From: Phyllosticta citribraziliensis
Lineage: Eukaryota
Direction: 5' to 3'
NCBI RefSeq assembly: GCF_038025025.1
Contig: NW_027117341.1
Coordinates: 2,294,001 to 2,358,000 of the forward strand
DNA: 64,000 bases
Shown here: positions 1-64,000 of the stretch, in pieces
Layout: each line of letters opens with the position of its first letter
Numbering within the stretch: the stretch's first letter is position 1
Made by a program: the position numbers and the translations under genes
The notes under the pieces: model-generated
What the model was told of the DNA's origin: nothing
Database searches by the model: none
Seen by the model: only the letters and a program-made list of their open reading frames with translations

Positions 1-1039
1 TGCAGCCGAGGGACGCCCGCCGGCGCAAACACCACGGCAAAGGCAAAGGTGCTCACTACCTACCAATGACGGGAGCGAATGGTCGACCAAGCCAAGGCGT
101 GCGCCAGAGGCAGGCGGGAGGCAGAGGGCAGGGCGGCTGCGGTGAGGTTGGAGCATCCGCGTTGGCGGCCGTAGATGGGGACTCCACGTCGTACTGCCGG
201 CAACAAGAGCGGCGTCCGTCGAACAGGCGATGCAAAAAAGCAGAAGGTCAAGGTTGCTTGCTCGGGATGGGACATGGCTATGTATGGGCATTGAATTGGT
301 GCATGTACATGTATGTAGTTTGTGCGGTGGTGGTGAGGTTTGGACCAAGACCCGACAGGGGAGTCACCACTCGGCCAGTCGGGCCGGCGCCGGCGGCGGG
401 GTGAAGACGGGACCTAAGGACCCCCGGCGGGCGGGCCTGCAGGTGGGGGCCGGGTGCCGGCGGTGAACGCCCGGTCCGTCTTCGGTTCCGGGATGGATGG
501 ATCTGCCCGCGGGCGGTCCGGGTCCCTCCCGTCACCACCATTTGGCTGTTCGCCGCAGCATTCCCTCCAAGCACCAGCGACGCGCGCGTCAGATTCAGCC
601 CAGGCACCCACCTGCCCTCCTCGCGCTACCCGGCCTGTTCTCCATGTCTTTGGCACTGCTGCTCGGTGGTTGTGAGGGCGACTGCGGGCTCCGACACGAG
701 GTCGGGGAAGTGCTCGGGTGGGAGGCTGAGTCGTCGCAGTCGATGGAGGCGCGACCGACTTTTTGCTACTGGGTCACAACTGGGGGCGGCTGAGGGCATA
801 CGGTAGTGCGTGTGTTTCACGGGTGCGCGGCGCCTTGGAATGCGGCCGTCGCTTGAATCCTCGTCGTGGGGCTTTGTGTCAAAATGCATCGTATCTTTTT
901 GCTTTCGCCGTCCGCCGCCGCTTTCATCTCGTCTGCTTTGACCATCATCATCATGCTTGATCAGCAGGCAAATCAAAGGAAGCGCCACGACTTGGTCGGT
1001 CGGGCGGCAATCAACCTGCCGTAAGCAGTTGGTGTGGGC

Positions 1040-1203
1040 GAGTTCCGCCAGGGGCCTGTGCGTGAGTTCCGCCAGGGGCCTGTGCGTGAGTTCCGCCAGG
1101 GGCCTATACGTGAGTTCCACTAGGGGCCTACGCTCGAGTGAGTTCCGCCAGGGGCCTGTGCGTGAGCGAGTTTCGCTAGGGGGGCCTGCGCGCGAGTTCC
1201 GCC
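1040..1203. repeat. 24-bp tandem repeat (GTGAGTTCCGCCAGGGGCCTGTGC), ~6 degenerate copies
   Basis: Units are directly visible. The minus strand reads (RPLAELTH)n in ORF 626..1120. Confidence 0.9.
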
Positions 1204-1467
1204 CGGAGACGTGCCGCAGATGGCCTCATAGAGTAGGGTGGGAGCTGCGGCGGCGGGGGCGGCGGCGCAACAGTCGGCGGTACACGGCGGCGGGAACACG
1301 GTCGGCTTGGGCCTCATCTTGGTCCTCATCATCCTTGTCACATCCACTGCGCATCGCAGGTCAGTGTTAGAGCGCTCATAGTGCGTGCGTAGACAGGAGA
1401 ATTCTTACCAACTCATGCTTGCGCCGGACGTTTTCGTACGTCTCTGTGCCCTCCTCGTGGAAAACAG

Positions 1468-2977
1468 ATGCACGACGACATGGCGCCCACACCAACGAAA
1501 AGGCTCTCAAGGAGGGCGCGCAAGCGCGCTGTAAGTCCGTAATCCATGAGCATCATCGTGGCACTAACCCACTGACCTTTTTTTCTTTTCAGTGCGACCA
1601 ATGCAATGCATGCCACCACCGCTACATGCCCCTCAGCGGCGAAGATCCGCAAGGTGTACCCGATGTTGGGACAGGGGTCTGACCTGCCGAGCTTCTCCCT
1701 CGTCCCACCTACAGTACTCAAGACGAAACTCACCTTGGGCCTCTAAGCACCACTACCTTTGTCGCCCGCCTACCGTGGAGTTGAGGATGAGTGGTCTCCA
1801 GTACATAGCCAGTCCGCCCGTCATCATGTTGCAAAAATCGGAAGCCGGCGGCAGCAGCGGCAGCGGTCGTGACAGCATCATGACGGACGCCTACACGGTG
1901 ACGGACGACGACACCATGACGGACGCCGACGCCACGGGCAAGCGCGCGATGGATGACGCCACCATGGCCGACGCCGGCGAGATGCAGCAGCCCATAACAA
2001 CCGCGGAAGACATGCTTAGGACGCTCAACATCAGCAACTGCATCGACTGGCCAAAGTTGAAAGATCTAGCAGGCGAAAGGCCCTGTGCAACCCGAGGGAG
2101 GCCCTCTCACCAGACCACACCCACAGCACCAACCGACGCTGGCACCACGTCCCGATGGCTTTGTTACTTTGGATTCTTCTCAGGACTCGGCACCGCCCGT
2201 TTGAAGACGCCATGGCGCCATGGATGCCTTGGAGATAGGAGATGCAGAGTGGTAGATAGACACATCAAAACCACGCGTTTTCCTCATTTCCTCTACTCTT
2301 TCTGCGGCATCCAACGAGCTGAGCACTCTCTCCTTATACCAAGGGCTGTCGTGATCGATTCTGGCACATGTCGCTCGACGAAGAAGCTTCTGTCGTGCAC
2401 ACGTACCCTACAGTTGTTGTTCTTTTGCGATCGAAGCACAGGTTTCGCCGTCAGGGCTGCTGCGGGGGAACCAATCTCGTTCATGCTCTTGATGTCTGGT
2501 CAATTTGAGGCGGTACCGGTGGTAGGCAAGGAACACTATTGGAGGAAGCCGGCCGGGGAGGATTTTTTCGGCCCGGCCCGGCCCGTCCACCCACCCAACA
2601 GCCTCGGCTCACCCGACGCCCTCCCGGTCAACACCACGCCCGGCAGACCACCCACTCTACCACATGAGCTCGTCGCCAACGTCGTCGAAAGCCTCTCCGG
2701 CTCCTCCGGCTCCTCCGAATCCTTCTCATCATCACCCTCATCGCAACTTAAGCGCAACGCTACACCGACAGCGACGATGCGGCTAAGCTTCCGACCCCCG
2801 CCCCGACCTCGCCAACCACGCCCGACCGAGCATGACACGGCGGACCATCTTCTGACAAGACAAGACTTGTCGTTCTCCGTCGGCCAAAATAGATCGCTAC
2901 TACACGCACCGACTGACTTCACTTTACAGGTCACGCTTCCTCGCCCGCCCCAAGAGCGCCGTCTGCGCGCCCCATAG
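1468..2977 (+). pseudogene. Disrupted Zn(II)2Cys6 transcription factor-like gene
   Basis: Exon 1468-1530 (..RRARKRA), intron 1531-1592 (GTAAGT..CTAAC..CAG), then CDQCNACHHRY..; a 1-nt frameshift separates this from RCTRCWDRGLTC. The third Cys reads TAC (TGC>TAC, RIP-type). The 3' end is uncertain. Confidence 0.7.
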
Positions 2978-3058
2978 CACCACGCACCACCGGACCTGAC
3001 GCACGACGAATTGAGCCGAACACGGTCGCGGCATCCCTCGTTCCCCCCTCGTCCATCC

Positions 3059-3633
3059 TCACTGCACGCCACACCCCGCCATCTCGCGCTGCCGCTGTCG
3101 GGTCGCCGTTGTCAGCCTCGCCGTCAGCTGGTCGACCAGGTCGCGATCCGAGGCGTGTTCGCGGCGCAGGGCGTCGAGTTGGTTGCGCAGGGTGTCGTTG
3201 TCCTGCACGAGCGACGCGATGGTGACCTAGACGTGGTGGTGGTGGCGTGTCAGGGCGTCTTTCTTCCTTTCCTTTCCTTTCCTTTCAGAACAGAAAGAAA
3301 GGTGGGAAGAGGAAAAAAAACCAATGTCCATACCGCAGAGTCCTCGCTCTCCACCCGATACTCCTCCACCCTCCGCGTCAGCTGCGTGACTGAAACCTGT
3401 TGCTCGTCGCCTCGTCGTCAGCGCCGCGTGCTACCACTCACTTGCACCTCCCAGGCCTCGTCCGCGGACACGCCGCACGCACGCACCGTCAGTTCGCCCC
3501 GTCGTCTCGCGCACTCGCCGCACGGCTCAATGCCCTGGTCCCGCCGCCGCCTGCTGCACTGGCTGCAGAGCGGTCCCGCCGTGCGCGCGTGCTGCTCTGG
3601 CTCGGCCGCCGTCTTGACAACGCGTTTGGACAT
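3059..3633 (-). CDS. Small CxxC..CxxC + coiled-coil protein, 3 exons (3633-3442, 3396-3334, 3226-3059)
   Basis: Two canonical introns (GTGAGT..CTGAC..CAG; GTATGG..CTGAC..TAG) join in frame. Heptad-rich C-terminus LVQDNDTLRNQLDALRREH. Confidence 0.7.
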
Positions 3634-3924
3634 GGATTATGGGGGAGACGTGGGGGAGAAAACAAGTGGGTTGCCGAAGATGGTTGACTGAGGTGCGCCG
3701 GTCTCGTTTGGTGCAAGCTGTACATATAAAAGCGCGTCGCTGGCTGGCTGGCTGACTGTCCCGAACTGGCGAGAAAGATGGATGAATCAATCAATCACGG
3801 TGTAAGCTGGGACATCTAAACAAGCGAGCGCTGCAGCAGTGCGGGTGCCGCATGGAGCGCAATGGAAACAACGAGATGCAACTGTAATAACCCAACATTT
3901 CATACACGCTTCTACCCCATATGC

Positions 3925-5056
3925 CTAGCTGAGCAGTACCGCGTCCAGCAGCCCGGTCATGACCTCGAGGTTGCGCGCCACGGCGGGAGCCACACTCATG
4001 GGATCGCCCGCGCGCGCCAGTGCCTGCAAGGCCGCCATCGTCGTCCAGCGCGCGCCGCCGTTGTCGTCGATGGTGCCCTCGCGCAGCCCGTCCGCCAGGC
4101 GCTGTAGCACCCTGACGTATTCCTCGAGAAACAGAAGCGCGTTCCTCAGAATCTGTATGGGCCCTTGGTCTTCCGTCAGACTGTTTGACAGCTCCCGCAT
4201 CGGGCGCAAAAGCTCCTTCGATTGGTCCCGGCGCCAAAAGCCGCCGTCCAGCTCGGGGCTCTCGATTGCCTCGATGAGAAACTCGTTCATGTGCTCAAGC
4301 TTCTCAACATTTTTCTGTTGCTCGTCAATGAAGTCCAAGGCCCAAATGGCGATGAACCGCGCTCACCTTGATGATGCGGACAATCCAGTTCAAAATCCTG
4401 AGCACCGTCTGCAGCTTTTGATCCACCCTGCCTAGCGTTTGTTGGAGATAAAGTAGGGCTGCGTCGGCGTCCACCGGCACGCGCTCGATTGCCGCCTCAA
4501 CGGTTGAAGCCGTCTCCTCGAGCAGCGCTTTTGCGGTCCTGGGGCTTTCGGCGGCGTCGTCGATGGCATTGCCCGCGCTCTCGAGGATATCAGGCGCGAA
4601 TTTGAGCAGGTAGAGTCCGTCCCGCAGCGACGTGTTCCGGGTCAGGGTACAGCTGTCTCCAATGGCGTGACTGACCGTGTGGGCGAGGTTCAAGTGTTTG
4701 TCGAGCCACCGAACCACGTCTCCCATATTGTTCAGGTGGGCCGAGGCCTGGACCGCTGCCATGTTGGGGTCGGCGTGCTTGATGATGGTTCTTGTAAAGG
4801 GAGGGGGGTGGGTCGGTCCGGCGGGAGGTACACGTTGTGGGAGGAGTGTGCGGGCGAAGAAAACAGCACCGAGAAAGAGGGCGGCGCAGGCCATGAGAGG
4901 ATGGTGGATCCAAAACAGCATCAGAGAGTTGGTGTTTCGGACGAGTTGGTCGTCGGCTACCCTGATGACCTGGCGAGCACGGTCTCGAAGTTGGTCGTCT
5001 ACATGGCTGGCTGGTGGGGAGCCATCTCTGGATGAGGCATATTCTCGATCCGCCAT
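3925..5056 (-). CDS. Single-pass membrane protein with long helical domain (family member A); intron 4366-4315
   Basis: ATG at 5056 (MADREY), TM segment LMACAALFLGAVFF. The GTGAGC..CAG intron fuses ORFs 4325.. and 3925.. in frame. Confidence 0.7.
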
Positions 5057-5559
5057 GTTGGCGGCAGCGGCGGATGATGTGTCTCGCGAAGTAGAATGGC
5101 GGTGCCAGCGTTGACCAAAGGGACGGCCAGCTTGTGGAGGACCAGGACGAGGCCAAGGAGGAGCCAGGAGCTGAAGGAGAGAGCGTGGACAAAGTCGTTG
5201 AGCGTAGCTGCGAGTGCGCGTCCGTTGCCGACGTGCGCCGCCTGGGCCAGGTCCATGTTGATGCACCGCGTCCACGCCAAGCACGCGTGTTCCAGCTGCC
5301 TGCGGCCCTGCGAGCAGCCGTAGTCGTGGTAGGCCTGGGCGCATCTTGTTATTTGCGTCAGGGCCTGCGCCGTGGCATGCATCGCGGCCGTCTGCCTGTC
5401 GCCTTGTACGGCATTGCAGCCGGCCCACACGGCCCACACGGTGCAGCACGCCCAGAAGAAGCGCACGCCCAGCTCGACGTACCGCGACAGGGTGCGCGGC
5501 AGCTGTGGGTGTGCCTCGACGTAATCGAGCAGCGAGCGCCACCACGCCGTGTTGTCCAT
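4999..5559 (-). CDS. brr6: Brr6/Brl1-family nuclear envelope protein (minimal, divergent)
   Basis: TM, then C-x3-Y-x4-C..C-x2-W-x2-C-x3-D (RCAQAYHDYGC..HACLAWTRCINMD), amphipathic ALAATLNDFVHAL, then a second TM. This matches the Brr6/Brl1 four-cysteine luminal domain. Confidence 0.8.
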   Translation of the reverse strand: MDNTAWWRSLLDYVEAHPQLPRTLSRYVELGVRFFWACCTVWAVWAGCNAVQGDRQTAAMHATAQALTQITRCAQAYHDYGCSQGRRQLEHACLAWTRCINMDLAQAAHVGNGRALAATLNDFVHALSFSSWLLLGLVLVLHKLAVPLVNAGTAILLRETHHPPLPPTWRIENMPHPEMAPHQPAM

Positions 5560-5867
5560 GTTGTTGTTTGTTGTTGTGGCTTGGAAGGGGGAGAGAGTGA
5601 AGTGGCCGGCCAAGTCTGCAGAATTCGAACAAAGGGGCCACATCTTCCCTCTTCTTCTGCTTTCGTCCAGTCGAGAACGAACAGTGATCATGTCCCCACT
5701 CTGACTCGTTGCTCTCGTCGTCCAAAAGCGTCTTTGTCTCGTCCAAGGCTCTCATTTTCCCACGTCGGTTTTGTTTTGTGCCTCAATCTTGACGTCTGCC
5801 GTCCCTCGTCATGCAATCACCTCCACTGCCGCATGTGTCGCGCAGTCATTCGTGGCCGCTGAGCGCA

Positions 5868-6651
5868 ATGGAGCGACGCTACAACCTTCGGCCGCTTGCG
5901 AATCGACGATACAGACGGGAGGACAGCAGCAACCATCAACCCCCTGACGAGCCCGACCGCGAAAAGATCTACGCCTGGAGCAGCAGCGGCTCTCAGTTTT
6001 CAGAAGAGCTTGTCGGTGTAGGCGCCTTGGGTACGAAGACTCGATCGGGTTGAAGGACGAAGGAACGCGCCTTTGGCTGACGCGTGGAATGCAGGGTATC
6101 CAGACTCGATCGAGACACGGCGACGCTTCTTCGGCCTCGGCGACAACAGAGTCGCCCTTGTCATAGGAACCATCGCCTTCATGGTCGGAGTGCTTGTCGG
6201 CAGCGTCCTGATGTGGTACCACTGCGCCACCACGACCGCGGCGAACGAGACCGCAGCAGCAGCAGCAGCAGCAGACTCACCCCAACAGCACCAACCACAA
6301 GCCCTGCTCGACCGCCTCGGTAAGGACCTGCAGATGTTGCACTGGAACTCGCTGCAGGCGCTTGGCGTGGCGTCGCCGCCGGGCGCCGCCGCCTCGGACG
6401 ACGACGTCAGCGCATGCCTTAAGACGATCGGCAAGAGCTACCGCTATTTCGGGGGCGTGTGGCATCCAGACCAATGCATATATCACAAGGCGGGCGTGCT
6501 GCACGAATGGCAGTGCAACGAGCTGTACAAGCAGGTGACGAACAAGGGGGATTCGGCGTATTACAGCTGCTTGGGCACGAAGCGACGCCTGGAAGTGTCG
6601 TCGCATGCCATGTGGCGCAGGGTGATGGAGGACGCAGCGGAGGAGGAGTGA
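5868..6651 (+). CDS. Membrane-anchored DnaJ/J-domain-like protein 1; intron 6031-6094
   Basis: A phase-1 intron GTACGA..CTGAC..CAG joins MERRYNLRP.. to ORF 6073. TM segment VALVIGTIAFMVGVLVGSVLMW. J-domain signature SLQALGV..AS..IGKSYR....WHPD..YKQV...AY. Confidence 0.75.
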
Positions 6652-6846
6652 AGTAAAGGAGTGTTCCCTGTCCATGTCAGTCTTTCTCGAGTCCATAAAA
6701 TTGTTGTTTTCTACTTGCGCACTCTTGATCCGTGAAGAAGACATCAACGTCGGCAAGCTTCTAGTGGCCAGGGCCATTTTGGACGACACAAAGAAGATGA
6801 AGCGTCGCCAGGGTCTGTCAGTGAGTCGGGTGTCAACGGGAGTGCC

Positions 6847-7046
6847 TGGCGGTGGATTGTGATGGTCTGGTGGTGCTGGTGGTGATGATGATGGAAGACT
6901 CGGACAAGGGACTCGGACTCCGGGCAGGTCGCTACATGTAGCCAGCCGTCTTAGTCAGCTAGCTGTTCACCTCGCCGCCCGCCGCGCCCCCCACCACCGC
7001 CCACCACCCACCACCACCATCACCAGACCATCACAATCCACCGCCA
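6847..7046. repeat. Inverted repeat, 26-bp perfect arms (6847-6872 / 7021-7046), extendable to ~38 bp
   Basis: TGGCGGTGGATTGTGATGGTCTGGTG and its exact reverse complement. Confidence 0.9.
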
Positions 7047-7256
7047 TGACGCCCTCGCCGACACTCTACGATGATCCTACGATGAAGGACCCTTCTTCTG
7101 CGGCTCTGCTGCTTCAATGTTGCGGGAATTGATGGCTATCGGGGCAGGCTGGCTTGAGTGCCACAAGTCGCCGTCACCGGCATGCCTTTGCACCCTGGAG
7201 AGGGCAGAAATCGTGTGCATTGCTCTATCTACAAGACCGGGCGCCAATCAAGACGA

Positions 7257-7927
7257 TCAAGGCACGAATCGCATGTCCACCTCCGCCTCCAAGCACTGCT
7301 GAATCTCCACAATCTGCAGCTCATGCCAGCGTTTGAGCTTCTCCTTGACGCACACGATATATTTCGCGCGCAGCCCCTTGGCCGCATCCTGCAATTCCTG
7401 CAACACCACCATGGTCGGCACCGACGGCGCGGCCAACGATTGCATCGTCTTGCCGACCTTGCGCAGCCGCTTTGTCGCCTCGGTCTTACTGTACACGGCC
7501 TTGAGGTCCTCGTGGACCGCCTTTTCAACGTCTACTGCGGCTTGGTAGGCCAGCTTGTGGATTGCCTTTTCCTCGTCATAGTCGGCACTGCCGGTGCTGC
7601 ACACGGACTCCCGGGATCCAGAACCAAACCCTGGATAGACGTCGCGATAGTCGGCCTCTGCTTGAGTGTTGTCGCGGGCATTGGAGACGCTCAATGCGCG
7701 GTCATCGTTGGTGGCCAAGCCTTTCAGCCTGTGCCGCACGGCTTCGTACGTGGATTCAGGCGCCTTGAGGGGGGCTGGCTGCTGTGGTGGTCAAAAGTCA
7801 GTCTCGGCTGGAAGCTGCGGCTAATATGCACGCATGGCGATGAGACACTTACATCTTTACTTGACAGATGACCACCCTGCTTCTTCTCCCGGTCCAGGCG
7901 GTTAAACATCTTGTTGGTCGAGGACAT
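7257..7927 (-). CDS. Hypothetical helical protein, paralog of 8401..9105; intron 7852-7782
   Basis: ATG at 7927 (MSSTNK). Phase-0 intron GTAAGT..CTGAC..CAG(CAG) is in frame with ORF 7257..7739. Confidence 0.7.
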
Positions 7928-8400
7928 TGCGATGTTTGGATTCTGAGGATGGAGAGTGCGCTGCTGCCCAGTTGGCTTGCGCGGGCGTCGGTTTAAAAGG
8001 CAAACATGATTTTGGAGACGGAATACCACCGCCATGTGGACGATTGTGGAAGCACGGTGCTAAGGCGCGACGAGTACTTTTTGGTTCGATTGGTTCGAAT
8101 GTTCGATTCTAAAACCGCACCTTCGACTACCATCTTTGCTCGAGGTCCGAGACAGTCGTACCGACAGTTGACTAGGTGGTTCTCTGTTCGACGCCTGACG
8201 ATCACCGTCTTGCGCACCTTGCAAACCAGCATGTACGTATAAAGTCTCTTTTACGCCGTGGAATACTGATTGCTCTAGAAACCCTCCAAATGGCCCCTAA
8301 TCCCGGTCAGGCCGCCCTGAATTTCAATATCAGCAGCTTGTGCAGACCAACGGCAAGTTAAATCATCCTCGTCCTGCAGCCAACCGCAGCAGCCAACAGC

Positions 8401-9105
8401 ATGCTAACCATCCCCTTCCAGTCTTTCCTCGGAGTGGCCATCAGCGAAGACGACGATCGAATCCCGAACATACGATGGAAGGCTCTGCAGTTCGTCCTGA
8501 GGGAAGTGCGCCTGTGGGCGGCCGAGAGAGACTTTTCGGACGGCGTCAACGCGAACAACTGCGAGCCCCTGCTGGCCGGATTCAATCTTGGGGCCTCTAG
8601 CACCACGTACAGCGACAGGGTACGCAGAATCCTGCGCAAGCGCGTGCTCGCAAAAGTGAGGGAGGTGGTTAGGGATGGGAATTCGGATGAGCGGCCGACG
8701 CATTCTACCTCTTCCGCCTCTTGTTCTCCGGGTCCTAGTCGCGGCCGGGGGGCTTCCACGGACGCGTCCAAGCTGCTCCATCCCCCGTTCACAGCCTCCA
8801 GAAGAACGACACGGCGCGCGGCAGTGGAAGCCGCTGTGGCTGAGATAGAGGCGGCGGAACACGCGGCGCATGCCCAGCTGATGGCGCTGTTCGACGGCTT
8901 CTTCGCGAGCCACGGCCAGCGGCGGCACTCGGCGGCGGCCGTCTCCGCCGCCGCGCAGGACCTGGCGGAGCGGGTGGAGCCGCTGCGGGCCAGCTACGTC
9001 GGGCACTTTGAGCGCAAGGTGACGGCGTGGTGCGCGCTGCAGATGCTGCGTGTCGAGGCGTGTCTGGATGCTGGTGCGACCGAGGCGGAAGAGGAGGAGG
9101 AGTGA
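8401..9105 (+). CDS. Hypothetical helical protein, paralog of 7257..7927
   Basis: 234-aa ATG ORF whose C-terminus aligns with that of the divergent neighbour. Confidence 0.7.
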   Translation: MLTIPFQSFLGVAISEDDDRIPNIRWKALQFVLREVRLWAAERDFSDGVNANNCEPLLAGFNLGASSTTYSDRVRRILRKRVLAKVREVVRDGNSDERPTHSTSSASCSPGPSRGRGASTDASKLLHPPFTASRRTTRRAAVEAAVAEIEAAEHAAHAQLMALFDGFFASHGQRRHSAAAVSAAAQDLAERVEPLRASYVGHFERKVTAWCALQMLRVEACLDAGATEAEEEEE

Positions 9106-9579
9106 TGAGTGGGTTCATGTTTGGCGAGGGGGGAGCAAAAGATATCGGTGTTTGGATTTTGCTGTCTAGTCTTGTCGTCCTGTTCCTGTTCCTGTTCCTG
9201 TTCCTCCTTCGGCGTCTCAATGATGGCATCAAGCTTGGACATCGGACTGGCGGTCAGTCAGTAGACGGACGCATCTGGGCTCGGGCGACGGCGGAATCCA
9301 AGGCGTGGTTGGCACAGACAATGGTCGTACAGTTGCGCGCCTCAGCCACTTGTTTTTCTTTTTTCTTTTTTCTTTTTTCCTTCCTCTTTTTTCTTTGGTC
9401 TTTTCACAATTGCAGCTGCCGTCCTGCTTGTACCACCTGCAACACGACGCACTGAGCCCTGCGTTGCATGTTGTGCATCACGTACAATGCGCGCAGGCCC
9501 TTATTTTCTTCTTCTTCACGTGTAGTCCTCTCGGCTCCACCGGCAGTTGCTCTTCTCTTTCGCGTCCTGATTCATCGGC

Positions 9580-10671
9580 ATGGCTGTTCCGCATGTCGCC
9601 CCCTCGGCCTCGTCGTCGTCAGAATCGGAGGACAACAATGACATCCAAGAGTCGATTCGTCACGCCCGCGAGTTTCAACGCAACGCCAAAGGCAGTCTCA
9701 AGTGGTCGACGGCGCTGCTTGGGATCCTGGTAGCCGCCATGGTTTCTCTTGTCGTGGGCTACTTTGCGGCAGACGCGCGTGGTGGTGGGTTCGGCCATGG
9801 TGACCCGGCCGCAAACGCCACGACCTGGTCGGCCGACAACGTGAGCGAAGACTTCAAGCGGCTGCTGGCGAGCCGCAACAGCCAGCCAGCCATCGCGGAA
9901 ACGGTCCGCCTCTCCGCAGCGCTCAAGTCCATGGCTGAGCAGGACTGGCACAACCTGACGCGGGCGCCTCTTGTGCAGGACGTGGTGCAGGCGGCGCTGG
10001 ACAGCGTCTTCTCAACCAATTGGAACTTCTCTGCGACGCAAGACGCCCTGCGCGACCTGAAAACGGCCGTCTAGGACGCCGTATCGTGCGTTGGGCTGGC
10101 CGTCGTGGTCGGCGAGGGCGTGTGCGAGCACGTCGCGGCCGTCTTTAGCGACGTGGAGCTGGCCATGCTCTTGCCGCGCGAGACGGGCCCCAGGCGGTCA
10201 AGATGCTGGCCGATGTCTTGGAGCGCGTTGCCGGCAGGCTAGAGAAAGCCGCCGTAAAGATCGAGGGCCGCGCCTCCAATCCCAGACACGAGGTACGTAT
10301 GTGCATGATATGCTCGTTTTCAAATACAAAGAACGTCGACTGACTGACCTTCGCACCAGGGCCTCCACTCGACACTCAAAGCCAAGCTGGACGCCCTCCA
10401 AGAGTACACCAACACGCTGCAGACCGAGATTGACGGGCTCGTCCGCGCTTGGATTTGGACCAGCGTCGACGCGTAGGGCGGGCGAATCTTCAACTACGCG
10501 CCGACGCTCCCGACGATGCGAGACAAACTCGACCAGGCGACATCTCTGCGCGCGGAGCTGCAGCGGCTGGCCCAGACCGTCGACGAAGGCGCCGCGCTCA
10601 ATGCCTACGGGCGTCTCCTGAAGGAGCACCTGCTGAGCGATGTGCGGGACGACGACGTGTCGGCCAAATAA
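9580..10671 (+). pseudogene. Single-pass helical glycoprotein (family member B), disrupted
   Basis: TM segment ALLGILVAAMVSLVVGYF and several NxS/T sites. In-frame TAG at 10072 and 10474, frameshift near 10180, intron 10293-10359. Confidence 0.65.
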
Positions 10672-10764
10672 TGGGTCAGTGCTAAACACGTACGAGTATA
10701 AGTAGACTTCGCGGGGGTTTCATTCACGAGATGATTGGTATATTCGACGTGCCCATCTACTTGC

Positions 10765-11940
10765 ATGGATTTGTCCGCGGCCTTTACCACGCATTGGCTT
10801 GCCGTTTTCCGCGCATCCATTCGAATACACTCCTATCTCGGACCCGACCTGGTCTTTGCGCGTATAGTACTGCCTAAGACTGCCAGCAAACTTAAAGCCT
10901 AGAAGTCAGTCTTGATCATCTTCATTTCGCATCCACTCGCTTCAATTCGATCCCTCAGCGGCATCGCCATCGTCCAAGCCATCGTCCAAAATGCCCTTGC
11001 GGAGCAAGCTCGTCTGCGGGCGCTGCTGCACGCGCAAAACCGGTCCATGGAGAACGTCTAGTGCCTAAATGACCGCCGCGTCGACATGATGGCGTGCTTC
11101 ACCCACAAACAACTCGAGGCGTTTGTCAAGAAGCTGATGTACGGTACCGTGAGAGTCCCAGGCTTGTGACCAAAGTCATGCGCGACAAGATGCTTCTTCT
11201 TCTGTCAAGGTGTTTTTACCCAGCTGACGAACACGTCTATGTGGTAGTGGGTGGTGCCGGCACACCACGAGGGGGATGAGCTCTACTTTGCTATTTCGCC
11301 GTATGATGATGACTCTGATGAGTTTGACACGTCGGACGACCCAGCCGTCCACAACGTCCACTTCCAGTCCAAGGCCTCATCCACCTTCTCTCGTACCAGG
11401 ACACCACCGCCATCTCCCGCCCCTACTCCATCTTTTACAATACCACCCATAGTGTCGTCGATCAAGCGCGGCAAGCAGCCCATCCGCCCGCAGCTGAAGC
11501 TTGAGACGTAGTCATCGGACGAGCATCTACCACATGCGCGTCCAGTCCAACGCAGACAAGGCTTTCTCTCTTTCTAGGGCACCGCTGCCATTTCCAACTC
11601 CCACTCCGTCTCCTCCACCGCTGCCCATGATGCGGCAAACAGCCCATCCGTCCGCAGCTGTAACTCGAGGCGCATTCCAAGTCAGAGCCCGCGCCCGCAG
11701 CGCAACCACCCGTCTCTGTCGCCGCCAGCACAGGAACCACCCGGACAGCAGCCCGCGTCTCGGTCGCGGGCTCCCATCCAACGCCTGGCGTCCTTGGTAT
11801 CGCCCACGACGGTGGTGTTGCGCCGCGACGCGCCTCTTGCGTTGGACCCACACACGGAGACTCCGTCTGCCAGCAGGATGGATGCGCCAACAGATGTCGA
11901 TGGATATGCCTGCGGGTGGGGCTGCGGGTTCTGGCTGAAA
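10765..11940 (+). pseudogene. Degraded gene with internal ~165-bp duplication (..KQPIRPQL.. twice)
   Basis: Long frame interrupted by TAG codons; 11340-11510 resembles 11515-11675. Confidence 0.4.
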
Positions 11941-12670
11941 TGGATGTGGTTGGCTTGAAGAGACGTGGGGACGAGGGTAGGATGGCTCGGAGGAGTGAGG
12001 ACGGAAGCGGTTGTTGCTTTCGTTTTCTTAAATTCATGTTAGCGAGCTGGTCAGACCAAGTGAGGCAAGGGGAGAGTGATGACATATTGGAATGTCGGCC
12101 GCATCTACCCGCCTTCGGTCGCTACGGGCGCTCGTCTTGTCACCTTCTCTGCCGCTGTGTTCAGAGGTTGACTCTGAATGGCGCATTTGCGGCGGGACAG
12201 AGGTCAGACTTGTGGTAATGGCCATGATGAGGTACGGGAAGGTCAGATATTCGGACCGAGGTCATGATTGTGGTGTGTGATGTAGACGACGAGGACGAGG
12301 ACGAGGACGACTCGGTGACTCACATAAGCTCCATGGCCTTGCCACCTTAGGCATCTTCTTTTCTCTCTCACCTCACGCTTTGACGAGCCACTGATCAGAT
12401 CCACAGACTTTGACCGCCAGCGGACGCCCTCGCCTCGACTTTTCCGACCCTCATGTCTTGTCTCGCCCACTACAACAATGCAATGTTTCCTCTGGCCCCG
12501 CCCCGACCGTCACAATGCGTCTGCTGTAGTCTTCCAAGCGCTCTCGTCGATTGACTTGGATGGTCCCTGAATCAAGAGAATCAACAGAATCAAGACTTCC
12601 CCCCCTCCAGCCGCCGCTCGCCTTGGGACCCCAGATATCACCACCTATCCGCATATTCAACCTCCACCCG

Positions 12671-13271
12671 TCAGCTTGAGGATGCGGCGCAGCCGAAGGT
12701 CCTGCTCGCCAACGGGGCGTAAGCGGCGTTTGCGTTCCCGACGGCCGTGATGGCTTTGGCAACAGCAGACTGGTACCGCCGCTCTGCGACCTTGGCCTTG
12801 GTCAGTGCCTGCCGGGCCAGGTTGATGAAGCAGTCAAGGAAGCGGGCCTCGGTCGGTGTTGTTTCGTGCTGGGCTATGCCGTCCCGTCTGTCAGTTAGTG
12901 CCTTTTTGAGTGAGTGGGTAGGGACCGGCTTACTGCTGACCATATCCATCTCTGCCTCCATGATGCAGCAAGCAGCATATGTTGTCGTTTGGGAGGCCCT
13001 CCGTCTGGACCGCGCGACGCCCATCATCTTCTTCTTCTTCTCGCCGAAGGCTCTGGACGTCATGTAGCTGGCGCTCCAATTCCGCAATCTCGTCCGCTTG
13101 AAGCTTGTACTGCAGCCTCAGGTCCGCGTTGGCGCGATTGAGTTGGGCAAGTTGTGTTTCGACTTGGGCGCTCGTTTGACGGGCGCGATCGATGCTCGCC
13201 AGCAGCTCGTCTGCCTCAGCGCAGCCGTCGTCGCCGCGGTGCGGAGGGCTCCCTGTCCGCCAGCGCTGCAT
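12671..13271 (-). CDS. Coiled-coil protein, probably 2 exons (intron ~12932-12889)
   Basis: ATG at 13271 (MQRWR), heptads VETQLAQLNRANADLRLQYKLQADEIAELERQLHDV, GTAAGC..CTAAC..CAG intron. Confidence 0.55.
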
Positions 13272-13379
13272 GATGGTGTGTGTGTGTGGGTGGGTGTGGG
13301 GTCGTGGTCGTGGTTGTACGGGCATGCATGAAGACACCAAGACCTAATTTCCCCCTCCACACCACCTGCAAACGCGGCC

Positions 13380-13859
13380 ATGGGCGGATCGCAAACGGCC
13401 CCGGCCCCGGCCCCGGCCCCAGACTGGGACAAGATGGAGGCCTTGGTTCTACGGCTCAGGCAGATCACGAAGCTCCAAGGCCAGGACATCGATGAAATGC
13501 AAGCGGCGCTCAACGACGTGACCAACGCAAAGAACAAGTACAAGGCCGAAGCGGCGGCATTGTTGCAGCGCGAGCAGCAGCTGAGCCAGCAGGTGGCCGA
13601 AACCAACGAGGCTTACGATGAGCTGTACCGGGAATGGGACGCGTCCACCAAGGCGCATTACAACGAGGTGGCGCGTTTGCGCCAGGTCATTGTCGAACAG
13701 AGCGAAGTTATCAACCAGCGGGCCACCATGAGCCACCCACAGGCGACACCGGCGTCATCATCCCAGCCAACTACTACTACTACTACTCCTCATCCATTGT
13801 CGCCCACCATCTGCCACGGAAACCGCAGACCGTCTCGTCCGCCAGCGGCAACTGGATAG
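13380..13859 (+). CDS. Coiled-coil protein, head-to-head with 12671..13271
   Basis: 159-aa ORF with a ~100-aa continuous heptad region. Confidence 0.7.
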   Translation: MGGSQTAPAPAPAPDWDKMEALVLRLRQITKLQGQDIDEMQAALNDVTNAKNKYKAEAAALLQREQQLSQQVAETNEAYDELYREWDASTKAHYNEVARLRQVIVEQSEVINQRATMSHPQATPASSSQPTTTTTTPHPLSPTICHGNRRPSRPPAATG

Positions 13860-14315
13860 GCTTCCCCAACCCGACGTGGGCTTTTACTTGTCGCTGTGGT
13901 CCTTTTAAAAGGACAGACGTCGGCAGCACGTTGCGCATGGCGTTCTGGAGGGTTGGCTCTGCTTCTTCCAGTGTCCGGCCTTTGCGACGCGGTGCTCGCG
14001 GCGGTGTCGTTGCTGTCGAGGACTCTGTCTGCCTCGGGGGGGGATGGGATCGAAGCTTCCCTGCTCCCAACAGTCCCGGTCTTTTCGACAAGGCACCAGT
14101 CGTGTCAGTCGCGCGGCGTGCGCTGGGATAGACAGATGAGGGCGTTTGACGTTGCTGGGTCATTACCCCTATCACGAGGCTTGCCTACAGCCAGAGGGCA
14201 AACGGAGGGTCCATCCCTCACGATCAGGTCAAACTGACACTTTCAGTTTTCACTCCGACGTACCTGTGCAGCGTCAGTCGGAGACGCAGGCTTCTTTTTT
14301 TTTCTTTTTTTTTTT

Positions 14316-14716
14316 GGGTAATATTCTGAATCCACACCTTATTGTCTCAAAACGCCTGAACCTACACCTAACAATCTGAATCCACACCTTGTTATAATTA
14401 TCCCGATTGGGTAACCCCCTGTAATAATCACCACCACCACTACCACCACCACGCGCGCGCACGTCTTCAGCCATGTTTAGCCCCTGGTTATTTAAGGTTC
14501 TACTATCGCGCTCTAGAAATGGACCACGCCGGTGTAATCCTAGTACTAAAACACCCCTATATTTTATAAAAATTTCACTAATACGGACCTCATTACTTAA
14601 CTAATTAGGGAGAAGTGTGGATTCAGAGGTTTTAGATAATTAAGGTGTGGATTCAGATTGTTAGGTGTGGGTTCAGGCGTTTTGAGACAATGAGGTGTGG
14701 ATTCAGATTGTGTCCC
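14316..14716. mobile_element. Non-autonomous TIR element (MITE), probably Mutator-like
   Basis: GGG..CCC termini and ~75-bp TIRs built from CTGAATCCACACCT sub-repeats. Flanked by T-runs on both sides (compatible with a 9-bp TSD). AT-rich interior. Confidence 0.85.
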
Positions 14717-15133
14717 TTTTTTTTTTTCACCCGACGCCGGGTCTTTTGCATCATGAGACTGGCGGGCCACTCATGTCACTCAAAGGGGGAGCGGGATGGC
14801 AATTGTTTGAAAGTTCCGATCGCTCCCGTCTGTTTTCCCTGCTCATCACTCATGGCCGACAGATGATGTGCTCACATCGCGTCCGACAAGCCGGCGGGCT
14901 TTTGACGACGCGCTTCACTGCCATTCCCCCTCATTTCGCTGAAGCGTTCCCTGGTTGCCGCAGCCGTTCATAATGTCTTGAACCTCCCGTGGCGCCCCCT
15001 TTTTCCTCTTGCAACAATTTGAGCGGAGAATAAATAACAGCAGAGGACGTCACTTTCCTTCTCGCTTCAGCCCCTTTCCATTCATCTCTCCACAAAAGAA
15101 TCGAACTTCTGCTACGCAAACCGCTACCCGGGA

Positions 15134-15776
15134 ATGCCTCCACTGCCAGTTCGACTTGTCCCGCGCGAGGACCGGCGCGACGGTTCAATTCCGCCAGGGA
15201 AAAGGCGCCGCTACTGTGAGTTTACCCATGCCCAAGGGATCACAACCTTTTGTGCATTTGTCTGACCGGAGCACCCGTACAGATTCTCCGAGCCGAGACT
15301 CCAGCGACAAGTCAGACGACATGGTCGAGTCTTGTGCCGACAAAGGAGAAAAGGAGGGCCATGACGACGCGGCAAGCCGTACCTCCGCCACCGCAACCGC
15401 CGCTGCTGTAGCGGGTGGAAGTGCATTGGTCCGCCGCGGCAGTGACAATTCCGCATCCTCCCCCGGTCCTGACGGCAAACAAGACAACGGAGCAGAGATC
15501 GACTGCTCCAGCGATCATGTCAGCCTGGCGATTGACGCAGGCAAGACGACGCCGACGCCGACGCCGACGCCGGCAACCATCGAGACGTTGCGCAAAGCTG
15601 CGGCCGATATGCGCTCCACCATTCCCCTGATGCGAGAGGCTTGGGGCCATGTCGCCGGCTTCTGTGGTCGGCCGGGCATTCGTCATGACTTTGAGCGCGC
15701 GTGCGGCCTGCTCGACGACGTCGCCGCGGACATTGCGGTGTGGGCGCGCCGCCATGAGCATGGAGGTTGTACCTAG
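15134..15776 (+). CDS. Hypothetical protein with PxGKRRRY N-terminus and helical C-domain; intron 15216-15282
   Basis: Phase-1 intron GTGAGT..CTGAC..CAG is in frame. A paralogous pseudogene lies at 40745. Confidence 0.7.
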
Positions 15777-16052
15777 TCCGTTCTTAGGTAGTTAGCACGT
15801 TCACGCTCGCAAGATGTGGATTCGTGTTGGTGTTGTCGTACCTTTTCTCGCGACGCAATATTGACAGTATTCGCGCGCCTGATGCAGACGCTCGACGATG
15901 ATGAGCCCACGCAGAGGAGGGCGGATACGCATGCAGCTGGCCGTCGGTCAACAGTCAGCACGTCTAGGTTGACTGCCCACCCATCATCTCATCTTCCATA
16001 CTCCATCTTTTGCCGCACGCACGCACGCACGCATTGCAACAGCCATCCGAAC

Positions 16053-16642
16053 ATGTCATCATCTTCGTCTTCGACGCCCAGTAATGCCCCGCCCGCGCAA
16101 CAAAGTGTCCAACACGCAGCAGCCGAAGCCCAAGCTAACCATTGCGTTTGCGTCCAGGCCTCCGAATCCGCAGTCCGCAGCAGCAGCAGCAGCTGTTGAC
16201 CGAAGCGCACGCCCTGGTGGCCGTCTACAACGCGCGGCAGCCCGAAAACCGGAGCTCGCTGCAGCGCAGCGAGCAGACGGTGCTGCGCATCGCGAGCCTG
16301 CTGGCGCTGCTCGACCCGACAAACGCGCACCGGCATCCCCAGACAACCATGGAGTCGCTCGACGGGCCCATGGGCCGCAACATACGCATGCTGGGCCAGC
16401 GCGCCTCGCAGGTGCTCGCCCTGCTCGACCACATGGCCCGCGAGTCCGGAAGCGTGCGGCGGCTGCACGAACAGGAGCGGCGCCGCGCCAGCGATGACGA
16501 TGATTACAACGACTGCTGCTGCTGCTTGGTCATCCTCGTCGTCGTCGTCTTCGTCGTGCTCGTCTTGGTCGGCGTGGCTGGGACGAGGCGCCAGCAGAGC
16601 CGCGAGGCCCGCGACCCTCGCTACGCAACGCTCCTTGACTAG
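16053..16642 (+). CDS. Tail-anchored membrane protein, Tlg1/syntaxin-6-like Qc-SNARE (tentative); intron 16081-16157
   Basis: Intron GTAATG..GCTAAC..CAG is in frame. Helical region LDGPMGRNIRMLGQRA..LLDHM followed by YNDCCCC-LVILVVVVFVVLVLV, like the Cys-rich juxtamembrane end of Tlg1. Confidence 0.5.
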
Positions 16643-19600
16643 GTGTATGGGAAATGGATCGCGAAATCAGGAACGCTTCTGGTCCTGCGGGCCGCGGGTT
16701 TTCGGAGTGTTCGTCATGTGTTGCGTCATGGAATTGCCGGGTGCGCGGGAGATGGAACGCGTAACGAGATTGGCATTCTGTTCGGCGGCATTGGTAAGGC
16801 CTGGAAATCATCGGTCAAGCGTCGAGAATCAATGGCCGCGTTTGGAAATCAAAGGGAGAGGTTTCTGAGACCACTCACAAATTATTCAAGCCGGTTTCAT
16901 TTGGATTCAGCGCGGCGAAGAGCTGGAAAGATGGGATACATGGATATAAAGGTGTGCCAACTTTGATGTACCTACCACCACCACAATCACGGGGACTCTG
17001 CGAAAATCCATTCCTTCCACCTAAATGCACCGTCGCCTCGCCCAAGTGAGTCGTCAGCTCGACACTGCCCGCCATGGTGGTGGCCTGTTGGTGCTTCATG
17101 CGGGCAAAAAGCTTCGAGGGGAACAGCAGCGGCTCGGGCGTTGTAAGGCGGGTGGTGGTGGTGCTGCTGCCGGTGGTGCTGTTGGCAGGGGAGGAGGACG
17201 AGGAGGACGAGGACGAGGACGAGGAGGGAGACTAGTTGGTGTTGTCGGGGTGCTTGCGGCTGCTGCTTCTTCGCCGTTGCTGTTGTTTGTATTGTCTTGT
17301 CCCCTTTCGTCCTCTTCATCTCCATCCTCTCTCGCGGCTGCCTACGTCAACTCCCCCTCCTCCTCCTGTTCTTATTGTCGTCATTCTTGGTCATAGATTT
17401 GACGGAGTATCGCGTGTGTTCGATCCTCGCGGAACCATGGCTAGAAGGGCGAGTGGAGGACTTTGGGATCCATACGAATGGCGTGGATCCGTAGACTTGG
17501 TCGATGCACGATTGCATGTTGGCTGGCTGGCGGGCGGTTTGAAAAGGGCTTCTGCTGCTGCTGCTGCTGTTGCCGTTGGTCAGTACATTCTGGAGTTAAA
17601 CGCCATATGACTGGGTGAGGGGGCTGGTGAGATGTGGAACTTGTATTATCTGAATCCGCGACTCCTGGAGGCCCGAGAATCGTTGCTGCCGCTTGGAACA
17701 TCATAATCATCCGGCGGAGCCATTCCTGAATTGACGAGCCTTTTGGCCACACGGCCTTTGGTCCTTGACGTGAGCGACGTGGAATTGAGAGCGTATGATG
17801 TAGCGCGGTCGGGTTGGGTTTCGCCGTTGGAAAGCAGAAGAAAGGTGGGCGATGTGGTCCATTTCACGTTCAGCGCAGGTCAGTCTTGCAAGGAGGGACT
17901 AGGGGCGTCTTGCAGGTGATGCATGCAGGTGTCGCGTCTCAGGTAAACACTGCCCCGGCTTGTGGAACCGAATTGATTGAACCTTGGCCATGTCGAAGCT
18001 ACAGTACATAGAGGCCCAGGCCACGAACATATGCAAAAAGCAGCTGCGCGCGCGGGAGCGATCTGGGAAGTAGAGTAGTTAGTACCGGCGGCAGCAAGAG
18101 AGTGACAAGAAAAAACAATGTTTAGGACCCACCATGGCGAGACAAGGGTCCGCATAACCAAGGAAGAGTAAAGAGTTGAGGTTACGGACTGGGGATGGCC
18201 TCAAGTAGAACCGGCCCCACATTGAAACTGAACGAACAAGGAAACAAACAAAACGAATCAAAGGGACGGGACTGACGGCATCGACATTGCAAACGGGCAT
18301 ACAGCCGCACACGCTCCTCTGCCGGACCACGCGACTCACAGCGCTCCAGCTTTGTAGCCATCCGATTGTATGCTACGATGTTCTGGCAGAAGACCTGGTC
18401 GTGCTCCCTCTTCGTAGGCGTCGGTGCGGGCGTCGCGGGCGTCGCGGGCGTCGGCCAGCGCCAGGGTGGCCCGGCCGCTTTAACGGCCTGCTCGCTGGCC
18501 TTGACGCCTTGCTCCGCCTGCTGCAGCTGCTCGAAGAGCTTGACATAGCCTTCTTTTTTTTTTTTTTTTTTTTGGCCTGGCTGGTTGTGGTCGGCTATAT
18601 GGCGCTGTCCGTGAGCCGTGCGTGGTCTCTGGGCAAGGAAGACGGGGGCCAGGCGGACCTCTGTTTGCTTCTTGTCTATTGACAGGTGAGCTTTAGGACG
18701 CAGAGATTGGAGCAGTGGTGCTGACGGCGGTGCTGTTTGAGATGGTTGTGTCGGCAGGGAATGAAACGAAAACCCCACGGCATGGCTACATGTAAGTACG
18801 CATCTCAGGCCTCGTCGTCACTTGCGCGCCAGCTCATTGCCTTCTGTGTGCAGCCAAGCGAGGATGACACCAAGCAAGCAAGATGCCTTGGGACGAGAAT
18901 TGTGTGCCGGATTAAAGTCGACACCCGAACATGTGCACAGTCACACCAAACGGTCGTCAGCATGGCGTCTGTGCTACCCTTCTCCTCCCCTCCCGTCCTC
19001 TCTCTCTTTCTCTCCCTCTCTCTTGTTCACCCCCCATCCTCCCAGTCACACCATGGACGTGCATGTCAAACACCTGCTCCACCGTCCGGTATCACTCAGC
19101 TCCCAGACAGCCGTCGCCGCCATGCACCTCTGCACACGGATCAACCGCTCAACGCCGCCAAAGCTGCCGTCTCCCTTGGAGTCGCTGCCGGCTTGGAAGT
19201 GGAGGCACGCTTCCGTCATGCCCTGGACCTGCTAGACCATTTCGAACTTTTCGCCCATGGCCACCGCGACGGCGGCGCTGATCGCCGTCATGTCATCGAT
19301 GTCATCCATGTCATCTTGCGACTCCCCGGGCGGTGAGGATGCTGATGGATGCCAGGCACACTGGCGGGTCCGGAAGGAGCAGAATCATTTGTATTGTGAG
19401 AGAGGAGGACGCGCGCGCGGTGATGGAGTCGCTAATAGAGCGCGCACCGCGCACGTGCCTGGTGGACTAACTAACTACGGACTGGCTGCGCACGACTCAC
19501 CTGTGGAGGGACTCCATCAGATGCCAGTGTTGATGGCGATGCTAGACGCGAGGTTGGTGGGGACGCCGTCAGGGAGGTGCCGCTGGACGAAGGCTTGGTC

Positions 19601-22600
19601 GCCCAGATAAAGGCCGTGGGGACGTCGTGGGGAGGAGTTGCTGCCGCTAGACGAAGCCATGATCACCCAGATAGGGGCCGGCGGAGTGGGAACCCGGTTG
19701 CCAGCATCATGAAGGGATAATTCTGCTGCTGCTGCGGACCCCCGAAAAGGCCGTCGTCGTACTGAGTTTGGACAAAGAGCGTCCCTCTGAGATCCCCATG
19801 CGCCGCGCCGTTCCCTCGCCGGTGGTTCCGGCGTTCAGACTGGACGCCAAAGGAGTGTATGGCGGCGGCGTGGCATTGTCCTGTTGTTGATTGGGTGGGT
19901 CCCATCGATCCATCATTTTGTGGACAACACCCAGCAGTCTTCCGTCGCGTCGTCTCAGCTGCAGTTCACCTGGGGTGGCGGAGGGGACGCTGCGGCAGAT
20001 AGAGCGGTAGCTGTAGACAAAATCAATAGAACGAAGCTACATTATCATGCTCGCACTCTACGAAATACGACATACCACTGCGAGAGCAAAAGCGAGATCA
20101 GCGTCGCGGGGGGAACGTGGCCGCCGTCTTGGTTGATCGGAGAGAACGTCTGCGTCTTGCAAAGGAATGGGCGGGGGTGGAGTTACATAGTAATCTGGCT
20201 CCATTGACAACCTCATGTGAAAGGAGGGCATGAGCGTGACGCGCTGAGGAACGGGGACGCAGGCGGAAATACCGCAAGGCGACGGGCCGCGAAAAGCTTC
20301 AACAAAGATCTGCTGATTAGTGTAGTGTTTAAGAGGGATTTCTTAAATCTCCGATACAGCGACCGAATGAGACTGACGGACGGTAGGGGCGGGATGTAGG
20401 TAAGTTTATCAGAGGGGAAGAACAATAGTCGACAAGATAGGTAGGGGGGTTAAGACAGGAGTAATCATGCAAACACGTGTAGTTTACCATACCATCAAAG
20501 CTCATCTGCCGCCTGGCCATTGGAATAATGGCGGAGCCGATGCAAGTTTTCTTGCTCCACGGAGCTGATGCAATGCTACGTGGCCCGGCGATGATGTTGG
20601 ACGATGGCAGAACTGCGGAGTTGTCAGCGACCTGGGACGGGTAATGGTTGTAACGCATCGCGGCACGGTGCAACCGACGCGGACTGACAGCCATCGTACC
20701 GAAGCAACGAGTCAATCTTGAATTGAGTCTTCTGTTTGGTGGGGCAATGGTTCTAGCGACTGTCGCCACAATAGGGTCGCTCAGCTGAGCCAATCAGCTG
20801 GGATCGACGGAAGGAGCAAGGCAGTGGCATCTTACCAGACTGAGCGATTCGGGGCACCGTCAACTCATCTGTGGCCTGTGGCTCTGACTTGCAAGGTGAA
20901 GGCGAGGCGGGACTGCGATGTATCCAGCTGCGTTGGTGCGGAAGTATCAATCACAAAGCGCAGTAGCTCGAAATGAAAGGAAGAGCGAGACAGCGAAGGA
21001 AGCTTTTCTGAGTGGGCAACTCTCCATGAAGCGAGCAAAGGCTGTGGTACTGCTGAGCGGTGCGGGCTGTTATTAGGGCCTGACTAGGTCCTGCTAACTT
21101 TGATCAGAACGGTAGTTCTAGAGCAAGAGGGAGGAACTGACGCGTCTGGTATGTTCGTGAGCAGGGAAGGACTAGAGGGATTGCGATGGTAGGTATTCCA
21201 ACCAATAGACTCATGGCGAGCGCGGCTGCGGCGGCGTACTAGAGCAGTAACGGGGCTACAGCATCGCCATCGCCGCTCAGTAAAGCCGCATCCTCTCTGT
21301 TAAGGGCTGCGGCGATTACCTCGAAATATATGAGATGAGTACGGATCAGAGGGCGGACGTGCAGGATAGCGGCGAGCCGGACAACGACAATGACGACGAC
21401 GACGACGACGACGACGATCGATGAACAGCAGCTTGGCGACAGTCAGGGCAGTCAAGCCGACAAAACAGAGGGGGGCGACGACTGACGGACAGCAAAGAGG
21501 CCAAGCATAGAATGAATTCCGAACGGTGAACTAATGCGCAGCCCCTGGGGGGAAGGGGGGATGAATAGGGAGCAATAGTGCGGAGGAAGTCTGTCAGAGT
21601 GTTAGCATATTGGAAGGAATGTAGTAGAATCAGCAAAGCATACCAGCGTCGGTGAATAAGAGCACCATTATACTTGGTAAGCACAACTGTCGGGAGCGCA
21701 ACGGCGGAACTATGTCAAAGCGTTAGTGATAAATGGAGAGAGGGAGGGAGGAGTTGATGGCGCACATGAGACGGCGACTAGGTGGCTATGCACCCGGCTT
21801 GAGGGGACATCGAGGGGTCCTGTCAAATTTTTGTTTTGCGGTGATTGTCGACTCTTGCCTGGGCGCGGCGGGCGCGGTCGGGTCCAGGTAATGTTGCTAG
21901 AGAAGTCGGATTTGGGGTAGGAGCGTAGTAACTCACTGGCGAACCGGCGGCGCTCTCTCAGCGTAAGAGGCGAGCTCAAGGAGGGCAGCAGAGGAGCGAA
22001 TCGGGACGACGTCGATGTACGTTGATCAAGCTGGCATGAGGCGTCGGGGGACGGAGGGTGTGTATTCGACCGTGGGTCCGGAGGCCTGGAACATGGGTGG
22101 AGCGCATGCGTCAGGACAAGTCCGTGGTTGAGGAAGCATGCCTAGCAGCAGCGAGCAACGATGGGAGAGACCAATTGTGCGAGGTCAGATGAAAATCTAA
22201 ACCGAACATTGAATGAATATCGAGCCCAATGCGCGCCTGAAACTGAGAGGGAACTTCGAGTGGCAGAGAGGATTCTGCCAGGCCGCGAAGGTGCCGAAGC
22301 AACTCGTACAAGATGCCACATCTGCATTTCCAGCCTTTGATCAGTACAAGCTATCTGGAAATGAGGGGAAGGGGTGTCTGTTGACGCACTTGTAGTTTGA
22401 TGATGGCGCTGTGTCGAGTGCTGCTCTGAGGGAATGAAGATGGCTGTAGTGGACGCTGGCAGAACTTTGATAGGGTAAGCAAAGACGAATCTGGGTCGGC
22501 AGAGTGTGCTAAAAGCCGCAGACACCAACCTGTTCTCGATGAGTAGATGGATATGTACTTGTCTGAGAGCATGCGGTCGTGTTGAGAAGGTACCACCAAA

Positions 22601-23613
22601 CAGCCATGCCGACCGCAGGGAGGTCTGGATCGGCCCGGACTTCGAACACAGACACCAGACCTCTATGCGATCGGTGGTGTGGGAAATGAAATACTGAGAT
22701 GGCTGCGGCACGTCGGTCAAGTAGGAGAGCCTGGAAGTTTCCCGGTCTGAGTGGGGGATTGATGACAGACGGTGCGGGAGCGTCGCTGTGAAACCTGTCA
22801 GCCGTTGCAATTGAGGATTTGAGACGGCGAAGCAATACGAGCTAGAAGCAGAAGAAGAGGGAGAGGCACCAGAGGCTGAGCGGCCATGAGCCATGGATCA
22901 AAACTCATCGTCGACGGACGGACCAGCAACCACGAGAAGTTTCACGGTGAAACGCCATCAGCAATGGTTGCAATCGAGGCACTGAGACAGGGAGGGAGCA
23001 GAAAGCGCAAGCAAGACGACGCGGAGCCATGTCAAGGCAGAGATTGAGCGCGACCATTGGCTGTTGAAGCTCATCTTCTTCTGCAGCATGGCGTAGGCGG
23101 AGGCGTAGGCTGACCTGGCGAACGGAGGCGATGGTAGATGAGGGGGACAAGACGGGACTGAGGTTGAGGATCCGATTGTTGAGGTTGAAGGTTGAATCGA
23201 TTGATGACATGGAGAGAAGGACATGGAGCTTCCGGTTAGTAAGCAATGACGTCATCCATCACCACCCCGGCCACCACCACCACCACCACCACCACCACCA
23301 CAACCACCGCACCGCACCCGCACCCGCACCGCACCGCAGGCATCCAGGCATGCATACCTCCTTGGGTATACTGAGACAGACTTCTGCATTGTGTCTCTCT
23401 ACAATGCAGCCGCCCGCCGGTCCCTCTCCACGGGCCTCTGCTGCTCTCCTACAGAACCGAACCGAAGCAAACGCCCGGCGACGGCCGTGGAGCCTCCTGG
23501 ATGCCATGGCCGCAACGTGAGGTACCGTACCTTTAGCAGGCCTCTCCCTCCCCTCTATCGTCTTCTTCCTCCCTTCTTCAACCTACCTACCTCCTACCCT
23601 CCTACCTTCAGCA

Positions 23614-25098
23614 ATGACTCTGGTCGTCCAGCAGGTGGCCCATACTGCGTGGCGCCTGGCCCTAGGGGCGCTGAGCTCGCTCGACGGCTACGTTCCTTCA
23701 ACCAGTCTTGGTCTGGTCGGCCTGCTGCTTGTCCCACTCGTTGCCGGCGTCCTCTTCGTCTTCTGCCTCTGTTTTGGCCGTCTTGCCACCGCAACTCACC
23801 TCTCAATCCACATGGCGCAGAACCAGCATCACGAACAGGCCAGCCTACGCCAGCACCAGGACCCAGCGCAACCGCGGCGTCGCTCTTCCACGGCCTTGCA
23901 ACTAATCGACGAGGCCATCCGCGCCGTGCAACAGCGCAACTTCTGGCGGAAAGTCGTCGTCTTCGTCGGGGCCGCCTTTACATTGGCGTTGGCACTGGCC
24001 GCCCACCACTGGTGGTCCGTAGCCCACGCCAACGCCAACTCCAACGCCAACTCCAGCCTGTTTCATGTCAGCAGCCTCATGGACAGCGCGACCAAAGGCT
24101 CGTCCGAATCCGACGCCGTCTACAGGGCTTCCCCAGACGTCGACATCCTCGTCCACCATATCAAGGCGCTGGCCCCAACATACAACGGTGGGCAGCTGCG
24201 GCGACTCATGTTCGAGGACACTGGCGATGACGGAGTCTGCTGGAGTGATCTCCTCGCCGTCAACGTCCGAGAGACCAATGTCAAGGCAGGGATACTGCGA
24301 AAGGAAGTCGGCAGTATGCTCAACCAGATGAGCTGGTGGCGTTGGCGAGATGTCATCAAACGAGTGCGTCTGTCTCTGTTTTAGAAGGTCTTGTCGCTTT
24401 GCGCTGACCACCAACCAACCAACTAGGTCTCCGTCATGGGCGAATCCATCCTCGCGTTTTCATGCTCAGAAGCCGTCGCTGCTGCACAACCTTGGCGCTG
24501 CGTCGCCAACGCCCGATACCTGTTCGTCCAGGCCCGCAATGAAGTCGGCGGACTCGAAGACATAGCCAGGCGCACGCTCGGCGCGGCGTCCAATCTGTCC
24601 TCCAGGATGAACAAGCTGGCCAACGCCACTGATAGCGTCCATGAATGCTACAAGGGGCGCATGCTGGACGCAAAGGACGGAGTCGAGAAGCTCGCAAAGC
24701 TGCCATTGTATCTGAAGGTGGCGCGGTGCATCCTGCCCAACATAGAGACGTCATACCCTGCGATGGTCCTTCGGCAGTCTACCAAGCGCTTTGAGCTGGA
24801 GGATGAGCATGGCCGCGCCGTGATTGAGAGGTTGGTGAAAGCGAGGCTTGGTGCTCGGCGTCAGCTGCCGGCACAAGTGCTGCAACACTTCATCCAGACT
24901 CTCGAGGAGTACCTGGCATTCACTGCGCGGAGTATGGCGGAACTGGATGGGCTTCTGGAGGACATGGTCGTTGAGCGGCACATGGAGCTTGGCTGGGAGG
25001 AGAGGCGGAAGATGGTGTTCACAAGCATGAGGACAATGGTCACGATCATGGCTCCTCTGGCGATCAAGGGCAGCACGGTCAATGTGGACCAAAATTGA
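23614..25098 (+). CDS. Membrane protein with long helical domain (family member C); intron 24364-24426
   Basis: The GTGCGT..CTGAC..TAG intron joins ORFs 23614 and 24436 in frame. Two hydrophobic segments and NxS/T sites. Confidence 0.75.
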
Positions 25099-25416
25099 TC
25101 ACGCCGTCTATTGGATAGAAGGGTTGGTTCTCTTCCATCATTCTGTCAACAGTTCTCTCCCGGGAGCATCTTATGTCATGTAGCCCATCAGCAAGAGATA
25201 CTTAATTCTCCACTCTCCCCCACTGCCCGGGTTTCTTTGCACGTATCCTTGGTCGCTTCTAGTGCCATCTGGACATTGCGTCTCATTTTCTCCATTCATT
25301 CATTACTTTCCTCATCATTATACCTATCAAAGTCGTCGCAGCACGTCCCAAATCCAAAGCCCGACCAGTGAGTGAGTACATATAGTAGCGAGCCATTCAT
25401 TGCCTTCGCCGTCTTC

Positions 25417-26264
25417 CTACTCCTTGAGCATTGCATCAGTCGTGTCGATCGTACGCTGCTTCCATTCGTTTTTCTTGAGCTCGAGCTCGGCGACCCTGGC
25501 CTGCGCTTCCTTCTCGGCGTTCTCAGCTAACATCAGCTTGCGCTCAAGCTTAGCGACCCTGCCCTGGACGATGCCCTTATTTGCAGCTGGCATCTGCCTG
25601 CGCTCAAGCTCGGTGACCCTGGCCTCTATCTCCTGGACGCTGCTCTCATTTTCAGCTGACATCTGCCTGCGCTCAAGCTCGGTGATCCTGGCCTACAACT
25701 CCTGGACGCCGCTCTCGGCGTTTTCACAGCGGTTCCCCCATTCAATGTTGATGCGGTTGATTCTGTCCAAGATGTTTATTATCCTGACGTTGTCCTCCCA
25801 CCCTGTCCCATCTGCTGAAATACGCCCTGGATCTCGCCTCTGATGTGCTCCAACTCGGCTCTCAATGCCTCAAGGCCTTCGGAGTGCGCGGCCTGCTGAC
25901 CCTGCGCAGGCGCCGACGCCTCCAGGGCATCGATACGGACTTGGTGTCGGTCGTGGCGGCGGTGGAGCAGCACCAGCTGGTCGAATTCACGATTGAACCT
26001 CGCCCATAGTTCTTGCCTGGCTCTGAAGTTGTTCTCCCGCTCCTGTGCCGTCTGCTGACGTACGTCCTGAATCTGGCCTCTAAGGCGCTGCAACTCGTTT
26101 TCGGTGCGCGTGGCTTGTTCCCGCGCAAACGCTTCCAAGCCGACCACACGCACGCTGCGTTGGTGGTAGTGGTGGTGGTGGAACATCGACTCGTAGAGCA
26201 TGCTAATGGCCACTTCTCTCTCGTCGTCAGGGTGGATCTGTATCGTGTCCAAGCTACGCGACAA
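25417..26264 (-). pseudogene. Long coiled-coil protein with ~20-23-aa repeats (ARVTELERR), disrupted
   Basis: Frameshift near 25800 and TAG at 25695-25693, where sister repeats have GAG/CAG. Confidence 0.6.
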
Positions 26265-27843
26265 AGTGATGAGTGAGTGATGCAGATGATGTGCTATGGG
26301 TTGGGCTGCGTAGTCGTCGGTTGGCAGGATGCAGAGAATGTTGAAAGGTAGCCCTCAGCGCCCGGTCATGTCTTGGTATTCACCCAACCCCTCCGGCCGC
26401 CCCCTGAAGAGAATAAACAGAAAGAAAAAAGAAAGGAGACAAATGAGACCGTCCGGACGGCCGGATCATGTTGCGCTCAGCCAAAGGGGAACACTCCCCG
26501 TCATTATCTCCATTGGCTGCTGCGGTGTTGTTACATCTTTCGGCCGTCTATCTTCTACCTATCTTGATGTCTCACGGAAGTTCTACTAAATGTTCTATAA
26601 TAGGGGCACTCACTTAAACCAGGCACTCCTTGTGCGTGCTCTCAGACCATTATCTCCATCCACTAAGAGCCGCCGGGGGTGCGGCGCCATGGCGGCGGAG
26701 AGCGGCTCTACTCATTAAACACATCTAAAGCGCGCATACGGGCACTAGCAGCAGAGACAGGGGGTAGGAGGCAGGGGCATGATGATGCCGATGTTTGCGC
26801 TTACAAACAGACCGCATACAGGGAGCAGTCAAACACTCTACTCGCCCCAAACCGGTGATTCACTTCATCATCCAGCACCCACTCGCCCGCAACGCGTGTC
26901 ATTTGAAGCCATGTTGATCGGAAGAAGGGGAGCACCAAGAGAAGACGGAGAAAGAAATAATGACGTTGACAATTGAAACCATAAAGTGACTCGAATCAAT
27001 ACTCTAAATCAATCATGTAGGTGTTGGCTCTAGAGGTCCAAGGCTGCTGCTGCTGCAGCTGCTGCTGCTGCAGCTGCTGCTGCTAGGCAGCGGCGGCGCA
27101 CTGGTATTCATCTTCTCTAGAGCTGCACGTTGATGTTGACTGTTGGCGAGAAGCCATGCCATCTTTAAAAGCGGTCGATCGACTGTCGCAGCGCCTTAGG
27201 CGACGCTGAGTGTGCAGAGATGCGGCGGCGGCGAGCGTCGGCGTCGTCGGCTTCGTCGTAAACATAGAGACGAGGGGCCATGGTTCTCTGTCGGCGCTGG
27301 CCGTGTGCTAGGGAGGGAGAGGAGTCGAGAGGAGTGGAGTAGAGTGAGTGGATGGACGAGGAACGCAGAGCCAATAAAAACTGAAAAACAACGGAGCGTC
27401 AGTCACCCGAATTCCATATGCAGCGTGTTCCGTTTTCTTTTTGACGCTTGCGATTGTTCATCACATTCACCATGTCTAAGATAAGAGGAAGTGTTAGCCG
27501 CTCTCGTATCCCCGTCACTGTCACTGTCAGCCTGCAGGGCTATCCATACATGCTAACGCACATAGGCAGGTTGATCGACGCCAGGTGCCAACGCTTCCTT
27601 GCACTGTCGCCTGCACGCACATGGTTTTAAAAAATGAAAGTAATTGTGTGAACTGTCCATTCCACTATCTACTACTTTTTATCGAAACAAGAAAGGCAGT
27701 GGTTGAAGTGAAGTTTCTCTCATTCTGGGATAAATTACAATGGATGGCCAATATTTCTTGTGGCCTTTTGAAAGGCTTCTGTTGAAGTGGAGACTTTTGA
27801 AAGGAAAAGGGTTAGACAATTTACTGAGCTCAAGACTTTCTTC

Positions 27844-28371
27844 CTAGTTTTCTGAAGCATTGTCCTTGGTTCCTTCAACGAAGGAGACGGACTTCCTGCG
27901 CTTGGGCTTCGTATTTGCAGCCACCAGCACATCGGCAAAGTCGGTCACGGCCCTGGCGGCAAACTGCTCGTGGACCCACGCCACCCAGTGCGGATGGCCG
28001 GGCGCAACGCCGCCGCTGTTGTTGCTGTCGTTGCTGCCGCCGCCGCCGCCGCGGTACAGCCCGCCCATGTCGTGAATTTCGCGCACCAGGCGTGCGGCGA
28101 GCGAGCGGATGGCCGTCGAAGGCGAAGGCGATGGCGATGGAACGACGACTGGCACCGCAACTCCCGCGTCCTGCTTGCTGCCGTTTCCGTCACCATGGTC
28201 CAACTCACCGCTCACTGCGGCGTTGGATTTCGTGGTCCAAACTGGGGCCGGCGGGGTCGGAGACGGAGAGAGAGGCGACGCAGCAGTTGGATGGCCGCCG
28301 GCCGACGTTGGCGTTGGCGTTGGCCTTGCCTTTGCCCCTGTCATCCATCTCTTGAGCCACGAGCGCAGCAT
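27844..28371 (-). CDS. Small low-complexity protein with C-terminal KRRKSVSF (RVxF-type PP1 docking motif)
   Basis: ATG ORF with GC-rich codon usage; the motif is visible in the translation. Confidence 0.6.
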   Translation of the reverse strand: MLRSWLKRWMTGAKARPTPTPTSAGGHPTAASPLSPSPTPPAPVWTTKSNAAVSGELDHGDGNGSKQDAGVAVPVVVPSPSPSPSTAIRSLAARLVREIHDMGGLYRGGGGGSNDSNNSGGVAPGHPHWVAWVHEQFAARAVTDFADVLVAANTKPKRRKSVSFVEGTKDNASEN

Positions 28372-29961
28372 ATGATTTTTCAGGAGAAGTTGGCAGCAAG
28401 GGGCTGGCATGAGATAGACCAGCGGCCGCGTGGATGACGACCGGCTTGTCTACACGCGGGAAATACATGCAGGTGGTGGTGTCATTGGCTGACAAGGGAG
28501 CGTGTACATTGGTGGTAGCCTGTTTTGCGTCAGCCAACCAAGCGAGCAGAGATGCCGGGGACAGTGACACCTACCTCTTGCTCCGCCGCCTGGCCTCGGT
28601 GCAAGTGGCACCGCATCAATCTCTCCAAGACCAGTGTCCAAGCGCCGAAGCCCTGTCTGACCGTGACCGCGACCGCTAGCGGCTAGAAATAGCAGCAGCG
28701 CGGCAGGCACGCATTGCGAGAGGTAGGTCAGATGAGAAGTTTGCCGGGCGTCGCCGCCGCTGGGCGTGTCGTCTCCGTACGTGCATGCGTGCGTGCGTGT
28801 GTGCGTACAGGACCTCATGGCGTGAAGGAGACCTCCATTGCGCGCATCACCGCGGGCACAAGGCTTCTAGAAAGTCGAAGCTGCAATGCCATAGTAAGCC
28901 AGCGAGGGGGTACGGACAGAGCAAACGCAGTGTAGCAGCACGTGCCATGGTTTCGGCCCAACAACCAAGGAACTCGGCGGCCCCGATGACCGTGATGGAT
29001 TCAGGAGAGGCATAGCACGGTCCGGCGACTCAAGAAAATGCCAGACATGACAGATTGCGCGGCGTGAGGAGGGACAGTCTTTGTCTGGGACATTTCAGGC
29101 TGATGATGGATGGATGAAGTAGGGAGCCGCGGCAGAGATGGACGCCTAGCTGCCTGCTAGCAGAAGATGTGATGATGCTTTGCTCAAGGACCTCCCATCC
29201 TGTCGTTGTGAGCAGCAGCGCAGGCGGGTCGATGTATTTCTAACATCATGGATTCATCCACACGACGCCAGCCACGGTGGTTCGCTGCCTGAAGATGACT
29301 GCCATGGCGAGCAACAAAGCTACCGTTCGCTCGCGACTGACGCTGACTATCAAGGCTTGCTGCTGTATTCGGCCGACGAACGACTCGAGGCCATGTTGTT
29401 GTTGTTGTTGTTGTGGTAGTGGTGGTGGTGGTGGGGCCGTCTTCGGATCTAGCGTGCGTGCAGTCGCTGGCTGGAACTGTATGTATTCCGGCTGGAAGGA
29501 AGACGTGGATGGATATCAACGAGGTGAAGTTCTGTCGAAGTAAACGACGGCCGAGAAACAATCCTCTTTTGAATGGCTCTGCTCTGCTCTGCTCTGCTCT
29601 GCTCTGCTCTGCGTCTTTTCCTCCTCCTGCCTATCATATGCGTCGACGTTGCCATATCCTTTCATTGACTGACGCAGTCGTCCAAACTTCTGTCGCTCGT
29701 TCGCAGCGTCGTCGTCAGTTAGAGCGTTCGTTTCAGGGCGGCATAGTCGTCAGGTGGTTGGTGCAGAGACTGGCCACCTGCATCATCCACGGCGGCATGT
29801 CTGCCTGCTGGAACGAGCCTTGTCTTCGGCATAGCCTGCCTCGGATTTTCAATTCGTGTAGCAGTCGTGATTCGTAGGTGTTCTGGTTCCTCGTCCGAGG
29901 CATGCTTGCGACTTGTGCATCAACGACTGACTTTGACATAGGACGAAGGTCACATTTCTAG

Positions 29962-30252
29962 ATGCTACCCAGACGTAGTAGTCCTGTTTGGAAATACACG
30001 GGAAATAAGAACGGGGAGAAAAGCGTCGGAAAAAGGAGAAACAAAGGCAAAAAAATCCAAAGTAGTACTGTTTGGAAATACAAGGGAAATAAGAAAGGGG
30101 AGAAAAAAGTCGGAAAAAGGAGAAACAAGGGCAAAAGAAAACGTAGTACTGTTTAAAAATACAAGGGAAATAAGAAAGGGAAGAAAAGTGTTAGAAAAAA
30201 GAGAAAGAAAGACGGAAAAAAAAACCCTCAAAAAGATTTCTTTGGCGAATGA
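29962..30252 (+). pseudogene. Lys/Arg-rich repeat peptide (3 x 27-28 aa, STVWKYKGNKKGEKKVGKRRNKGK)
   Basis: Repeat periods of 84 and 81 bp keep the frame. The third copy has TAA where copies 1-2 have TGG. Confidence 0.5.
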
Positions 30253-30419
30253 AGAACAGAGCACGGCAGACAGCAACAACAACAACGACAAGACCAGGCA
30301 AACACCATGAGGCGCAAGATTAGCCTCCTCAATCACCTCCGACCAGGCCATCCTTTGGATTGGACCTGTGCTGTGCACCTGGCTGGGGACAACCAATGCT
30401 CCCGAATCTATTCCTCCTC

Positions 30420-31430
30420 TTATGATGACTCGGGCCGCCTGCGCTCTTTCTCCCACTCGGGCCCAAGACCACCCTTCAGAAGCGAATCGCCCATGAGCCA
30501 GGCCAAGTGCCTGTTCCTGCGCACCGAGCGCTCTACCTCTTGGTCGATTTTGCGACGCTCCTCTTCCCAATCAAAAAAGTCTTGGTCACCAAAGCCAAAC
30601 CAGCCACGAGAGCTTCTTCGCAGCTGGCGGAAACAATCAGCAACCGTGTGGAATGGCTTGCTGAGCCTTTCGGCCATGAAGATGAGCTTGAAGTAGTCGT
30701 GGTCATCCATGTCCATGGCTTCATCCGGTGAAACTGGCCCATCATCCATCATGTCATCAACATCGAGGTCCTCGCCGTCGGCTAGAACGTCCAGATAGCG
30801 GCTCTTTTGCTCGTTCTGCAGGCATTGGAACCTCGCCGCCGTGTATGCATCGTCAAGTACACCCGCCACAATCAGCAGGTGGCGCTCAGAGAGATTGAAG
30901 ACGGCGCGGAGTCCCGGGGTGGATTGCGGGCCGCCCGGTGCCGTGCTTGTCGGGGGCTTTGCAACGCGATCCGGATGCCACAAGGCACGCACACGTCGAT
31001 AGCCTTTTCGAACAGCGCGGAGGCAGGCCCGGGACTCGGTGCTGTTCGGGGCGCGAGCGTTCTGCCAAGAGTCGGTCAAGTTGACTGGTGTGCCAAACAA
31101 GGTCCACGGATGCATCTGAGCCCCGTCGAGTCGCGGGCAGAGCCGAGGCAGTTGGAACATCCAGTCGAAGGCATCGGCTTGTGGAAGCATGGGAGGGGCA
31201 GGACAGACGAGTGTTGGCGGCGGCGGCGGCGGCGGCGGGGCGGGCGACGTGGCCAAGAAGTGGGCGAGCAGCGATACAAGCACGACCGAGGCGACTGTCG
31301 CGTATCCTGGAATGGGAAAGGGTCGGCGTAGAGAGTCGATCAAGGCGGAGAGCAGCGGCCAAGCTGGACGGGAGGCATTGCTGCCGACGCGGGCAGGGGG
31401 GCGTGCAGGGCGACGCTCACGCAAGGACAT
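30420..31430 (-). CDS. Membrane-anchored DnaJ/J-domain-like protein 2
   Basis: 336-aa ORF with TM segment ATVASVVLVSLLAHFLA and ACLRAVRKGYRRVRALWHPD..LDDAY. Confidence 0.75.
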   Translation of the reverse strand: MSLRERRPARPPARVGSNASRPAWPLLSALIDSLRRPFPIPGYATVASVVLVSLLAHFLATSPAPPPPPPPPTLVCPAPPMLPQADAFDWMFQLPRLCPRLDGAQMHPWTLFGTPVNLTDSWQNARAPNSTESRACLRAVRKGYRRVRALWHPDRVAKPPTSTAPGGPQSTPGLRAVFNLSERHLLIVAGVLDDAYTAARFQCLQNEQKSRYLDVLADGEDLDVDDMMDDGPVSPDEAMDMDDHDYFKLIFMAERLSKPFHTVADCFRQLRRSSRGWFGFGDQDFFDWEEERRKIDQEVERSVRRNRHLAWLMGDSLLKGGLGPEWEKERRRPESS

Positions 31431-31990
31431 GGTGTTGAGAATGGAGCGAAGGACGAGACACGAACAGAGGACGAGGACGAGGATGAGGACGAGGACGAGG
31501 ATGAGGACGAGGGAGGGCGAGTAGAGAGAGAGGTTTCTTTGTCTTGGTGTCCGTTTCCGGCGGCTGGGCCGGCGGCTGGCCGTCGCCCTGCAGATGGAGA
31601 TGGCGCCATGTCTCGGCTGTCTGTGTGTCTGTCTGTTGATGGCCGTCGGTCGTTCGTTTGCTTCAGTGGGGTGCAGTGGGTGGTGTGGTGTACAAGCAGT
31701 GAGTGAGTGGTTGGTTAAGGGACGGAGAAGGAGATAAGGTGGAGGGAGTACATGTCCGCTTTAGGCTCACCGCCGACGTCAACCTCGCCTCTGAAACTGA
31801 TAAAGGTACTAAAGGCAATGCAATCTAGCTATTAGATTGGACCAGACCAGTCTCGTGCTTTAGGGCCTGTCCTCAAGTTGCCGACTTGGTTGCATTTACT
31901 ATGCATCCAACTACCACGATTTGTCGCCATTCCTGATCCACTCTTCTAGCGCCGCCAAAGGTGGAATCCATTGCCCATGGTTGCGGCAAA

Positions 31991-32286
31991 ATGGCAGTGT
32001 CTGGGGCGAAGGGAGTCGTGGAGAGCTGGATGCTGTTGATCGAGCCACAACATGCTGGAGTTGTGCAGTGGACCAATGCCGCGGGGCGCAAGACGGCTGT
32101 GTGGCCGGCGTGGACCAAGTCATGGCTCCGTCAGGACTGGAGTGGCAACGTTGACGAACCGTCCGAAGCACGCAAGGCGACGATTGCGGCGTGGTATGCG
32201 CAGCCCATGCGATACGCTGAGGGCACCATGTTCGCCGACTTGGCCAGGGCCATGAACGGCGACGACCTTGGGCGACCAAGCCGCAC

Positions 32287-32319
<33 letters not shown>

Positions 32320-32626
32320 TCTTTCGACGTCGCCGCCGCCGCCGCCGCCGCCACCACGTCAAAGCAGCGCCAACAACACGGAGCGTCACTTCAGGGGCAG
32401 ACTTGCCCGGAACGATTTTGCATCGCCCCTAGAGCGCATGGGCTACGAGCGCTTGGTGCGGGAGCGCATCTCGTCCGAGTTGGCGAACCTGGTCCCCCGC
32501 CTGGCCAGGCGGGAGACTGTCGGTGGTGGAGGAGGAGGAGCAGCGCAGCGGCGCGAACAGACCCTGGAGGACGAAATCACCGCGTCGATTCGCAACATCA
32601 TGCGTGTCTTGGTCATGGAGCTGTGA
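31991..32626 (+). CDS. Hypothetical protein with poly-Q/poly-P linker and helical C-terminus
   Basis: Intact ATG ORF, convergent with CenH3. No family recognised. Confidence 0.6.
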
Positions 32627-32865
32627 AGTGCGTGCGTTGTGGTCTTGCGGAAGCGCGCGTGTGGGTGTGAGATGTGGCATCAGACTGTGGCATCTTTGCA
32701 TTTCTTATTTCTTTCAAATTGTGTGTTTCGGCTGCATGATGAGAATCAAAAACCAAGACTGCGGGAGTTGTTAGCAGAGCGCAGGTAGTTTCGTCGTCGT
32801 GTCTTAAGTACCAAGCAAGCCCTAGCAAAAGTCCGAATATCCTCAATCACTCATGTCGTGTCCCA

Positions 32866-33297
32866 TCAGAAATCGCCACCAAAGCCACCCGAAGCCCGAA
32901 TGCGTCGTGCCAGCTGGATATCCGCTTGCTTGATGGTCACGCGCTTGGCGTGCATGGCGCAAAGATTGGCGTCTTCGAAGAGCGACACAGCACAGGCCTC
33001 AGCGACCTCTTGGAGAGCCATGAGCGCCGATGACTGCCAACGGAGCGGAGCTGAGCCGGGCCTGGTCATGGAGGCAGTGATTTCGCGGACCTGGTGTGGA
33101 ACAGGGGGTCAGCGGCGGCACATGTGGAGGCCAGATGCACGTACAAGTCTCGCGAAAGGCGCCTTGCACACGAGGAGCTCGGTGGAGCTTTGGTAGCGTC
33201 GAATCTCGCGCAGTGCGAGTGCGCCTGGCTTGTACCTGCGGCGCTGCTTTGGCTGGGGTTGCGTTTGCTGTCTTGTTGGCTTCGACTTGGGCGCCAT
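32866..33297 (-). CDS. cenH3: Centromeric histone H3 variant (CenH3/Cse4/CENP-A), 125 aa; intron 33144-33091
   Basis: Spliced fold [83 protein letters not shown]. Shows the CenH3 diagnostics: A at H3-Q68, W at F84, non-T at T107, longer loop 1, non-canonical tail, GG-containing C-end. Confidence 0.9.
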
Positions 33298-33661
33298 TTG
33301 AGGTGCGATGGGGGTTCGACTCAACTCCAACTGATGGCGGAGAAGAGGATGGAGAGACCCGGCGCCGAGCAGAGAGAAGGCGAAGGCATTGCGGATGGAT
33401 GAGGCTGGGGTGAGCCTGGTGCCGAACTGATGTCGTTGGAGGTGAATGACTGAGGGAGACGGTGTGCCCGGTCAGCGCCCGAGGCGGAGGCGGGGGCGGA
33501 GCGGGGCGGACGTATATAGATGCCCCGCAACACCATTCTGCCATCACGACACCGCCACTGACACCGACACCGATACACACAAAAACAAACACACCTCCCT
33601 TGTCCTGTCTCCTCCTCTCCCCCTCACCAACGACACGAGACCTCCCTCCTCCACCGCCGCC
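33298..33661. promoter_or_regulatory. Probable bidirectional promoter between CenH3 and Scm3
   Basis: 364 bp between divergent ATGs; TATA-like TATATA at ~33513. Confidence 0.55.
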
Positions 33662-34345
33662 ATGCACGATGACGAAGACGACGACGACGACGACGACGAA
33701 AAAAGCGAGGATGACGTCTCACTCCACACAAAGCTTGCCCAGACCCAAGGACTGCTTGGCGCTCGCATCCGGGCCATATGCAACAAGTACGAGCGCGAGG
33801 CCATGCACGCACAATACGAAGCAGACGAAATTGACCTGGAAACATTGGAGGTTGTGACGGACAATGGCCATCTTCGCGGCATACAGGATTGGGACGACCG
33901 GGTCGACGACATGGAGGGTCAGGGGGAAGGGGAAGAGGAAGAGGAGCCGCAACGCGAAGAGGCGGCCCAAAAAACAGCATCCCCCGTCGCCGCCGTCGCA
34001 CAACGAGACGAGCCAACGCGACGCGGGTGGACTGCCGAAGAGAAGGCGCTGGTCGTAGACTTGCGCGACGAGCAAAAGCTGCCGTTCCTAGCCATTGCTG
34101 CACGGTTTCCCGGGCGGTCGGTCGCAACCGTCATCGCAAAGTACCACCACCTGAAGAAGCGAGGCGGCAGCGGCGGCGGCACAAGGATGTACAGGGTCTG
34201 GACTACTGAGGAAAAGTCGCTGCTCTGGAATCTCCGCAGTCAAGGCTGCGAATTCAAAGCAATTGCCGAGCGCCTGGGAAGAGCGGTGCCACAGGTCGTC
34301 ACTCGCTACAGGTCGCTGAAGAGGGAACATTCAGTCCGTGGGTGA
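33662..34345 (+). CDS. scm3: Scm3/HJURP CenH3 chaperone with two C-terminal Myb/SANT repeats
   Basis: LLGARIRAICNKYE..ADEIDLETLEVVTDNGHLRGI is the Scm3 signature (I..KY..DEIDL.T..V.DNGHLR). WTAEEK..IAARFPGRS..KY and WTTEEK..IAERLGR..RY are Myb repeats. A GTGAGT at 34342 could extend the gene. Confidence 0.9.
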   Translation: MHDDEDDDDDDDEKSEDDVSLHTKLAQTQGLLGARIRAICNKYEREAMHAQYEADEIDLETLEVVTDNGHLRGIQDWDDRVDDMEGQGEGEEEEEPQREEAAQKTASPVAAVAQRDEPTRRGWTAEEKALVVDLRDEQKLPFLAIAARFPGRSVATVIAKYHHLKKRGGSGGGTRMYRVWTTEEKSLLWNLRSQGCEFKAIAERLGRAVPQVVTRYRSLKREHSVRG

Positions 34346-34789
34346 GTCTGTCTCCCTGAGGTGCCCGCTCTCAGAGGCCTACGGATTACCATTGGCCGCT
34401 GGGCGTCATGCTGAACGACGGGAGGACGTTTACCTGTACCCACCTCACCCAAGAAACCCGGGATTGTTCTCGTCGATGGCGAGAAGGGCGCTGTGTAGTT
34501 GTTAACAATCAAGATGGCGTTGCAAATTCCAATGCGTAGACCTTCGTATCTTGTACCTATGCATTGCTTGCGTGCCGTTGTACGGTAGGTAGACGCGCCA
34601 TCACGTGCGCGCGCGGTTTGCTTGCCTTCCTGGTTGGCTAGGCATCAAGATGACGTCATCATTCTGTCCGTCACCTGCCCGGCCCCTGCCCTCAGGTCTC
34701 GCCCGTCCTCCCGTCGGCTGCACCCGGTGGCAGTTGCCGTCCGGCCAAGTCCTGTCGCCTCTCCCCGAGCCGTCGCTCCATGTCCACCA

Positions 34790-34892
34790 CGGCACCCTCC
34801 CTCTCTCCATGGCACCCTCTCTCTACGGCACCCTCTCTCCACCACCCTCTCTCCACCACCCTCTCTCCACCACCCTCTCTCCACCACCCTCC
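34790..34892. repeat. 14-bp tandem repeat (CCACCACCCTCTCT)n
   Basis: Directly visible. Confidence 0.85.
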
Positions 34893-35242
34893 ATCATTGC
34901 AATACGGCCGAGCTCCCACTTTCTCTCCCCAGACAGCTGCTGTGCACTGCCCTGGACCGACAAAGCAGAAGCACGCGCATCGGAGCACGAAGCCTGTGCC
35001 CCGACCATGGAGGCCAAGGGCCAGCCAGCCACTAGCATCTGGTGAGTTGAACCATCACACGTCGTGAGAATGACACCAAACTGACCCATTTCAGCCGACG
35101 AGGGACGACCCACACTCATGCCCTGCCCCCAAACTTCCACCACCTCACTCACCTGCGGTGCTGATGACGGCAATCCATACACCGGGGCTCAGAGCGCGAG
35201 AAAGGCAGCCGAGGCAGCAAACCACAGAAGTCGCGTCGTCAA

Positions 35243-35610
35243 GACAAGAGTACCAATACCACGTCCACGCCGCGCGCCCAGACATCCACCACGTCTCCTG
35301 CCGATGACGAATACCTTGGAAATACGAGCGAAGAGCCCAGCGCCCCAAAATTGCTGCGCCAGAGCGCCAGTCGCTCGTTGCTGAATCGCCAGGGGCGAGA
35401 AGAGCAGGCGAACAAGCAAACCGCAGCAGTCTCGTCGGGACAAGAGTACCAACACCACGTCCACGCTGCGCGCCCAGACATCCACCACATCTCCTGCCAG
35501 GGGCGAGAAGAGCAGGCGAACAAGCAAACCGCAGCAGTCTCGTCGGGATAAGAGTACCAATACCACGTCCATGCCGCGCGCCCAGACATCCACCACATCT
35601 CCTGCCGATG
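35243..35610. repeat. 108-bp tandem duplication plus a partial third copy
   Basis: AGGGGCGAGAAGAGCAGG.. at 35391 and 35499; shared AAGAGTACCAAYACCACGTCCA block three times. Confidence 0.85.
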
Positions 35611-36039
35611 AAGGTGATCCATATACTGGGGAGACACTCTGCGGCTTCTCCTCCCATTATGAGAGCAGAGACCCACCACAACAACACCAGAACCAAAATC
35701 AACACCCACTAGACCGGCAACACAACGCCACCTCAACAACACCCGGCCCTCGCCTCTCCAACGTCGACCCCCACCGGTTGTCCCTGACTACGCTCCTTTC
35801 CCTCCTTACCCGCCCTGGCACAACGCCAACCGCGAGACCGCTTCCGTCAACACTACTCCTGCACCCAAAAGGCACCACTCCAGCTTTACCCTCAATGCGG
35901 CGGGCGAGATTCAATTCGATTCACCTTCTGTACGCAGCGCGCTCAGCCCATTTCGTCCGCCACGGCCGCTGGCAGCCTTGACGCGCTGCGCACGCTCGGC
36001 GCCTCGCGCAACGCCTCGCCATCGCCGCAGCCGCCATCG

Positions 36040-36590
36040 CAGCGCCCGTCAATCTTGACATCTTCGAGACCAGCAGCCTCGACGCACTGCGCACGCTCAG
36101 CAGAGAATCCGCTCGCCGCTCACTCCCGGTAGTTACCTGCCAGTATCGTCAGCGCCCGTCAATCTTGACATCTTCAAGACCAGCAGCCTCGACGCACTGT
36201 GCACGCTCAGCAGAGAATCCGCTCGCCGCTCACTCCCAGTAGTTACCTGCCAGCATCGTCAGCGCCCGTCAATCTTGAAATCTTCGAGACCAGCAGCCTC
36301 GACGCACTGCGCACGTTCGGCAGAGAATCCGCTCGCCGCTCACTGCCGGTAGTTACCTGCCAGCATCGTCAGCGCCCGTCAATCTTGACATCTTCAAGGC
36401 CAGCAGCCTCGACGCACTGTGCACGCTCGTCCAAAGACTCCCAAGGCATACGCTGTGACTACACCCCCCAAAGTTCATCGTGGCCAGCGTCAGAGAATCT
36501 GCTCGCCACTCGCTTCCAGTATATTTGCCGGTAGTTCCCAGCCGGCATCATCAGCGCCCGTCAATCTTGACGTCTTCAAGACTAGCTTCA
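36040..36590. repeat. 110-bp tandem repeat, ~4.5 copies
   Basis: AGCGCCCGTCAATCTTGA at 36041, 36151, 36261, 36371 and 36553. Confidence 0.95.
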
Positions 36591-36659
36591 CGCGAATGAG
36601 AAAGAGACCCTTTAATTCCTTCAATGAGGAGGACCAGTCCCTGAGCAAGTATTATAAAA

Positions 36660-37365
36660 AAGTTTGAACCGACGCGGGCGCGACCAGACCGGACATACTT
36701 CATGGTACTGCTAGGGTGCGCAATGTGATGCCCCTTCCTCACGCAACACCATATACGGATTCCGGCACTACCATCAAGCCCTCTGCGAACCTCGAGCATT
36801 CGTCGCCAAGGACAAGATCTCCGCGAACGACAAGATCTCCGCGAACCTCGACCAGATCTCCGCGAACCTCAAGCATTCGTCGCCAAGGACCAGTCGCCGA
36901 GCAAGTATTTCAAAAAAGTTCGAACCGACGCGGGCGCGACCAGACCGGACACACTTCAAGGCCCTTCGCGAACCTTGAGCATTCGTCGCCAAAGACAAGA
37001 TCTCCACGAACCTCGAGCATTCGTCCCCGAGGACAAGATCTCCGCGAACCTTGAGCATTCGTCACGGACAAGATCTCGGCGAGCCGCACAATCTCAGACC
37101 CAGAGCCCTCCGTGAACCTTGAGCATTCGTCGCCGAGGACAGATCTCCGCGAACCTCGACCATTCGTCCCCAAGGACAAGATCTCGGCGAGCCGCACAAT
37201 CTCAGATCCAAAGCCCTCCGCGCACCTCGAGCATTCGTCGCCGAGGACGGATCTCCGCGAACCTCAAGCATTCGTCCCCAAGGACAGATCTCTGCAAACC
37301 TCGAGCATTCGTCCCCAAGGACAGATCTCCGCGAACCTCGAACATTCATCGCCAAGGACAAGATC
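36660..37365. repeat. 37/38-bp minisatellite (TCTCCGCGAACCTCGAGCATTCGTCGCCAAGGACAAGA), ~11 copies with higher-order duplications
   Basis: Directly visible; the unit length is not a multiple of 3. Confidence 0.9.
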
Positions 37366-39738
37366 GCACCTGCGGACGTTGGAGCCAGACTTTGCATTCA
37401 GGTGGGGATTGCGGTGAGACCGTCCTATTGAACGCAACTACACGGCCACGCGCAAGCGGTGTTTGATAGCAGCCAGCCAGCCAGCCAGCCACAATAGCTT
37501 TGTATTTACACATTTTCCTAATAGCCTATTTGTTACGCTGCCGCTGACGCGCAGAGCGCATTTTGAACCATGACGCGCGCAAGGTGTCCACATACATGTC
37601 GTGATGGCGACCGGGAACGGACACTTTGGCCATGAAACGCGCGACCGGGGATGCGCAACGGACCGCCGCCAGAAAGTGAGCGACGATAGTCCATCCCAAT
37701 GCTCCTCCCCCGTTGGCTTGGTCACATCACCAGTCACGTCACCTCCTTCCTCCTTCTGCTCCTCTCACCACCTGGACTCCGCCCTATGTCTCGCCATCTT
37801 TTCTTCTCTCAACCTCAACCTCAACCTCACCCTCACCCTCACCCTCGCGGGCCGTCACGCTTCCGCCAGCCTCGCTCGCTTGCTCTTCGTCCCTCCATCG
37901 CTGACTTGTGAGTACACCTGTGTTCCTCCATGGCCAGGCAGCCACCCTCCCTCTGTTGCATCATCGCGCTGACCGAAGCAGACGAGACGACGAGCAGCAT
38001 TGGAAGACCTCGCCCTCGCCCTCACCCTCGCCCTCACCCTCGCCCTCGCCTTCATCCGCTCTCGTCAGCCGAGTGCTCTGTGCGACCGGTGACGCATTGG
38101 AAGACGGTTGAACAATACCGCCTGTGGTAGAGCGACTCTGGTACTCAATGCTCATTAGCGGGGTGTGTTGTCAGGGCAGTATGCTTCCCCACTCTTCTTC
38201 TCGTTCCAAGCCACTATTCTGACCAACTGCACAGGCTGCGGGTGTGTTTTCGTGGTCCGGGCCGGCCCAAGGCTGCTTTGGCACCACTCTGACTTCGCCT
38301 TGGACCTTGACTCGGCTTCGGCTTGGATCTTGGATCTTGTTGCCATCAACGACACATGCCCCATTCAGCGGCTTGATTGCCTTGAGTTTTCCGCTTATGA
38401 AGCTGACTGACTGTGCGCAAACAGACTCCGCCCAACGCTTCTGCTTGGATGACCGCCGTCCTGGACCCTTGTTTGTCCAAATCATCCTCAACCCGGACCG
38501 ACTTTACGCATACCCCGCCCATCTCTCGCCGTCATCGTCGGTCGGACACAATGCCCCTTTGGTTCTGCAATGTTGGTTTGCCCAGCTCATTCTCGCCGTG
38601 TTCTCAAAACTGACGGTACGCAGGTCTCTCGCCGTCGCCGTCACCGTCGGTCAGACACAATGCCCTTCTAGATCTAGATCGCACCACACACTCGAGGCCC
38701 TTCCCGGTCCGCCGACTACCGTGGACACAACCAACACCACCTCACTCACCTCAGTACCTTGCAACTATCGCACCCTTTCCATCCCACCTGATGATCGCCT
38801 ATCCCGGACACTCCAGCTCGCTTGCTCCCGCGCTCGCTCGCTCACACCCTTCACTGCGCAGACTGCTTCTCCAACCGACCGACCGACCGACCACCTCTCT
38901 TGCACAGCCCGACCAACTCACGATTGAAGGAACAATTTCATAGTTGGGGCACATGGCCCATGGTAAACCCTGCGGGCAGGCTGTAGTGTGGCGCTCTCTA
39001 TAGAAGCGTGCTCGCCAAATGTAGAAATCTTAAACTTGAAAGGCAAGACAGCAACTCCATTCGTGCCAAACAACTAGAAGCCGACATGTTGCCTTAGGTT
39101 CCCTTGCGCGCCGCACTCCTATCCACTCAACCAGAGCCCTTTATAAAATCTAGCAGACTCTGACAGGCCGTGGCTCTAGGAAGAGGAACCACAAGGCTAC
39201 GGCAGCAGGTGGAAGCGACCAAAGCCAAAAGGACTGCGTAATACCCCGGGTCAAGCTCTGCGTCACACGATGGGGCGCCGATTTTTGATATTCCCTGGGT
39301 GAAGAACAATTAAATCTACCACAATCCAGTTGCAGGCAGGAAGGAAAGGCTACAAGAGGTAGGAGGTAGTATAGACCAGAATGACGGTGTTTACGCCTTT
39401 TCCAGGGTCCGATCCATACAGGCAGGCCTCCCCGATCCTATGCGCACTTCGTCGTCGCTTTTTCTGATTACGACGACCCGAGCTTCCAGCTTTGTGGGTG
39501 CTTCCGCGGCTTAGACAGCCGGGGCTAGACAGTGGTGGTGTTCTTATTGGCGGGGTAGAGCAAACAGCGGCGGTGCGCTTAGTGGTGTAGTAAGTACTGT
39601 CTCGGGAAGAGTAGGATTATTCACAGTCAGGGGGAGAAACCCACAGAGATAGAAAAGAACGACAAGGCCCTCTGTGCCCCATAATCATCTCCATCCTTTC
39701 CCTCTCCTCCATTACCATCCTCTTCGCCTTCTCTAGTC

Positions 39739-40272
39739 ATGACTTCTCAAACGCCACCAAGTCCGTCGGAAAATCCCATCAAAAGCCAGAAGCAACATCC
39801 GGCCATCCAAAAAAAAGGAGACACCAGATCCGCAGAAAAGCCAGCTTTCGAGATGGAGTCTGACAACCTAGGTGCCGCTACTCCCGTCCACAATCCCACC
39901 ACGCGCACCCGGCAACAACAATCTACTCCTCCACAAACGCCCGCTCCTCCTTCTCCTCCTTCGCCTCCGTCTCCTCCTTCTCCACGTCTACGGCGCAAAC
40001 GGCGGCTCTCCGATTTAGACCTCTCTCCAACAGATGGAGTGGGCCGCAACGTGCGACGACGCCTTGTTTGGGACGCCGAGGGCGGAAAAGGCGGCGGCGC
40101 TGAGGGCGACGAACCAGTGGACACCCTTGCTCAGTGGGAGGAGGAGGAGCTATTGCCACATGCCGATTCCCCACCGAGCCCGAGCCCGAGCCCAAGACCA
40201 GCACGCACAGTTGGCCGCCGCAGCATCGCTCAGTCTAGGATGCGATTGGCTCTGCGCCAGAAGGACCGCTGA
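39739..40272 (+). CDS. Disordered protein with 14 S/T-P sites, RRL motifs and NLS (Sic1/Rum1-like architecture)
   Basis: 177-aa ATG ORF containing TPPQTP, SPRLRRKRRL and VRRRLVW. Confidence 0.65.
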   Translation: MTSQTPPSPSENPIKSQKQHPAIQKKGDTRSAEKPAFEMESDNLGAATPVHNPTTRTRQQQSTPPQTPAPPSPPSPPSPPSPRLRRKRRLSDLDLSPTDGVGRNVRRRLVWDAEGGKGGGAEGDEPVDTLAQWEEEELLPHADSPPSPSPSPRPARTVGRRSIAQSRMRLALRQKDR

Positions 40273-40744
40273 AGAGGGATAATGGATGGCACAGACATGG
40301 AAGGCATGGAGGCAGCGGCGGATGGGTGACATGGCGGACAAATTGCAGGCAGGAAGAAAGGCAGGTGGAGGAGAATGGAATGAAATCAACGACAAGTTGG
40401 CGGGCAAGGGGCGGTTTGCTTTTTATTGTTTCATGCATTTCTCTTTTTTCATCGTCATCATGGTTGCGAATCAATCACAGCATAGTGGCAGTGAAAGGGT
40501 ATACCGCGCAAGGGTGCCGACCATTTCACTAAATGGCTTCTACCCGCCTCCCCCTAAGATTCGTTCCTCGCCTCACTCAGATAAGTCTTAGACTGGCTGA
40601 TCCGAGCACCATCTATAGTATGGAGGCCGCAGCCGTGCATTTGTCTTGGCCACCCTCCCCTGAGGCATAGAGTCCTATGAGAAGAGCAACTAGGTAGCAT
40701 GTAGGCAGGTCTTCACGAGCCTACCAGCTCCTCCCGATTCCAAA

Positions 40745-41193
40745 ATGTCAACAGAAATGCCACGCGATGCAGTGCCCGCAGGGAAGAAGCGCCGCTACCG
40801 TAGGTCAGCACCTCTAGCTATCAACAGTGCCGCTTGTTGAAATGTCTACAGGATCCTCTAGTCTAAAAGACAGAAGAACAAGAAGAAGAAGAAAGCAGCC
40901 CCGCCCCACCCCGCCTCGCCTGCTCGGATCCGAATGACCCTTGACGCCAGAGACACTCAAGACAGTCCGACCTTAGGACCGCAGACGACATTGATGAGGC
41001 GGCCGAAGCCATGTTGTTGGCGTGGTCGCAGGTGGTGCGGCTTTGCGGCGGCGGCGATGCCAACATGTGAGACCAGTCGCAGCTCATTAACAAGACGCTC
41101 GGAGACCAGGCTGCGCATCTTCGACGGTGGGTGGCGCGCTGCCAGGAGCAACATTCATCGGCCAAGGGGCGTAGAGAAGAGCAGCGGGTCTAG
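40745..41193 (+). pseudogene. Disrupted paralog of 15134..15776
   Basis: DAVPAGKKRRY followed by an intron-like segment. AMLLAWSQVVRLCG..LGDQAAHLRRW aligns with LMREAWGHVAGFCG..LDDVAADIAVW. Stops at 40864, 40942 and 41068. Confidence 0.7.
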
Positions 41194-41425
41194 CTTGCAT
41201 CGCCTGCCTAGCTCGGTTGGTTTTGGTGGACTGTGAATTCATCGAAACCACGTTTTATCGACAGCCTCTTTCTAGCAATGAGAAGACTGATTACATACAG
41301 CAAACATGTCAAAAAAGAAAAACAGAAAGGAAAGAGGAGACGATGAACAATACCTGCCAGTAAAGTCAGCCCAAAAACCTCTTTCAAGATGGCTTACAGC
41401 AGCTGCTGCTGCTCAACCCTGGTTC

Positions 41426-41731
41426 TCAAAGTGATTTCATGCGCGTCTGCAGCCCGCGCACTGTCATCGAGGCGCTGCGGAGGACGTGGGTGGCGCGGTT
41501 GGGAAAGGCGTCGAGGTTGCGGCAGCGTTCCCGTCGCCTGCGAAGCCTTGGGAACGCTGCTCTTCTGTCTTCGTTGGGGTAGTCGAAAGGGCTCGCCAGG
41601 TGCACGGCCCTAGGGTACGATGCGGGTCCGGCGTTGTCCATGTTGTAGATGGGGATCCTTGGAGCGGCGGCGGCGGCGGCGGTTTTGGGTCGTTGAGGGC
41701 CCTGCAGTGTCTCCTTGTCAGCTTTGTACAT
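41426..41731 (-). CDS. Small basic hypothetical protein (~101 aa)
   Basis: ATG ORF MYKADKE..; no family recognised. Confidence 0.4.
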   Translation of the reverse strand: MYKADKETLQGPQRPKTAAAAAAPRIPIYNMDNAGPASYPRAVHLASPFDYPNEDRRAAFPRLRRRRERCRNLDAFPNRATHVLRSASMTVRGLQTRMKSL

Positions 41732-42867
41732 GATGGCATTTGGTGTGATGGGATGCGAGTGAGCTGACCGTGGCTGAGCCGTGGTTTTGTCGAGACATGA
41801 CGGGCTGGAAATTGAACGACTTGAGCTAGCTTGAGCTAGAACAAGCAGGCTGGCAGTTTTTTTGCGCGTGGGGGGACGGTGGATGTACGGCGCGAGGGGG
41901 AGACGCAAGAGCGAGTGCGTGAGCGCAACGCAATGGACCAGAGGACGGCGGTGGGGAGAAGCGCGGAAGTGATGTGGAAGTTGCTGGCAGCGGCGGTGGT
42001 GGTGGTGGTGGAGAGGGATGTACAGGCGTCTTGCCAAAAGTGAGGGCGGAGCCGACGAGGCAGAATTCAGATGGCGCAGGAAATGTTCGAGGCCACTGCC
42101 ACGTCTCGCCCGGCGCTTGATCGCTTTGTCCTACGTCCTTGGTGTCTTGTCCTACCTTTTCGCAACGGGTTTTGTCGCTCTTCTCAGTACTGCCCTCTCG
42201 CCATTGCCAGTGGCCCGATTGTGCAATGACTCGGCGGCTTGCCCATTTGAAGAGCGTTCAGATGGCGAGAACATGGCGGGTGGTCATAGAAGGGGGGTGG
42301 CGTGGAAGAACTGGCGTGTCGATCTTTGGGAACGTTGCTGCTGCTGTTGCTGCTGTCAGTGCTGAGAGAGTGTCAAGAGAGAGCCAAGTAACTGAGGGAG
42401 CAAAAGCAAACTGAAGAGGGAAGCGTGAGATGGCCATATGTCAGGTGGTGCGTGTCTTGAGATGTAGTGAGATGGTGTTGAATGCCCCCGCCATTAGATG
42501 ATGATGACGGCACTGCAGTGTGCAGTGCCTAGACTCGGCTGTGCCGCTCCGACCTGAGGCCCGCTTACGAGGTCATGTGCCGGTGATCACGTGCTGACGC
42601 GCAGTCGTGTTCCGTTCCTTACCGTAGGTCGGTTGGTTGTGTTGTGATGCTTACTTACACGCCCGGCAGGTACCGTACCGTCGCATCGTACCAATTTGAC
42701 CTCAGCCTCGACCTCGACCTCCATGGCGACTCTTTACCTCGCCTTCGCCCTCGACTCACAGCCTCACCCTCGCCCTCGACGACCACGACCACGATCAGAC
42801 CGCCGCCGACCCTGCATCGCCATCATCAGCGCGCACTCCCGCCTCCTCTCCTCGGCCCACCTGCGCC

Positions 42868-44725
42868 ATGGTCCGTCCGGCCAGGGAGCCCGTCATACAG
42901 TCTGATCTCATGACCCCCGTTACAAGATCCATTTCCGGGCGCTCTGTCGCCCCGAACAGCAACGAAGCCGCCGACGATGAAGACCACTCCTCCAACAGCA
43001 GCGATGGTGACTCAGGGTCTGAGAGCAACGACGGCCAGAACGGCCCGCCCTCCCGCTTTGTAGGAACGACGGAACAATTGGCCGCGTCCAGATGGAAGCT
43101 CATGGGCGAACACGCCTACAATTCACGCACATTTGTGACCCAGCTTAGAGAGTGGGCCCATCAAGGAACCTGGACTTTGGATGAGCTGGTGGAGCAGATG
43201 CAAGCGGTCCGCTGGGGAGAGAACTCAGAGCAGCAGACACTGAAGCGCGTCACCAAGAAACACATGTACACCGTCGGCGTTCTGTATGAGTGCCTGGCGC
43301 GTGCACACAGCAGGGTCAAGAGTTGTCTGTGAGGAACCTGGCCCCGAAGCTGAAGCGCAAGTCAACTGGTGACACCGATGACTCGGACGAGCCTGAGCAC
43401 CATCCGACCAAGCGACGAAGAAGGGCGGAGAAGAAGCAGACACGGGATGCGAAGAAGAGATCGGATACACGGAGCACCCAGTATGCGCCTGAGTCACCAC
43501 GGACAACCCGATCATCCCCATCTGTTGAACATGGACGTGGTGGAGACGCCGATCTCGACGATATGCCACAGTCCAGCAGGCCATCTCCGTTGTCGTCTCT
43601 GTCGCCTTCAGCGCGGCACGCCTCTCCATCGCCTCCGCGGGCGCCGTGGACGCCTCAATGGCATGAGTTCAACTTGGATCTAGAAAATTCAGATGTACGG
43701 CAACACGGCCAGTATGACGACAATGATGGTGATATCTTGGACGCACTATCAGATTCGGATTTACAACAACACGGCCAGGACGACGACAACGATGTTGATG
43801 TCTCGAGAGCACTATCAGATTCTGAAATTGAGGCGCTCTTGAGGATCTTTCTGCCATGAAGTTGCCAGCTGTGGCCCGCTGCCACTTGGGATGCTGCTAT
43901 CCAGGATCCAAACTCGACGCACTTGGCCGTGGCGGTCCGTCCGGCTGGCGCCACCAGAGGTTGGGCCATCTTGGTGTTCGACCTCTTGAACAGCACATGC
44001 ACCAACCTGAGCCCTCGGGCTGACCAAACTCCACTAATGATGATCTATGAAAGACTCCTACCTTTGCCCTTGCAGCGCAAACTCGGTGCAGAGACAGTCA
44101 TACTAGACGGCATCCAACACGCCCAAGCCCTCGACAGTGGCACCTACGCACTAGTTGGAGCCCTCTTTTATCTCTACAGCACTGTGCAGCCCAAGGAGGT
44201 GGAAGGCAATCTATGGAGGTACATGGTTCCAGCAACCTTGGCTGAGTATAACAACCCGGGCGTCGACAATGTTGGACTGCCTCCTAAGGTCTTAGACGAC
44301 GCCACTATCACCTATAGAGAGGATCTCATCAATACCGACCCGGCCGCATTGGACTACTAAAGCCTAGGGTGCCTTAGTCATAATATTTAGATACACGCGG
44401 CTAACCTTTAAGGAAAGCTATAGGTCCTTAATAATAGTATAAATCTAGACACGCTATAAGCCGTATTTAGAGTAGTAAAGTAGGACTTAACTAAGCATCA
44501 TAATATATTAGAGAAGGAAAGTAAATAATACTAGAAGTAGATAGCATCTATTAAGATAGTAAAGGAGTTTATAGGATAATATAATAAGTATAGAGACTTT
44601 AGTAGTACTATTAGTAAGTAGGAAATAATAGTAGCCTAGCTAGTATCTTCTCTTAAAGGTACCTACTACTAGCTAGATAATACTATTAATACCCTAAGAG
44701 CTACTTAGGCTAGATAGAGGGTAGT
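42868..44725 (+). pseudogene. Degenerate Ulp1/C48-peptidase-like gene with coiled-coil tail, progressively RIP-mutated
   Basis: ORFs 43290 and 43923 share a frame, split by TGA at 43857; frameshift near 43325. Motifs LSDSEIEALL, GWAILVFD and QHAQALDSGTYAL echo WLND.II, HW.L.V.D and QQ.N..DCG. After 44358 the frame continues with TAA/TAG where Gln codons fit. Confidence 0.5.
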
Positions 44726-45049
44726 AAGTTAGTAGATCTAAACTAATATAAACCTACTAAAAAGGGTATTATAGGATATTTTAGCTAGGTTATAGGTAGT
44801 TTAGGCTAAGATATAGAAGATAGATAATAAGTTTTAGACTATAAATAAGGACCTTATTAATAGTAATAGTAATAATAATAATACTTTTACTAGTAGCTAG
44901 CTAGTATCCTTTTATTTACTCTTAGATATAGACTTAATATAGTATTAATAGTTAGGAAGAATATACTTAGTTAGAGCCTAGACTATATATAGATAAGGAT
45001 TATCTAGTAAGAACTCTCTTAGTTAGTAAGAATAATAATTCCTAGCTAT

Positions 45050-45605
45050 TATAGTACCTAGTAGAGGAAATTAATACTAACTATAAATAATTAATAGATA
45101 GAAAGTAAGAGTAGTTATTATATAGCTAGTATAGAATAACTATCTACTTATAAGCTAAGTAACTAAGGCTAGTATATATATATATATATTACTAAGTACT
45201 AAATACTATAAAATATAAGTTATATCTTATATTTATATAGTACTACCTTTCTCTTCTAATAAGAAATATCCTTATTACTTAGTTATCTAGTAAATTATTA
45301 TCTAGAGATAAGAGTACTATTTATAATATATTATAATAATATTATATATAGTATTAAAGTCTCTATTATCTTTACTATAAGAAGCTAGATCTATTTAATA
45401 GTTTATCTAGTTAATCTTTAATTAAAGCCTACTAATAGCTATTAGCTAGTACTCTATAATCTCTTTAATCTTCTACTTATTATCTATATTATTCTAGTCT
45501 TATAAAGCTAGACTCTTAGCTAGCTATTATCTAGATAGTATATTATTACTAGTAATAATAAGCTATAATATATTAACTTACTATAAGTTTATAAGCTAGT
45601 AGATA
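45050..45605. repeat. Unidentified RIPped repeat, also at ~60280-60860 and partially at ~62010-62190
   Basis: Shared TAATTAATAG..AGTAAGAGTAG.TATTATATAGC..AGAATAACTAT blocks at three places. Confidence 0.7.
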
Positions 45606-45779
45606 GTTATTTTTTATTTATTTTTTATTTATTTAATTAGTTTAATATACCTCTTAAGTCTAAGACTAAAAGAAATAAGGATACTATTCTAATTATACTA
45701 AAATAGCTAATATATTATATAGTCTAGTAGGTTAAAACCTTATTAGATCTATATATATATTATATTATATACTAAATAA

Positions 45780-47690
45780 ATTAAACCCTAAATTTCTTAC
45801 TAAGACTAGTACTAGTTAAAAGAGAAGAGTTATATAATAATCTTATTCTATAAGGTTTAAATAGTTTTAGTACCTTCTAGGTAACTTTTAGATAAGCTTA
45901 CTATATAAGCTTATAAAATAGAATTAGGTAGTTTAAATAGTATATTTCCTATTCTAATCTAGTAACTTATTAGTAAGATATTTAAAAGAGAAGAAAATAC
46001 TTAAATAATATATCCCTATAGAAGATTACCTAGTAGATAGATAAACTTTAGAATTACTAGATAATTACTATAGGCCCTAAGATATTATATAGTAATATTT
46101 CTTAGACTTAGTTACTCTCTAATCTACTCTAATTTTAGGGGCCTTTCTATATAAAGACCTTACTAGGACCCCTACCTACCTAATAGGGACTAGAGTACTA
46201 AATACCTTATATATAGATTCTATACTTCTATATAGTAGAAGTCTAGAATATCTTTTAGAATCCCTATATCTTTAATATTAGTTAAGTTATTATTAGTTAA
46301 AACTTTTAAAGTTATTATAAATAATAATTTCTTCTACTAACTTTATTTATTTAAGGAATATAATAGTTCCTTAGTACCTAACTAAAACTAAGTTTTATTA
46401 GAGAGTTAGTTTTATACTAGGTATAACTCCTATATAATTATATAGATAGTAAGATAACTCCTATATATTTATATAGAGAGAATATTTCTCTCTATAATTT
46501 TTATTAGGTACTAGGCTCTAAATTAATTAGGCCTTATAAATTATATAGATAGTTAGAAAACTACTAGTTAGTAGAGTATATTCTTTCTAGTTATTCTATT
46601 TATTAGTTAGGTACTACCTAACTTACTAGTATTCTCTTTATTAGAAAGAATATACTTAATTAGAGAATTAGGTCTATTATTATATAATAGATACTAGTTC
46701 TCTTAGTAATAGAGAAAGGTATATAAGAAGGCCTTAGGTCCCTCTAGATAGCTTCTCTAATAATAACTCTTTTTATCTCTTCTACTTTACTAAATTTACT
46801 CTTTTTACTTAAAAGACTTTTCTCTATCTATTTAAGACTACTAGTCTACTAAGACCTATATTCTATAACCTACTAGTAAATAGACTAGAAGGGTATAGAG
46901 GTATATTTCTTAGTATAGGCTTCTATAGTAGTCTTCCTCTATATTAATACTAAAATAAGGCTATACTTCCTTACTTTAGTATTCTATCTAAGGGAATCTA
47001 GGGGGAATATAACCTCTACTAGCTATAATCCTATCTTAAATACTTATATAATAATATATATTTATTATATAGAGGGGACTAGGCTCTAGTATATAGTAAT
47101 ATCTACTTAGAGGCTAATTTCTCTCTAAGTAATTACTTAACTATTTAAGGATTATATAAGAGGATAAGGTACTTAGAGAAATTATCTATATATCTAAGTA
47201 GTCTTAGCTATTAAGCCTACTTATAGGGATAGCCTAGGTGATACTATTATAAGTTAATATATCTAAAGCTCTAATTTTTAGCTCTCTAACTATACGTGCT
47301 ATTATATAGGAAGGGGTAGAAAGTTATAAGAAAAGAGGAATAACTTTATACTCTCTATATCTCTATAAAATATTATCTAATTAGAATAAAAAGTAGTCTT
47401 ATTTACTAATAAATTTAACTTTAAAAGAGCCATATCTATCTAGCTAAATAAAGATAGATTAGGTATATATACTAAGAAGCTTATTCCTACTCCTAAGACC
47501 TATAAGTATAAGAATAACTAATAGTTTAGATACCTAGAAAATAGGTATAAAAGGCCTATAATTTTTAGAGTATATATAGATACCTATACTACTTTCTAGT
47601 ATTTTTATAGGACTAGTAGCTACCTAAAAGGGTAGGTCTATAAGTATATAGAACCTAAATAAACTAATTATAGTAAAAACTACTAATTTA
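45780..47690 (-). mobile_element. RIP-degraded LTR-retrotransposon internal relic, possibly Ty1/copia integrase region
   Basis: Minus-strand LDRYGSF..YFLF*LDNIYR can be de-RIPped toward D.CGPF..YFL..VDD..R. Weak. Confidence 0.3.
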
Positions 47691-48351
47691 GCTATAAAAG
47701 ATATCCTAAATTCCTAGTAAATACTAACTTAGAGTTAGTATTTAATATAATATAGTATACTAAGGATAGTAGTATAGAGTTTATACTATATATAAAGTCT
47801 ATATTAGGGGAATTAGCTAATTCTTTTAATAAAAAATACTCTACTTTTAGGGAGGCCTTATTTTCTAAGTCCCCTAATACTACTCCTATTATATAGAATA
47901 GTTATATCTCTAGTAATAGATAGAAATAGCCTAAATTAGACTCTAAAAAACTAGAGCTAGCTTACTTTACTTAAATTTAAGGGAAAATACTAGGTCCTAA
48001 TACTATATATATATTATAAATTAAGATCTAATTAAAGCTACATATTTATTTATTTATTTAGTTTAACGTGCCTCTTAAGTCTAAGACTATAAGAGATAAG
48101 ATAGTTATCCTAGGCTCTCTAGGTCGCTTATATAATTTATAGCCTATTAGGTTAAAACTATATTAGGCATATATATATAGCTACTACTTCTTTATAGGTT
48201 TTTAATAGTTATAATTAGATATTTTAAGCTAAGCCCTTATAGGAAAATTACTAAAATAGTAATTTATATAGAAATAAGTAAAAACTAAGTGAGTGTAATT
48301 TTATGAAGGAAATGGTAAGGTTTTATAACTAGAGGAGTAAGATATATAAAG

Positions 48352-48475
48352 ATATTTATTTATTTAGTTTAACATGCCTCTTAAGTCTAAGACTATAAGA
48401 GATAAGGATGGCTATCTTAGTAGTTCTATATAGCTTATATAGTATATATCCTATTAGGTTATAACTATGTTAGGA

Positions 48476-48515
<40 letters not shown>

Positions 48516-51500
48516 CCGTTCTTATTTTTAGTAGTTATAATTAGACATTTCAGGCCTAGCCCTTATAGGAAAATTACTAAACTAATAATATAAGTAGAAA
48601 TAAGAAACGGTTAAAGGAGTGTAGGTTTATAAAGAAAATAGTTTAGTTTTATAGGTAGGGGAGTAAAATATATAAAGATATATATATATATATATCTCCC
48701 TTTAACTCCTTAACCCTACTACGTAGTAGATTCTCTTTTAATATACTACTATTTAGTAGCTATATTAGTCTTTTTAATAAATGCTAAGGTAGCCTTTATA
48801 GTTTCTAAGTTTTTAAATAGGTTTTTTATACTTAGGGAGGGGATATCCTCTCTAAGTAATTTTCCTTATTTACTATACTCCTATATATCTTTATAACTCC
48901 TCTACCCTACTATATAGGAGGATCTCTCTTAATATACTACTATTTAGTAGCTATATTAGTATTTCTAATAAAAGCTAGAGTGGCCTTTATATTTTCTAAA
49001 TTCTTTAAATAGGTTTTTATACTTAGGGAAGGGATATCCTCTCTAAGTAATTTTCTTTATTCTTTATACTCTCTATAAGATAGTAGAAGGTAGAAAGGAG
49101 TTTCTTTAGGACTACTATCTCTATATAGACAATTTATATATGTAAGGTAGGTTTTTAAGTAGCTATATCCTTATTTTTAGCTAATAAAAAGCTAAGGCTA
49201 TAGTTTATAGTATTCCTATAGGTACCTTAAGCTTATAGCTAGGCCTAGTTATATAAGTACTATAGTAGGAGGAGGTATTATTAGATTTAGCTTTTACCTT
49301 ATCTATAATAGCTTATTAGTCCTATATAATAGTATCCTTTATATCTAAGCCTATAAGTACTAGAGCTTTAGAGTAATTCTCTAGCTCTTTATTAGTTACT
49401 TCCTTAGCTAAGGAATTAGCTAATTTATTTCTATATATATCTATATAGTTAGGTACTAATTTAAGTACTATAGAAGTACCTTTAGAATTAGCTAGTTTAG
49501 CTACCTCTAGGGACCTAATTTACTAGGATTAGCCTAGATTATTAAATAGATTAATAATTCTATATATAGTAGCTTAGTTATATATATATTTATAGTATAT
49601 ATATCTATTTTTTATAGTCCTATAAGTATATTTAAGTACCTTAGTAATACCTTCTTACTCCCTATCATATACTAGGTTAGAATCTCCTATATTAAGGGTT
49701 TCTAACCTACTATCTAATAGGTTATTAGATAATACTACTAAGCCCATATCTATACCTTTCCCCATAGTTAGACTAGAGGTATTAGTATAGATATAGGTAG
49801 TATTTAGGCTTTTACTTTAGCTATTAAGGTCTAGGTACTCCTAATAGGCTTCCTCTTTATTAAGAGAACTAATCCTATAAGAGAAGGGTAGGGATTTACC
49901 CTAGGGAGGAAAATAAAAGTATTTAATAAGTTCTAGGTAGTAGCTATCCTCTATATAAATACTATTATATAGATATTCTATCTAGGTAAGTCTCCTAGGT
50001 CTATTCTCTATAGAATTAATTCTATTTAATTCTTTAGGCACTAGATAGGTACTAGGGAGTTCTAAGGTCCTAAATATATACTTTTTAATAGTAGTACCTA
50101 GTCTAAGCTTAGCCTACCTCTATTTCTATAGCTTTAATAGGAATAGCCTTTAAAAAACCCTAGAATCTTTTATAATACTAGATTCTAAATAGCTTTTAGA
50201 GTTTTAAGTAGATAGTCTATTCTCTTAGGCTTATACTATAATTAGTAGCTATAGTCTATAATACTAATCATATGCGTTATATATAACTATCTTATAGTAT
50301 AAGCGCTAAGGCCTAAATTAATAGTAGTAAGCCTATTAAGCTAAAATAGGGTATTCCTTACTTTAGAAGCTAAAATATTAAAATATTATTTATATTTTAG
50401 CTTATTACTAAAGTAGATTCCTAACTAGTAGATAGTCTCTTTAGGCGTAATAATACTACTATCTAGAAGGATAATAATACTATCTTTTACCTTATTCTAG
50501 CTAGTAAAGTATATTAAGTCTATCTTAGATAAGTTAAATTTAATACCCTTTATAGCACCTAGTTTATAGAGCTATTTAGTTTCTCTCTCTAGTATTTTTA
50601 GGTTTTTATTTATACTAGTAGATAACTAGAGAATAATTTAGAGATATAACTTAGAAAGAGTATAGGAGATATAGGACTACCTTTTAGAATACTAGTCTCT
50701 ATATACTTAAACTCTTCTATTTATTTATTAAATGATACTCTTAAAAGTCTATTATTTAAGAAACTAGATACCTAGCTAATAAGTAATAGTAGGAGTCCTT
50801 TTTTCTTTAATAATAGTAGGAGATTATTTTTAACTATATAGTTAAAAGCACCTCTATATCTAAAAATAGTATTAAGGTAAGTCTATTAGATAGCTTATTC
50901 TCTTCTACTATATTAGATAGTATAAGAGTAGTATCTATAGCTAATTTCTTAACTCTCCTACCTATTTAACTAGGGTATAGTAAATAGGTAGTTTTAGCTA
51001 GATAGCCTAATCTCTTAGCTATAATTCTTAATTTATTTTTCTAAGGTAATTTAGTAAAGATATAACTATATAAGACTTAGGATAAGTATAGTCTAGTTTA
51101 TTAGATTTCTTTAAAATTATACCTATAGCTTATCTCTATAATTTAGGGTAATAGCTATTCTTAAATAGTAGACTAAATACTCTAAAAAACATTTTAGAAT
51201 AGGTCCTATAGGCAGCTATAAATAGATCTTAATTTATAGTATTAGGACTAGGCATTTTCTCTTTAATTTAAGTAGAGTAAGCTAGCTTTAGTTTCTTAGA
51301 GTCTAATTTAGGCTATTTATATCTATTATTAGAGATATAACTATCCTATATAATAGGAGGAGTATTAGGGGGCTTAGAAAATAAGGCCTCTCTAAAAGTA
51401 GAGTATTTTTTATTAAAGAAATTAGCTAATTCCCCTAATATAGACTTTATATATAGTATAAACTCTACTCTACTATCCTTAGTATACTATATTATATTAA

Positions 51501-51540
51501 ATACTAACTTAGAGTCTATACTTAGTAGGAACTACTACTA
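48352..51540 (-). mobile_element. RIPped Tad1-like LINE (RT + RNase H), 5'-truncated
   Basis: The minus strand gives GSPISPILFL (~50660-50690, RT QGSP motif) and VPNYIDIYRNKLANSLAK (~49400-49460, de-RIPped WVPGH..I.GNE.AD.LAK). 3' tail of (TAAA)n. Confidence 0.85.
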
Positions 51541-51850
51541 ATATTTAAGGTAACTATCTACTACTTATATTATATCTTAAGCTTCTTAGAAGAGTAGCTA
51601 ATAATATATTTAGCGTATAGTCTATTAGCTAAGACTATATAGACGGCTAATAGCACGAGGAGGAATTAGTTTATAGCGCGTAATAGCTACTTACTCCGCC
51701 TACTCCTTACTAGATAGTAGTATAAAGTATTAAAAATAGGCTCTATAATACTATTATAAATAGAAAGATATATAAATAGTAAGGAAATATAGTAGAGAAA
51801 TATAGTAAAGGTATGTATATAGTAAAGGTATATATATAGTAAAGATATAT

Positions 51851-53005
51851 ATTTATTTATTTAGTTAGTTAGTTATTTATTTATTTAGTTTAATATTACC
51901 CTTAAGTCTAAGAATATAAGAGATAAGGATATCTATCCTAATAGTACCTTAAATAGCTAATATATTATATAGTCTAGTAGATTAAAACCTTATTTAATCT
52001 ATATATATATAGCTTATTCTTTCTAAAGGGAGTTTTTAATAATTATAGGTAGATATTTTAGGCCTAGCCCTTATAGAAAAATTACTAAATTAGTAATATA
52101 AGTAGGAATAAGTAAGTACTAAAGGAGTATAAAGTTATAAAAATAGTATAGGCTTATAGATAGGGGAGTAAGATATATATATATATATATATATACCTCC
52201 TTACCTCTATATTTTAGAGGGTCCTCTCTCTTTATAATACTTTTTAGTAGCTATATTAGTACATTTTATAAAGGCTATACTAGCTTTTATATTTTCTAAA
52301 ATTTTAAATAGTTTTTAAAACTTAGATAGAAAATATCCTTTCTAAGTAATTTTCTCTATTCTCTATACTCCCTATAAGATAGTAGGATATATAGAGGGGT
52401 TTCTTTAGAACTACTATATCTATATATACTAGTAGAAGACCTATTAATATATAATAGATAGGATTTAAAGTAGCTATATCCTATTTTTAGCTAGTAAAAA
52501 GTAGATGCTATAGGTCTTAGTATTCCTATAGAGACCTTAAGCTTATAGCTAGGCTTAGCTATAAAATTACTATAGTAGAAAGACTTATTAGTAGATTTTA
52601 CTATAGCCTTATCTATAATAGCTTACTATTCCTTACTAGTAGTATCTTTTATATATAAGCCTATAAGTACTAGGGCTTTAGAGTAATTTTCTTACCCTTT
52701 ATTAGTAACCTTCTTAGCTAAGAAATTATCTAAATTATATATATATATATATAGCTTAGAATATATTCTAGTACTATAGAAGTACCTTTAAAAGACTATT
52801 ATCCTAATTTACTAGGACTAGCCTAGACTACTAGAAGGATTATTTATCCTATATATAGCAGTTTAGTTATCTATCTATATAGTATATATATCTATTTTAT
52901 ATAATTCTACTAGTATATTTAGATCCCTTAGTAATACCTTCTTATTCCCTATATAATACTAGACTAGAATACTCTATATTTAGAGATTTAGACCTACTAT
53001 TTAAT
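51851..53005 (-). mobile_element. RIPped LINE 3' portion (RNase H to tail)
   Basis: Colinear with 48352-49720, with the same TTTATTTATTTAGTTTAA tail. Confidence 0.8.
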
Positions 53006-53968
53006 CGGTTTATTTACTTATTTAGTTTAATATCCCTCTAGAGTTAAAGAATATAAGAGATGAGGGTTTCTAAGGCCCTAAGTATCTATTAGCTATAGAA
53101 ACTATAGGTCTTCTAGCTTCTTTAAAAAGTAAGAAAGAGACCTATACCTTAATAGTAGTTCCTTCCTAGTAGAAAATTAAATAGTTATAATAGGATATTT
53201 TAGACCTAGCCCTTCCTTATAGGTATAATAAAGAGAGACTATAGTTAGTAATACCTTAAAAAATAAAGAAAAGGTAGTAAAGAATAGTCTAGAAGGGTCT
53301 TCTATAGGTCTCTTTAAACTACTAGTATACTATTTAGTATATCGAGTATATAAAGAACTAGAAGGAGGCTAGGAGAGTTTTATAAATTAAAAGAAATAGT
53401 TAAAAGAGTAGTAGATATTTTCTTTTAAGGAAAGGAGTAGAAAAATAAGGGGTTTTTAAATGAAATATTTTTTAAAGGGGTTTATAAGAGGGCTAATAGT
53501 AAGAGTAAAGTATATCTACCCTTAAATATAGACTAGCTATAAATAGACTATTTTTAATAGCCTTTTTAGCCATAGATTTAGTAGAAAAACTAAGTAAAAT
53601 AGAAGAAAACTTCTTTTTTCCTATTCTTTAGGGGGTATAAGATAATAGGAGGTATCTATAGGTACTAGGCTATTATTATATTTATAAATCTTCTTAAAAA
53701 GAGTAGCCCCTAGGTTAGGTAGAGAGGAGAGGTTTCCTTAGTAGATATTCTATAAATAGCTACTTTAAACTAGTATTTAGATTTAGTAGTAGCTATAAAT
53801 AGAATAAGAGTAGACTACCTAGCCTAGTAATCTAGTAGAAAGGTACTAGTATACTATAGTATAGTAGTAAGTACTATATTTCCCTTTAGAGAAATAGTAT
53901 ATAAGGTAAGGGGTAGGTTCTTTTCTTCTTAAAAAAAGAGAATTAAAATAATCCCTTAGTCTACTAAG

Positions 53969-54557
53969 TGTTAAGGGCTAGCTAGAAACCTATAATTATA
54001 TTAAATACTACTTAGTATTAAGTACTAGGCGTACCTATACTATAACTACTACCTATAACTATAAGCTATATATACTAAAGTTACCTAACTCTTAAAGAGC
54101 TACTTAGCTACTTAGGCTATCTAACCCTATCACCTATATATATAATACTAATATAATAATAGAGATAAGAATAATACCTCCTATATATATAATAGGGACT
54201 TAACTAAGTAGTTAGTTTTAAGAAGTATATTACTACTATTAAGCTAGTAATCTACTATATAATATAGGATTAAGATAGAGTCTTATTCTCTTATAGTACC
54301 TACCTTTCTTCTTTTATAATTCCTAAGGTAATTTAGGTAATAGAATATAAAAAGATCTTATTATATAGATACTATAGATAGCTATCTTTATTTTCTTATA
54401 ATTAATACTTCTAGGTAGACTTACTACTAATTTAACTTCTACCTTATTAATATACTCTTCTTACTTAGCTTTATCTCCTATACTTATATACTCTAGTACT
54501 AGGTAAATAGTTACTTAGAACTAGCCTACTAATTAGGTAACCTATTAGCTTATAATA
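53969..54557 (+). mobile_element. Solo LTR (~590 bp) with 5-bp TSD CTAAG
   Basis: TGTTA start, TAATA end (RIPped TAACA), and CTAAG on both flanks. Confidence 0.85.
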
Positions 54558-54719
54558 CTAAGAGAGAAATTATAAGATAGTAGAATATTTAATAGATTAT
54601 TAGTTAATTTTACTAAGCCTATATCTATATCTTTACTCTTAGGTAAACTAGAAGTATTAGTCTATATATAGATAGTAGTAGGACTTTTTCTTTAAACTAG
54701 TCCTATAAGAGAATAGTAG

Positions 54720-54900
54720 TAATTATATAAAATATATCTTCTTAACTATAACTAAGTAAAATATACCTTCTTAATTTTAAATAAAATATATCTTCTTAAC
54801 TATAACTAAGTAAAATATACCTTCTTAATTATAAATAAATATACCTTCTTAATTATAAGTAACTAAAATATACCTTCTTACCTATAACTAATTAAATTAT
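54720..54900. repeat. ~29-bp tandem repeat (AAATATACCTTCTTAATTATAACTAAGTA); inverted copy of the array at ~62520-62720
   Basis: Directly visible at both sites. Confidence 0.8.
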
Positions 54901-54914
54901 ATTAGAGAGGATAT

Positions 54915-55504
54915 TATTATAAGCTAATAGATTACCTAATTAGTAGACTAGTTCTAAGTAACTATTTACCTAGTACTAGAGTATATAAGTATAGGAGATA
55001 TAGCTAAGTAAAGAGGGCATATAAATAAGGTAGAAGTTAAATTAGTATTAAGTCTACTTAGAAGTATTAATTATAAGAAAATAAAAATAGCTATCTATAG
55101 TATCTATATAATAAGATCCTTTTATATTCTCTTATCTAACTTACCTTAGAAAATATAAAAGAAGAAAGGTAGGTACTATAAGAGAATAAGATCTTATCTT
55201 AGCTATATATTATATAGTAGATTACTAGCTTAATAGTAGTAATATACTTCTTAAAACTAACTATATAGTTAAGTCCCTATTATAGGTATAGGAGGTACTA
55301 TTCTTATCTCTATTATTATATTAGTATTCTATATATAGGTACTAGGGTTAATTTATCTAAGTAGCTATATAGCTCTTCTAGGAGTTAGGTAACTTTAGTA
55401 TATATAGCTTATTATTATAGCTAGTAGTTATAGTATAGGTATACCTAGTACTTAAAACTAAGTAGTATTTAATATAATTATAGGTTTCTAGCTAGCCTAT
55501 AATA
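54915..55504 (-). mobile_element. Solo LTR of the same family, inverted, with 5-bp TSD GATAT
   Basis: Reverse complement of 53969-54557; GATAT on both flanks. Confidence 0.85.
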
Positions 55505-55859
55505 GATATCTCCTCCCTTAGTATTAAAATTATAGTTAAAGACTTAGAAACTATAAAGAATATACTAGCCTTTATTAGACTTTAATTCCTACTACCCCTA
55601 TTAGAACCTCTATAACCTAGAATTATTAAATTCTACTAGGTTAGTAGAATAGATTAAGTCTAAGAATTTATCTCTAGTAAATAGAATAGGTAAAGGTATA
55701 CTCTATAGGCCTAATCTAGCTAGAGGGTTAATTATAGAATTAGTATTTACTACTTTAGATATTCTAGAGAAAATATATAATCTAACTATTATAGTATATT
55801 ATTTACTATCTATAATTCTAACTCTTTACTAGTAAAGAACCCTACCTATATTTAGAGAT

Positions 55860-56590
55860 ATAATCTTAAAAAGATAGATTAGGGTAAATTTAGCTCTTAA
55901 TTAATATAGTTATTAGAAAAGTATAGTACTATTCTAAATTCTAATAATTTATAATACCTAGAAAAAGAAGCTAAGTTACTAGATATACTAGATTAAGATA
56001 GAGATACTACTACCTACTAAGGTTAGACTAAGTACTACTATTAAAAAGTATATATTTAGGACCTTAAAACTCTCTAGTACCTATCTAAGTCTCTAGAGAA
56101 TTAAGTTAATTTAATTCTATAGAGAATAGACCTAGGAGACTAACCTAGATAGATTATATATAAAAAAGTATTTATATAGAGGATAGGTACCACCTAGAAC
56201 CTATTAAATATATTTCTTTTCCTATCTAGGCTAAATACCTACCTTTCTCTTATAGAATTAGCTCTCTTAATAAAAAAGAAGCCTATTAGGAGTATCTAGA
56301 CCTTAATAACTAGAGAAAGAGCCTAAATACTACTTATATCTATACTAATACTTCTAGTCTTATAATAGGATAAGATATAGGTATAGGCTTAGTACTACTA
56401 CTAAATAACCTTATTATTAGTAGATATAAGTCCCTAAATATTGTATATTCTAACCTAGTATATAATAGAGAATTAGAAGGTATTACTAAGGTATTTAATT
56501 ATACTAGTAGAGAAGCTAAAAATAGATATATTAACTCTATATATAGATAACTAGGCTACTTTATCTAGGATAATTAATTCTTCTAATACT
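55860..56590 (+). mobile_element. RIPped LINE fragment (pre-RNase H / RNase H N-terminal part)
   Basis: Reverse-complement match to ~49540-50300. Confidence 0.7.
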
Positions 56591-57809
56591 CCTATATAGT
56601 TTAGTAGTAATAATAATAGCTAATAAAAGTATAGGAGAACTTAGCATCTTTAGTAGTAATAGAAGGTCTTATATTATTAGTATTTTTAATAGTAGATTAG
56701 CTAGTTATATACCCCCTTTTATAGCTACTTATAGAGAGACACTACTTATATAAATAAAGTTATTTATATATAGTTAAACTATTATCTAATAACTACTTAA
56801 TTAATTATTTATTTATACCTATTATTTATTTTTAAGTTTTATACTACTTAAATAGTAAGATAAAGGCTATATAGTAGCTTATCTTAGTTAGTTTAGTAGT
56901 TATTCTAGTCCTATCCTATTAAGCCTACTTATTTACTACTAGTTACTATCTCTTATACCTCTTCTAGTACTAGTATTTTAGCTAGCTAAGTAAGTATATT
57001 AGTAAGTAGCTAGTTCTATCTATACTAGAATAGGTATTATACTTATAGCTAAATACCTATACTAGTAATAAGTATATAGTTATATAACTATACTATCTTA
57101 GCTACCTATATAAGCTATAGTTCCTAGCTAAGGTATACTAAGTATTATAATAGATAGTATACTAGTATATATATCTATATAAGTATAGGTAAACCTAGTA
57201 CTATATAATTATATAAGATAGTAGCCTTAGGCTGCCCCTAGCTACTATAGCCTAAGGCTAATACCTAATAATAACTAACCTATTAATATCTACCTTATTA
57301 TAAACCCTAAGACTAACTATTAACCCTTATATAAAGGATAAGAGGTAGAAAGGTATAAATAAAAAGCTAGAAAATAGATAGAAAGTAGGTATATTTTATA
57401 TTTTATTCTTTTAACTTACTATTTTTAATTAAAATATATAAATATTATTAATTAGTCTATCCTTAGTACTACCCTATAACTAAGAAAATTCTAAAACTAG
57501 GACTATAGAGATAGGACCCCTTAACCTAATATATTCTTCTCTAAATTCCTAATTTAATATTATATTTCTTCTTTTATTCCTTTTTTCTTTCTTTCTAGTA
57601 TCTCTTTAACTTTTTATTAATTATATAATTATTTATTTAGTCCTTACTTATTTAGTTTTCTCTAAAAAGTATAAAGAAGGGATTTTATAAAGAGATAGTT
57701 TCTCTCCTTCTAGATAGCTATCTTTAATATTCTATTTAATTAAGCCCTCTTATATAGACTAACTTCTTATACCTTTATCTACTAATAAGTAATTACTAGT
57801 AGTACTATA

Positions 57810-58787
57810 ATAGGTACTAAGCTATATAGATATATATAGAAATAAATTAACTAACTCCTTAGCTAAGGAAGTAAATAATAAGGAGTTAAAAAATTACCCT
57901 AAAGCTCTAGTACTTATAGGCTTATATATAAAGGATACTATTATATAGGACTAGTAAGCTATTATAGATAAGGTATAAGCTAAATCTAATAATACCTCCT
58001 ACTACTATAGTATTTATATAACTAAGCCTAGCTATAAGCTAAGAATATCTATAGGAATACTAAGAACTATAGCCTTAGCTTTTTACTAGCTAAAAATAGG
58101 ATATAGCTACTTTAAATCCTACTTATTACTTATAAAATAGTCTCCTACTAGTATATATAGATTTTATAATTTTAAAGAAACCCTATTATACCTCCTACTA
58201 TCTTATAGGTACTATAAAGACTAATAGAAATTACTAAGAAAGGATACTCCCTCCCTAAGAATTAAAAACCTATTTAAAAATTTAGAAAATATAAGGGCCA
58301 CCCTAGCTTAATTAAAAATACTAATATAGCTACTAAATAGAGGTATATTAAAAGAGAACCCCCTATATAGTAGGGTAAAGGAGTTATAAATATATATATA
58401 TATATATATCTTTATATATCTTTATATATCTTTATATATCTTTATATATCTTTATATATCTTTATATATCTTACTCCCCTATATATAAAATATTACCTTT
58501 TCCTTTATAAATTAAAATTATTTTAGTTTTTACTTATTTCTATATAAATTACTATTTTTATAAATTTTATATAAGGGCTTAGCCTAAAATATCTAATTAT
58601 AATTATTAAAACTCTACTAAGAAGGAGTAGCTATATATATATACCTAATATAGTTTTAATCTAATAGGCTATATATTATAGAAGTAACCTAGATAGCCTA
58701 GGATATCTATCCTTATCTCTTATAGTCTTTAACTTAAAAGGGATATTAAACTAAATAAATAAATAAAACTACCTAAGAAGGAAAAGC

Positions 58788-58818
<31 letters not shown>

Positions 58819-59500
58819 AATATAGTTTTAGCCTACTAGGATATTTAATCTATAGGTAATATTAATCCTATTAAGATAGCTATTCTAGTTACTTATAGCC
58901 TAAGACTTAAGAGGGATATTAAACTAAATAAATAAAGAGATATAGGTATAGAAGTCTTAAAGAAACCCCCTTATACTATCTACTATTCTATAAGGAGTAT
59001 AAGGACTAATAAAACTTATTAAGAGAGTATATCCCCTCTCTAAGTATAAAAATATTATTTAAAAAATTTAGAAACTATAAAGGCTATACTAGTATTTATT
59101 AAAAATACTAATATAGCTACTAAATAGTAGTTTATTAAAAGAGAACCTACTATATAGTAGGGTTAAGGAGTTATAAAGATATATATATATATATCTTTAT
59201 ATATCTTATTCCTATACCTATAAACCCTTACTATTTCCTTTATAACTTTATACTTACTTAGTCTTTACTTATTTATACTAATATTACTAATTTAATAATT
59301 TTCTTATAAGGGCTTATCCTAAAAAGGTCTAATTATAACTACTAAAAACTACCTAAGAAGGAAAAGCTATATATATACCTAATATAGTTTTAACCTATTA
59401 GGCTATATACTATATTAGCTATTTAGGTACTATTAGGGTAGCTATCCTTATCTCTTATAGTCTTAGACTAAAGAGAGATATTAAACTAAATAAATAAATA
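57810..59500 (+). mobile_element. Stacked RIPped LINE 3' fragments (three tails at ~58765, ~58935, ~59500)
   Basis: RNase H end at 57820-57870 and repeated TTAAACTAAATAAATAAA tails. Confidence 0.75.
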
Positions 59501-62500
59501 TATATACCTTTACTATATATACCTTTACTATATATATCTTTACTATATATACCTTTACTATATATACCTTTACTATATATACCTTTACTATATATACCTT
59601 TACTATATATACCTTTACTATATTTCTTTAATATTTATATACCTTTACTATATATATTTACTATATATATATCCCCTACTACTTATTATATACTTATAGA
59701 GGGAGTAAAACTATATTAAAAGGTATTAAGTAAGTAGCTACCCTATTAATATTTAATTAGGAATAAAGAGGAGCTTAAAAAGTCTTACTCTTCTTAGAAA
59801 GAAGTCTAGATACCTTATCTAGGCTATAACTACCCTTTACTATCTATAATATACTTATAGAAGAAGTAGAACTATATTAAAGAGTACCTAGTAAGTAGCT
59901 ACTTTAGTAGTATTTAGCTATAAACTCTTTACTATCTCTTTCTTAATAGAAATTTAGAAAGGAGGGTATATAAGAGGTCTAGGTTATAGCTACTCTCTAA
60001 TATTTATTATATATTTATAGAGAAAGCTAAATTATATTAAAGGGTACTTAATAAGATACTATCCTAATAGTATTTAGCTAGATTTTTAAATTCTTTCCCT
60101 ATACTAAATTTACTAATATTTTATAAAAAGCCTAGACTATTTTCTTCTATTTTATCTATACTTCTATTACTTAAGTTTATATTAACTAGATAAAATTATA
60201 TTTATCTAGATTTAATAGATTTTTTAAAATCTAAAATTCTTATCTTATTTTTATTATAGTAGGGTAACTAGAGGGCTAGTAGAGAGGTATTATAATATCT
60301 AATAGAGTAAATTAATATAGACTACTAATAATTAATAGGTAAGGAGTAAGAGTAGTTATTATATAGCCTAAATAGAATAACTATCTACTCCTAGGCTAAC
60401 TAAATAAGGCTAGTATATATATAAGTAGTAAATACTATAAAATATAAAATATAAATAGTATAGTATAGTAGTATATATATAATACTATCTATCCCTCCTT
60501 AATAAGTAATATCCTTATTACTTAGTTATTTATCTATCTAGTTAGTAGTTATAGGCCTAGGTACTACTTATAATATATTAGGATAAAATTATATATAGTA
60601 TTAAACTTACTATTATCTATATTATAAAATACTAGGTCTAGAGGATAGATAATATAGTTTATCTTAAATAAGAGCCTCCTATTAGCTAATATTTAGTAGC
60701 TTATAACCTCCTCTACTACCTAATTAGTATCCTTATTCTTATTATTATTATCTTATAGGGCTAGTCTAGTAGCTAGTTATTAGCTAGGTAATAGATTATT
60801 ACTAGTAATAATAAGGTATAAGATATTAAATTTATTATAGGTATATAAACTAGTAGGTAGTTATAATATAGCCTAGTTACTATAGATATTAGTAACTTAA
60901 TATAGTCTATTATTATAAAATTAAAGTATAGTAGGATAGCTATAGAGTATGTATATATAATCTATATAGATATATATATATATTTATCTAGTTTAATAAG
61001 GTAATAATAATACTAGTAGTTAGCTTAGATAGCTATTTATTATTATATAACTATAAGACTATACTTAGTTTTATTCTATACCTATTATATAGTATAGGTA
61101 ATAGCTTAGGTAGTTTATAGTTATAGAAAATAGATATCTAAAATTAGTCTATATATACTATAAGTAGCTACTTTAGTATTAAAATTAGATTATAGCTTAT
61201 AGATATAATAAATATAAAAAGGGGAGTAGTTATAGAGGCTCTTATATAGTATACTATTAGTTATAAACTAGATAATAGATAGTAGTAGCTACTAGTTATC
61301 TTAATAGAATCTAATAAATTATCTTAAGTAGTTCTTAAAGTCCTAATTAGCTTATTTAGTCTAGCTATTAGTTTATAGATAGCTTTAGGCTAATAATAAT
61401 AATATAAGTAAGGCCTTCCTATAAGTAAGAGATAAACTAGTTACTATAGTCTAAGATAGTAGAGAGAGGGAAGCTATAGATAGTAAAGATATAGTCTATA
61501 AGTATATAAGCTATAGCTTTAGTATTTATCCTATTATTTATAGTATCTATAGTAATAAAGTTATATACCTTACTAAAATAGTTATATATAACTAAGATAG
61601 TATCTATATTCTTACTATAAGATAGTAGGCTAATAAAGTCTATAGTAATATACTACTATAGCTATAATAAGATTAGTATAGTTTAGAGAGTAGCTAATAG
61701 CTTAGTACTACTAGTAGACTAGCTACTCTTAGCTATTATATAGGTTTCTAACTACGTTATATAATAAGATAATAAGTCTCTATTATAACTAGAGCTATAT
61801 TAGCTTATAATTTTTACTTACTAGTCTTAACTAAGACTATAACTATAAATAATAATAATACCTAGAGCTTCTAGTATATCTAAAGACGTAGTATTTTATC
61901 CTAATACTAAATAGGGCGTAATTAAAGTAAGAAAACTTATTAGTAAGAGATAGATAATAAGTCTTATCCTCTTATAAGTTATATAAGATCTATTAATAGT
62001 ATTACGGCGTCTAGTAGAGTAAATTAATATAGACTACTAATAATTAATAGGTAAGAAGTAAGAGTAGGTATTATATAGCCTATATAGAATAACTATTTAC
62101 TTCTAGGCTAACTATAAATAGCTAGTATATATATAAGTAGTAAATACTAAGTGCTAAATACTATAAAATATAACTATATATACTATATGGTGCTTAATAC
62201 TTTCTAATTAGTATTCTCTATACTTTTAATTAGATACTTTAGGTAAAGGCCCTAAATTAAAACTACTATATTAGGAATATAGATAGGGATAAGTAAGATA
62301 AATAAGTATAAAGTTATAAAGAGAAAAGTTAAGTTTTATAGATAGAGAAGTAAGATATATATATATATATATTTTCTTATAACTACTATTTAATAGGTCC
62401 TTTTTTAATATACTACTAGTTAGTAGCTATATTAGTAGCTTTATTAAAGACTAGTATATATTTTATAGTTTTTAAGTCTTTAAATATAACTTTAATAATA

Positions 62501-64000
62501 TTCTCTCTAATATAGTTTACTTAATTATATTTAAGAAGGTATATTTTACTTACTTATAATTAAGAAGGTATATTTTACTTAGTTATAATTAAGAAGATAT
62601 ATTTTACTTAGTTATAATTAAGAAGGTATACTTTAATTAATTATAATTAAGAAGATATATTTTACTTAGTTATAATTAAGAAGATATATTCTACTTAATA
62701 TTAATTAAGAAGATAAAATATCTATTACTCTATATAAAGAAATGTTAAAGGAAATAATACTAGTCCTATAGAGAATAAATAGAGTTTTATCCTAATTAGG
62801 AAGTGTAGGTAAGGTCTGCCCCTAACTATATAGCCCTAATACTAGCCCCTATAAGGGGAGTAATCTATTACTTTTAATAGGTTATAAGCCTAGCTTCTAG
62901 CTATATATTTAAAGCTATAGACTAGTAGTATTAGATTCTCTTTTACTAAGAGAAGACCTTATAAATTATACCTAACCCTAATAGGTAATAAATTATAAAC
63001 TCTCTAAAGTACCTATTATATAGAGGCTAGTATAAAGGAGTTAGAGATTAATCCTATATAGGCTTAAGTGCCCTCTAATTAAATCTTAACTACTAGAGTA
63101 GGGCTTAGTATAGTATTACTACTAAAGTAGTTATATAACTTAAGTGTCCTATAGTACTTAGAACTAGAGAAAAGTAATATTAATTCTTAAGGCCCTACCT
63201 ATTTAATAAATACTATAAGTATCATTTTAACGCCTATCGGCGTACTATAGAATAGTAAGTATAGTAAGACTAGTCTATAAGGTGGTATCTAATTAGTAAG
63301 GTAGTATAGCTAAATAGGTATATAATATAGTTATATAAGAGATACTAAAGAATTACCTTTAAAATATTAGTACCTACTAAAAACTATAAAAACTAGTACT
63401 CCTTAAAGTTCCTAATTATAGCTAAAACACCTGCCACCCTATTAAACTCTAAAGAAATAGAGAAGAGATATAATTATAAGAGTATAAAGAAATCTACTAT
63501 TACTACTACTTAATCTTTAAAGACTAAAGAAAAGGGATCCTAAGTAGAAGTAGCTAAATTATATTAGGTAGATCCTAAGTAGGATAGGGCTATACTTCCC
63601 TAACCTAATAATAAGGAGAAGCCTAAATAGAAGAAGAAGTAGGTTAAGTCTAAGCTCTTTATCTATAGAGATTCTAGTAAATTAGACCCTAAGTCTAAAG
63701 GTAGTCAGGCTAAAGAAGAAGGCCTAGTAGGTCTAGCTAGTATAAAAGACCCTAAACTTAGTATGCTTATAATAACCTAATTAAATATTATAGATATTAA
63801 TAGAGATTATAAAATTAACCCTAATTTTCTAGCCCCTAGACTATCTATACTAGAACCTACCTACTAGCCACGTAGAGATGCTAGAGATAGTATTAGATAG
63901 TAGGAAGAGCTTAATACTTAACTTTACCTATAATAATAATATTTTAGTAATAATACTAAATCTAAGATTAAATAAGGTAGTAGATAACTAGTAGTAGTAT

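What the first reader, a model, noticed from the sequence alone, without database searches (positions are those of the whole stretch)
3059..44400. Candidate self-encoded centromere + nuclear-envelope + cell-cycle toolkit on an accessory region
Seen: ~40 kb of short, divergent genes with no recognisable metabolic or housekeeping gene. The recognisable ones are CenH3, Scm3, Brr6/Brl1, two membrane J-proteins, a SNARE-like protein, coiled coils, PP1- and CDK-motif peptides and a Ulp1-like relic, next to a RIPped block. Known: CenH3, Scm3 and Brr6 are normally single-copy, unlinked core genes. Inference: an accessory (B-like) chromosome or giant element that controls its own segregation, meiotic drive or transfer between nuclei. 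I know of no described fungal system like this.
Basis: partly seen in the sequence, partly recalled or inferred. Interest (0 to 1): 0.95.

Follow-up and report, generated by a model that had tools for sequence, protein, structure and literature searches.

The report
Second CenH3 gene paired with mini-Scm3
A citrus-leaf fungus carries, besides its normal centromere histone gene, a second fast-evolved copy placed head-to-head with a miniature version of that histone's loading chaperone, and both are transcribed, but the stretch lies in a normal-sized chromosome, not on an extra one.

Summary
The window is fungal. Tool outputs name Phyllosticta citribraziliensis. A GC-rich gene block (1-44.3 kb) abuts an extremely RIPped AT-rich block.

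Pfam on all 520 ORFs of at least 55 aa confirms three recognisable genes: a Brr6-like gene, a CenH3-type histone H3, and, head-to-head with it, a 227-aa Scm3 + 2xMyb gene. The J-protein claim holds only as a short motif. No SNARE or Ulp1 match reached Pfam's cut-off. The PP1/CDK peptides were not tested.

The same species has a canonical CenH3 on another Mb-scale contig. The window copy is a long-branch paralogue, 69 of 101 histone-fold positions identical to it. The Scm3 gene is a condensed relative of the 746-2006-aa Scm3 proteins compared, and the species has at least one more short Scm3-like gene. Spliced RNA contigs from two studies cover both genes, and one contig of a related organism holds the pair.

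Against the accessory-chromosome reading, the genes lie on a 2.5-Mb contig in another assembly, and Brr6 looks ordinary.

Verdict: a linked CenH3 plus mini-Scm3 duplicate module, a new variant of a kind known from insects. Its function is untested.

The parts
32866..33297 (-). CenH3 paralogue CDS. Exon 1 is 33145-33297, the intron is 33091-33144 (54 nt, GTACGT..CAG), and exon 2 is 32866-33090 including the stop. The product is 125 aa. The transcript reaches about 32439-33419 and has a second, 53-nt intron in the 3'UTR (32759-32811).
   Evidence: Pfam Histone 74.8 and 44.3 bits. The model translates to a protein that contains P0004 exactly. RNA contigs of X1 and X2 skip the intron. Loop 1 is 4 residues longer than in H3, and Trp replaces the H3 Phe in LRWQS.
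33298..33661 (.). 364-bp head-to-head intergenic region, read as a putative bidirectional promoter. It holds a TATATAG at 33514-33520.
   Evidence: Sequence. RNA contig ends lie at 33403/33419 on the CenH3 side and 33564 on the Scm3 side. Contig ends are not mapped transcription starts.
33662..34345 (+). Mini-Scm3 gene: single exon, 227 aa (P0003). Scm3 domain at residues 27-76, an acidic linker, then two Scm3-type Myb repeats (about 120-167 and 178-221).
   Evidence: Pfam Scm3 38.7 bits (cut-off 24.3) plus Myb. Exact match to P0003. RNA contigs cover 33564-34531 (X2) and 33709-34536 (X1) without joints. The Scm3 helix and both Myb repeats match the long Elasticomyces Scm3 P0127.
4999..5643 (-). 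Brr6-like gene, 214 aa as held in the Atlas (it starts MWPLCS). It looks like an ordinary short Brr6-class protein.
   Evidence: Pfam PF10104 66.8 bits, E 2.2e-18. The nearest Atlas cluster is 'brr6 family', 212 aa, 120 members, score 0.94. Expression was not examined; it lies outside the stretch laid.
30420..31430 (-). P0420, a 336-aa annotated protein with an N-terminal hydrophobic segment and a J-domain helix-II/HPD-like motif (residues 134-156). Family unknown.
   Evidence: Exact NCBI protein in a singleton 90% cluster. No Pfam hit at E<=5. Motif shown. One RNA contig covers 29621-32250.
6022..6648 (+). ORF with a hydrophobic segment and the same WHPD motif as P0420.
   Evidence: GC3 0.75. 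Motif at 6463. BLASTP to P0420 gives E 2e-5 over 30 aa. No Pfam hit.
31991..32626 (+). P0421, a 211-aa annotated orphan protein with poly-Q and poly-P runs. It is convergent with CenH3, and its 3' end overlaps the CenH3 3'UTR.
   Evidence: Exact NCBI protein in a singleton cluster. No Pfam hit above cut-off.
34799..37365 (.). Block of tandem repeats (units of 14, 108, 110 and 37 nt) directly downstream of mini-Scm3. It shows no codon periodicity.
   Evidence: repeats; no periodicity; covered by RNA contigs, many of which fit two places.
37177..41700 (+). Stretch covered by one RNA contig with three GT..AG introns (37908-37981, 38179-38234, 38572-38623). The longest ORF after splicing is 195 aa (39685-40269).
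   Evidence: A contig across several genes does not show a single transcript.
44400..64000 (.). RIPped AT-rich block (GC 24.6%) that runs off the window end.
   Evidence: Of 65 ORFs of at least 40 aa, 0 gave a Pfam hit above cut-off.

Best explanation
The region is a transcribed, orphan-gene-rich stretch of a chromosome-scale contig of Phyllosticta citribraziliensis that borders a RIPped block.

Its one unusual content is a duplicated centromeric-histone module. A second, fast-evolved CenH3 gene (125 aa, very short N-tail) sits 364 bp, ATG to ATG, from a miniature Scm3-type gene read in the opposite direction. That gene holds the CenH3-binding Scm3 domain plus two of the Myb repeats typical of long fungal Scm3 proteins.

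Shown:
- Both genes are intact and identical in the assemblies held.
- Both are transcribed and correctly spliced.
- Both are present together in a related organism.
- They are additional to a canonical CenH3 elsewhere in the genome.

Inferred:
- The shared intergenic region co-expresses histone and chaperone, as in divergent H3-H4 pairs.
- The mini-Scm3 binds the paralogue-H4 dimer through its Scm3 helix, and its Myb repeats guide deposition.
- This would give a specialised second CenH3 deposition route for a life stage or a subset of loci, analogous to the Cid/CAL1 paralogues of insects.

The confidence of 0.55 is for the whole statement. I put the descriptive part (a second CenH3 plus a linked mini-Scm3, both expressed, in a core-size contig) at about 0.9, and the chaperone-client mechanism at about 0.4.
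For: - Domains.
- CenH3 hallmarks against H3 and S. pombe Cnp1.
- Second copy: canonical CenH3 of the same species (P0411, P0413) lies on other contigs, and both carry RefSeq or GenBank accessions of that species.
- Divergence: 69 of 101 histone-fold positions are identical to its own canonical CenH3. The canonical protein shares 80-82 of 101 with other Dothideomycete orders and 96-101 of 101 within the genus. End branch is 0.92 against a median of 0.19.
- Constraint: 60 of the 68 columns invariant in 11 other CenH3s are kept.
- Scm3 relationship: 23 of 42 proteins scanned are 746-2006 aa with Scm3 at 66-85 bits, while the window protein scores 38.7 bits at 227 aa. Its Scm3 helix (21 of 44 identical) and both Myb repeats match the long Elasticomyces protein.
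- Short paralogues in Phyllosticta, one in the same species.
- Expression and splicing in two studies, and one 3,385-nt contig of organism B spanning 32394-34523 with 64 other letters and 97 gap letters over 1,741 bases.
Against: - No test of binding or localisation exists.
- The paralogue lacks the N-tail shared by the six canonical Phyllosticta CenH3s aligned, so it may not recruit a kinetochore.
- No orthologue of the paralogue was seen among annotated proteins of five other Phyllosticta species (57-182 aa, best 120 of 2639 hits listed). It is therefore young or often lost.
- The Scm3 domain score is about half that of the long forms.
- Whether Phyllosticta has a long canonical Scm3 was not established. 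Of the long hits, 13 were looked up, 7 of those clusters carried a name, and none was from Phyllosticta.
- Contig depth cannot rank expression.
Confidence: 0.55

Rival explanations
1. One reading: an accessory (B-like) chromosome or giant mobile element that encodes its own centromere, nuclear-envelope and cell-cycle toolkit to control its own segregation, drive or transfer.
For: - The CenH3 and Scm3-like genes are extra copies.
- Few genes carry known domains: 3 genes with Pfam hits in 44 kb.
- The region borders a RIPped block.
- P0419, P0420 and P0421 are singleton 90% clusters.
- In one assembly the contig is only 253,010 bp.
Against: - The same proteins sit on a 2,499,641-bp contig in another assembly.
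- No transposase, recombinase or reverse-transcriptase domain was found in 520 + 65 ORFs.
- Brr6 is of an ordinary class.
- The J-protein claim holds only as a motif, and SNARE and Ulp1 did not reach Pfam's cut-off.
- The locus is present in both assemblies, in two RNA studies and in organism B. No absence was seen, though the sample is small.
Confidence: 0.07
2. Decaying duplicates: a recent duplication left a CenH3 copy and a truncated Scm3 fragment that are transcribed incidentally and drift towards pseudogenes.
For: - Long branch.
- Truncated N-tail and 8 changes at otherwise invariant positions.
- Scm3 domain score halved.
- No annotated orthologue in five sister species.
Against: - Both ORFs are intact and 100% identical between the two annotated records.
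- The intron is removed precisely in two studies.
- 60 of 68 invariant histone-fold columns are kept.
- The pair is kept together in organism B.
Confidence: 0.15
3. Neofunctionalised, non-centromeric pair or mere neighbours: the H3 variant marks some other chromatin (for example RIPped AT-rich DNA), and the Myb protein is a transcription or DNA-binding factor that is not its chaperone.
For: - The paralogue lacks the canonical CenH3 tail.
- Short Scm3-like/Myb genes exist in Phyllosticta with a marginal Scm3 score (27 bits) or none (P0131).
- The locus lies about 10 kb from a RIPped block.
Against: - Among the short family, the window's protein keeps the best Scm3 domain: 38.7 bits, with 21 of 44 residues identical to a long Scm3.
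- The head-to-head arrangement with 364 bp between start codons is kept in organism B.
Confidence: 0.2

Closest known systems
Cid (CenH3) and CAL1 chaperone paralogues of mosquitoes and Drosophila (Kursel, Welsh & Malik 2020, PMC7306699; passages read)
   Same: A second centromeric histone is retained beside the ancestral one, together with a second copy of its deposition chaperone. The paralogues differ strongly in the N-tail, and specialisation is the favoured explanation.
   Different: Here the organism is a fungus and the chaperone is Scm3-type, not CAL1. The two duplicates are physically linked head-to-head, the chaperone copy is a condensed 227-aa form, and the distribution seen so far is one species plus one related organism, not 60-150 My of coretention.
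Canonical fungal CenH3 (Cse4/Cnp1/hH3v), including Phyllosticta P0411, P0406, P0377 and P0417
   Same: H3-like histone fold, lengthened loop 1, and LRWQS in place of the H3 LRFQS.
   Different: 68% identity in the fold to its own species' canonical copy. The tail before the alpha-N helix is about 21 aa, against about 50 aa in the canonical proteins. It lacks the MPPKP..GGR..TGRKS start and has a different C-terminus ([10 protein letters not shown] against RGAWGD..).
Long Scm3 proteins of the ascomycetes compared (for example Elasticomyces P0127, Hortaea P0132, Baudoinia P0197)
   Same: N-terminal Scm3 domain followed by Scm3-type Myb repeats (LR-E-L-F-IA-R-PGR pattern).
   Different: Those proteins are 746-2006 aa. 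Most also carry a GATA finger, several carry a Forkhead domain, and they have more Myb repeats. Their Scm3 domains score 66-85 bits against 38.7 here.
Divergently transcribed core histone gene pairs of fungi (H3-H4, H2A-H2B); recalled general knowledge
   Same: Two partners of one complex are placed head-to-head on a short shared intergenic region.
   Different: The partners here are a histone variant and its putative chaperone, not two histones.

Membership tests
CenH3 (CENP-A/Cse4/Cnp1) | H3-type histone fold | tested here: met
   Pfam Histone 74.8 and 44.3 bits in the two exons. E about 1e-34 to H3 and Cnp1 chains.
CenH3 (CENP-A/Cse4/Cnp1) | Loop 1 longer than in H3, Trp for the H3 Phe84, and no H3 Gln68 (hallmarks recalled from Malik & Henikoff) | tested here: met
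   Four extra residues against H3 in loop 1. LRWQS against LRFQS. REITASM against REIAQDF (alignment).
CenH3 (CENP-A/Cse4/Cnp1) | N-terminal tail unrelated to the H3 tail | tested here: met
   The tail ([21 protein letters not shown]) has no H3 ARTKQTARK motif. It is also unlike the canonical Phyllosticta CenH3 tail.
CenH3 (CENP-A/Cse4/Cnp1) | Orthology with the lineage's centromeric histone | tested here: inconclusive
   It is unplaced on the tree with a long branch. A clade with canonical Phyllosticta CenH3 is not rejected (AU p 0.19). It is a paralogue, since the species has a canonical copy.
CenH3 (CENP-A/Cse4/Cnp1) | Localisation at centromeres | not testable with these tools
   Needs ChIP or microscopy.
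Scm3/HJURP | Scm3 domain (PF10384) above the curated cut-off | tested here: met
   38.7 bits against a cut-off of 24.3, profile positions 7-53 of 53.
Scm3/HJURP | Long multi-domain architecture of the ascomycete Scm3 proteins compared | tested here: not met
   227 aa with Scm3 + 2 Myb only. The 23 comparison proteins are 746-2006 aa, and most also carry GATA and more Myb repeats.
Scm3/HJURP | Binds the CenH3-H4 dimer | not testable with these tools
   Needs pull-down, co-IP or a solved complex. See Tried and rejected for the one computational attempt.
Brr6/Brl1 | Brr6_like_C4C domain | tested here: met
   66.8 bits against a cut-off of 25. The nearest Atlas clusters are 96-99% PF10104.
Its length and nearest cluster (212 aa, 120 members) fit an ordinary short Brr6.
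J-domain (DnaJ, PF00226) | Whole J domain detectable by profile | tested here: not met
   No DnaJ hit for the ORFs of at least 55 aa at E<=0.01, nor for the two motif-bearing proteins at E<=5. The best J-domain chain in PDB scores E 0.39 over 23 residues.
J-domain (DnaJ, PF00226) | HPD tripeptide after a basic helix II | tested here: met
   RACLRAVRKGYRRVRALWHPDR in P0420 and ACLKTIGKSYRYFGGVWHPDQ in ORF 6022-6648.
SNARE / Ulp1 (Peptidase_C48) | Domain detectable by profile | tested here: not met
   SNARE E 0.4, 11.1 bits against 26.8. No Peptidase_C48 hit. ORFs under 55 aa were not scanned.
Accessory (dispensable) chromosome | Small separate chromosome | tested here: not met
   The window's proteins lie on a 2,499,641-bp contig in another assembly. 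Genomes of the genus are 29-32 Mb.
Accessory (dispensable) chromosome | Presence/absence among isolates | tested here: inconclusive
   Present in two annotated assemblies, two RNA studies and organism B. No absence was seen, but very few isolates were examined.
Starship-type giant element | Captain tyrosine recombinase (DUF3435; recalled) at one end | tested here: not met
   No such Pfam hit in the window. An element larger than the window cannot be excluded.

The most novel reading that the evidence does not exclude
Phyllosticta citribraziliensis runs a second, orthogonal centromeric-chromatin system. A dedicated mini-Scm3 loads a private CenH3 variant at a subset of sites or at one life stage, for example during meiosis, on particular chromosomes, or on RIPped AT-rich DNA. 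This could be a product of centromere conflict. It would be the first fungal case of a co-duplicated, physically linked centromeric histone and chaperone.
Probability: 0.2. Interest if true: 0.85.

Novelty: new variant of a known kind. Interest (0 to 1): 0.62.

Why it matters
CenH3 and its chaperone are normally single-copy in fungi. Retained paralogues have been central to ideas about centromere conflict and germline specialisation in plants and insects.

A fungal case would be useful for three reasons. The histone and its chaperone copy are linked on one short promoter region. The fungus is culturable and haploid. The species is described only as an endophyte. Together these give a compact system for testing whether a chaperone-histone pair can diverge into a private deposition route.

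In my searches, none of the 30 listed of 54 papers using phrases for CenH3/CENP-A/Cse4 paralogues concerns a fungus. None of the 15 listed of 119 does either. Only titles and abstracts were seen for these.

Tried and rejected
- Whole-genome search: no genome is held. Copy numbers therefore rest on annotated proteins only.
- Complex prediction of the paralogue fold with the mini-Scm3 N-terminus: no verdict (score 0.01, mark 0.34, no H4 chain available). It counts neither for nor against binding.
- Metagenome scan with the short Scm3-like alignment: 147 pattern matches, of which 1 was confirmed. That is a 1,107-nt contig with no flank, so it says nothing on recurrence of the pairing.
- Sequencing-run search: no RNA holder is listed on record. 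X1 and X2 were labelled 'RNA?' as a guess. I treat them as RNA-derived only because their contigs skip 52-74-nt stretches with GT..AG or CT..AC ends.
- Parts of the laid stretch without cover were not used as evidence.
- Earlier-findings look-ups: nothing on this genome or on fungal CenH3 pairs.
- Rfam and tRNA scans of the whole window: 0 matches.
- Pfam on 65 ORFs of at least 40 aa in the AT block: 0 hits above cut-off.
- Six-frame read-through Pfam scan to catch relics shorter than 55 aa: failed on size and was dropped. A short Ulp1 or J relic is therefore not excluded.
- First Scm3 word search: found only the window's own protein. Acidic low-complexity words probably saturated the 8000 candidates scored (my inference).
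- Look-ups of 13 long Scm3 hits: 7 clusters carried a name and none was from Phyllosticta. Whether the genus has a long Scm3 stays open.
- Atlas look-up for mini-Scm3: best score 0.80, a lead only.
- A giant-virus or horizontal origin of the pair was considered. Nothing favours it: the splice signals look fungal, GC matches the neighbours, and the Myb repeats are of the Scm3 type. The tree cannot place the histone.

Full report
**What the window is.**
- The first 44.3 kb have 53-63% GC in 2-kb bins. From about 44,400 to the end, GC is 22-29%.
- The AT block has TpA/ApT 1.74 and (CpA+TpG)/(ApC+GpT) 0.04, against 0.55 and 1.26 in the gene block. This is the signature of very heavy RIP.
- No whole genome is held for the window.
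- Protein look-ups print the source as Phyllosticta citribraziliensis, a Dothideomycete. The window's CenH3, as annotated at NCBI (P0004), and the window's Scm3-like protein (P0003) both lie on a 253,010-bp contig.
- The same CenH3 (P0418) and three further exact window proteins (P0419, P0420, P0421) are on record on a 2,499,641-bp contig of another assembly.
- Genomes of this genus are 29-32 Mb, and the species is described only as a citrus endophyte (passages of PMC9073689).

**Checking the observation.**
- I translated every stop-to-stop ORF of at least 55 aa in 1-44.8 kb (520 ORFs) and scanned all of them with Pfam.
- Only three genes reach curated cut-offs:
  - Brr6_like_C_C at 5002-5751 (-), 66.8 bits.
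  - Histone in two adjacent ORFs at 32869-33471 (-), 74.8 and 44.3 bits.
  - Scm3 (38.1 bits) plus Myb at 33446-34342 (+).
- No metabolic or housekeeping domain was found, so the description 'few recognisable genes' holds.
- Codon-position GC shows that large parts (about 14-16, 19.3-23, 26.3-27.7, 28-30.3 and 34.2-39.8 kb) have no coding periodicity at all.
- The other named items fare as follows:
  - J-proteins: two genes share a short J-domain helix-II/HPD-like motif next to hydrophobic segments. Pfam DnaJ does not detect either protein even at E<=5, and the best J-domain chain in PDB scores E 0.39.
  - SNARE-like ORF: E 0.4.
  - Ulp1: no Peptidase_C48 hit appeared.
  - ORFs under 55 aa were not scanned. 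A read-through attempt to cover them failed on size.

**The CenH3 gene.**
- The model is 33145-33297 plus 32866-33090 on the minus strand, with a 54-nt GTACGT..CAG intron. It gives 125 aa and contains P0004 exactly.
- Against H3, loop 1 is four residues longer, LRFQS becomes LRWQS, and the alpha-1 Gln is absent. These are CenH3 hallmarks (recalled from Malik & Henikoff) and are visible.
- The tail before the alpha-N helix is only about 21 residues.

**It is a second copy.**
- A search with P0004 (57-182 aa; 2639 of 2645 candidates at E<=0.001; best 120 listed) returned two further Phyllosticta rows at 66% identity.
- Their clusters hold 155-158-aa proteins from five to six Phyllosticta species. 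Two are from P. citribraziliensis itself: P0411 on a 1,917,384-bp contig and P0413 on a 2,100,120-bp contig.
- P0411 and P0418 both carry RefSeq accessions of that species, which I read as coming from one assembly.
- The canonical proteins share a common N-tail and are nearly identical within the genus.
- Identities over the histone fold:

| Comparison | Identical positions |
|---|---|
| Window paralogue vs its own species' canonical CenH3 | 69 of 101 |
| Canonical vs Hortaea, Venturia, Eremomyces | 80-82 of 101 |
| Canonical within the genus | 96-101 of 101 |

- 60 of the 68 columns invariant in the 11 other CenH3s are kept in the paralogue, and 8 are changed.
- In a 49-row tree the paralogue has an end branch of 0.92 against a median of 0.19 and is unplaced. 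The canonical Phyllosticta proteins form a 100/99 clade.
- Forcing the paralogue to join that clade is not rejected (AU p 0.19). A lineage-specific duplication with acceleration is therefore allowed but not shown.

**The Scm3 gene.**
- The ATG at 33662 gives exactly the annotated 227-aa P0003. It lies 364 bp from the CenH3 ATG and reads the other way.
- An exhaustive HMMER search found 462 proteins at E<=0.001. Only the query itself scored below 1e-30, and the next best are 39-40% identical.
- Pfam on 42 of the hits:
  - 23 are 746-2006 aa with an N-terminal Scm3 domain of 66-85 bits. Most also carry GATA and several Myb domains, and many carry Forkhead.
  - The named ones are Dothideomycetes such as Elasticomyces, Hortaea, Meristemomyces, Baudoinia and Vermiconidia.
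  - The window protein has Scm3 at 38.7 bits and two Myb repeats.
- Against the Elasticomyces protein, its Scm3 helix is 21 of 44 identical, and both Myb repeats match the repeated Scm3-type Myb units. It is a condensed Scm3 relative, not a random Myb factor.
- Collinear short relatives at 35-37% identity exist in P. citricarpa (P0125/P0273, P0131/P0274), in P. paracitricarpa (P0136), and in P. citribraziliensis itself on another contig (P0135). Their Scm3 scores are about 27 bits or nil.
- I could not establish whether the genus also has a long Scm3.

**Expression and conservation.**
- Contigs of two runs of organism A from two studies skip 33091-33144 with CT..AC ends on the plus strand. This is the CenH3 intron. 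One of them also skips a second 53-nt stretch in the 3'UTR.
- Other contigs cover the Scm3 gene without joints. Three GT..AG introns appear at 37.9-38.6 kb.
- These joints show that the contigs derive from RNA, although the runs' type is only guessed on record.
- A 3,385-nt contig of a differently labelled organism B spans 32394-34523 and so covers both genes. It has 64 other letters and 97 gap letters over 1,741 bases.
- Depths of contigs are not used to rank expression.

**What the rest is.**
- The Brr6-like protein (214 aa in the Atlas record) falls next to a 120-member 'brr6 family' cluster of 212-aa ascomycete proteins, score 0.94. It looks like an ordinary short Brr6. Its copy number was not tested.
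- Downstream of Scm3 lie 2.6 kb of tandem repeats with units of 14, 108, 110 and 37 nt and no coding signal.
- No Rfam family or tRNA was found. No transposon-type domain was found in the gene block or the AT block.

**Interpretation.**
- The accessory-chromosome or giant-element reading is not supported. The contig is 2.5 Mb in another assembly, no element hallmarks were found, and the 'toolkit' is mostly unconfirmed.
- Its core prediction, that separate canonical copies exist, is nevertheless correct for CenH3.
- The best-supported description is a linked CenH3 paralogue plus mini-Scm3 module.
- That mini-Scm3 loads this histone is an inference from the domain, the arrangement and the joint retention. 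The one complex prediction gave no verdict.
- The closest precedent is the coretention of Cid and CAL1 paralogues in mosquitoes (PMC7306699, passages).
- I found no fungal case in the listings (titles and abstracts only).

Noticed in passing
window 34799-37365: About 2.6 kb of tandem repeats (units of 14, 108, 110 and 37 nt) lie directly downstream of mini-Scm3. They are C-rich on the plus strand (GC skew -0.18 to -0.22 over 34-40 kb), show no codon periodicity, and are covered by RNA contigs.
   Followed up: partly
window 37177-41700: An RNA contig with three GT..AG introns has no ORF longer than 195 aa after splicing. It may be a long non-coding RNA, a long leader, or merged overlapping transcripts. 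A CT..AC joint at 41701-41767 points to a minus-strand gene at its end.
   Followed up: partly
window 30962-31030 (P0420 residues 134-156) and 6388-6477 (ORF 6022-6648): Two otherwise unrelated membrane-type orphan proteins share a K-x-YR-x4-WHPD motif like helix II plus HPD of J domains. This may be a degenerate or minimal J-like module.
   Followed up: partly
proteins P0135, P0125/P0273, P0131/P0274, P0136 (not in the window): There is a family of short (174-316 aa) Scm3-like + 2xMyb proteins, found so far in Phyllosticta species only. The subgroups are 35-37% identical to the window's protein. In the assemblies held they lie on contigs of 165-568 kb.
   Followed up: partly
window 24400-44399 versus run X4: Differences between organism B contigs and the window are direction-biased. 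C>T plus G>A make 392 of 735 changed places, against 163 for A>G plus T>C. This may be a RIP-like or GC-lowering trend in the relative, or repeats from other loci.
   Followed up: no
window 1601-2977: The annotated 458-aa protein P0419 is low-complexity and has no Pfam hit. Only the first about 400 bases of its ORF show clear codon-position GC bias. The gene model may be spurious.
   Followed up: no
window 29977-30224: Three copies of an 84-nt A-rich tandem repeat sit in a 38-47% GC island between P0420 and its upstream neighbour.
   Followed up: no
window 33298-33430 versus RefSeq model P0418: The RefSeq model gives the CenH3 paralogue a different 30-aa N-terminus, and I could not find its start as one ORF on the minus strand of the window. 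The RNA contigs run unbroken through the MAPKSK start, so that model may be mis-spliced.
   Followed up: partly

Follow-up and report, generated by a model that had tools for sequence, protein, structure and literature searches.

Organization and transcription of the locus

The window, i.e., the whole stretch of 64,000 nucleotides that was analyzed, carries on its minus strand the gene for a short protein with a Brr6/Brl1 domain, P0001, which is flanked by two orphan genes for putative membrane proteins:

3925..5056, minus strand: downstream orphan ORF, encoding a membrane helix and an extended helical portion; intron at 4315-4366; shares an RNA-derived contig with P0001
4999..5559, minus strand: coding sequence of the 186-aa protein P0001 with its Brr6/Brl1 domain; ATG at 5559, stop codon 4999-5001 included, no intron
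5560..5602, minus strand: 5' leader of the P0001 gene, ending where the RNA-derived contig X2 ends
5720..6717, plus strand: divergent orphan neighbor, a single-pass membrane protein; intron 6030-6093; A-run end at 6717; no Pfam match

The sequence of P0001 is identical to that of an annotated NCBI/UniRef protein on a contig of 2,499,641 bases, and in the protein collections it is carried by only two assemblies, both from one organism. The reading frame shows the GC pattern of a coding sequence (0.66, 0.50, and 0.81 at codon positions 1, 2, and 3, respectively), which is missing from both shifted readings of the same strand. Its GC3 value is the highest of the seven window genes compared.

Contigs from two studies of the same organism, X1 and X2, span the P0001 ORF. 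Exon-exon joints at GT..AG introns were found at 4315-4366 in both of them and at 6030-6093 in X2, and a contig ends loosely with an A-run at 6717. Because of these spliced joints and the A-run end, we regard X1 and X2 as RNA-derived; this is inferred from the joints, as no run with this locus is recorded as RNA. The P0001 ORF is a real, transcribed gene. The contigs run on from it into the downstream gene, and separate and joint mRNAs are indistinguishable from them. The last 57 nt of the P0001 coding sequence overlap, in another frame, the start of the downstream ORF (first ATG at 5056). X2 is colinear and unspliced over 4367-5602, and splicing of the P0001 ORF onto the downstream ORF was rejected for this reason. 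For the downstream ORF (3925..5056), neither a Pfam match nor a usable Atlas match was obtained.

Several other gene models were considered. An upstream in-frame ATG at 5643, the start of a 214-aa model (P0002), was rejected, since it lies beyond the end of the X2 contig at 5602 and since 2 nt are deleted at 5596, between both ATGs, in a related organism (organism B). The overlapping ORFs 4325-5755 (minus strand) and 5134-5862 (plus strand) were likewise dismissed as true genes, because they have no Pfam match and the codon-position GC favors the Brr6 frame. A tblastn search of the window with five long and short relatives detected only the core, at 5164-5547; the N-terminal parts of these relatives gave a best E value of 0.066 anywhere in the window. 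An upstream exon providing a long N-terminus was rejected on the basis of this lack of homology and of the end of X2. The long N-terminus is truly absent from the P0001 gene, since tblastn recovers the core only, X2 ends at 5602, and the transcript of the divergent neighbor has already begun by 5720.

The preliminary description had placed the gene in an accessory cluster. As stated, this is unsupported: the contig is 2.5 Mb long, the locus is common to organism B, and the window contains a CenH3-like histone and Scm3. The window is rich in orphans, with only 4 of 371 ORFs (at least 70 aa) matching Pfam. An exact look-up of 10 window ORFs gave five annotated ones, all of them singletons at 90% identity. 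In an all-against-all BLASTP comparison of 472 window ORFs, families of paralogous genes were not detected; the matches came from repeat arrays alone, located at 35.8-37.5 kb and within an AT-rich block. This block, which is of the RIP type, begins at about 44,400.

Domain architecture of P0001

P0001 is a member of the Brr6/Brl1 family, as had been proposed. Residues 25-141 match positions 1-121 of the 133 positions of the Pfam model PF10104 (Brr6_like_C_C) with an E value of 1.1e-18 and 67.8 bits, compared to a cut-off of 25. All five columns that are invariant in an alignment of 112 family sequences are kept (P21, C73, C82, C93, and C99), including those of the four luminal cysteines previously noted, for which disulfides are predicted. 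The resulting signature, C-x8-C-x10-C-x2-W-x2-C, occurs in 243 proteins out of the 260 compared, five of the 260 being unrelated window ORFs. At a broader set of 14 positions that are invariant in 62 canonical proteins, P0001 keeps nine and has changed five. The following parts can be assigned, their luminal placement being predicted:

5512..5550, minus strand: short helix ahead of TM1 (residues 4-16), then a conserved H-P-x-L-P turn (P18, P21); from alignment and model
5407..5472, minus strand: TM1, approximately residues 30-51, its helix extending into the lumen to residue 79; from model and hydrophobicity
5263..5343, minus strand: hairpin region, predicted to be disulfide-stapled, with C73, C82, C93, C99, and W96; from the alignment, codons checked
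5293..5304, minus strand: hairpin tip R86-R87-Q88-L89, the site of Phi-P-A-Phi in relatives
5179..5226, minus strand: luminal amphipathic helix, approximately residues 112-127; from model and muH
5089..5175, minus strand: TM2, approximately residues 129-157; from model and hydrophobicity
5002..5088, minus strand: proline-rich C-terminal tail of 29 residues, of low model confidence; from alignment and model

The AlphaFold2 model (mean pLDDT 81.5) contains helices at residues 4-16, 20-79, 87-100, 104-110, 112-126, and 129-159. This layout is that of the core of the canonical protein P0003 (503 aa), whose helices are predicted at 246-256, 261-319, 328-342, 345-366, and 370-398. Both transmembrane segments are retained within the predicted helices 20-79 and 129-159 and are at least as hydrophobic as their canonical counterparts, with mean Kyte-Doolittle values of 1.30 versus 1.20 for TM1 and 1.93 versus 1.61 for TM2. 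The amphipathic helix is also kept (predicted at 112-126) and is predicted to bind membranes; segment 114-129 has a muH of 0.41 and an H of 0.57, compared to 0.49 and 0.72 in P0003. Structure searches found no solved relative, which says nothing on the fold: a sequence search of the PDB yielded two irrelevant PLK4 rows only (E 0.13-0.14), Foldseek returned 0 matches from the PDB at E <= 0.001, and the best VIA-align hit among 48,161 chains (Z 6.3) reflected generic long helices.

P0001 begins where the folded core of the approximately 500-aa canonical proteins begins, and the conserved N-terminal motifs of the 62 canonical proteins are missing. The earlier claim that the long N-terminus usual in the family is lacking therefore stands, with 29 residues preceding TM1; a short form as such is not alien to the family, as S. 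cerevisiae Brr6 has 197 aa.

Loss of the docking loop

Brl1 and Brr6 have been described to form ring oligomers and to possess a hydrophobic Phi-P-A-Phi loop and an NES (bioRxiv 10.1101/2025.07.21.665908; this preprint as well as PMC13043894 and PMC9402233 are cited here and below from excerpts). According to the preprint, mutants in this loop are lethal in yeast, and Brr6 needs it. Judged from the alignment, the Phi-P-A-Phi (PAL) loop is lost in P0001, which had been overlooked in the preliminary description, as had the extreme divergence of the protein. The spacer between the second and third cysteine reads SQGRRQLEHA; P0001 has a gap where 94% of the aligned sequences have the proline, and a glutamine where 85% have the alanine. 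Of all four-cysteine proteins, 218 out of 243 contain x-P-A-x. The motif is missing from 25, two of which are P0001 and P0002; of the remaining 23, most retain the proline.

Relatives and phylogenetic position

Among 339 matches, the nearest relatives of P0001 are canonical Phyllosticta proteins of 503 and 508 aa (P0003 and P0156), with 38-42% identity, while all others show at most 33%. The clade of P0001, P0003, and P0156 has a support of 98/100. Within it, the branch of P0001 has a length of 3.05, compared to 0.05. The canonical cores of two Phyllosticta groups are 91.6% identical to each other, and P0001 is 38% identical to either. The trees contain no labeled yeast sequence; the grouping with canonical Phyllosticta proteins argues against P0001 being an ortholog of Saccharomycotina Brr6.

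P. citribraziliensis has a long protein, P0156 (508 aa), and a short one, P0013 (185 aa). P0013 and P0001 are 28% identical over 132 columns and have in common a tyrosine at residue 80, where 97% of the sequences have asparagine. A tree joining both is not worse than the free one (lnL +0.95, p 0.565), and trees that join both short forms, or all four Phyllosticta rows, have an equal or better likelihood. The branches of both short forms are long, and P0001 deviates in composition; their placement is therefore fragile. In addition, when P0001 was placed apart from the canonical proteins of Botryosphaeriales, the AU test gave no rejection (lnL -5.77, p 0.203), so that the duplication may be older.

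No other diverged short clade was found in the best 150 of the 339 matches. The short entries among these 150 have short branches and group with long proteins; at least P0028 and P0046 lack the initial methionine and look like fragments. Word-based homolog searches in the near length range returned the queries alone (1 of 232 candidates for P0001, 1 of 150 for P0013), and proteins more than 50% identical to P0003 fall into two clusters only, with 13 member sequences. In the literature, our search found no paper on Brr6 in Phyllosticta or on a Brr6 duplication in Pezizomycotina. Most fungi hold a single BRL1/BRR6 gene (bioRxiv 10.1101/2025.07.21.665908). Because of this, of the very long branch by which P0001 joins the canonical Phyllosticta proteins, and of the P0156/P0013 pair, P0001 is probably an extra copy in its genome.

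Constraint on the reading frame

Organism B carries the locus at 4000-6431 and differs from the window over 4000-6210 by 153 letters and 95 gap letters. Among the indels listed, those inside the ORF (-9 and +18 nt) are in frame, whereas -2, -12, +6, +1, -1, and -2 were found in the leader, intergenic DNA, and introns. By these listed indels, the frame of the P0001 ORF is kept in one relative. The five changed residues out of the 14 canonical-invariant positions and the loss of the docking loop would also fit decay.

Discussion

We consider it probable that P0001 is a lineage-restricted, fast-evolving, and transcribed short paralog of the Brl1/Brr6 family, which consists of the core only and is built like Brr6 of budding yeast. 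Most likely, a canonical gene for a protein of about 500 aa was duplicated in the Phyllosticta lineage. The duplicate would then have shed the disordered N-terminal region of about 240 aa together with most of its C-terminal tail; the stripped copy would have evolved very fast afterwards. The remaining core comprises the short helix, TM1 with the long luminal helix, the hairpin with its two predicted disulfides, the amphipathic helix, and TM2, with tails of 29 aa each.

Could this gene be a duplicate that is still transcribed but has no function and is heading for loss, its fold signature surviving because the duplication is too young? The very long branch, the deviant composition, the five changed residues, the loss of the docking loop and of the N- and C-terminal regions, and the occurrence in two assemblies of only one organism in the protein collections would all agree with this, and P0001 may simply be carried along by transcription of the downstream gene. 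Nevertheless, we regard it as unlikely. Having diverged from the parent by about 60%, an ORF of 558 nt free of constraint would be expected to have acquired stop codons or frameshifts, but P0001 has none, and the listed indels of the relative are in frame within the ORF and out of frame outside. The four cysteines, both prolines, W96, D103, N121, F123, and S128 are retained, GC3 is at 0.81 the highest of seven window genes, the AlphaFold2 model is confident, and the same core is kept by P0013, which we take to be from another species.

A further possibility, which we hold to be less probable than a recent duplication but more so than decay, is that P0001 is an old short paralog and the ortholog of P0013, perhaps predating the genus, kept in few lineages and lost or unannotated elsewhere. 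The two proteins are alike in length (186 and 185 aa) and layout, their contigs are of similar size (2.50 and 2.47 Mb), and both have the change from N to Y at residue 80. Neither their joint tree (lnL +0.95, p 0.565) nor a position of P0001 outside the canonical Botryosphaeriales (p 0.203) is rejected by the tests. On the other hand, an identity of just 28% over 132 columns is low, long-branch attraction could pair the two, the free tree search instead pairs P0001 with canonical Phyllosticta (98/100), and the best 150 of the 339 matches contain no further diverged short clade. It is far less credible that P0001 is the sole Brl1/Brr6 gene of its genome, i.e., a diverged canonical ortholog that has lost its N-terminus and does the whole job by homotypic interaction. 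Such an ortholog would also sit beside canonical Phyllosticta in the tree, one gene is the rule in most fungi (bioRxiv 10.1101/2025.07.21.665908), and the canonical copy in this genome is deduced from relatives rather than located. But canonical Phyllosticta cores are 91.6% identical, with P0001 merely 38% identical to either, and P. citribraziliensis, taken as a congener, bears a long and a short copy together. Moreover, the N-terminus of yeast Brl1 is essential (PMC13043894) and loop mutants are lethal (bioRxiv 10.1101/2025.07.21.665908), so that a sole copy without both is hard to reconcile with these reports. The 13 P0003-like proteins of more than 50% identity in two clusters leave room for the organism's own copy.

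If P0001 is a short paralog, the closest known counterpart in architecture is S. cerevisiae Brr6. Its tails are short as well (53 aa at the N-terminus and 15 aa at the C-terminus, compared to 29 and 29 aa), and it has two TMs, a disulfide-stabilized helical hairpin, and a luminal amphipathic helix (PMC13043894; PMC9402233). It also sits beside a long copy that bears an N-terminal targeting region, Brl1, with 471 aa and an N-terminal extension of 299 aa (PMC13043894). The yeast pair stems from a duplication in Saccharomycotina (bioRxiv 10.1101/2025.07.21.665908), whereas P0001 nests with the canonical Phyllosticta proteins; the likeness would therefore be convergent. In a comparison by description rather than direct alignment, Brr6 differs in needing the Phi-P-A-Phi loop (bioRxiv 10.1101/2025.07.21.665908), which P0001 lacks.

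The canonical proteins P0003 (503 aa) and P0156 (508 aa) have the helix layout, the cysteines, and the P-x-x-P turn in common with P0001, in which a vestige of the proline-rich motif following TM2 can also be aligned. They differ by the disordered N-terminal region of about 240 aa with the motifs conserved in 62 canonical proteins, by a C-terminal tail of at least 85 aa, by the L/M-P-A-L loop, and by slow evolution. P0013 resembles P0001 in its minimal layout, length, PF10104 match, very long branch, and the tyrosine at the N80 position, and coexists with the canonical copy P0156 in P. citribraziliensis, but has kept an M-P-A-M loop and the lysine after the amphipathic helix. Metazoan CLCC1, which is needed for pore assembly, likewise places an amphipathic helix in the lumen, between membrane helices, and its hydrophobic loop diverges from the fungal motif. 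By description it differs in a third membrane helix and in showing no sequence relation detectable by ordinary searches (bioRxiv 10.1101/2025.07.21.665908).

From its architecture, P0001 is predicted to reside in the ER or nuclear envelope, with the hairpin and the amphipathic helix in the lumen. It would be able to bind or deform membranes and possibly joins the ring oligomers of the family. A complex prediction for the P0003 core (240-420) with P0001 (1-165) scored 0.01, which gives no answer either way. The Phi-P-A-Phi tip mediates head-to-head docking across the lumen (bioRxiv 10.1101/2025.07.21.665908), and the N-terminus of yeast Brl1 binds Nic96 and is essential (PMC13043894). Since P0001 has neither the N-terminal region, which provides the export signal and the Nic96 contact in yeast Brl1, nor this tip, we find it more plausible that it plays a Brr6-like part, auxiliary or modulating, next to the canonical copy than that it is a stand-alone fusogen at pore-assembly sites.

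More speculatively, and with considerable doubt on our side, a "short partner" in the nuclear-membrane fusion machinery may have arisen here for a second time, independently; without its loop, P0001 would by nature modulate or brake luminal fusion, and it may be cotranscribed with the downstream orphan membrane protein. As a brake, P0001 would keep the amphipathic helix and the ring-forming body without the docking loop, and could, for example, mix into or cap canonical rings away from pore-assembly sites.

Brl1 and Brr6 are described as the fusogen of the nuclear envelope, joining its two membranes during pore assembly, and the long/short pair as a specialty of the Saccharomycotina (bioRxiv 10.1101/2025.07.21.665908). 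The gain from P0001 is moderate: it is a single fast-evolving gene, restricted to a narrow lineage, and its role is predicted. If true, a short copy made independently by a separate lineage would replicate in nature the long/short specialization of yeast, with the docking loop kept in one short copy (P0013) and lost in the other (P0001). The loop-less P0001 would correspond in nature to the loop mutants that have been engineered (bioRxiv 10.1101/2025.07.21.665908), and it might serve to tell three functions of the core apart, namely membrane insertion with ring formation, helix-driven membrane remodeling, and trans-luminal docking.

Gene model and transcription

The gene under study is real, transcribed and frame-conserved and encodes a minimal Brl1/Brr6-family protein, P0001 (186 aa), from an ATG at 5559 to a stop codon at 4999-5001 on the minus strand. 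Its membership in the Brr6/Brl1 family, as proposed in the preliminary description, was borne out by a Pfam search, in which residues 25-141 matched positions 1-121 of the 133 positions of PF10104 (Brr6_like_C_C) with an E value of 1.1e-18 (67.8 bits; gathering score 25). The identical 186-aa sequence is annotated in NCBI/UniRef, and the contig comprises 2,499,641 bases. GC contents at codon positions 1, 2 and 3 of this frame are 0.66, 0.50 and 0.81, a pattern missing from the two shifted readings of the same strand. Long ORFs overlapping P0001 on both strands matched no Pfam family and were attributed to the high GC content.

Contigs were available from two public runs, X1 and X2, which stem from two studies of the same organism and are catalogued just as 'RNA?'. 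Both skip 4315-4366 (GT..AG, minus strand), the X2 contig also skips 6030-6093 (GT..AG, plus strand), and one run contig terminates in an A-run at 6717. Because of these skips and the A-run end, we regard the contigs as RNA-derived. They delimit two genes next to P0001, both encoding orphan membrane proteins:

Genes flanking P0001, from RNA-derived contigs
3925-5056, minus strand: downstream orphan ORF, intron 4315-4366
5720-6717, plus strand: divergent orphan neighbour, intron 6030-6093, A-run loose end at 6717

Over 4367-5602, the X2 contig aligns to the genome without interruption. Therefore, the P0001 ORF is intronless and has a leader of ∼43 nt. A second assembly contains the gene as well, modelled from an upstream ATG as the 214-aa protein P0002. 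This start (ATG 5643; region 5560-5691, minus strand) lies outside the X2 contig, which stops at 5602, and a related organism (organism B, run X5) carries a 2-nt deletion between ATG 5643 and ATG 5559. We therefore prefer the 186-aa model.

The downstream ORF has two possible starts: ATG 5056, which falls within the last 57 nt of the P0001 ORF, and a Met further on, near 4921. Both ORFs are found on one X2 contig and on overlapping contigs in X1; they could form a dicistronic or an overlapping transcription unit, the contigs being compatible with either. Some 117 bp (5603-5719) separate the P0001 transcript from the divergent neighbour. Since ATG 6073 of the latter is intronic, its start is probably 5811.

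The organism B contig, aligned over 4000-6210, shows 153 mismatched letters along with 95 gap letters. Among its listed indels, those in P0001 comprise -1, -2 and -6 at 5071-5076 in the C-terminal tail (sum -9) and +18 behind 5549, which repeats the first codons. The downstream gene has -27 and +3 in exons and -2 in the intron, and noncoding sequence has -2, -12, +6, +1 and -1. Judged on these listed indels, in frame in coding sequence versus out of frame elsewhere, this is the pattern of two reading frames, P0001 and the downstream ORF, apparently kept by selection.

Loss of the N-terminus and of the docking loop

Canonical Phyllosticta Brl1/Brr6 proteins such as P0003 (503 aa) carry a disordered N-terminus of ∼240 aa. 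In tblastn searches of the window with five relatives, the core alone was matched, at 5164-5547, and the N-terminal parts gave nothing better than an E value of 0.066 anywhere. A large upstream exon was rejected, as the contig of the divergent neighbour begins by 5720 and leaves no space. Thus, the long N-terminus of P0001 is absent rather than hidden; its lack, noted previously, holds with the core-only matches and the X2 contig unspliced to 5602.

An alignment with 111 relatives contains five invariant columns, all of which are kept in P0001 (P21, C73, C82, C93, C99), as are W96, D103, A117, N121, F123 and S128. The AlphaFold2 model built on this alignment (mean pLDDT 81.5) has helices at 4-16, 20-79, 87-100, 104-110, 112-126 and 129-159. 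P0003, folded likewise, shows disorder over roughly its first 240 residues and then the same five folded elements as P0001, at 246-256, 261-319, 328-342, 345-366 and 370-398. Therefore, P0001 starts where the folded core starts. The first membrane segment is similarly modest in hydrophobicity (mean Kyte-Doolittle 1.30 in P0001 vs 1.20 in P0003), the second is more hydrophobic (1.93 vs 1.61), and the hydrophobic moment of segment 114-129 is 0.41 (0.49 in P0003). The two transmembrane segments, four cysteines and amphipathic helix described for P0001 were thus all recovered. Structure searches returned no solved relative. The predicted anatomy agrees with that of Brl1 in the available part of its description: the protein spans the membrane with two helices, its luminal domain holds four cysteines that pair into two disulfides, and it has a long continuous luminal helix as well as an amphipathic helix that is essential (PMC9402233).

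P0001 is strongly diverged. It keeps 9 of the 14 positions invariant across 62 canonical proteins; the other five are changed (Q to E29, N to Y80, R to H109, I to T119, K to S130). Most revealing is the loop at the hairpin tip. Relatives have a hydrophobic Phi-P-A-Phi motif here (L-P-A-L in P0003, M-P-A-M in the 185-aa short form P0013). P0001 has a gap at the proline column (94% P) and Q at the alanine column (85% A), and its Cys2-Cys3 spacer, SQGRRQLEHA, is one residue shorter than that of P0003. The x-P-A-x motif occurs in 218 of the 243 stored proteins that carry the four-cysteine signature. P0001 and P0002 are among the 25 that lack it; of the remaining 23, most retain a proline. P0001 therefore lacks the docking loop in addition to the N-terminal region.

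Relationship to canonical proteins

A HMMER search with P0001 against 1.84 billion representatives (E ≤ 0.001) gave 339 matches, with just P0001 itself below 1e-30. The best non-self match was P0003 (E 4.2e-23, 40% identity); all others reached at most 33%. Another canonical cluster, P0156 (508 aa, nine member sequences, 84% identical to P0003), is named P. citribraziliensis, and the next canonical proteins, 41-50% identical, come from Macrophomina, Lasiodiplodia, Diplodia, Neofusicoccum, Saccharata and Aplosporella. P0013 is a PF10104 protein of P. citribraziliensis, for which no close relative of similar length was found. Since P0156 and P0013 both occur in P. citribraziliensis, the species has a long and a short copy. 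Among the best 150 of the 339 matches, other short entries have short branches adjoining long proteins; they were read as fragments because at least two (P0028, P0046) lack an initial M.

A quick tree of 147 rows placed P0001, P0003 and P0013 together (SH-aLRT 82), and a careful tree of 25 rows grouped P0001 with P0003 and P0156 (support 98/100). In the latter, the end branch of P0001 is 3.05 vs 0.05 per canonical protein; that of P0013, unplaced, is 5.56. Within the core, P0003 and P0156 are 91.6% identical, and P0001 shares 38.5% and 37.8% with these and 28.0% with P0013. Trees joining both short forms (lnL +0.95, p-AU 0.565) or uniting the four Phyllosticta rows (lnL +2.60, p-AU 0.696) matched or surpassed the free tree. 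Forcing P0001 outside the canonical Botryosphaeriales proteins was worse, yet not rejected by the AU test (lnL -5.77, p-AU 0.203). The placements of P0001 and P0013 are fragile because both are long branches and P0001 deviates in composition. Both short forms share a Y where 97% of the alignment has N.

We consider it very probable that P0001 is a paralogue alongside a canonical copy. That it is instead the sole, degenerate copy would suit the single BRL1/BRR6 gene stated for most fungi in the accessible part of a recent preprint (bioRxiv 10.1101/2025.07.21.665908), but this appears highly improbable. A decaying duplicate would account for the changed positions and the lost loop; set against the in-frame indels listed for organism B, it seems unlikely, if less so than a sole copy.

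Genomic surroundings

Up to ∼44.4 kb, the window consists of GC-rich DNA of eukaryotic (fungal) type; beyond this point it is AT-rich. The Pfam scan covered the 371 stop-to-stop ORFs with at least 70 aa (another 101 measured 60-69 aa) and matched four, corresponding to three genes: the Brr6-like gene and

32869-33297, minus strand: H3-like histone, ATG 33297, two exons, the second running to the stop at 32868 (Pfam Histone, E 2.6e-11 and 8.8e-21)
33662-34342, plus strand: Scm3 + Myb protein (Pfam Scm3, E 1.2e-09)

The GC-rich 44 kb (1-44400) are nearly devoid of known domains. When ten ORFs were looked up, five proved to be annotated proteins, all of them singletons at 90% identity, and no paralogous gene families were found within the window. 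The region around P0001 is orphan-rich and fast-evolving. An 'accessory cluster', as initially suggested, was not borne out: the gene lies on a 2.5-Mb contig, in a region common to a relative, with apparently ordinary CenH3 and Scm3 genes. The histone looks like a CenH3, judged on its short, non-H3 N-tail and longer loop 1. Scm3 is the chaperone family of CenH3, and the two genes stand head to head, 364 bp apart.

Two unrelated orphan ORFs, 6073-6651 (plus) and 30420-31430 (minus), each contain a 'YR...WHPD' stretch, which we take to resemble the HPD motif of J-domains. Pfam returned no family for 6073-6651 (E up to 0.1) or 30423-31760 (E up to 0.001), and BLASTP found no similarity between the two. 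The stretch 35388-37365, without recognised genes, contains several tandem arrays, whose repeat units measure 108-110 bp (2-3.6 copies, 89-96% matches) or 37 bp (10.9 copies). From 44400 to 64000, GC content drops abruptly to 25%. This RIP-type AT-rich block has extreme indices (TpA/ApT 1.74; (CpA+TpG)/(ApC+GpT) 0.04 vs 1.26 elsewhere) and lacks ORFs of ≥110 aa; it may represent degraded repeats or a region of centromere type.

Possible role of P0001

According to the available part of the preprint, Brl1 and Brr6 assemble into ring oligomers that dock head to head across the lumen via the Phi-P-A-Phi loop, loop mutants are lethal, and the long/short pair originated in Saccharomycotina (bioRxiv 10.1101/2025.07.21.665908). 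As far as the accessible text of another study goes, Brl1 has 471 aa with an essential 299-aa N-terminal extension contacting Nic96, and Brr6 has 197 aa with tails of 53 and 15 aa (PMC13043894). A short form is therefore already known in the family. Literature searches found no paper pairing 'Phyllosticta' with 'Brr6' or combining 'Brr6' with 'duplication' and 'Pezizomycotina'. Novelty lies in finding such a form beyond Saccharomycotina and, in P0001, in its lack of the loop. P0001 would sit in the ER/nuclear envelope, with hairpin and amphipathic helix luminal. Because targeting region and docking tip are both missing, it may be a subunit with an auxiliary or modulating role and not an independent fusogen.

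Follow-up and report, generated by a model that had tools for sequence, protein, structure and literature searches.

An HPD tripeptide is essential in working J domains, and luminal J domains are carried by several ER membrane proteins, including yeast Erj5, Sec63 and Jem1 and mammalian ERdj1/ERdj2. The J domain of the E. coli membrane protein DjlA is cytoplasmic. The canonical domain (PF00226; residues 1-70 of E. coli DnaJ) combines a basic helix II, a [YW]-H-P-D loop and a return helix. Jem1p, Sec63p and Scj1p are listed in the excerpted text of PMC2132949. Excerpts of PMC10349383 describe a lineage-specific expansion of Plasmodium J proteins, comparable to that of the family reported here, and a W-H-P-D variant in some of them. 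Membrane-associated J or J-like proteins, some with a corrupted HPD, are also known among Pam18/Pam16 and Plasmodium type IV proteins (excerpts of PMC10349383 and PMC3237618).

Here we describe two genes of the citrus-leaf fungus Phyllosticta citribraziliensis, J1 and J2, in a window of 64,000 nucleotides (the whole stretch of DNA analysed). At about even odds (roughly 50%), we read their products as single-pass membrane proteins whose divergent J-type domain docks on luminal BiP/Kar2. The basic, low-complexity N-terminal tail would most likely be cytosolic, and the signal-anchor would most likely place the C-terminal part in the lumen of the ER or secretory pathway (type II topology). This luminal part would contain a very divergent J-type domain, built from a basic helix II, a loop bearing W-H-P-D and a return helix. 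A family-wide Cys pair, joined by another pair in J1-subfamily members, probably provides disulfide staples for the helices. The most likely mode of action is docking, at the membrane, on BiP/Kar2, the luminal Hsp70, in the manner of ER-resident membrane J proteins, and J1 and J2, with an intact HPD, would stimulate the BiP ATPase as well.

J1 lies on the forward strand and is annotated by NCBI as J3D65DRAFT_602049 (P0002; 271 aa). An earlier note on this DNA had placed J1 at 5868-6651 and J2 at 30420-31430. The coordinates of J2 stand, but J1 probably starts at the ATG at 5811 rather than at 5868 and has one intron. The upstream start, at which the NCBI model also begins, is favoured because the motif SRSxSWPL..RYxLR encoded upstream of 5868 is common to the relatives P0006 and P0011. 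Exon 1 (5811-6030, from the ORF list) encodes an Arg/Ser-rich N-terminal tail, presumed to be cytosolic. From splice signals (GTACGA ... CTGAC ... CAG) we read a putative intron of 64 nt at 6031-6094, and its excision puts J1 back in frame for exon 2 (6095-6651), the translation of which matches P0002 at 100% and spans the transmembrane segment, a linker, the J-like domain, an acidic tail and the stop. The NCBI model omits just ~22 nt instead (6033-6054), a gap apparently too short for a fungal intron. The transmembrane segment VALVIGTIAFMVGVLVGSVLMWY (6151-6219; best 19-residue Kyte-Doolittle mean 2.49) is flanked by a charge of +2 on its N side and -1 on its C side. The core of the J-like domain (6349-6576; BLASTP, hhalign and AF2 model) consists of a helix I remnant (SLQALG), helix II, WHPD and helices III-IV. 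Its HPD tripeptide is encoded by CAT CCA GAC at 6463-6471, with a Trp just before, and four Cys (codons 6415-6417, 6475-6477, 6514-6516 and 6568-6570) are invariant in J1-family alignments.

J2, on the reverse strand, is an uninterrupted ORF of 336 aa (30420-31430) with no intron evident in the ORF list, and the exact protein is present in public protein collections as an unnamed record. Its transmembrane or signal-anchor segment YATVASVVLVSLLAHFLAT (31245-31304; best 19-residue mean 1.84) can be aligned with the hydrophobic stretch at the N-terminus of the relative P0005. The J-like domain (30786-31106; BLASTP, hhalign and profile match) runs from helix II (RACLRAVRKGYRRVRALW) through the HPD tripeptide (30969-30977) and a loop into a long helical region that extends to FQCL, with conserved Cys at codons 31023-31025 and 30822-30824. 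Unlike the canonical domain, J2 carries ~28 more residues after the HPD than J1 in a MAFFT alignment; a longer HPD-to-helix III loop is also found in DjlA and HscB. Three N-x-S/T sequons lie in the domain, C-terminal to the anchor, and other relatives carry sequons too. The C-terminal acidic and basic region (30420-30785) is conserved in the J2 subfamily and contains no known domain (no Pfam match).

In both proteins the N-terminal part is rich in Arg, and a single, strongly hydrophobic segment is followed by C-L-x..K-x-Y-R..W-H-P-D. The suggestion of the earlier note that they are two paralogs, each with a basic N-tail and one transmembrane segment and sharing a conserved Cys pair, is borne out by the Arg-rich tails and hydropathy values given above and by significant mutual alignment. 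BLASTP aligned J1 with J2 at 11/30 identical residues (E 9e-6), and the profiles of the J1 and J2 families matched over 88 columns (89.4% probability, E 2.1e-6); with profiles restricted to the domain the score was 51.0, and the maximum of 100 column shuffles was 20.8. J1 and J2 are paralogs by sequence, one from each subfamily of a single family, and tblastn finds no further copy in the window. In the family alignment (18 rows) the first Cys is present in 18 rows and the last in 17. Cys at these two positions, where helix II begins and the return helix finishes, together with the two extra Cys that are invariant in the J1 family and missing from J2, set the family apart from canonical J domains. 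The motif given earlier holds in part: ACL..K.YR..WHPD is common to both proteins, but 'D.AY...CL' is not colinear between them. The shared C-terminal element in the family alignments is A-x-[YF]-x-C-[LM], which pairs SAYYSCL of J1 with AARFQCL of J2.

The proposal that this domain is a J domain was to be checked with a DnaJ HMM, and here neither protein gave a match to Pfam DnaJ (PF00226) at E<=10. Five of 11 relatives matched below threshold (best 23.8 bits, profile positions 15-63) and 0/11 passed the gathering cut-off of 27.8 bits; a bona fide J protein, E. coli HscB, reached 26.3 bits in a similar Pfam search. J1 is colinear with the J domain of E. coli DnaJ over residues 15-70 (BLASTP; 56 aa ungapped, E 3e-4), and J2 aligns with helix II and the HPD of the same protein (18 aa, E 1e-5). 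Against four E. coli J domains, hhalign gave the J1 family 90.2% over 46 columns (score 36.4) and the J2 family 49.8% over 21 columns covering helix II and HPD only (score 28.3). Both scores beat 100/100 column shuffles (maxima 18.7 and 16.1), and reversed alignments scored 11.4 and 8.0. The sole PDB sequence match of J2 at E<=10 is a J domain (2ej7, E 0.2). The earlier reading thus survives in a weaker form, in that the comparisons support a very divergent J-like domain in J1 and J2, with a similarity that exceeds chance and lies, unlike that of canonical domains, below every curated threshold.

The AF2 model of J1 (pLDDT 84.5, pTM 0.71) has J domains as its top Foldseek rows, namely human 2ys8 (DNAJC27/RBJ; probability 0.97), 2ej7 (HCG3) and 2dmx (DNAJB8), followed by 6rzy, 1hdj, HscB and 5nro_B; 2ej7 shares the W-H-P-D variant. 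None of the Foldseek rows reached E<=0.001, however, and the J-domain rows had E>=0.41. The single-sequence AF2 model of J2 was unusable (pLDDT 46.5). The J1 model departs from the canonical fold in two respects: a single continuous helix (residues 72-93) takes the place of helices III and IV, and an additional, long helix lies N-terminal to the domain.

A profile search of 1.84 billion representatives returned 13 proteins, of which every named one is from Phyllosticta, and no relative outside the genus at E<=0.001. In the databases searched, this small, multi-copy and fast-diverging family has so far been seen only in Phyllosticta. UniRef already labels four of the relatives 'J domain-containing protein'. 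The best matches in other species are 41% identical for J1 and 54% for J2 (P0004), and J1 and J2 therefore have no close counterparts there. In contrast to canonical domains, the HPD is not invariant. It is intact in 10/14 distinct family domains and altered in four (HTD twice, HSD and HPV), and one HTD belongs to P0026, which falls in the same 90% cluster as P0004. The His is nevertheless kept in 24/24 family proteins and the Asp in 23/24 (P0005 has HPV), and both are invariant in 18/18 rows of the family alignment. The net charge of helix II lies between +2 and +7 in all 24 proteins, including those with an altered HPD, and the equivalent of DnaJ K26 is Arg in 22 of them. The equivalents of R22/K26/R27, whose role is taken from the excerpted PMC10349383, are basic at 3/3 positions in J2 and 1/3 in J1.

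Like DjlA, J1 and J2 combine a membrane anchor, a linker and a small C-terminal domain, but DjlA passes the Pfam threshold with 44.2 bits and lacks the conserved Cys. A J-type domain recruiting BiP/Kar2 on the luminal side of this membrane in the ER would make them analogous to the ER luminal J proteins; yet the profile search (E<=0.001) detected no sequence relationship to these, J1 and J2 have their anchor towards the N-terminus and the domain beyond it, and the ER proteins are conserved housekeeping genes whereas the present family is confined to one genus, multi-copy and fast-diverging. Pam18/Pam16 and Plasmodium type IV proteins would occupy a different compartment from J1 and J2, in which HPD and the basic charge of helix II are retained.

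Could the domain have arisen by chance or convergence, as a generic helical hairpin or three-helix bundle with a basic helix and an HPD that is not homologous to J domains? The failure of J1 and J2 to match Pfam and of Foldseek to reach significance would allow it, and in a Foldseek-independent search (VIA-align, wide) generic helical bundles of unrelated proteins head the list for the J1 model at Z 6.5-7.4, and J domains score Z 5.7-6.5. The J-domain rows nevertheless have the highest sequence identity in that list (20-22%), in both families hhalign scored roughly double the highest of 100 shuffles and more than the reversed alignments, J1 follows DnaJ without a gap for 56 residues, and DnaJ recurs as the Pfam family in 5/11 relatives, which makes this the least probable of the readings considered, at long odds. 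A descendant of J domains that, like Pam16/Tim16 or the Plasmodium type IV proteins, has lost co-chaperone activity through Hsp70 stimulation is a possibility of real but lesser weight. J1 and J2 would then be disulfide-stabilised helical binding modules with a lineage-specific role tied to an accessory-island setting, as suggested by the altered HPD of four domains, the confinement to Phyllosticta, the low best identities in other species, Pfam DnaJ scores that are all sub-threshold, and a surrounding 44 kb poor in known domains, where 1/31 long ORFs has a Pfam match. There is precedent in J-like domains with a corrupted HPD and doubtful Hsp70 association (excerpted PMC10349383) and in the Pam18:Pam16 J/J-like heterodimer (excerpted PMC3237618). 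Against such a scaffold, J1 and J2 retain W-H-P-D and the His and Asp persist almost throughout the family; moreover, helix II stays strongly basic in all members, even where the HPD is altered, and this is the pattern that Hsp70 docking would select for.

Two further alternatives concern where the domain operates. J1 is head-to-head with a Brr6-like ORF, as noted earlier. This ORF lies on the reverse strand (4999-5691; Pfam PF10104 Brr6_like_C_C, E 1.8e-18, 67.1 bits), and 119 bp separate the divergent start codons (5692-5810). If the two genes were co-expressed from this region as a nuclear-envelope module, BiP could be brought to sites of membrane fusion or pore insertion. A perinuclear bundle of antiparallel helices, stabilised by disulfides, is described for Brl1/Brr6 (excerpts of PMC13043894), so J1 and the Brr6-like protein would share one lumen; Jem1p, a DnaJ homologue, is placed with Kar2p in the yeast ER (excerpts of PMC2132949), and Jem1, Kar2 and nuclear fusion occur together in the literature. 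However, the adjacency is known from one genome only, neither J2 nor the remaining family members have a known Brr6 neighbour, no paper in the literature searched pairs 'Brr6' with 'J domain', the profile search met no relative outside Phyllosticta, and the 2026 Brl1-Brr6 paper (PMC13043894) makes no mention of Kar2, Jem1, DnaJ or Hsp70. We consider such a module very unlikely; a functional meaning of the adjacency is unsupported, and so is the link to Jem1/Kar2 nuclear fusion drawn in the earlier note, for which this adjacency is the sole basis. A domain facing the cytosol, behind an N-out/C-in anchor or a cleaved signal peptide and meeting cytosolic Hsp70 at the membrane, is improbable to a lesser degree. 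DjlA, with its transmembrane-then-J order and cytosolic domain, would be a parallel, as would ER proteins whose J domains are cytosolic, and J2-subfamily anchors differ little in charge between their two sides (both flanks lie between 0 and +2 in 8/10 scored members, the best hydropathy window in P0010 and P0026 not being the aligned anchor). P0026 as annotated also has an extra N-terminal, signal-like hydrophobic segment that, if real, would reverse the topology. A luminal, BiP-facing orientation is nonetheless a reasonable reading for J1 and J2, given that Cys are conserved, that N-glycosylation sequons are present and that the N-terminal flank is basic. The Arg-rich segment of 40-105 residues ahead of the anchor would be hard to translocate, and the invariant Cys and the sequons sit in the C-terminal part, beyond the anchor. 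In P0005 the same hydrophobic segment lies at the extreme N-terminus, where it resembles a signal peptide.

In Phyllosticta citribraziliensis, the gene J1, on the forward strand (5868-6651 in the earlier note, with a start more likely at 5811), and the gene J2, on the reverse strand (30420-31430), encode paralogous membrane-anchored J-type domains with cysteines; the earlier note was right in kind, and its observation largely right. The kinship that it proposed stands up to mutual alignment of single sequences and of profiles. BLASTP aligns the two products with 11 identities in 30 positions over ACL..K.YR..WHPD (E = 9e-6), and a profile of J1 and J2, run with hmmsearch against 1.84 billion representatives, recovered 13 proteins at E <= 0.001, the queries counted. 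The family splits into a J1-like group (relatives P0006 and P0011-P0014) and a J2-like group (P0004, P0005, and P0007-P0010). These subfamilies match each other in profile-profile comparison with 89.4% probability (E = 2.1e-6, 88 columns), their domain-only profiles score 51.0 (best of 100 column shuffles, 20.8), and J1-like proteins of other species match the J2 locus over 78 residues in tblastn searches.

The conserved cysteine pair was likewise recovered. Across both groups, an 18-row alignment shows no variation at the first Cys, at the W, H and D of the motif, or at one Ala. Of the 18 rows, 17 keep the last Cys, the exception being P0005, which at this site looks like a faulty gene model. 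Members of the J1 group carry two further invariant cysteines, one located two residues past HPD and the other early in the return helix. The element 'D.AY', which had been listed as common to both proteins, is not colinear between J1 and J2 in the family and profile alignments; these alignments also replaced a hand alignment of 'DDAY' in J2 to the canonical 'EAY' of helix III.

J1 and J2 have the same architecture, in which an Arg-rich low-complexity N-terminal part is followed by one strongly hydrophobic segment, a linker, and the shared motif. The hydrophobic segment is VALVIGTIAFMVGVLVGSV.. in J1 (hydropathy 2.49) and ATVASVVLVSLLAHFLATS in J2 (hydropathy 1.84), in agreement with the claim that both proteins are anchored in a membrane. 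N-x-S/T sequons occur three times after the anchor in J2 and once in J1. Together with the basic N-terminal tail, the cysteine conservation, and an anchor placed like a signal peptide in P0005, they lead us to infer that the domain faces the ER lumen. On the BiP-facing topology, the earlier note overreaches.

Sequence comparisons of the shared domain point consistently to J domains, but do so entirely below threshold. Neither J1 nor J2 matched the Pfam DnaJ family at E <= 10, and none of 11 relatives reached its gathering cut-off (PF00226, 27.8 bits). DnaJ was nevertheless the Pfam family that recurred among these relatives, in five of the 11 (23.8, 19.6, 17.1, 13.6, and 12.4 bits), the best being the J1-like P0011 (E = 4.7e-5, profile positions 15-63). 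As calibrators, the genuine HscB of E. coli scored 26.3 bits and the E. coli locus L006 23.7 bits, both below the cut-off. J1 aligned without gaps to residues 15-70 of E. coli DnaJ (E = 3e-4), and J2 aligned to the same protein over helix II and HPD (E = 1e-5). A sequence search of the PDB with the J2 domain gave a single match at E <= 10, the J domain 2ej7 (E = 0.2), and none at that level with the J1 domain. With hhalign, the J1 group matched a J-domain reference profile of only four E. coli sequences with 90.2% probability (E = 1.5e-6, 46 columns), and the J2 group matched it more weakly (49.8%, E = 1.7e-4, 21 columns). Both scores exceeded those of 100 out of 100 column shuffles and were about twice the best shuffle, and reversed alignments fell near background. 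At the level of profiles, homology to bona fide J domains is found. Four relatives, with both groups represented, already bear the UniRef name 'J domain-containing protein'. The ESM Atlas returned nothing usable for J1, and for J2 it offered only a feature lead to a DnaJ cluster (0.81), a value that shuffled proteins also attain.

The AlphaFold2 model of the J1 domain, built with the 18-row alignment, is confident, with a pLDDT of 84.5 and a pTM of 0.71, and has helices at 2-17, 20-23, 36-57 (helix II), 63-66, 72-93, and 96-118. HPD lies in the loop after helix II, flanked by the helices at 36-57 and 72-93, and a single long return helix takes the place of canonical helices III and IV. The top Foldseek rows for this model were mostly J domains, namely 2ys8 (probability 0.97), 2ej7, 2dmx, 6rzy, 6jmg, 1hdj, HscB, and 5nro_B, the last a J domain bound to DnaK. 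However, none of these rows was significant: no row had E <= 0.001, and the J domains had E values of at least 0.41. In the VIA search, which is independent of Foldseek, generic and unrelated helical bundles led with Z up to 7.4, and J domains followed at Z 5.7-6.5. Because no Foldseek row reached E <= 0.001 and bundles outscored J domains in VIA, the fold evidence for J1 is compatible with a J domain without being specific to one. For the J2 domain, AlphaFold run on the single sequence gave an unusable model (pLDDT 46.5).

HPD, reported to be essential in J domains (PMC10349383), is present in J1 (6463-6471, forward strand) and in J2 (30969-30977, reverse strand). Of the 14 distinct domains in the family, 10 have it intact, the rest reading HTD twice (P0012/P0024 and P0026), HSD (the J2-like P0009), and HPV (P0005). 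The relative P0026 falls into one 90% cluster with P0004, which is the best-matching relative of J2 at 54% identity. Mainly because HPD is altered in four of the 14 domains, P0026 included, we keep alive the alternative that the family is a J-like scaffold, i.e., a domain derived from a J domain without co-chaperone activity. The net charge of helix II is +2 to +7 in all 24 family proteins. The same study reports that the equivalents of DnaJ R22, K26, and R27 contact Hsp70 (PMC10349383); these are R, R, and R in J2 (helix net charge +6) and G, R, and Y in J1 (+3), and 22 of the 24 proteins have Arg as the K26 equivalent.

The J1/J2 family belongs to a known class of domain, of which it is a divergent form restricted to one genus, with relatives already labelled automatically as J-domain proteins. 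All 11 matches with a named source at E <= 0.001 are from Phyllosticta, the other two of the 13 being J2 itself and one assembly record. Family members with a named source belong to P. citricarpa, P. paracitricarpa, P. citriasiana, or P. citribraziliensis. Orthology to Erj5, Sec63, Jem1, or ERdj-type families was not detected at this threshold with the J1+J2 profile among the 1.84 billion representatives. The best matches in other species share only 41% identity with J1 and 54% with J2, and for this reason the family may have diverged fast or may consist of old paralogues with differential loss; the 49% match of J1, P0011, comes from a second strain of P. citribraziliensis. Word-indexed homologue searches with single sequences recovered no other protein: J1 retrieved just its own annotated full-length form, and J2 just itself. 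A word-indexed search with a 14-sequence alignment was dominated by low-complexity words and returned three family members among 8000 candidates scored. A third paralogue, the HSD-bearing P0009 (J3D65DRAFT_666697), resides on the contig of J1 outside the window; the GenBank accessions of P0009 and J1 differ by 12 numbers, a closeness that weakly hints at local clustering of the family. In the second strain, J1-type and J2-type genes are found on one contig.

In the GC-rich 44 kb (1-44000), which has few known domains and looks like a lineage-specific island, only one of 31 long stop-to-stop ORFs (at least 180 aa) had a Pfam match at E <= 0.001, an ORF with Scm3 and Myb matches at 33446-34342. 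At 44001-64000, adjoining the orphan-rich J1/J2 region, GC content drops abruptly from ~55-63% to 22-29% for the last 20 kb; this AT-rich segment is an isochore such as repeat-induced point mutation leaves behind. A Pfam scan separate from the set of 31 identified a Brr6-like ORF on the reverse strand at 5002-5691 (Brr6_like_C_C, E = 1.8e-18). Its start codon and that of J1 are 119 bp apart on opposite strands, confirming the head-to-head arrangement that had been described. A 485-aa stop-to-stop frame without a Pfam match (4325-5782, reverse strand) overlaps this ORF in another frame.

It was from this arrangement, and from the role of Jem1 and Kar2 in karyogamy, that a link to nuclear fusion had been drawn. 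We find it unsupported beyond adjacency and a possible common lumen, and our literature search for 'Brr6' together with 'J domain' found no paper containing both. The Brl1-Brr6 paper describes a perinuclear, disulfide-stabilized helix bundle of Brl1 and Brr6 (PMC13043894), and the J1 and Brr6-like products could consequently share a lumen; the paper mentions none of Kar2, Jem1, DnaJ, and Hsp70. A predicted complex of the Brr6-like luminal region with the J1 domain scored 0.00 without an alignment, with a poorly folded partner, and is evidence neither way.

A far-reaching reading of these patterns, to which we would give about one chance in twenty, is that J1-type and J2-type proteins form the halves of a genus-specific, disulfide-stapled luminal J/J-like pair, likened to Pam18/Pam16 and clustered in accessory islands. 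Together with the Brr6-like protein, transcribed divergently from J1, such a pair would recruit BiP to the nuclear envelope. The island would then be an accessory group of rapidly evolving genes for the nuclear envelope and the centromere, and conflict in nuclear fusion or meiosis could drive its evolution.

As a divergent variant of the J-domain class, the family would be one more genus-only gene family for the accessory islands of these citrus-associated fungi, and on present evidence it has no bearing on nuclear-membrane fusion. If the J-like reading of J1 and J2 is right, membrane-tethered J-like proteins arose and multiplied within Phyllosticta as a set of its own, lying under the standard Pfam DnaJ threshold and carrying cysteines absent from canonical J domains. 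HPD-intact members beside HPD-altered ones would then offer a small natural series on what a J domain needs for BiP and on J-like roles after HPD decay.

Some details of the gene models deserve revision. The J1 product corresponds to the NCBI protein J3D65DRAFT_602049 (271 aa), encoded on a 2.5-Mb contig. Since residues upstream of Met 5868 (SRSxSWPL and RYxLR) are conserved in an alignment of J1 with P0006 and P0011, the ATG at 5811 is the more likely start, rather than the one at 5868 previously assigned. For the same reason we dropped 'MERR' at 5868 as a candidate N-terminal di-arginine signal for ER retrieval. A putative 64-nt intron at 6031-6094 (forward strand) has a GTACGA donor, a CTGAC branch point, and a terminal CAG. 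The public model bridges the frame change by omitting only ~22 nt (6033-6054, tblastn coordinates), seemingly too few for a fungal intron. The downstream frame is identical in the two versions, and the predicted 64-nt intron, with its canonical GT, CTGAC, and AG, looks more plausible. J2 is an uninterrupted ORF of 336 aa (30420-31430, reverse strand), with an identical sequence in the public protein collection. An 89-aa ORF in another frame (31340-31609, reverse strand) overlaps its start and contains a long Ser run from a TCC/TCG repeat, and could represent either an upstream ORF or mere repeat sequence. Just downstream of J2, in the region 29962-30351, a forward-strand ORF (29962-30156) encodes two near-identical Lys-rich units of ~30 aa (VWKY.GNK.GEK.VGKRRNKGK) which points to a short tandem DNA repeat.

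What the first reader, a model, noticed from the sequence alone, without database searches (positions are those of the whole stretch)
32866..34345. CenH3 and its loader Scm3 as an intact head-to-head cassette
A CenH3 with all diagnostic substitutions sits 364 bp from a divergently transcribed Scm3-Myb-Myb gene, an arrangement like canonical histone gene pairs. Scm3/HJURP is the dedicated CenH3 chaperone, so chance linkage is unlikely. The Myb repeats could give sequence-specific loading. Inference: a private, co-evolved centromere-specification module.
Basis: partly seen in the sequence, partly recalled or inferred. Interest (0 to 1): 0.95.

Follow-up and report, generated by a model that had tools for sequence, protein, structure and literature searches.

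The report
CenH3 gene beside extra Scm3 paralogue
In a citrus-associated fungus, the gene for the centromere histone sits head-to-head with an extra, fast-evolving copy of the gene for its loading chaperone; this physical pairing is unusual and its purpose is untested.

Summary
A two-exon CenH3 gene (32866-33297, minus strand, 125 aa) lies exactly 364 bp from a divergent 227-aa gene (33662-34345). That gene has a Pfam Scm3 domain (38.1 bits, cutoff 24.3) and two Myb-like repeats. Contigs of two runs join across the predicted CenH3 intron and cover the Scm3-like ORF unspliced, so both genes appear to be transcribed.

The window is ordinary fungal nuclear DNA, which the sources name Phyllosticta citribraziliensis. 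It is not a mobile element.

The same species encodes a canonical Scm3 elsewhere (519 aa, 79.2 bits) and at least two more short Scm3-like-Myb-Myb paralogues. The neighbour is therefore an extra, divergent chaperone copy.

The CenH3 groups with fungal CenH3s rather than H3, but on a very long branch. It lacks three residues that are invariant in 29 of 29 compared fungal CenH3s.

The cassette is colinear in a contig from a second organism label. None of 19 other fungal Scm3 loci from metagenomes has an H3-like neighbour.

I could not test whether a second, canonical CenH3 exists, so the "private module" reading is only partly supported. Scm3-Myb fusions and CenH3/chaperone paralogue co-retention are already known. 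I found no report of the physical pairing.

The parts
32866..33090 (-). CenH3 exon 2 (74 codons plus TGA): end of helix 1, loop 1, helices 2 and 3, and the C-terminal tail
   Evidence: Pfam Histone 71.3 bits. The best PDB sequence match is S. pombe Cnp1. It is 100% identical to P0284 and P0404.
33091..33144 (-). CenH3 intron, 54 nt, with GT..AG ends on the minus strand
   Evidence: Read from the sequence. One contig in each of runs X1 and X2 skips exactly these 54 bases (table 5).
33145..33297 (-). CenH3 exon 1 (51 codons): short N-terminal tail and start of the histone fold
   Evidence: Pfam Histone 44.5 bits. The frame and ATG were read.
32439..32865 (-). CenH3 3' untranslated region as covered by a spliced contig; a second 53-nt intron (32759-32811) lies in it
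   Evidence: X1 record 3 covers 32439-32758, skips 53 bases (CT..AC on the plus strand), then covers 32812-33088 (tables 5 and 8). This rests on one contig in one run.
33298..33661 (.). 364-bp shared upstream region of the two genes, with both 5' leaders. It holds a TATATA element at 33513-33518 and GC-box-like repeats at 33484-33509
   Evidence: Sequence. CenH3-side contigs reach 33403 (X1) and 33419 (X2). An Scm3-side contig begins at 33564 (X2) (table 8). Contigs do not define transcript ends.
33321..33389 (-). Upstream ORF (22 codons plus stop) in the CenH3 leader
   Evidence: Read. It lies inside the stretch covered by the X1 and X2 contigs. Its function was not tested.
33662..34345 (+). 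Scm3-like-Myb-Myb gene, 227 aa (P0001), without an intron
   Evidence: ORF. X2 record 8 (33564-34531) and X1 record 4 (33709-34536) are colinear with the DNA. No homology to long Scm3 proteins lies downstream of 34345.
33740..33889 (+). Scm3 domain (residues 27-76): a long helix with the KY motif, then the acidic/hydrophobic hairpin DEIDLETLEVVTDNGHL
   Evidence: Pfam PF10384 38.1 bits. Aligned with canonical Scm3 domains. The AF2 model has helix 17-51 and strands 56-58 and 63-66.
34019..34162 (+). Myb-like repeat 1 (about residues 120-167)
   Evidence: Pfam Myb, 2 stretches. The AF2 model shows a three-helix unit (125-168) with block pLDDT 93-97.
34196..34324 (+). Myb-like repeat 2 (about residues 179-221)
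   Evidence: Best Pfam Myb stretch. The AF2 model shows a three-helix unit (182-226) with block pLDDT 86-98.

Best explanation
This is the fungus's own, expressed CenH3 gene, probably its only one. It is paired head-to-head with an expressed, short, fast-evolving paralogue of the CenH3 chaperone Scm3. The paralogue keeps the part of Scm3 that grips CenH3-H4: the long helix with the KY motif and the DEIDL..DNGHL hairpin. A disordered acidic linker joins this part to two Myb-like helix bundles. The species keeps a canonical Scm3 elsewhere, so the neighbour is an accessory, lineage-specific member of a small Scm3-like-Myb-Myb family.

Proposed mechanism (inferred). The two genes share a 364-bp divergent promoter region, so histone and chaperone-like partner are made together, as with divergent core-histone gene pairs. 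The partner binds new CenH3-H4 through its Scm3 domain. Its Myb repeats contact DNA or chromatin, and it acts as an alternative or auxiliary loader or escort for CenH3.

Shown: the gene structures, the domains, the spliced contigs, the existence of a canonical Scm3 and further paralogues in the species, and conservation of the pair in a second organism label. Inferred: co-regulation, binding, and any role in loading.
For: Contigs of X1 and X2 join across the predicted 54-nt intron, and contigs of both runs run colinear over the Scm3-like ORF. The histone falls on the CenH3 side of a 96/93-supported branch against 5 H3-type rows. It has an 11-residue loop 1 plus Trp; the 16 H3-type rows have 7 residues plus Phe. 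All listed database relatives at 64-72% identity are fungal CenH3-type proteins. P0001 keeps the KY motif and the hairpin motif of canonical Scm3; a passage of PMC13322267 calls KY 'definitive' and says it contacts a CENP-A helix-2 glutamate. The Scm3 domain of P0001 scores higher against canonical long Scm3s (up to 31.6 bits over most of the domain) than against its short paralogues (23.3 and 18.5 bits). The AF2 model gives a helix plus hairpin and two confident three-helix units. A canonical Scm3 (P0262, 79.2 bits) and the paralogues P0133 and P0168 are named for the same species. An X5 contig (organism B) is colinear over 32783-34523 with 64 mismatches and 97 gap letters. None of 19 other Scm3 loci has an H3-like gene nearby.
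Against: No binding, localisation or loading data exist. The Scm3 domain scores only 38 bits, against about 80 for canonical fungal Scm3. The CenH3 lacks His, Met and Gly at positions invariant in 29 of 29 compared fungal CenH3s. Its terminal branch is 2.48 against a median of 0.33. This fits a specialised second copy as well as it fits a fast-evolving sole copy. No orthologue of either gene from another named Phyllosticta species appeared in the protein searches. The CenH3 copy number in the genome could not be determined. The kind of runs X1 and X2 is only a guess ('RNA?'); transcription is inferred from intron-skipping joints.
Confidence: 0.5

Rival explanations
1. Private orthogonal pair. 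The CenH3 here is itself a second, specialised copy that co-evolved with its own neighbouring chaperone. A canonical CenH3 served by the canonical Scm3 (P0262) lies elsewhere. Physical linkage keeps the matched pair co-inherited and co-expressed.
For: A canonical Scm3 exists elsewhere in the species. The CenH3 has private substitutions at 3 positions invariant in 29 of 29 fungal CenH3s and at further near-invariant ones. It has a very long branch and does not join the ascomycete CenH3 group. No Dothideomycete CenH3 is among its 120 best 'longer' hits. The neighbour's helix is also divergent. Co-retained CenH3 and chaperone paralogues are known in mosquitoes (abstract of PMC7306699).
Against: No second CenH3 was seen. 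In the 40-130 aa search, 120 of 155 hits were listed and held only one Phyllosticta cluster. The 'longer' search listed only 120 of 593 hits, so it cannot exclude one. CenH3 duplicates are, to my recollection, rare in fungi. CenH3s evolve fast even as single copies.
Confidence: 0.22
2. Neutral neighbourhood. The 227-aa protein has lost chaperone function and works as an ordinary Myb-type DNA-binding regulator with a relic Scm3 segment. Its position next to CenH3 is an accident of a lineage-specific rearrangement.
For: The Scm3 score is weak (38 bits). Sister paralogues have lost the KY motif, and for P0129 and P0168 even the Pfam hit. This shows the domain decays in this family. The Myb units are the most confidently modelled part.
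Against: P0001 is the paralogue that best keeps the canonical domain: full length, KY motif and hairpin. The a-priori chance of this neighbour is about 10^-3 (rough estimate). The arrangement is kept in a second organism label.
Confidence: 0.2
3. The cassette belongs to a mobile element, virus or horizontally acquired island that carries its own centromere kit.
For: The 44-kb G+C-rich part of the window is poor in recognisable genes; only Brr6-like, CenH3 and Scm3-like have Pfam hits. A RIP-degraded AT-rich block starts 10 kb away.
Against: G+C is uniform with the flanks. Introns are fungal and spliced. No transposase, integrase or viral domain was found in the 215 ORFs scanned from 1-44.4 kb; 62 ORFs of 80-149 aa between 32.7 and 44 kb were not scanned. 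The same gene sits on a 2.5-Mb contig in another assembly. The closest relatives of the Scm3-like gene are paralogues in the same genus.
Confidence: 0.03

Closest known systems
Fungal Scm3 proteins fused to Myb, AT-hook or zinc-finger DNA-binding domains (Aravind, Iyer & Wu 2007, Cell Cycle 6:2511). The paper is not held and is known here only from a passage of PMC8997354 and a reference entry in PMC2697330.
   Same: An N-terminal Scm3 domain is followed by Myb-like repeats. Canonical Dothideomycete members found here show Scm3 + GATA + several Myb. An Atlas cluster of 141 ascomycete proteins carries Scm3 (100%) and Myb (45%), with score 0.80, a lead only.
   Different: The protein is only 227 aa, against 1000-2000 aa for the Mycosphaerellales-type proteins found here. 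The Scm3 score is about half. It is a paralogue that exists beside a canonical Scm3 (P0262). It is adjacent to CenH3.
Co-retained paralogues of CenH3 (Cid) and its chaperone CAL1 in mosquitoes (Kursel, Welsh & Malik 2020, PMC7306699; abstract read)
   Same: There is more than one copy of the CenH3 chaperone in one genome, with divergence between the copies. That work discusses this as specialisation under intralocus conflict.
   Different: It concerns insects, not fungi. The abstract does not describe the paralogues there as physically paired with CenH3. Only the chaperone duplication is shown here; a CenH3 duplication is not.
Divergently transcribed core-histone gene pairs with bidirectional promoters in filamentous fungi (PMC6900853; seen in a search listing only)
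   Same: Two genes whose products form one complex lie head-to-head over a few hundred bp.
   Different: Here the pair is a histone variant and its chaperone-like partner, not two histones. Co-regulation was not measured.
Canonical Scm3 of the same species (P0262, named 'centromere protein Scm3-domain-containing protein')
   Same: It has an Scm3 domain plus a Myb-like domain.
   Different: It is 519 aa with one Myb and scores 79.2 bits. It is on another contig. It shares only 35-39% local identity with the window gene.

Membership tests
CenH3 (Cse4/CENP-A-type histone H3 variant) | H3-type histone fold | tested here: met
   Pfam PF00125 on both exons (44.5 and 71.3 bits) and 125.8 bits on P0404.
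CenH3 (Cse4/CENP-A-type histone H3 variant) | Loop 1 longer than in H3, and Trp instead of Phe just after it (fungal CenH3s) | tested here: met
   A motif count over 242 session proteins gave these results. This protein has 11 residues plus W. All 16 rows with F have 7 residues. The 170 rows with W have 7-17 residues. 56 rows did not match the pattern and were not classified.
CenH3 (Cse4/CENP-A-type histone H3 variant) | Groups with CenH3s, not with canonical H3 | tested here: met
   IQ-TREE on 36 rows (1 own, 30 CenH3, 5 H3-type). 4 H3-type and 2 CenH3 rows were dropped by a length/motif filter. A branch with 96/93 support puts it with the CenH3s. Its own branch is very long (2.48 against a median of 0.33), so its place inside the group is unresolved.
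CenH3 (Cse4/CENP-A-type histone H3 variant) | Residues invariant among fungal CenH3s in helix 2, helix 3 and the C-terminus | tested here: not met
   Ser for His (29 of 29), Lys for Met (29 of 29), Ala for Gly (29 of 29), Ala for Leu (28 of 29 and 27 of 29), and Trp absent (25 of 29). The H3-type rows have Ser or Gly at the His position.
CenH3 (Cse4/CENP-A-type histone H3 variant) | Localises to centromeres and is essential | not testable with these tools
   Needs tagging with ChIP, or deletion.
Scm3/HJURP chaperone | Scm3 domain (Pfam PF10384) above the gathering score | tested here: met
   38.1 bits against a cutoff of 24.3, residues 27-76. Canonical relatives score 65-87 bits.
Scm3/HJURP chaperone | KY motif in the helix, followed by an alternating acidic/short-hydrophobic strand motif | tested here: met
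   The alignment shows KY and DEIDLETLEVVTDNGHL. The features are as described in passages of PMC13322267.
Scm3/HJURP chaperone | Long helix plus beta-hairpin fold | tested here: inconclusive
   The AF2 model has helix 17-51 and strands 56-58 and 63-66, with block pLDDT 75-87. The Foldseek PDB search gave no Scm3 or HJURP match.
Scm3/HJURP chaperone | Binds CenH3-H4 and is needed for CenH3 deposition | not testable with these tools
   Needs biochemistry or genetics.
Scm3/HJURP chaperone | Is the orthologue (single copy) of Scm3 in its genome | tested here: not met
   P0262 (519 aa, 79.2 bits) is named for the same species on another contig. P0133 and P0168 are further paralogues.
Myb/SANT-like DNA-binding repeats | Two Myb-like three-helix repeats | tested here: met
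   PF00249 30.5 bits with 2 stretches, and PF13921 28.7 bits. The AF2 model has three-helix units with block pLDDT 93-98. Foldseek hits to tandem Myb-DNA complexes (1H88/1H89, 3OSG, 6JUI) are weak, with E 0.03-0.1.
Myb/SANT-like DNA-binding repeats | Sequence-specific DNA binding | not testable with these tools
   Needs EMSA, or ChIP/DAP-seq.

The most novel reading that the evidence does not exclude
Phyllosticta keeps an orthogonal centromere kit: a divergent CenH3 and its own co-evolved, Myb-armed Scm3-like loader. The two are locked together as one bidirectional gene unit and run in parallel with the canonical Scm3, and perhaps with a canonical CenH3. This could be a stage-specific (for example meiotic) or conflict-driven second centromere-specification pathway in a fungus.
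Probability: 0.2. Interest if true: 0.8.

Novelty: new variant of a known kind. Interest (0 to 1): 0.55.

Why it matters
CenH3 and Scm3/HJURP depend on each other and both evolve fast. How a matched histone-chaperone pair stays matched is an open question in centromere biology.

A genome where the CenH3 gene is physically coupled to an extra chaperone paralogue, while a canonical chaperone sits elsewhere, offers a compact natural experiment. One can ask three things: whether the paralogue or the canonical Scm3 loads this CenH3; whether the Myb repeats aim loading at particular DNA, for example the RIP-degraded AT-rich blocks; and whether linkage serves co-expression or co-inheritance.

If the neighbour turns out to be only a decaying paralogue, the finding is a modest curiosity of gene order.

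Tried and rejected
1. Complex prediction on CenH3 residues 47-151 with Scm3-like residues 15-90 gave no verdict (score 0.02, mark 0.34). No H4 was available to include, and the alignments were not used. This says nothing either way.

2. No whole genome is held for the window. CenH3 copy number and synteny in the assembly could therefore not be checked.

3. The look-up of sequencing runs listed no RNA holder. The kinds of X1 and X2 are guesses.

4. The first protein search with the Scm3-like protein (124-398 aa) found only itself.

5. A PDB sequence search with the Scm3-like protein gave nothing better than E 0.3. The Foldseek PDB search gave no match at E <= 0.001.

6. The RefSeq-style 151-aa CenH3 model (P0404) takes a first exon at 34641-34558, beyond the Scm3-like gene. 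In the window that exon has Leu in place of the start Met. The contigs on the CenH3 side run colinear up to 33403 and 33419 instead. I rejected that model.

7. I considered a splice donor (GTGAGT) overlapping the Scm3-like stop codon and rejected it. Contigs are colinear past it and no homology lies downstream.

8. Earlier notes of this scan held nothing on this genome, these sequences or Scm3.

9. Literature searches found no report of a CenH3-Scm3 gene pair or of fungal Scm3 paralogue families, judged from listings and the passages read. One search was poorly targeted. Aravind et al. 2007 is not held.

10. Parts of the laid stretch lack cover in X5 and X6. No conclusion was drawn from that.
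Full report
OBSERVATION. The finding's coordinates are exact. On the minus strand an ORF starts at 33297 and runs 51 codons to 33145. A 54-nt intron with GT..AG ends follows (33144-33091). A second exon of 74 codons then ends with TGA at 32868-32866. On the plus strand an ATG at 33662 opens a 227-codon frame that stops at 34343-34345. The two start codons are 364 bp apart. Pfam gives these hits:
- Histone on both CenH3 exons, 44.5 and 71.3 bits (cutoff 26.4).
- Scm3 (PF10384), 38.1 bits (cutoff 24.3), at residues 27-76 of the 227-aa protein.
- Myb_DNA-binding, 30.5 bits in two stretches.

GENE MODELS AND TRANSCRIPTION. I laid contigs of four coded runs on 28000-40000. Runs X1 and X2 (organism A) are only guessed to be RNA. 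One contig in each skips exactly the predicted 54-nt CenH3 intron. The X1 contig also skips a 53-nt stretch with splice-like ends in the 3' untranslated region (32759-32811). Neighbouring genes show similar GT..AG skips, for example 37908-37981. The simplest reading is that these contigs come from RNA.

The CenH3-side contigs run colinear with the DNA up to 33403 (X1) and 33419 (X2). The Scm3-like ORF is covered without any skip by X2 (33564-34531) and X1 (33709-34536). Three points follow:
- The GTGAGT that overlaps the Scm3-like stop codon is not used as a donor, and the protein is 227 aa. tblastn with long Scm3 proteins finds nothing downstream, which agrees.
- The 151-aa CenH3 model in another assembly (P0404) is not supported. 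Its first exon maps to 34641-34558, beyond the Scm3-like gene, and lacks the start Met in this window.
- At most about 145 bp separate the stretches covered by the two genes' contigs. A TATATA element (33513-33518) lies in that gap. Contigs cannot define transcript ends.

A 22-codon upstream ORF (33389-33321) lies in the CenH3 leader.

WHAT THE HISTONE IS. Exon 2 matches S. pombe Cnp1 best among PDB sequences. That alignment includes loop 1, whereas matches to H3 start after loop 1. The 120 best of 593 database hits of 131 aa or more are fungal proteins at 64-72% identity. Most named ones are labelled Cse4 or centromeric H3.

A motif count over 242 session proteins gave the following. This protein has an 11-residue loop 1 followed by Trp. 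The 16 rows with Phe all have 7 residues. The 170 rows with Trp have 7-17 residues. 56 rows did not fit the pattern.

In a tree of 36 rows, a 96/93-supported branch puts the protein with 30 CenH3s and apart from 5 H3-type rows. A filter dropped 4 H3-type and 2 CenH3 rows before the tree was built. So the histone does not group with canonical H3.

It is nevertheless an odd CenH3. Its terminal branch is 2.48 against a median of 0.33, and it does not join the ascomycete CenH3 group. It also departs from 29 compared fungal CenH3s at conserved positions:
- Ser where 29 of 29 have His (helix 2).
- Lys where 29 of 29 have Met (helix 3).
- Ala where 29 of 29 have Gly.
- Ala where 28 of 29 and 27 of 29 have Leu.
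- No Trp where 25 of 29 have one near the C-terminus.

From memory only, the helix-2/helix-3 surface is the one used both for CenH3-CenH3 contact and for Scm3/HJURP binding. I did not test where these residues lie.

WHAT THE NEIGHBOUR IS. An exhaustive HMMER search over cluster representatives gave 462 hits at E <= 0.001; only the query itself reached E <= 1e-30. There are two kinds of relatives.

The first kind is long proteins of 1000-2000 aa from Mycosphaerellales-type fungi and unnamed sources. They carry a strong N-terminal Scm3 domain (79-85 bits), a GATA finger and several Myb repeats. This is the known Scm3 plus DNA-binding-domain architecture (Aravind et al. 2007, as cited in a passage of PMC8997354).

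The second kind is short proteins of 235-344 aa from Phyllosticta with the same Scm3-like-Myb-Myb layout. They are P0133 and P0168 (same species name as the window) and P0123/P0271 and P0129/P0272 (P. citricarpa). They are 31-46% identical to the window protein over local BLASTP alignments.

The same species name also carries P0262. It is 519 aa, is called 'centromere protein Scm3-domain-containing protein', has a fully canonical Scm3 domain (79.2 bits) and one Myb, and lies on a 3.5-Mb contig. It is not encoded in the window. The window gene is therefore an extra, divergent copy, not the orthologous sole Scm3.

Among the short paralogues the window gene is the best preserved.
- It keeps the KY motif and the DEIDLET..DNGHL hairpin motif. 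P0133, P0123 and P0168 lack KY. Pfam no longer detects Scm3 in P0129 and P0168.
- Its domain scores higher against canonical Scm3s (up to 31.6 bits across most of the domain) than against P0133 (23.3) or P0123 (18.5).
- An AF2 model built on 15 aligned sequences has a helix at 17-51 and a hairpin at 56-66. A disordered acidic linker spans 80-115. Two confident three-helix units follow.
- Foldseek gave only weak matches (E 0.03-0.1) to tandem Myb-DNA complexes.

The family evolves fast. P0133 and P0123 are only 44% identical, and P0168 and P0129 are 50-62% identical.

IS THE PAIRING CONSERVED? A 3385-nt contig of run X5 (organism B, a different organism label) keeps the CenH3 intron. It is colinear with the window over 32783-34523, with 64 mismatches and 97 gap letters. 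It then jumps to 37607-37875. The head-to-head cassette therefore exists in a relative, while the repeat-rich 34.5-37.6 kb stretch beside it differs.

I also scanned metagenome contigs with the Scm3 alignment. This gave 19 loci, and all 19 carry a real Scm3 domain (36-87 bits). None of the 19 has an H3-like gene within the held flanks.
- 15 of the 19 have at least 1.4 kb on the upstream side.
- Several are near-identical copies, so about 14 are distinct.
- The same tblastn finds the window's CenH3 with a lichen-fungus CenH3 at E 9e-39.

The pairing is therefore not the general fungal state. It is a derived feature of this lineage. How far it extends beyond two organism labels is unknown.

No orthologue of either gene from another named Phyllosticta species turned up in the protein searches. 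This may reflect missing annotation.

CONTEXT. The sources name the window's proteins Phyllosticta citribraziliensis. They lie on a 253-kb contig, and the same CenH3 is on a 2.5-Mb contig in another assembly. The G+C-rich part (1-44.3 kb, 53-63% in 2-kb windows) has few recognisable genes. Of 215 stop-to-stop ORFs of 80 aa or more that I scanned, only a Brr6-like gene (5002-5751, minus strand) has a Pfam hit besides the pair. 62 further ORFs of 80-149 aa between 32.7 and 44 kb were not scanned. From about 44.3 kb to the window's end the DNA is 22-29% G+C with extreme RIP indices: TpA/ApT about 1.75 and (CpA+TpG)/(ApC+GpT) 0.03-0.05. No transposase, integrase or viral domain was seen. Nothing points to a mobile element with 'host copies' elsewhere.

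HOW IT MOST LIKELY WORKS. Shown: two intact genes that appear transcribed; their domains; a shared 364-bp upstream region; a canonical Scm3 plus further paralogues in the species; and conservation of the pair in a relative.

Inferred: the shared region acts as a bidirectional promoter, so the histone and its chaperone-like partner are made together. The partner grips CenH3-H4 through the retained helix-plus-hairpin. Its Myb pair contacts DNA, so it works as an auxiliary or alternative loader or escort beside the canonical Scm3. I give this 0.5.

The main rival (0.22) is that the CenH3 is itself a specialised second copy that forms an orthogonal pair with its neighbour. The parallel divergence of both partners fits this, but I could not count CenH3 genes. 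A neutral-neighbour reading, with a decaying Scm3 relic and a Myb regulator, gets 0.2. A mobile or foreign cassette gets 0.03.

COMPARISON WITH WHAT IS KNOWN. Scm3-Myb fusions are known. Co-retained paralogues of CenH3 and its chaperone are known in mosquitoes (abstract of PMC7306699). Divergent histone gene pairs are known in fungi (PMC6900853, listing only).

In the literature I could search, I did not find a CenH3 gene physically paired with an Scm3-type gene, or a family of short Scm3-like paralogues beside a canonical Scm3 in a fungus (listings and passages only). I could not read supplements of comparative kinetochore surveys or the Aravind paper itself, and they might bear on this. I class it as a new variant of a known kind.

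LIMITS. There are no binding, localisation or loading data. The complex prediction gave no verdict and is not evidence either way. The kind of the runs is a guess. The organism B contig sequence itself was not available, so ORF integrity and selection there were not assessed.

Noticed in passing
window 44300-64000: A block of at least 19.7 kb at 22-29% G+C with extreme RIP signatures (TpA/ApT about 1.75; (CpA+TpG)/(ApC+GpT) 0.03-0.05). It starts about 10 kb from the CenH3 cassette and runs to the window's end. Whether it is a centromere or just a RIPed repeat island is unknown.
   Followed up: partly
window 1-44300: The region is gene-dark. Of the 215 stop-to-stop ORFs of 80 aa or more that I scanned, only a Brr6-like gene (5002-5751, minus strand; PF10104, 66.8 bits) has a Pfam hit besides CenH3 and the Scm3-like gene. 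62 ORFs of 80-149 aa between 32.7 and 44 kb were not scanned.
   Followed up: partly
window 34500-37600: A stretch rich in tandem repeats (108-110-bp units at 35388-35606, 36035-36428 and 36967-37365). Contigs of X1 and X2 cover it, with a GT..AG skip at 35041-35093. In the organism B contig it is replaced by about 600 nt, so it is a fast-changing neighbour of the cassette.
   Followed up: no
window 34558-34641 (minus strand): The 151-aa CenH3 model in another assembly (P0404) uses this stretch as its first exon. That implies a 1.25-kb intron spanning the whole Scm3-like gene. In the window the start Met reads Leu, and the contigs do not support the model.
   Followed up: yes
window 33321-33389 (minus strand): A 22-codon upstream ORF lies in the CenH3 leader, inside the stretch covered by the spliced contigs. 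It may be a translational control element.
   Followed up: no
proteins P0133, P0168, P0123/P0271, P0129/P0272 (not in the window): A Phyllosticta family of short Scm3-like-Myb-Myb proteins. Several share an N-terminal ELERKL-type motif, and the Scm3 domain is progressively decayed (KY lost; no Pfam hit in two). They are only 33-62% identical to each other across two species.
   Followed up: partly
window 37177-40000 (plus strand): A multi-exon gene with contig-supported introns at 37908-37981, 38179-38234 and 38572-38623. The ORFs scanned there had no Pfam hit.
   Followed up: no
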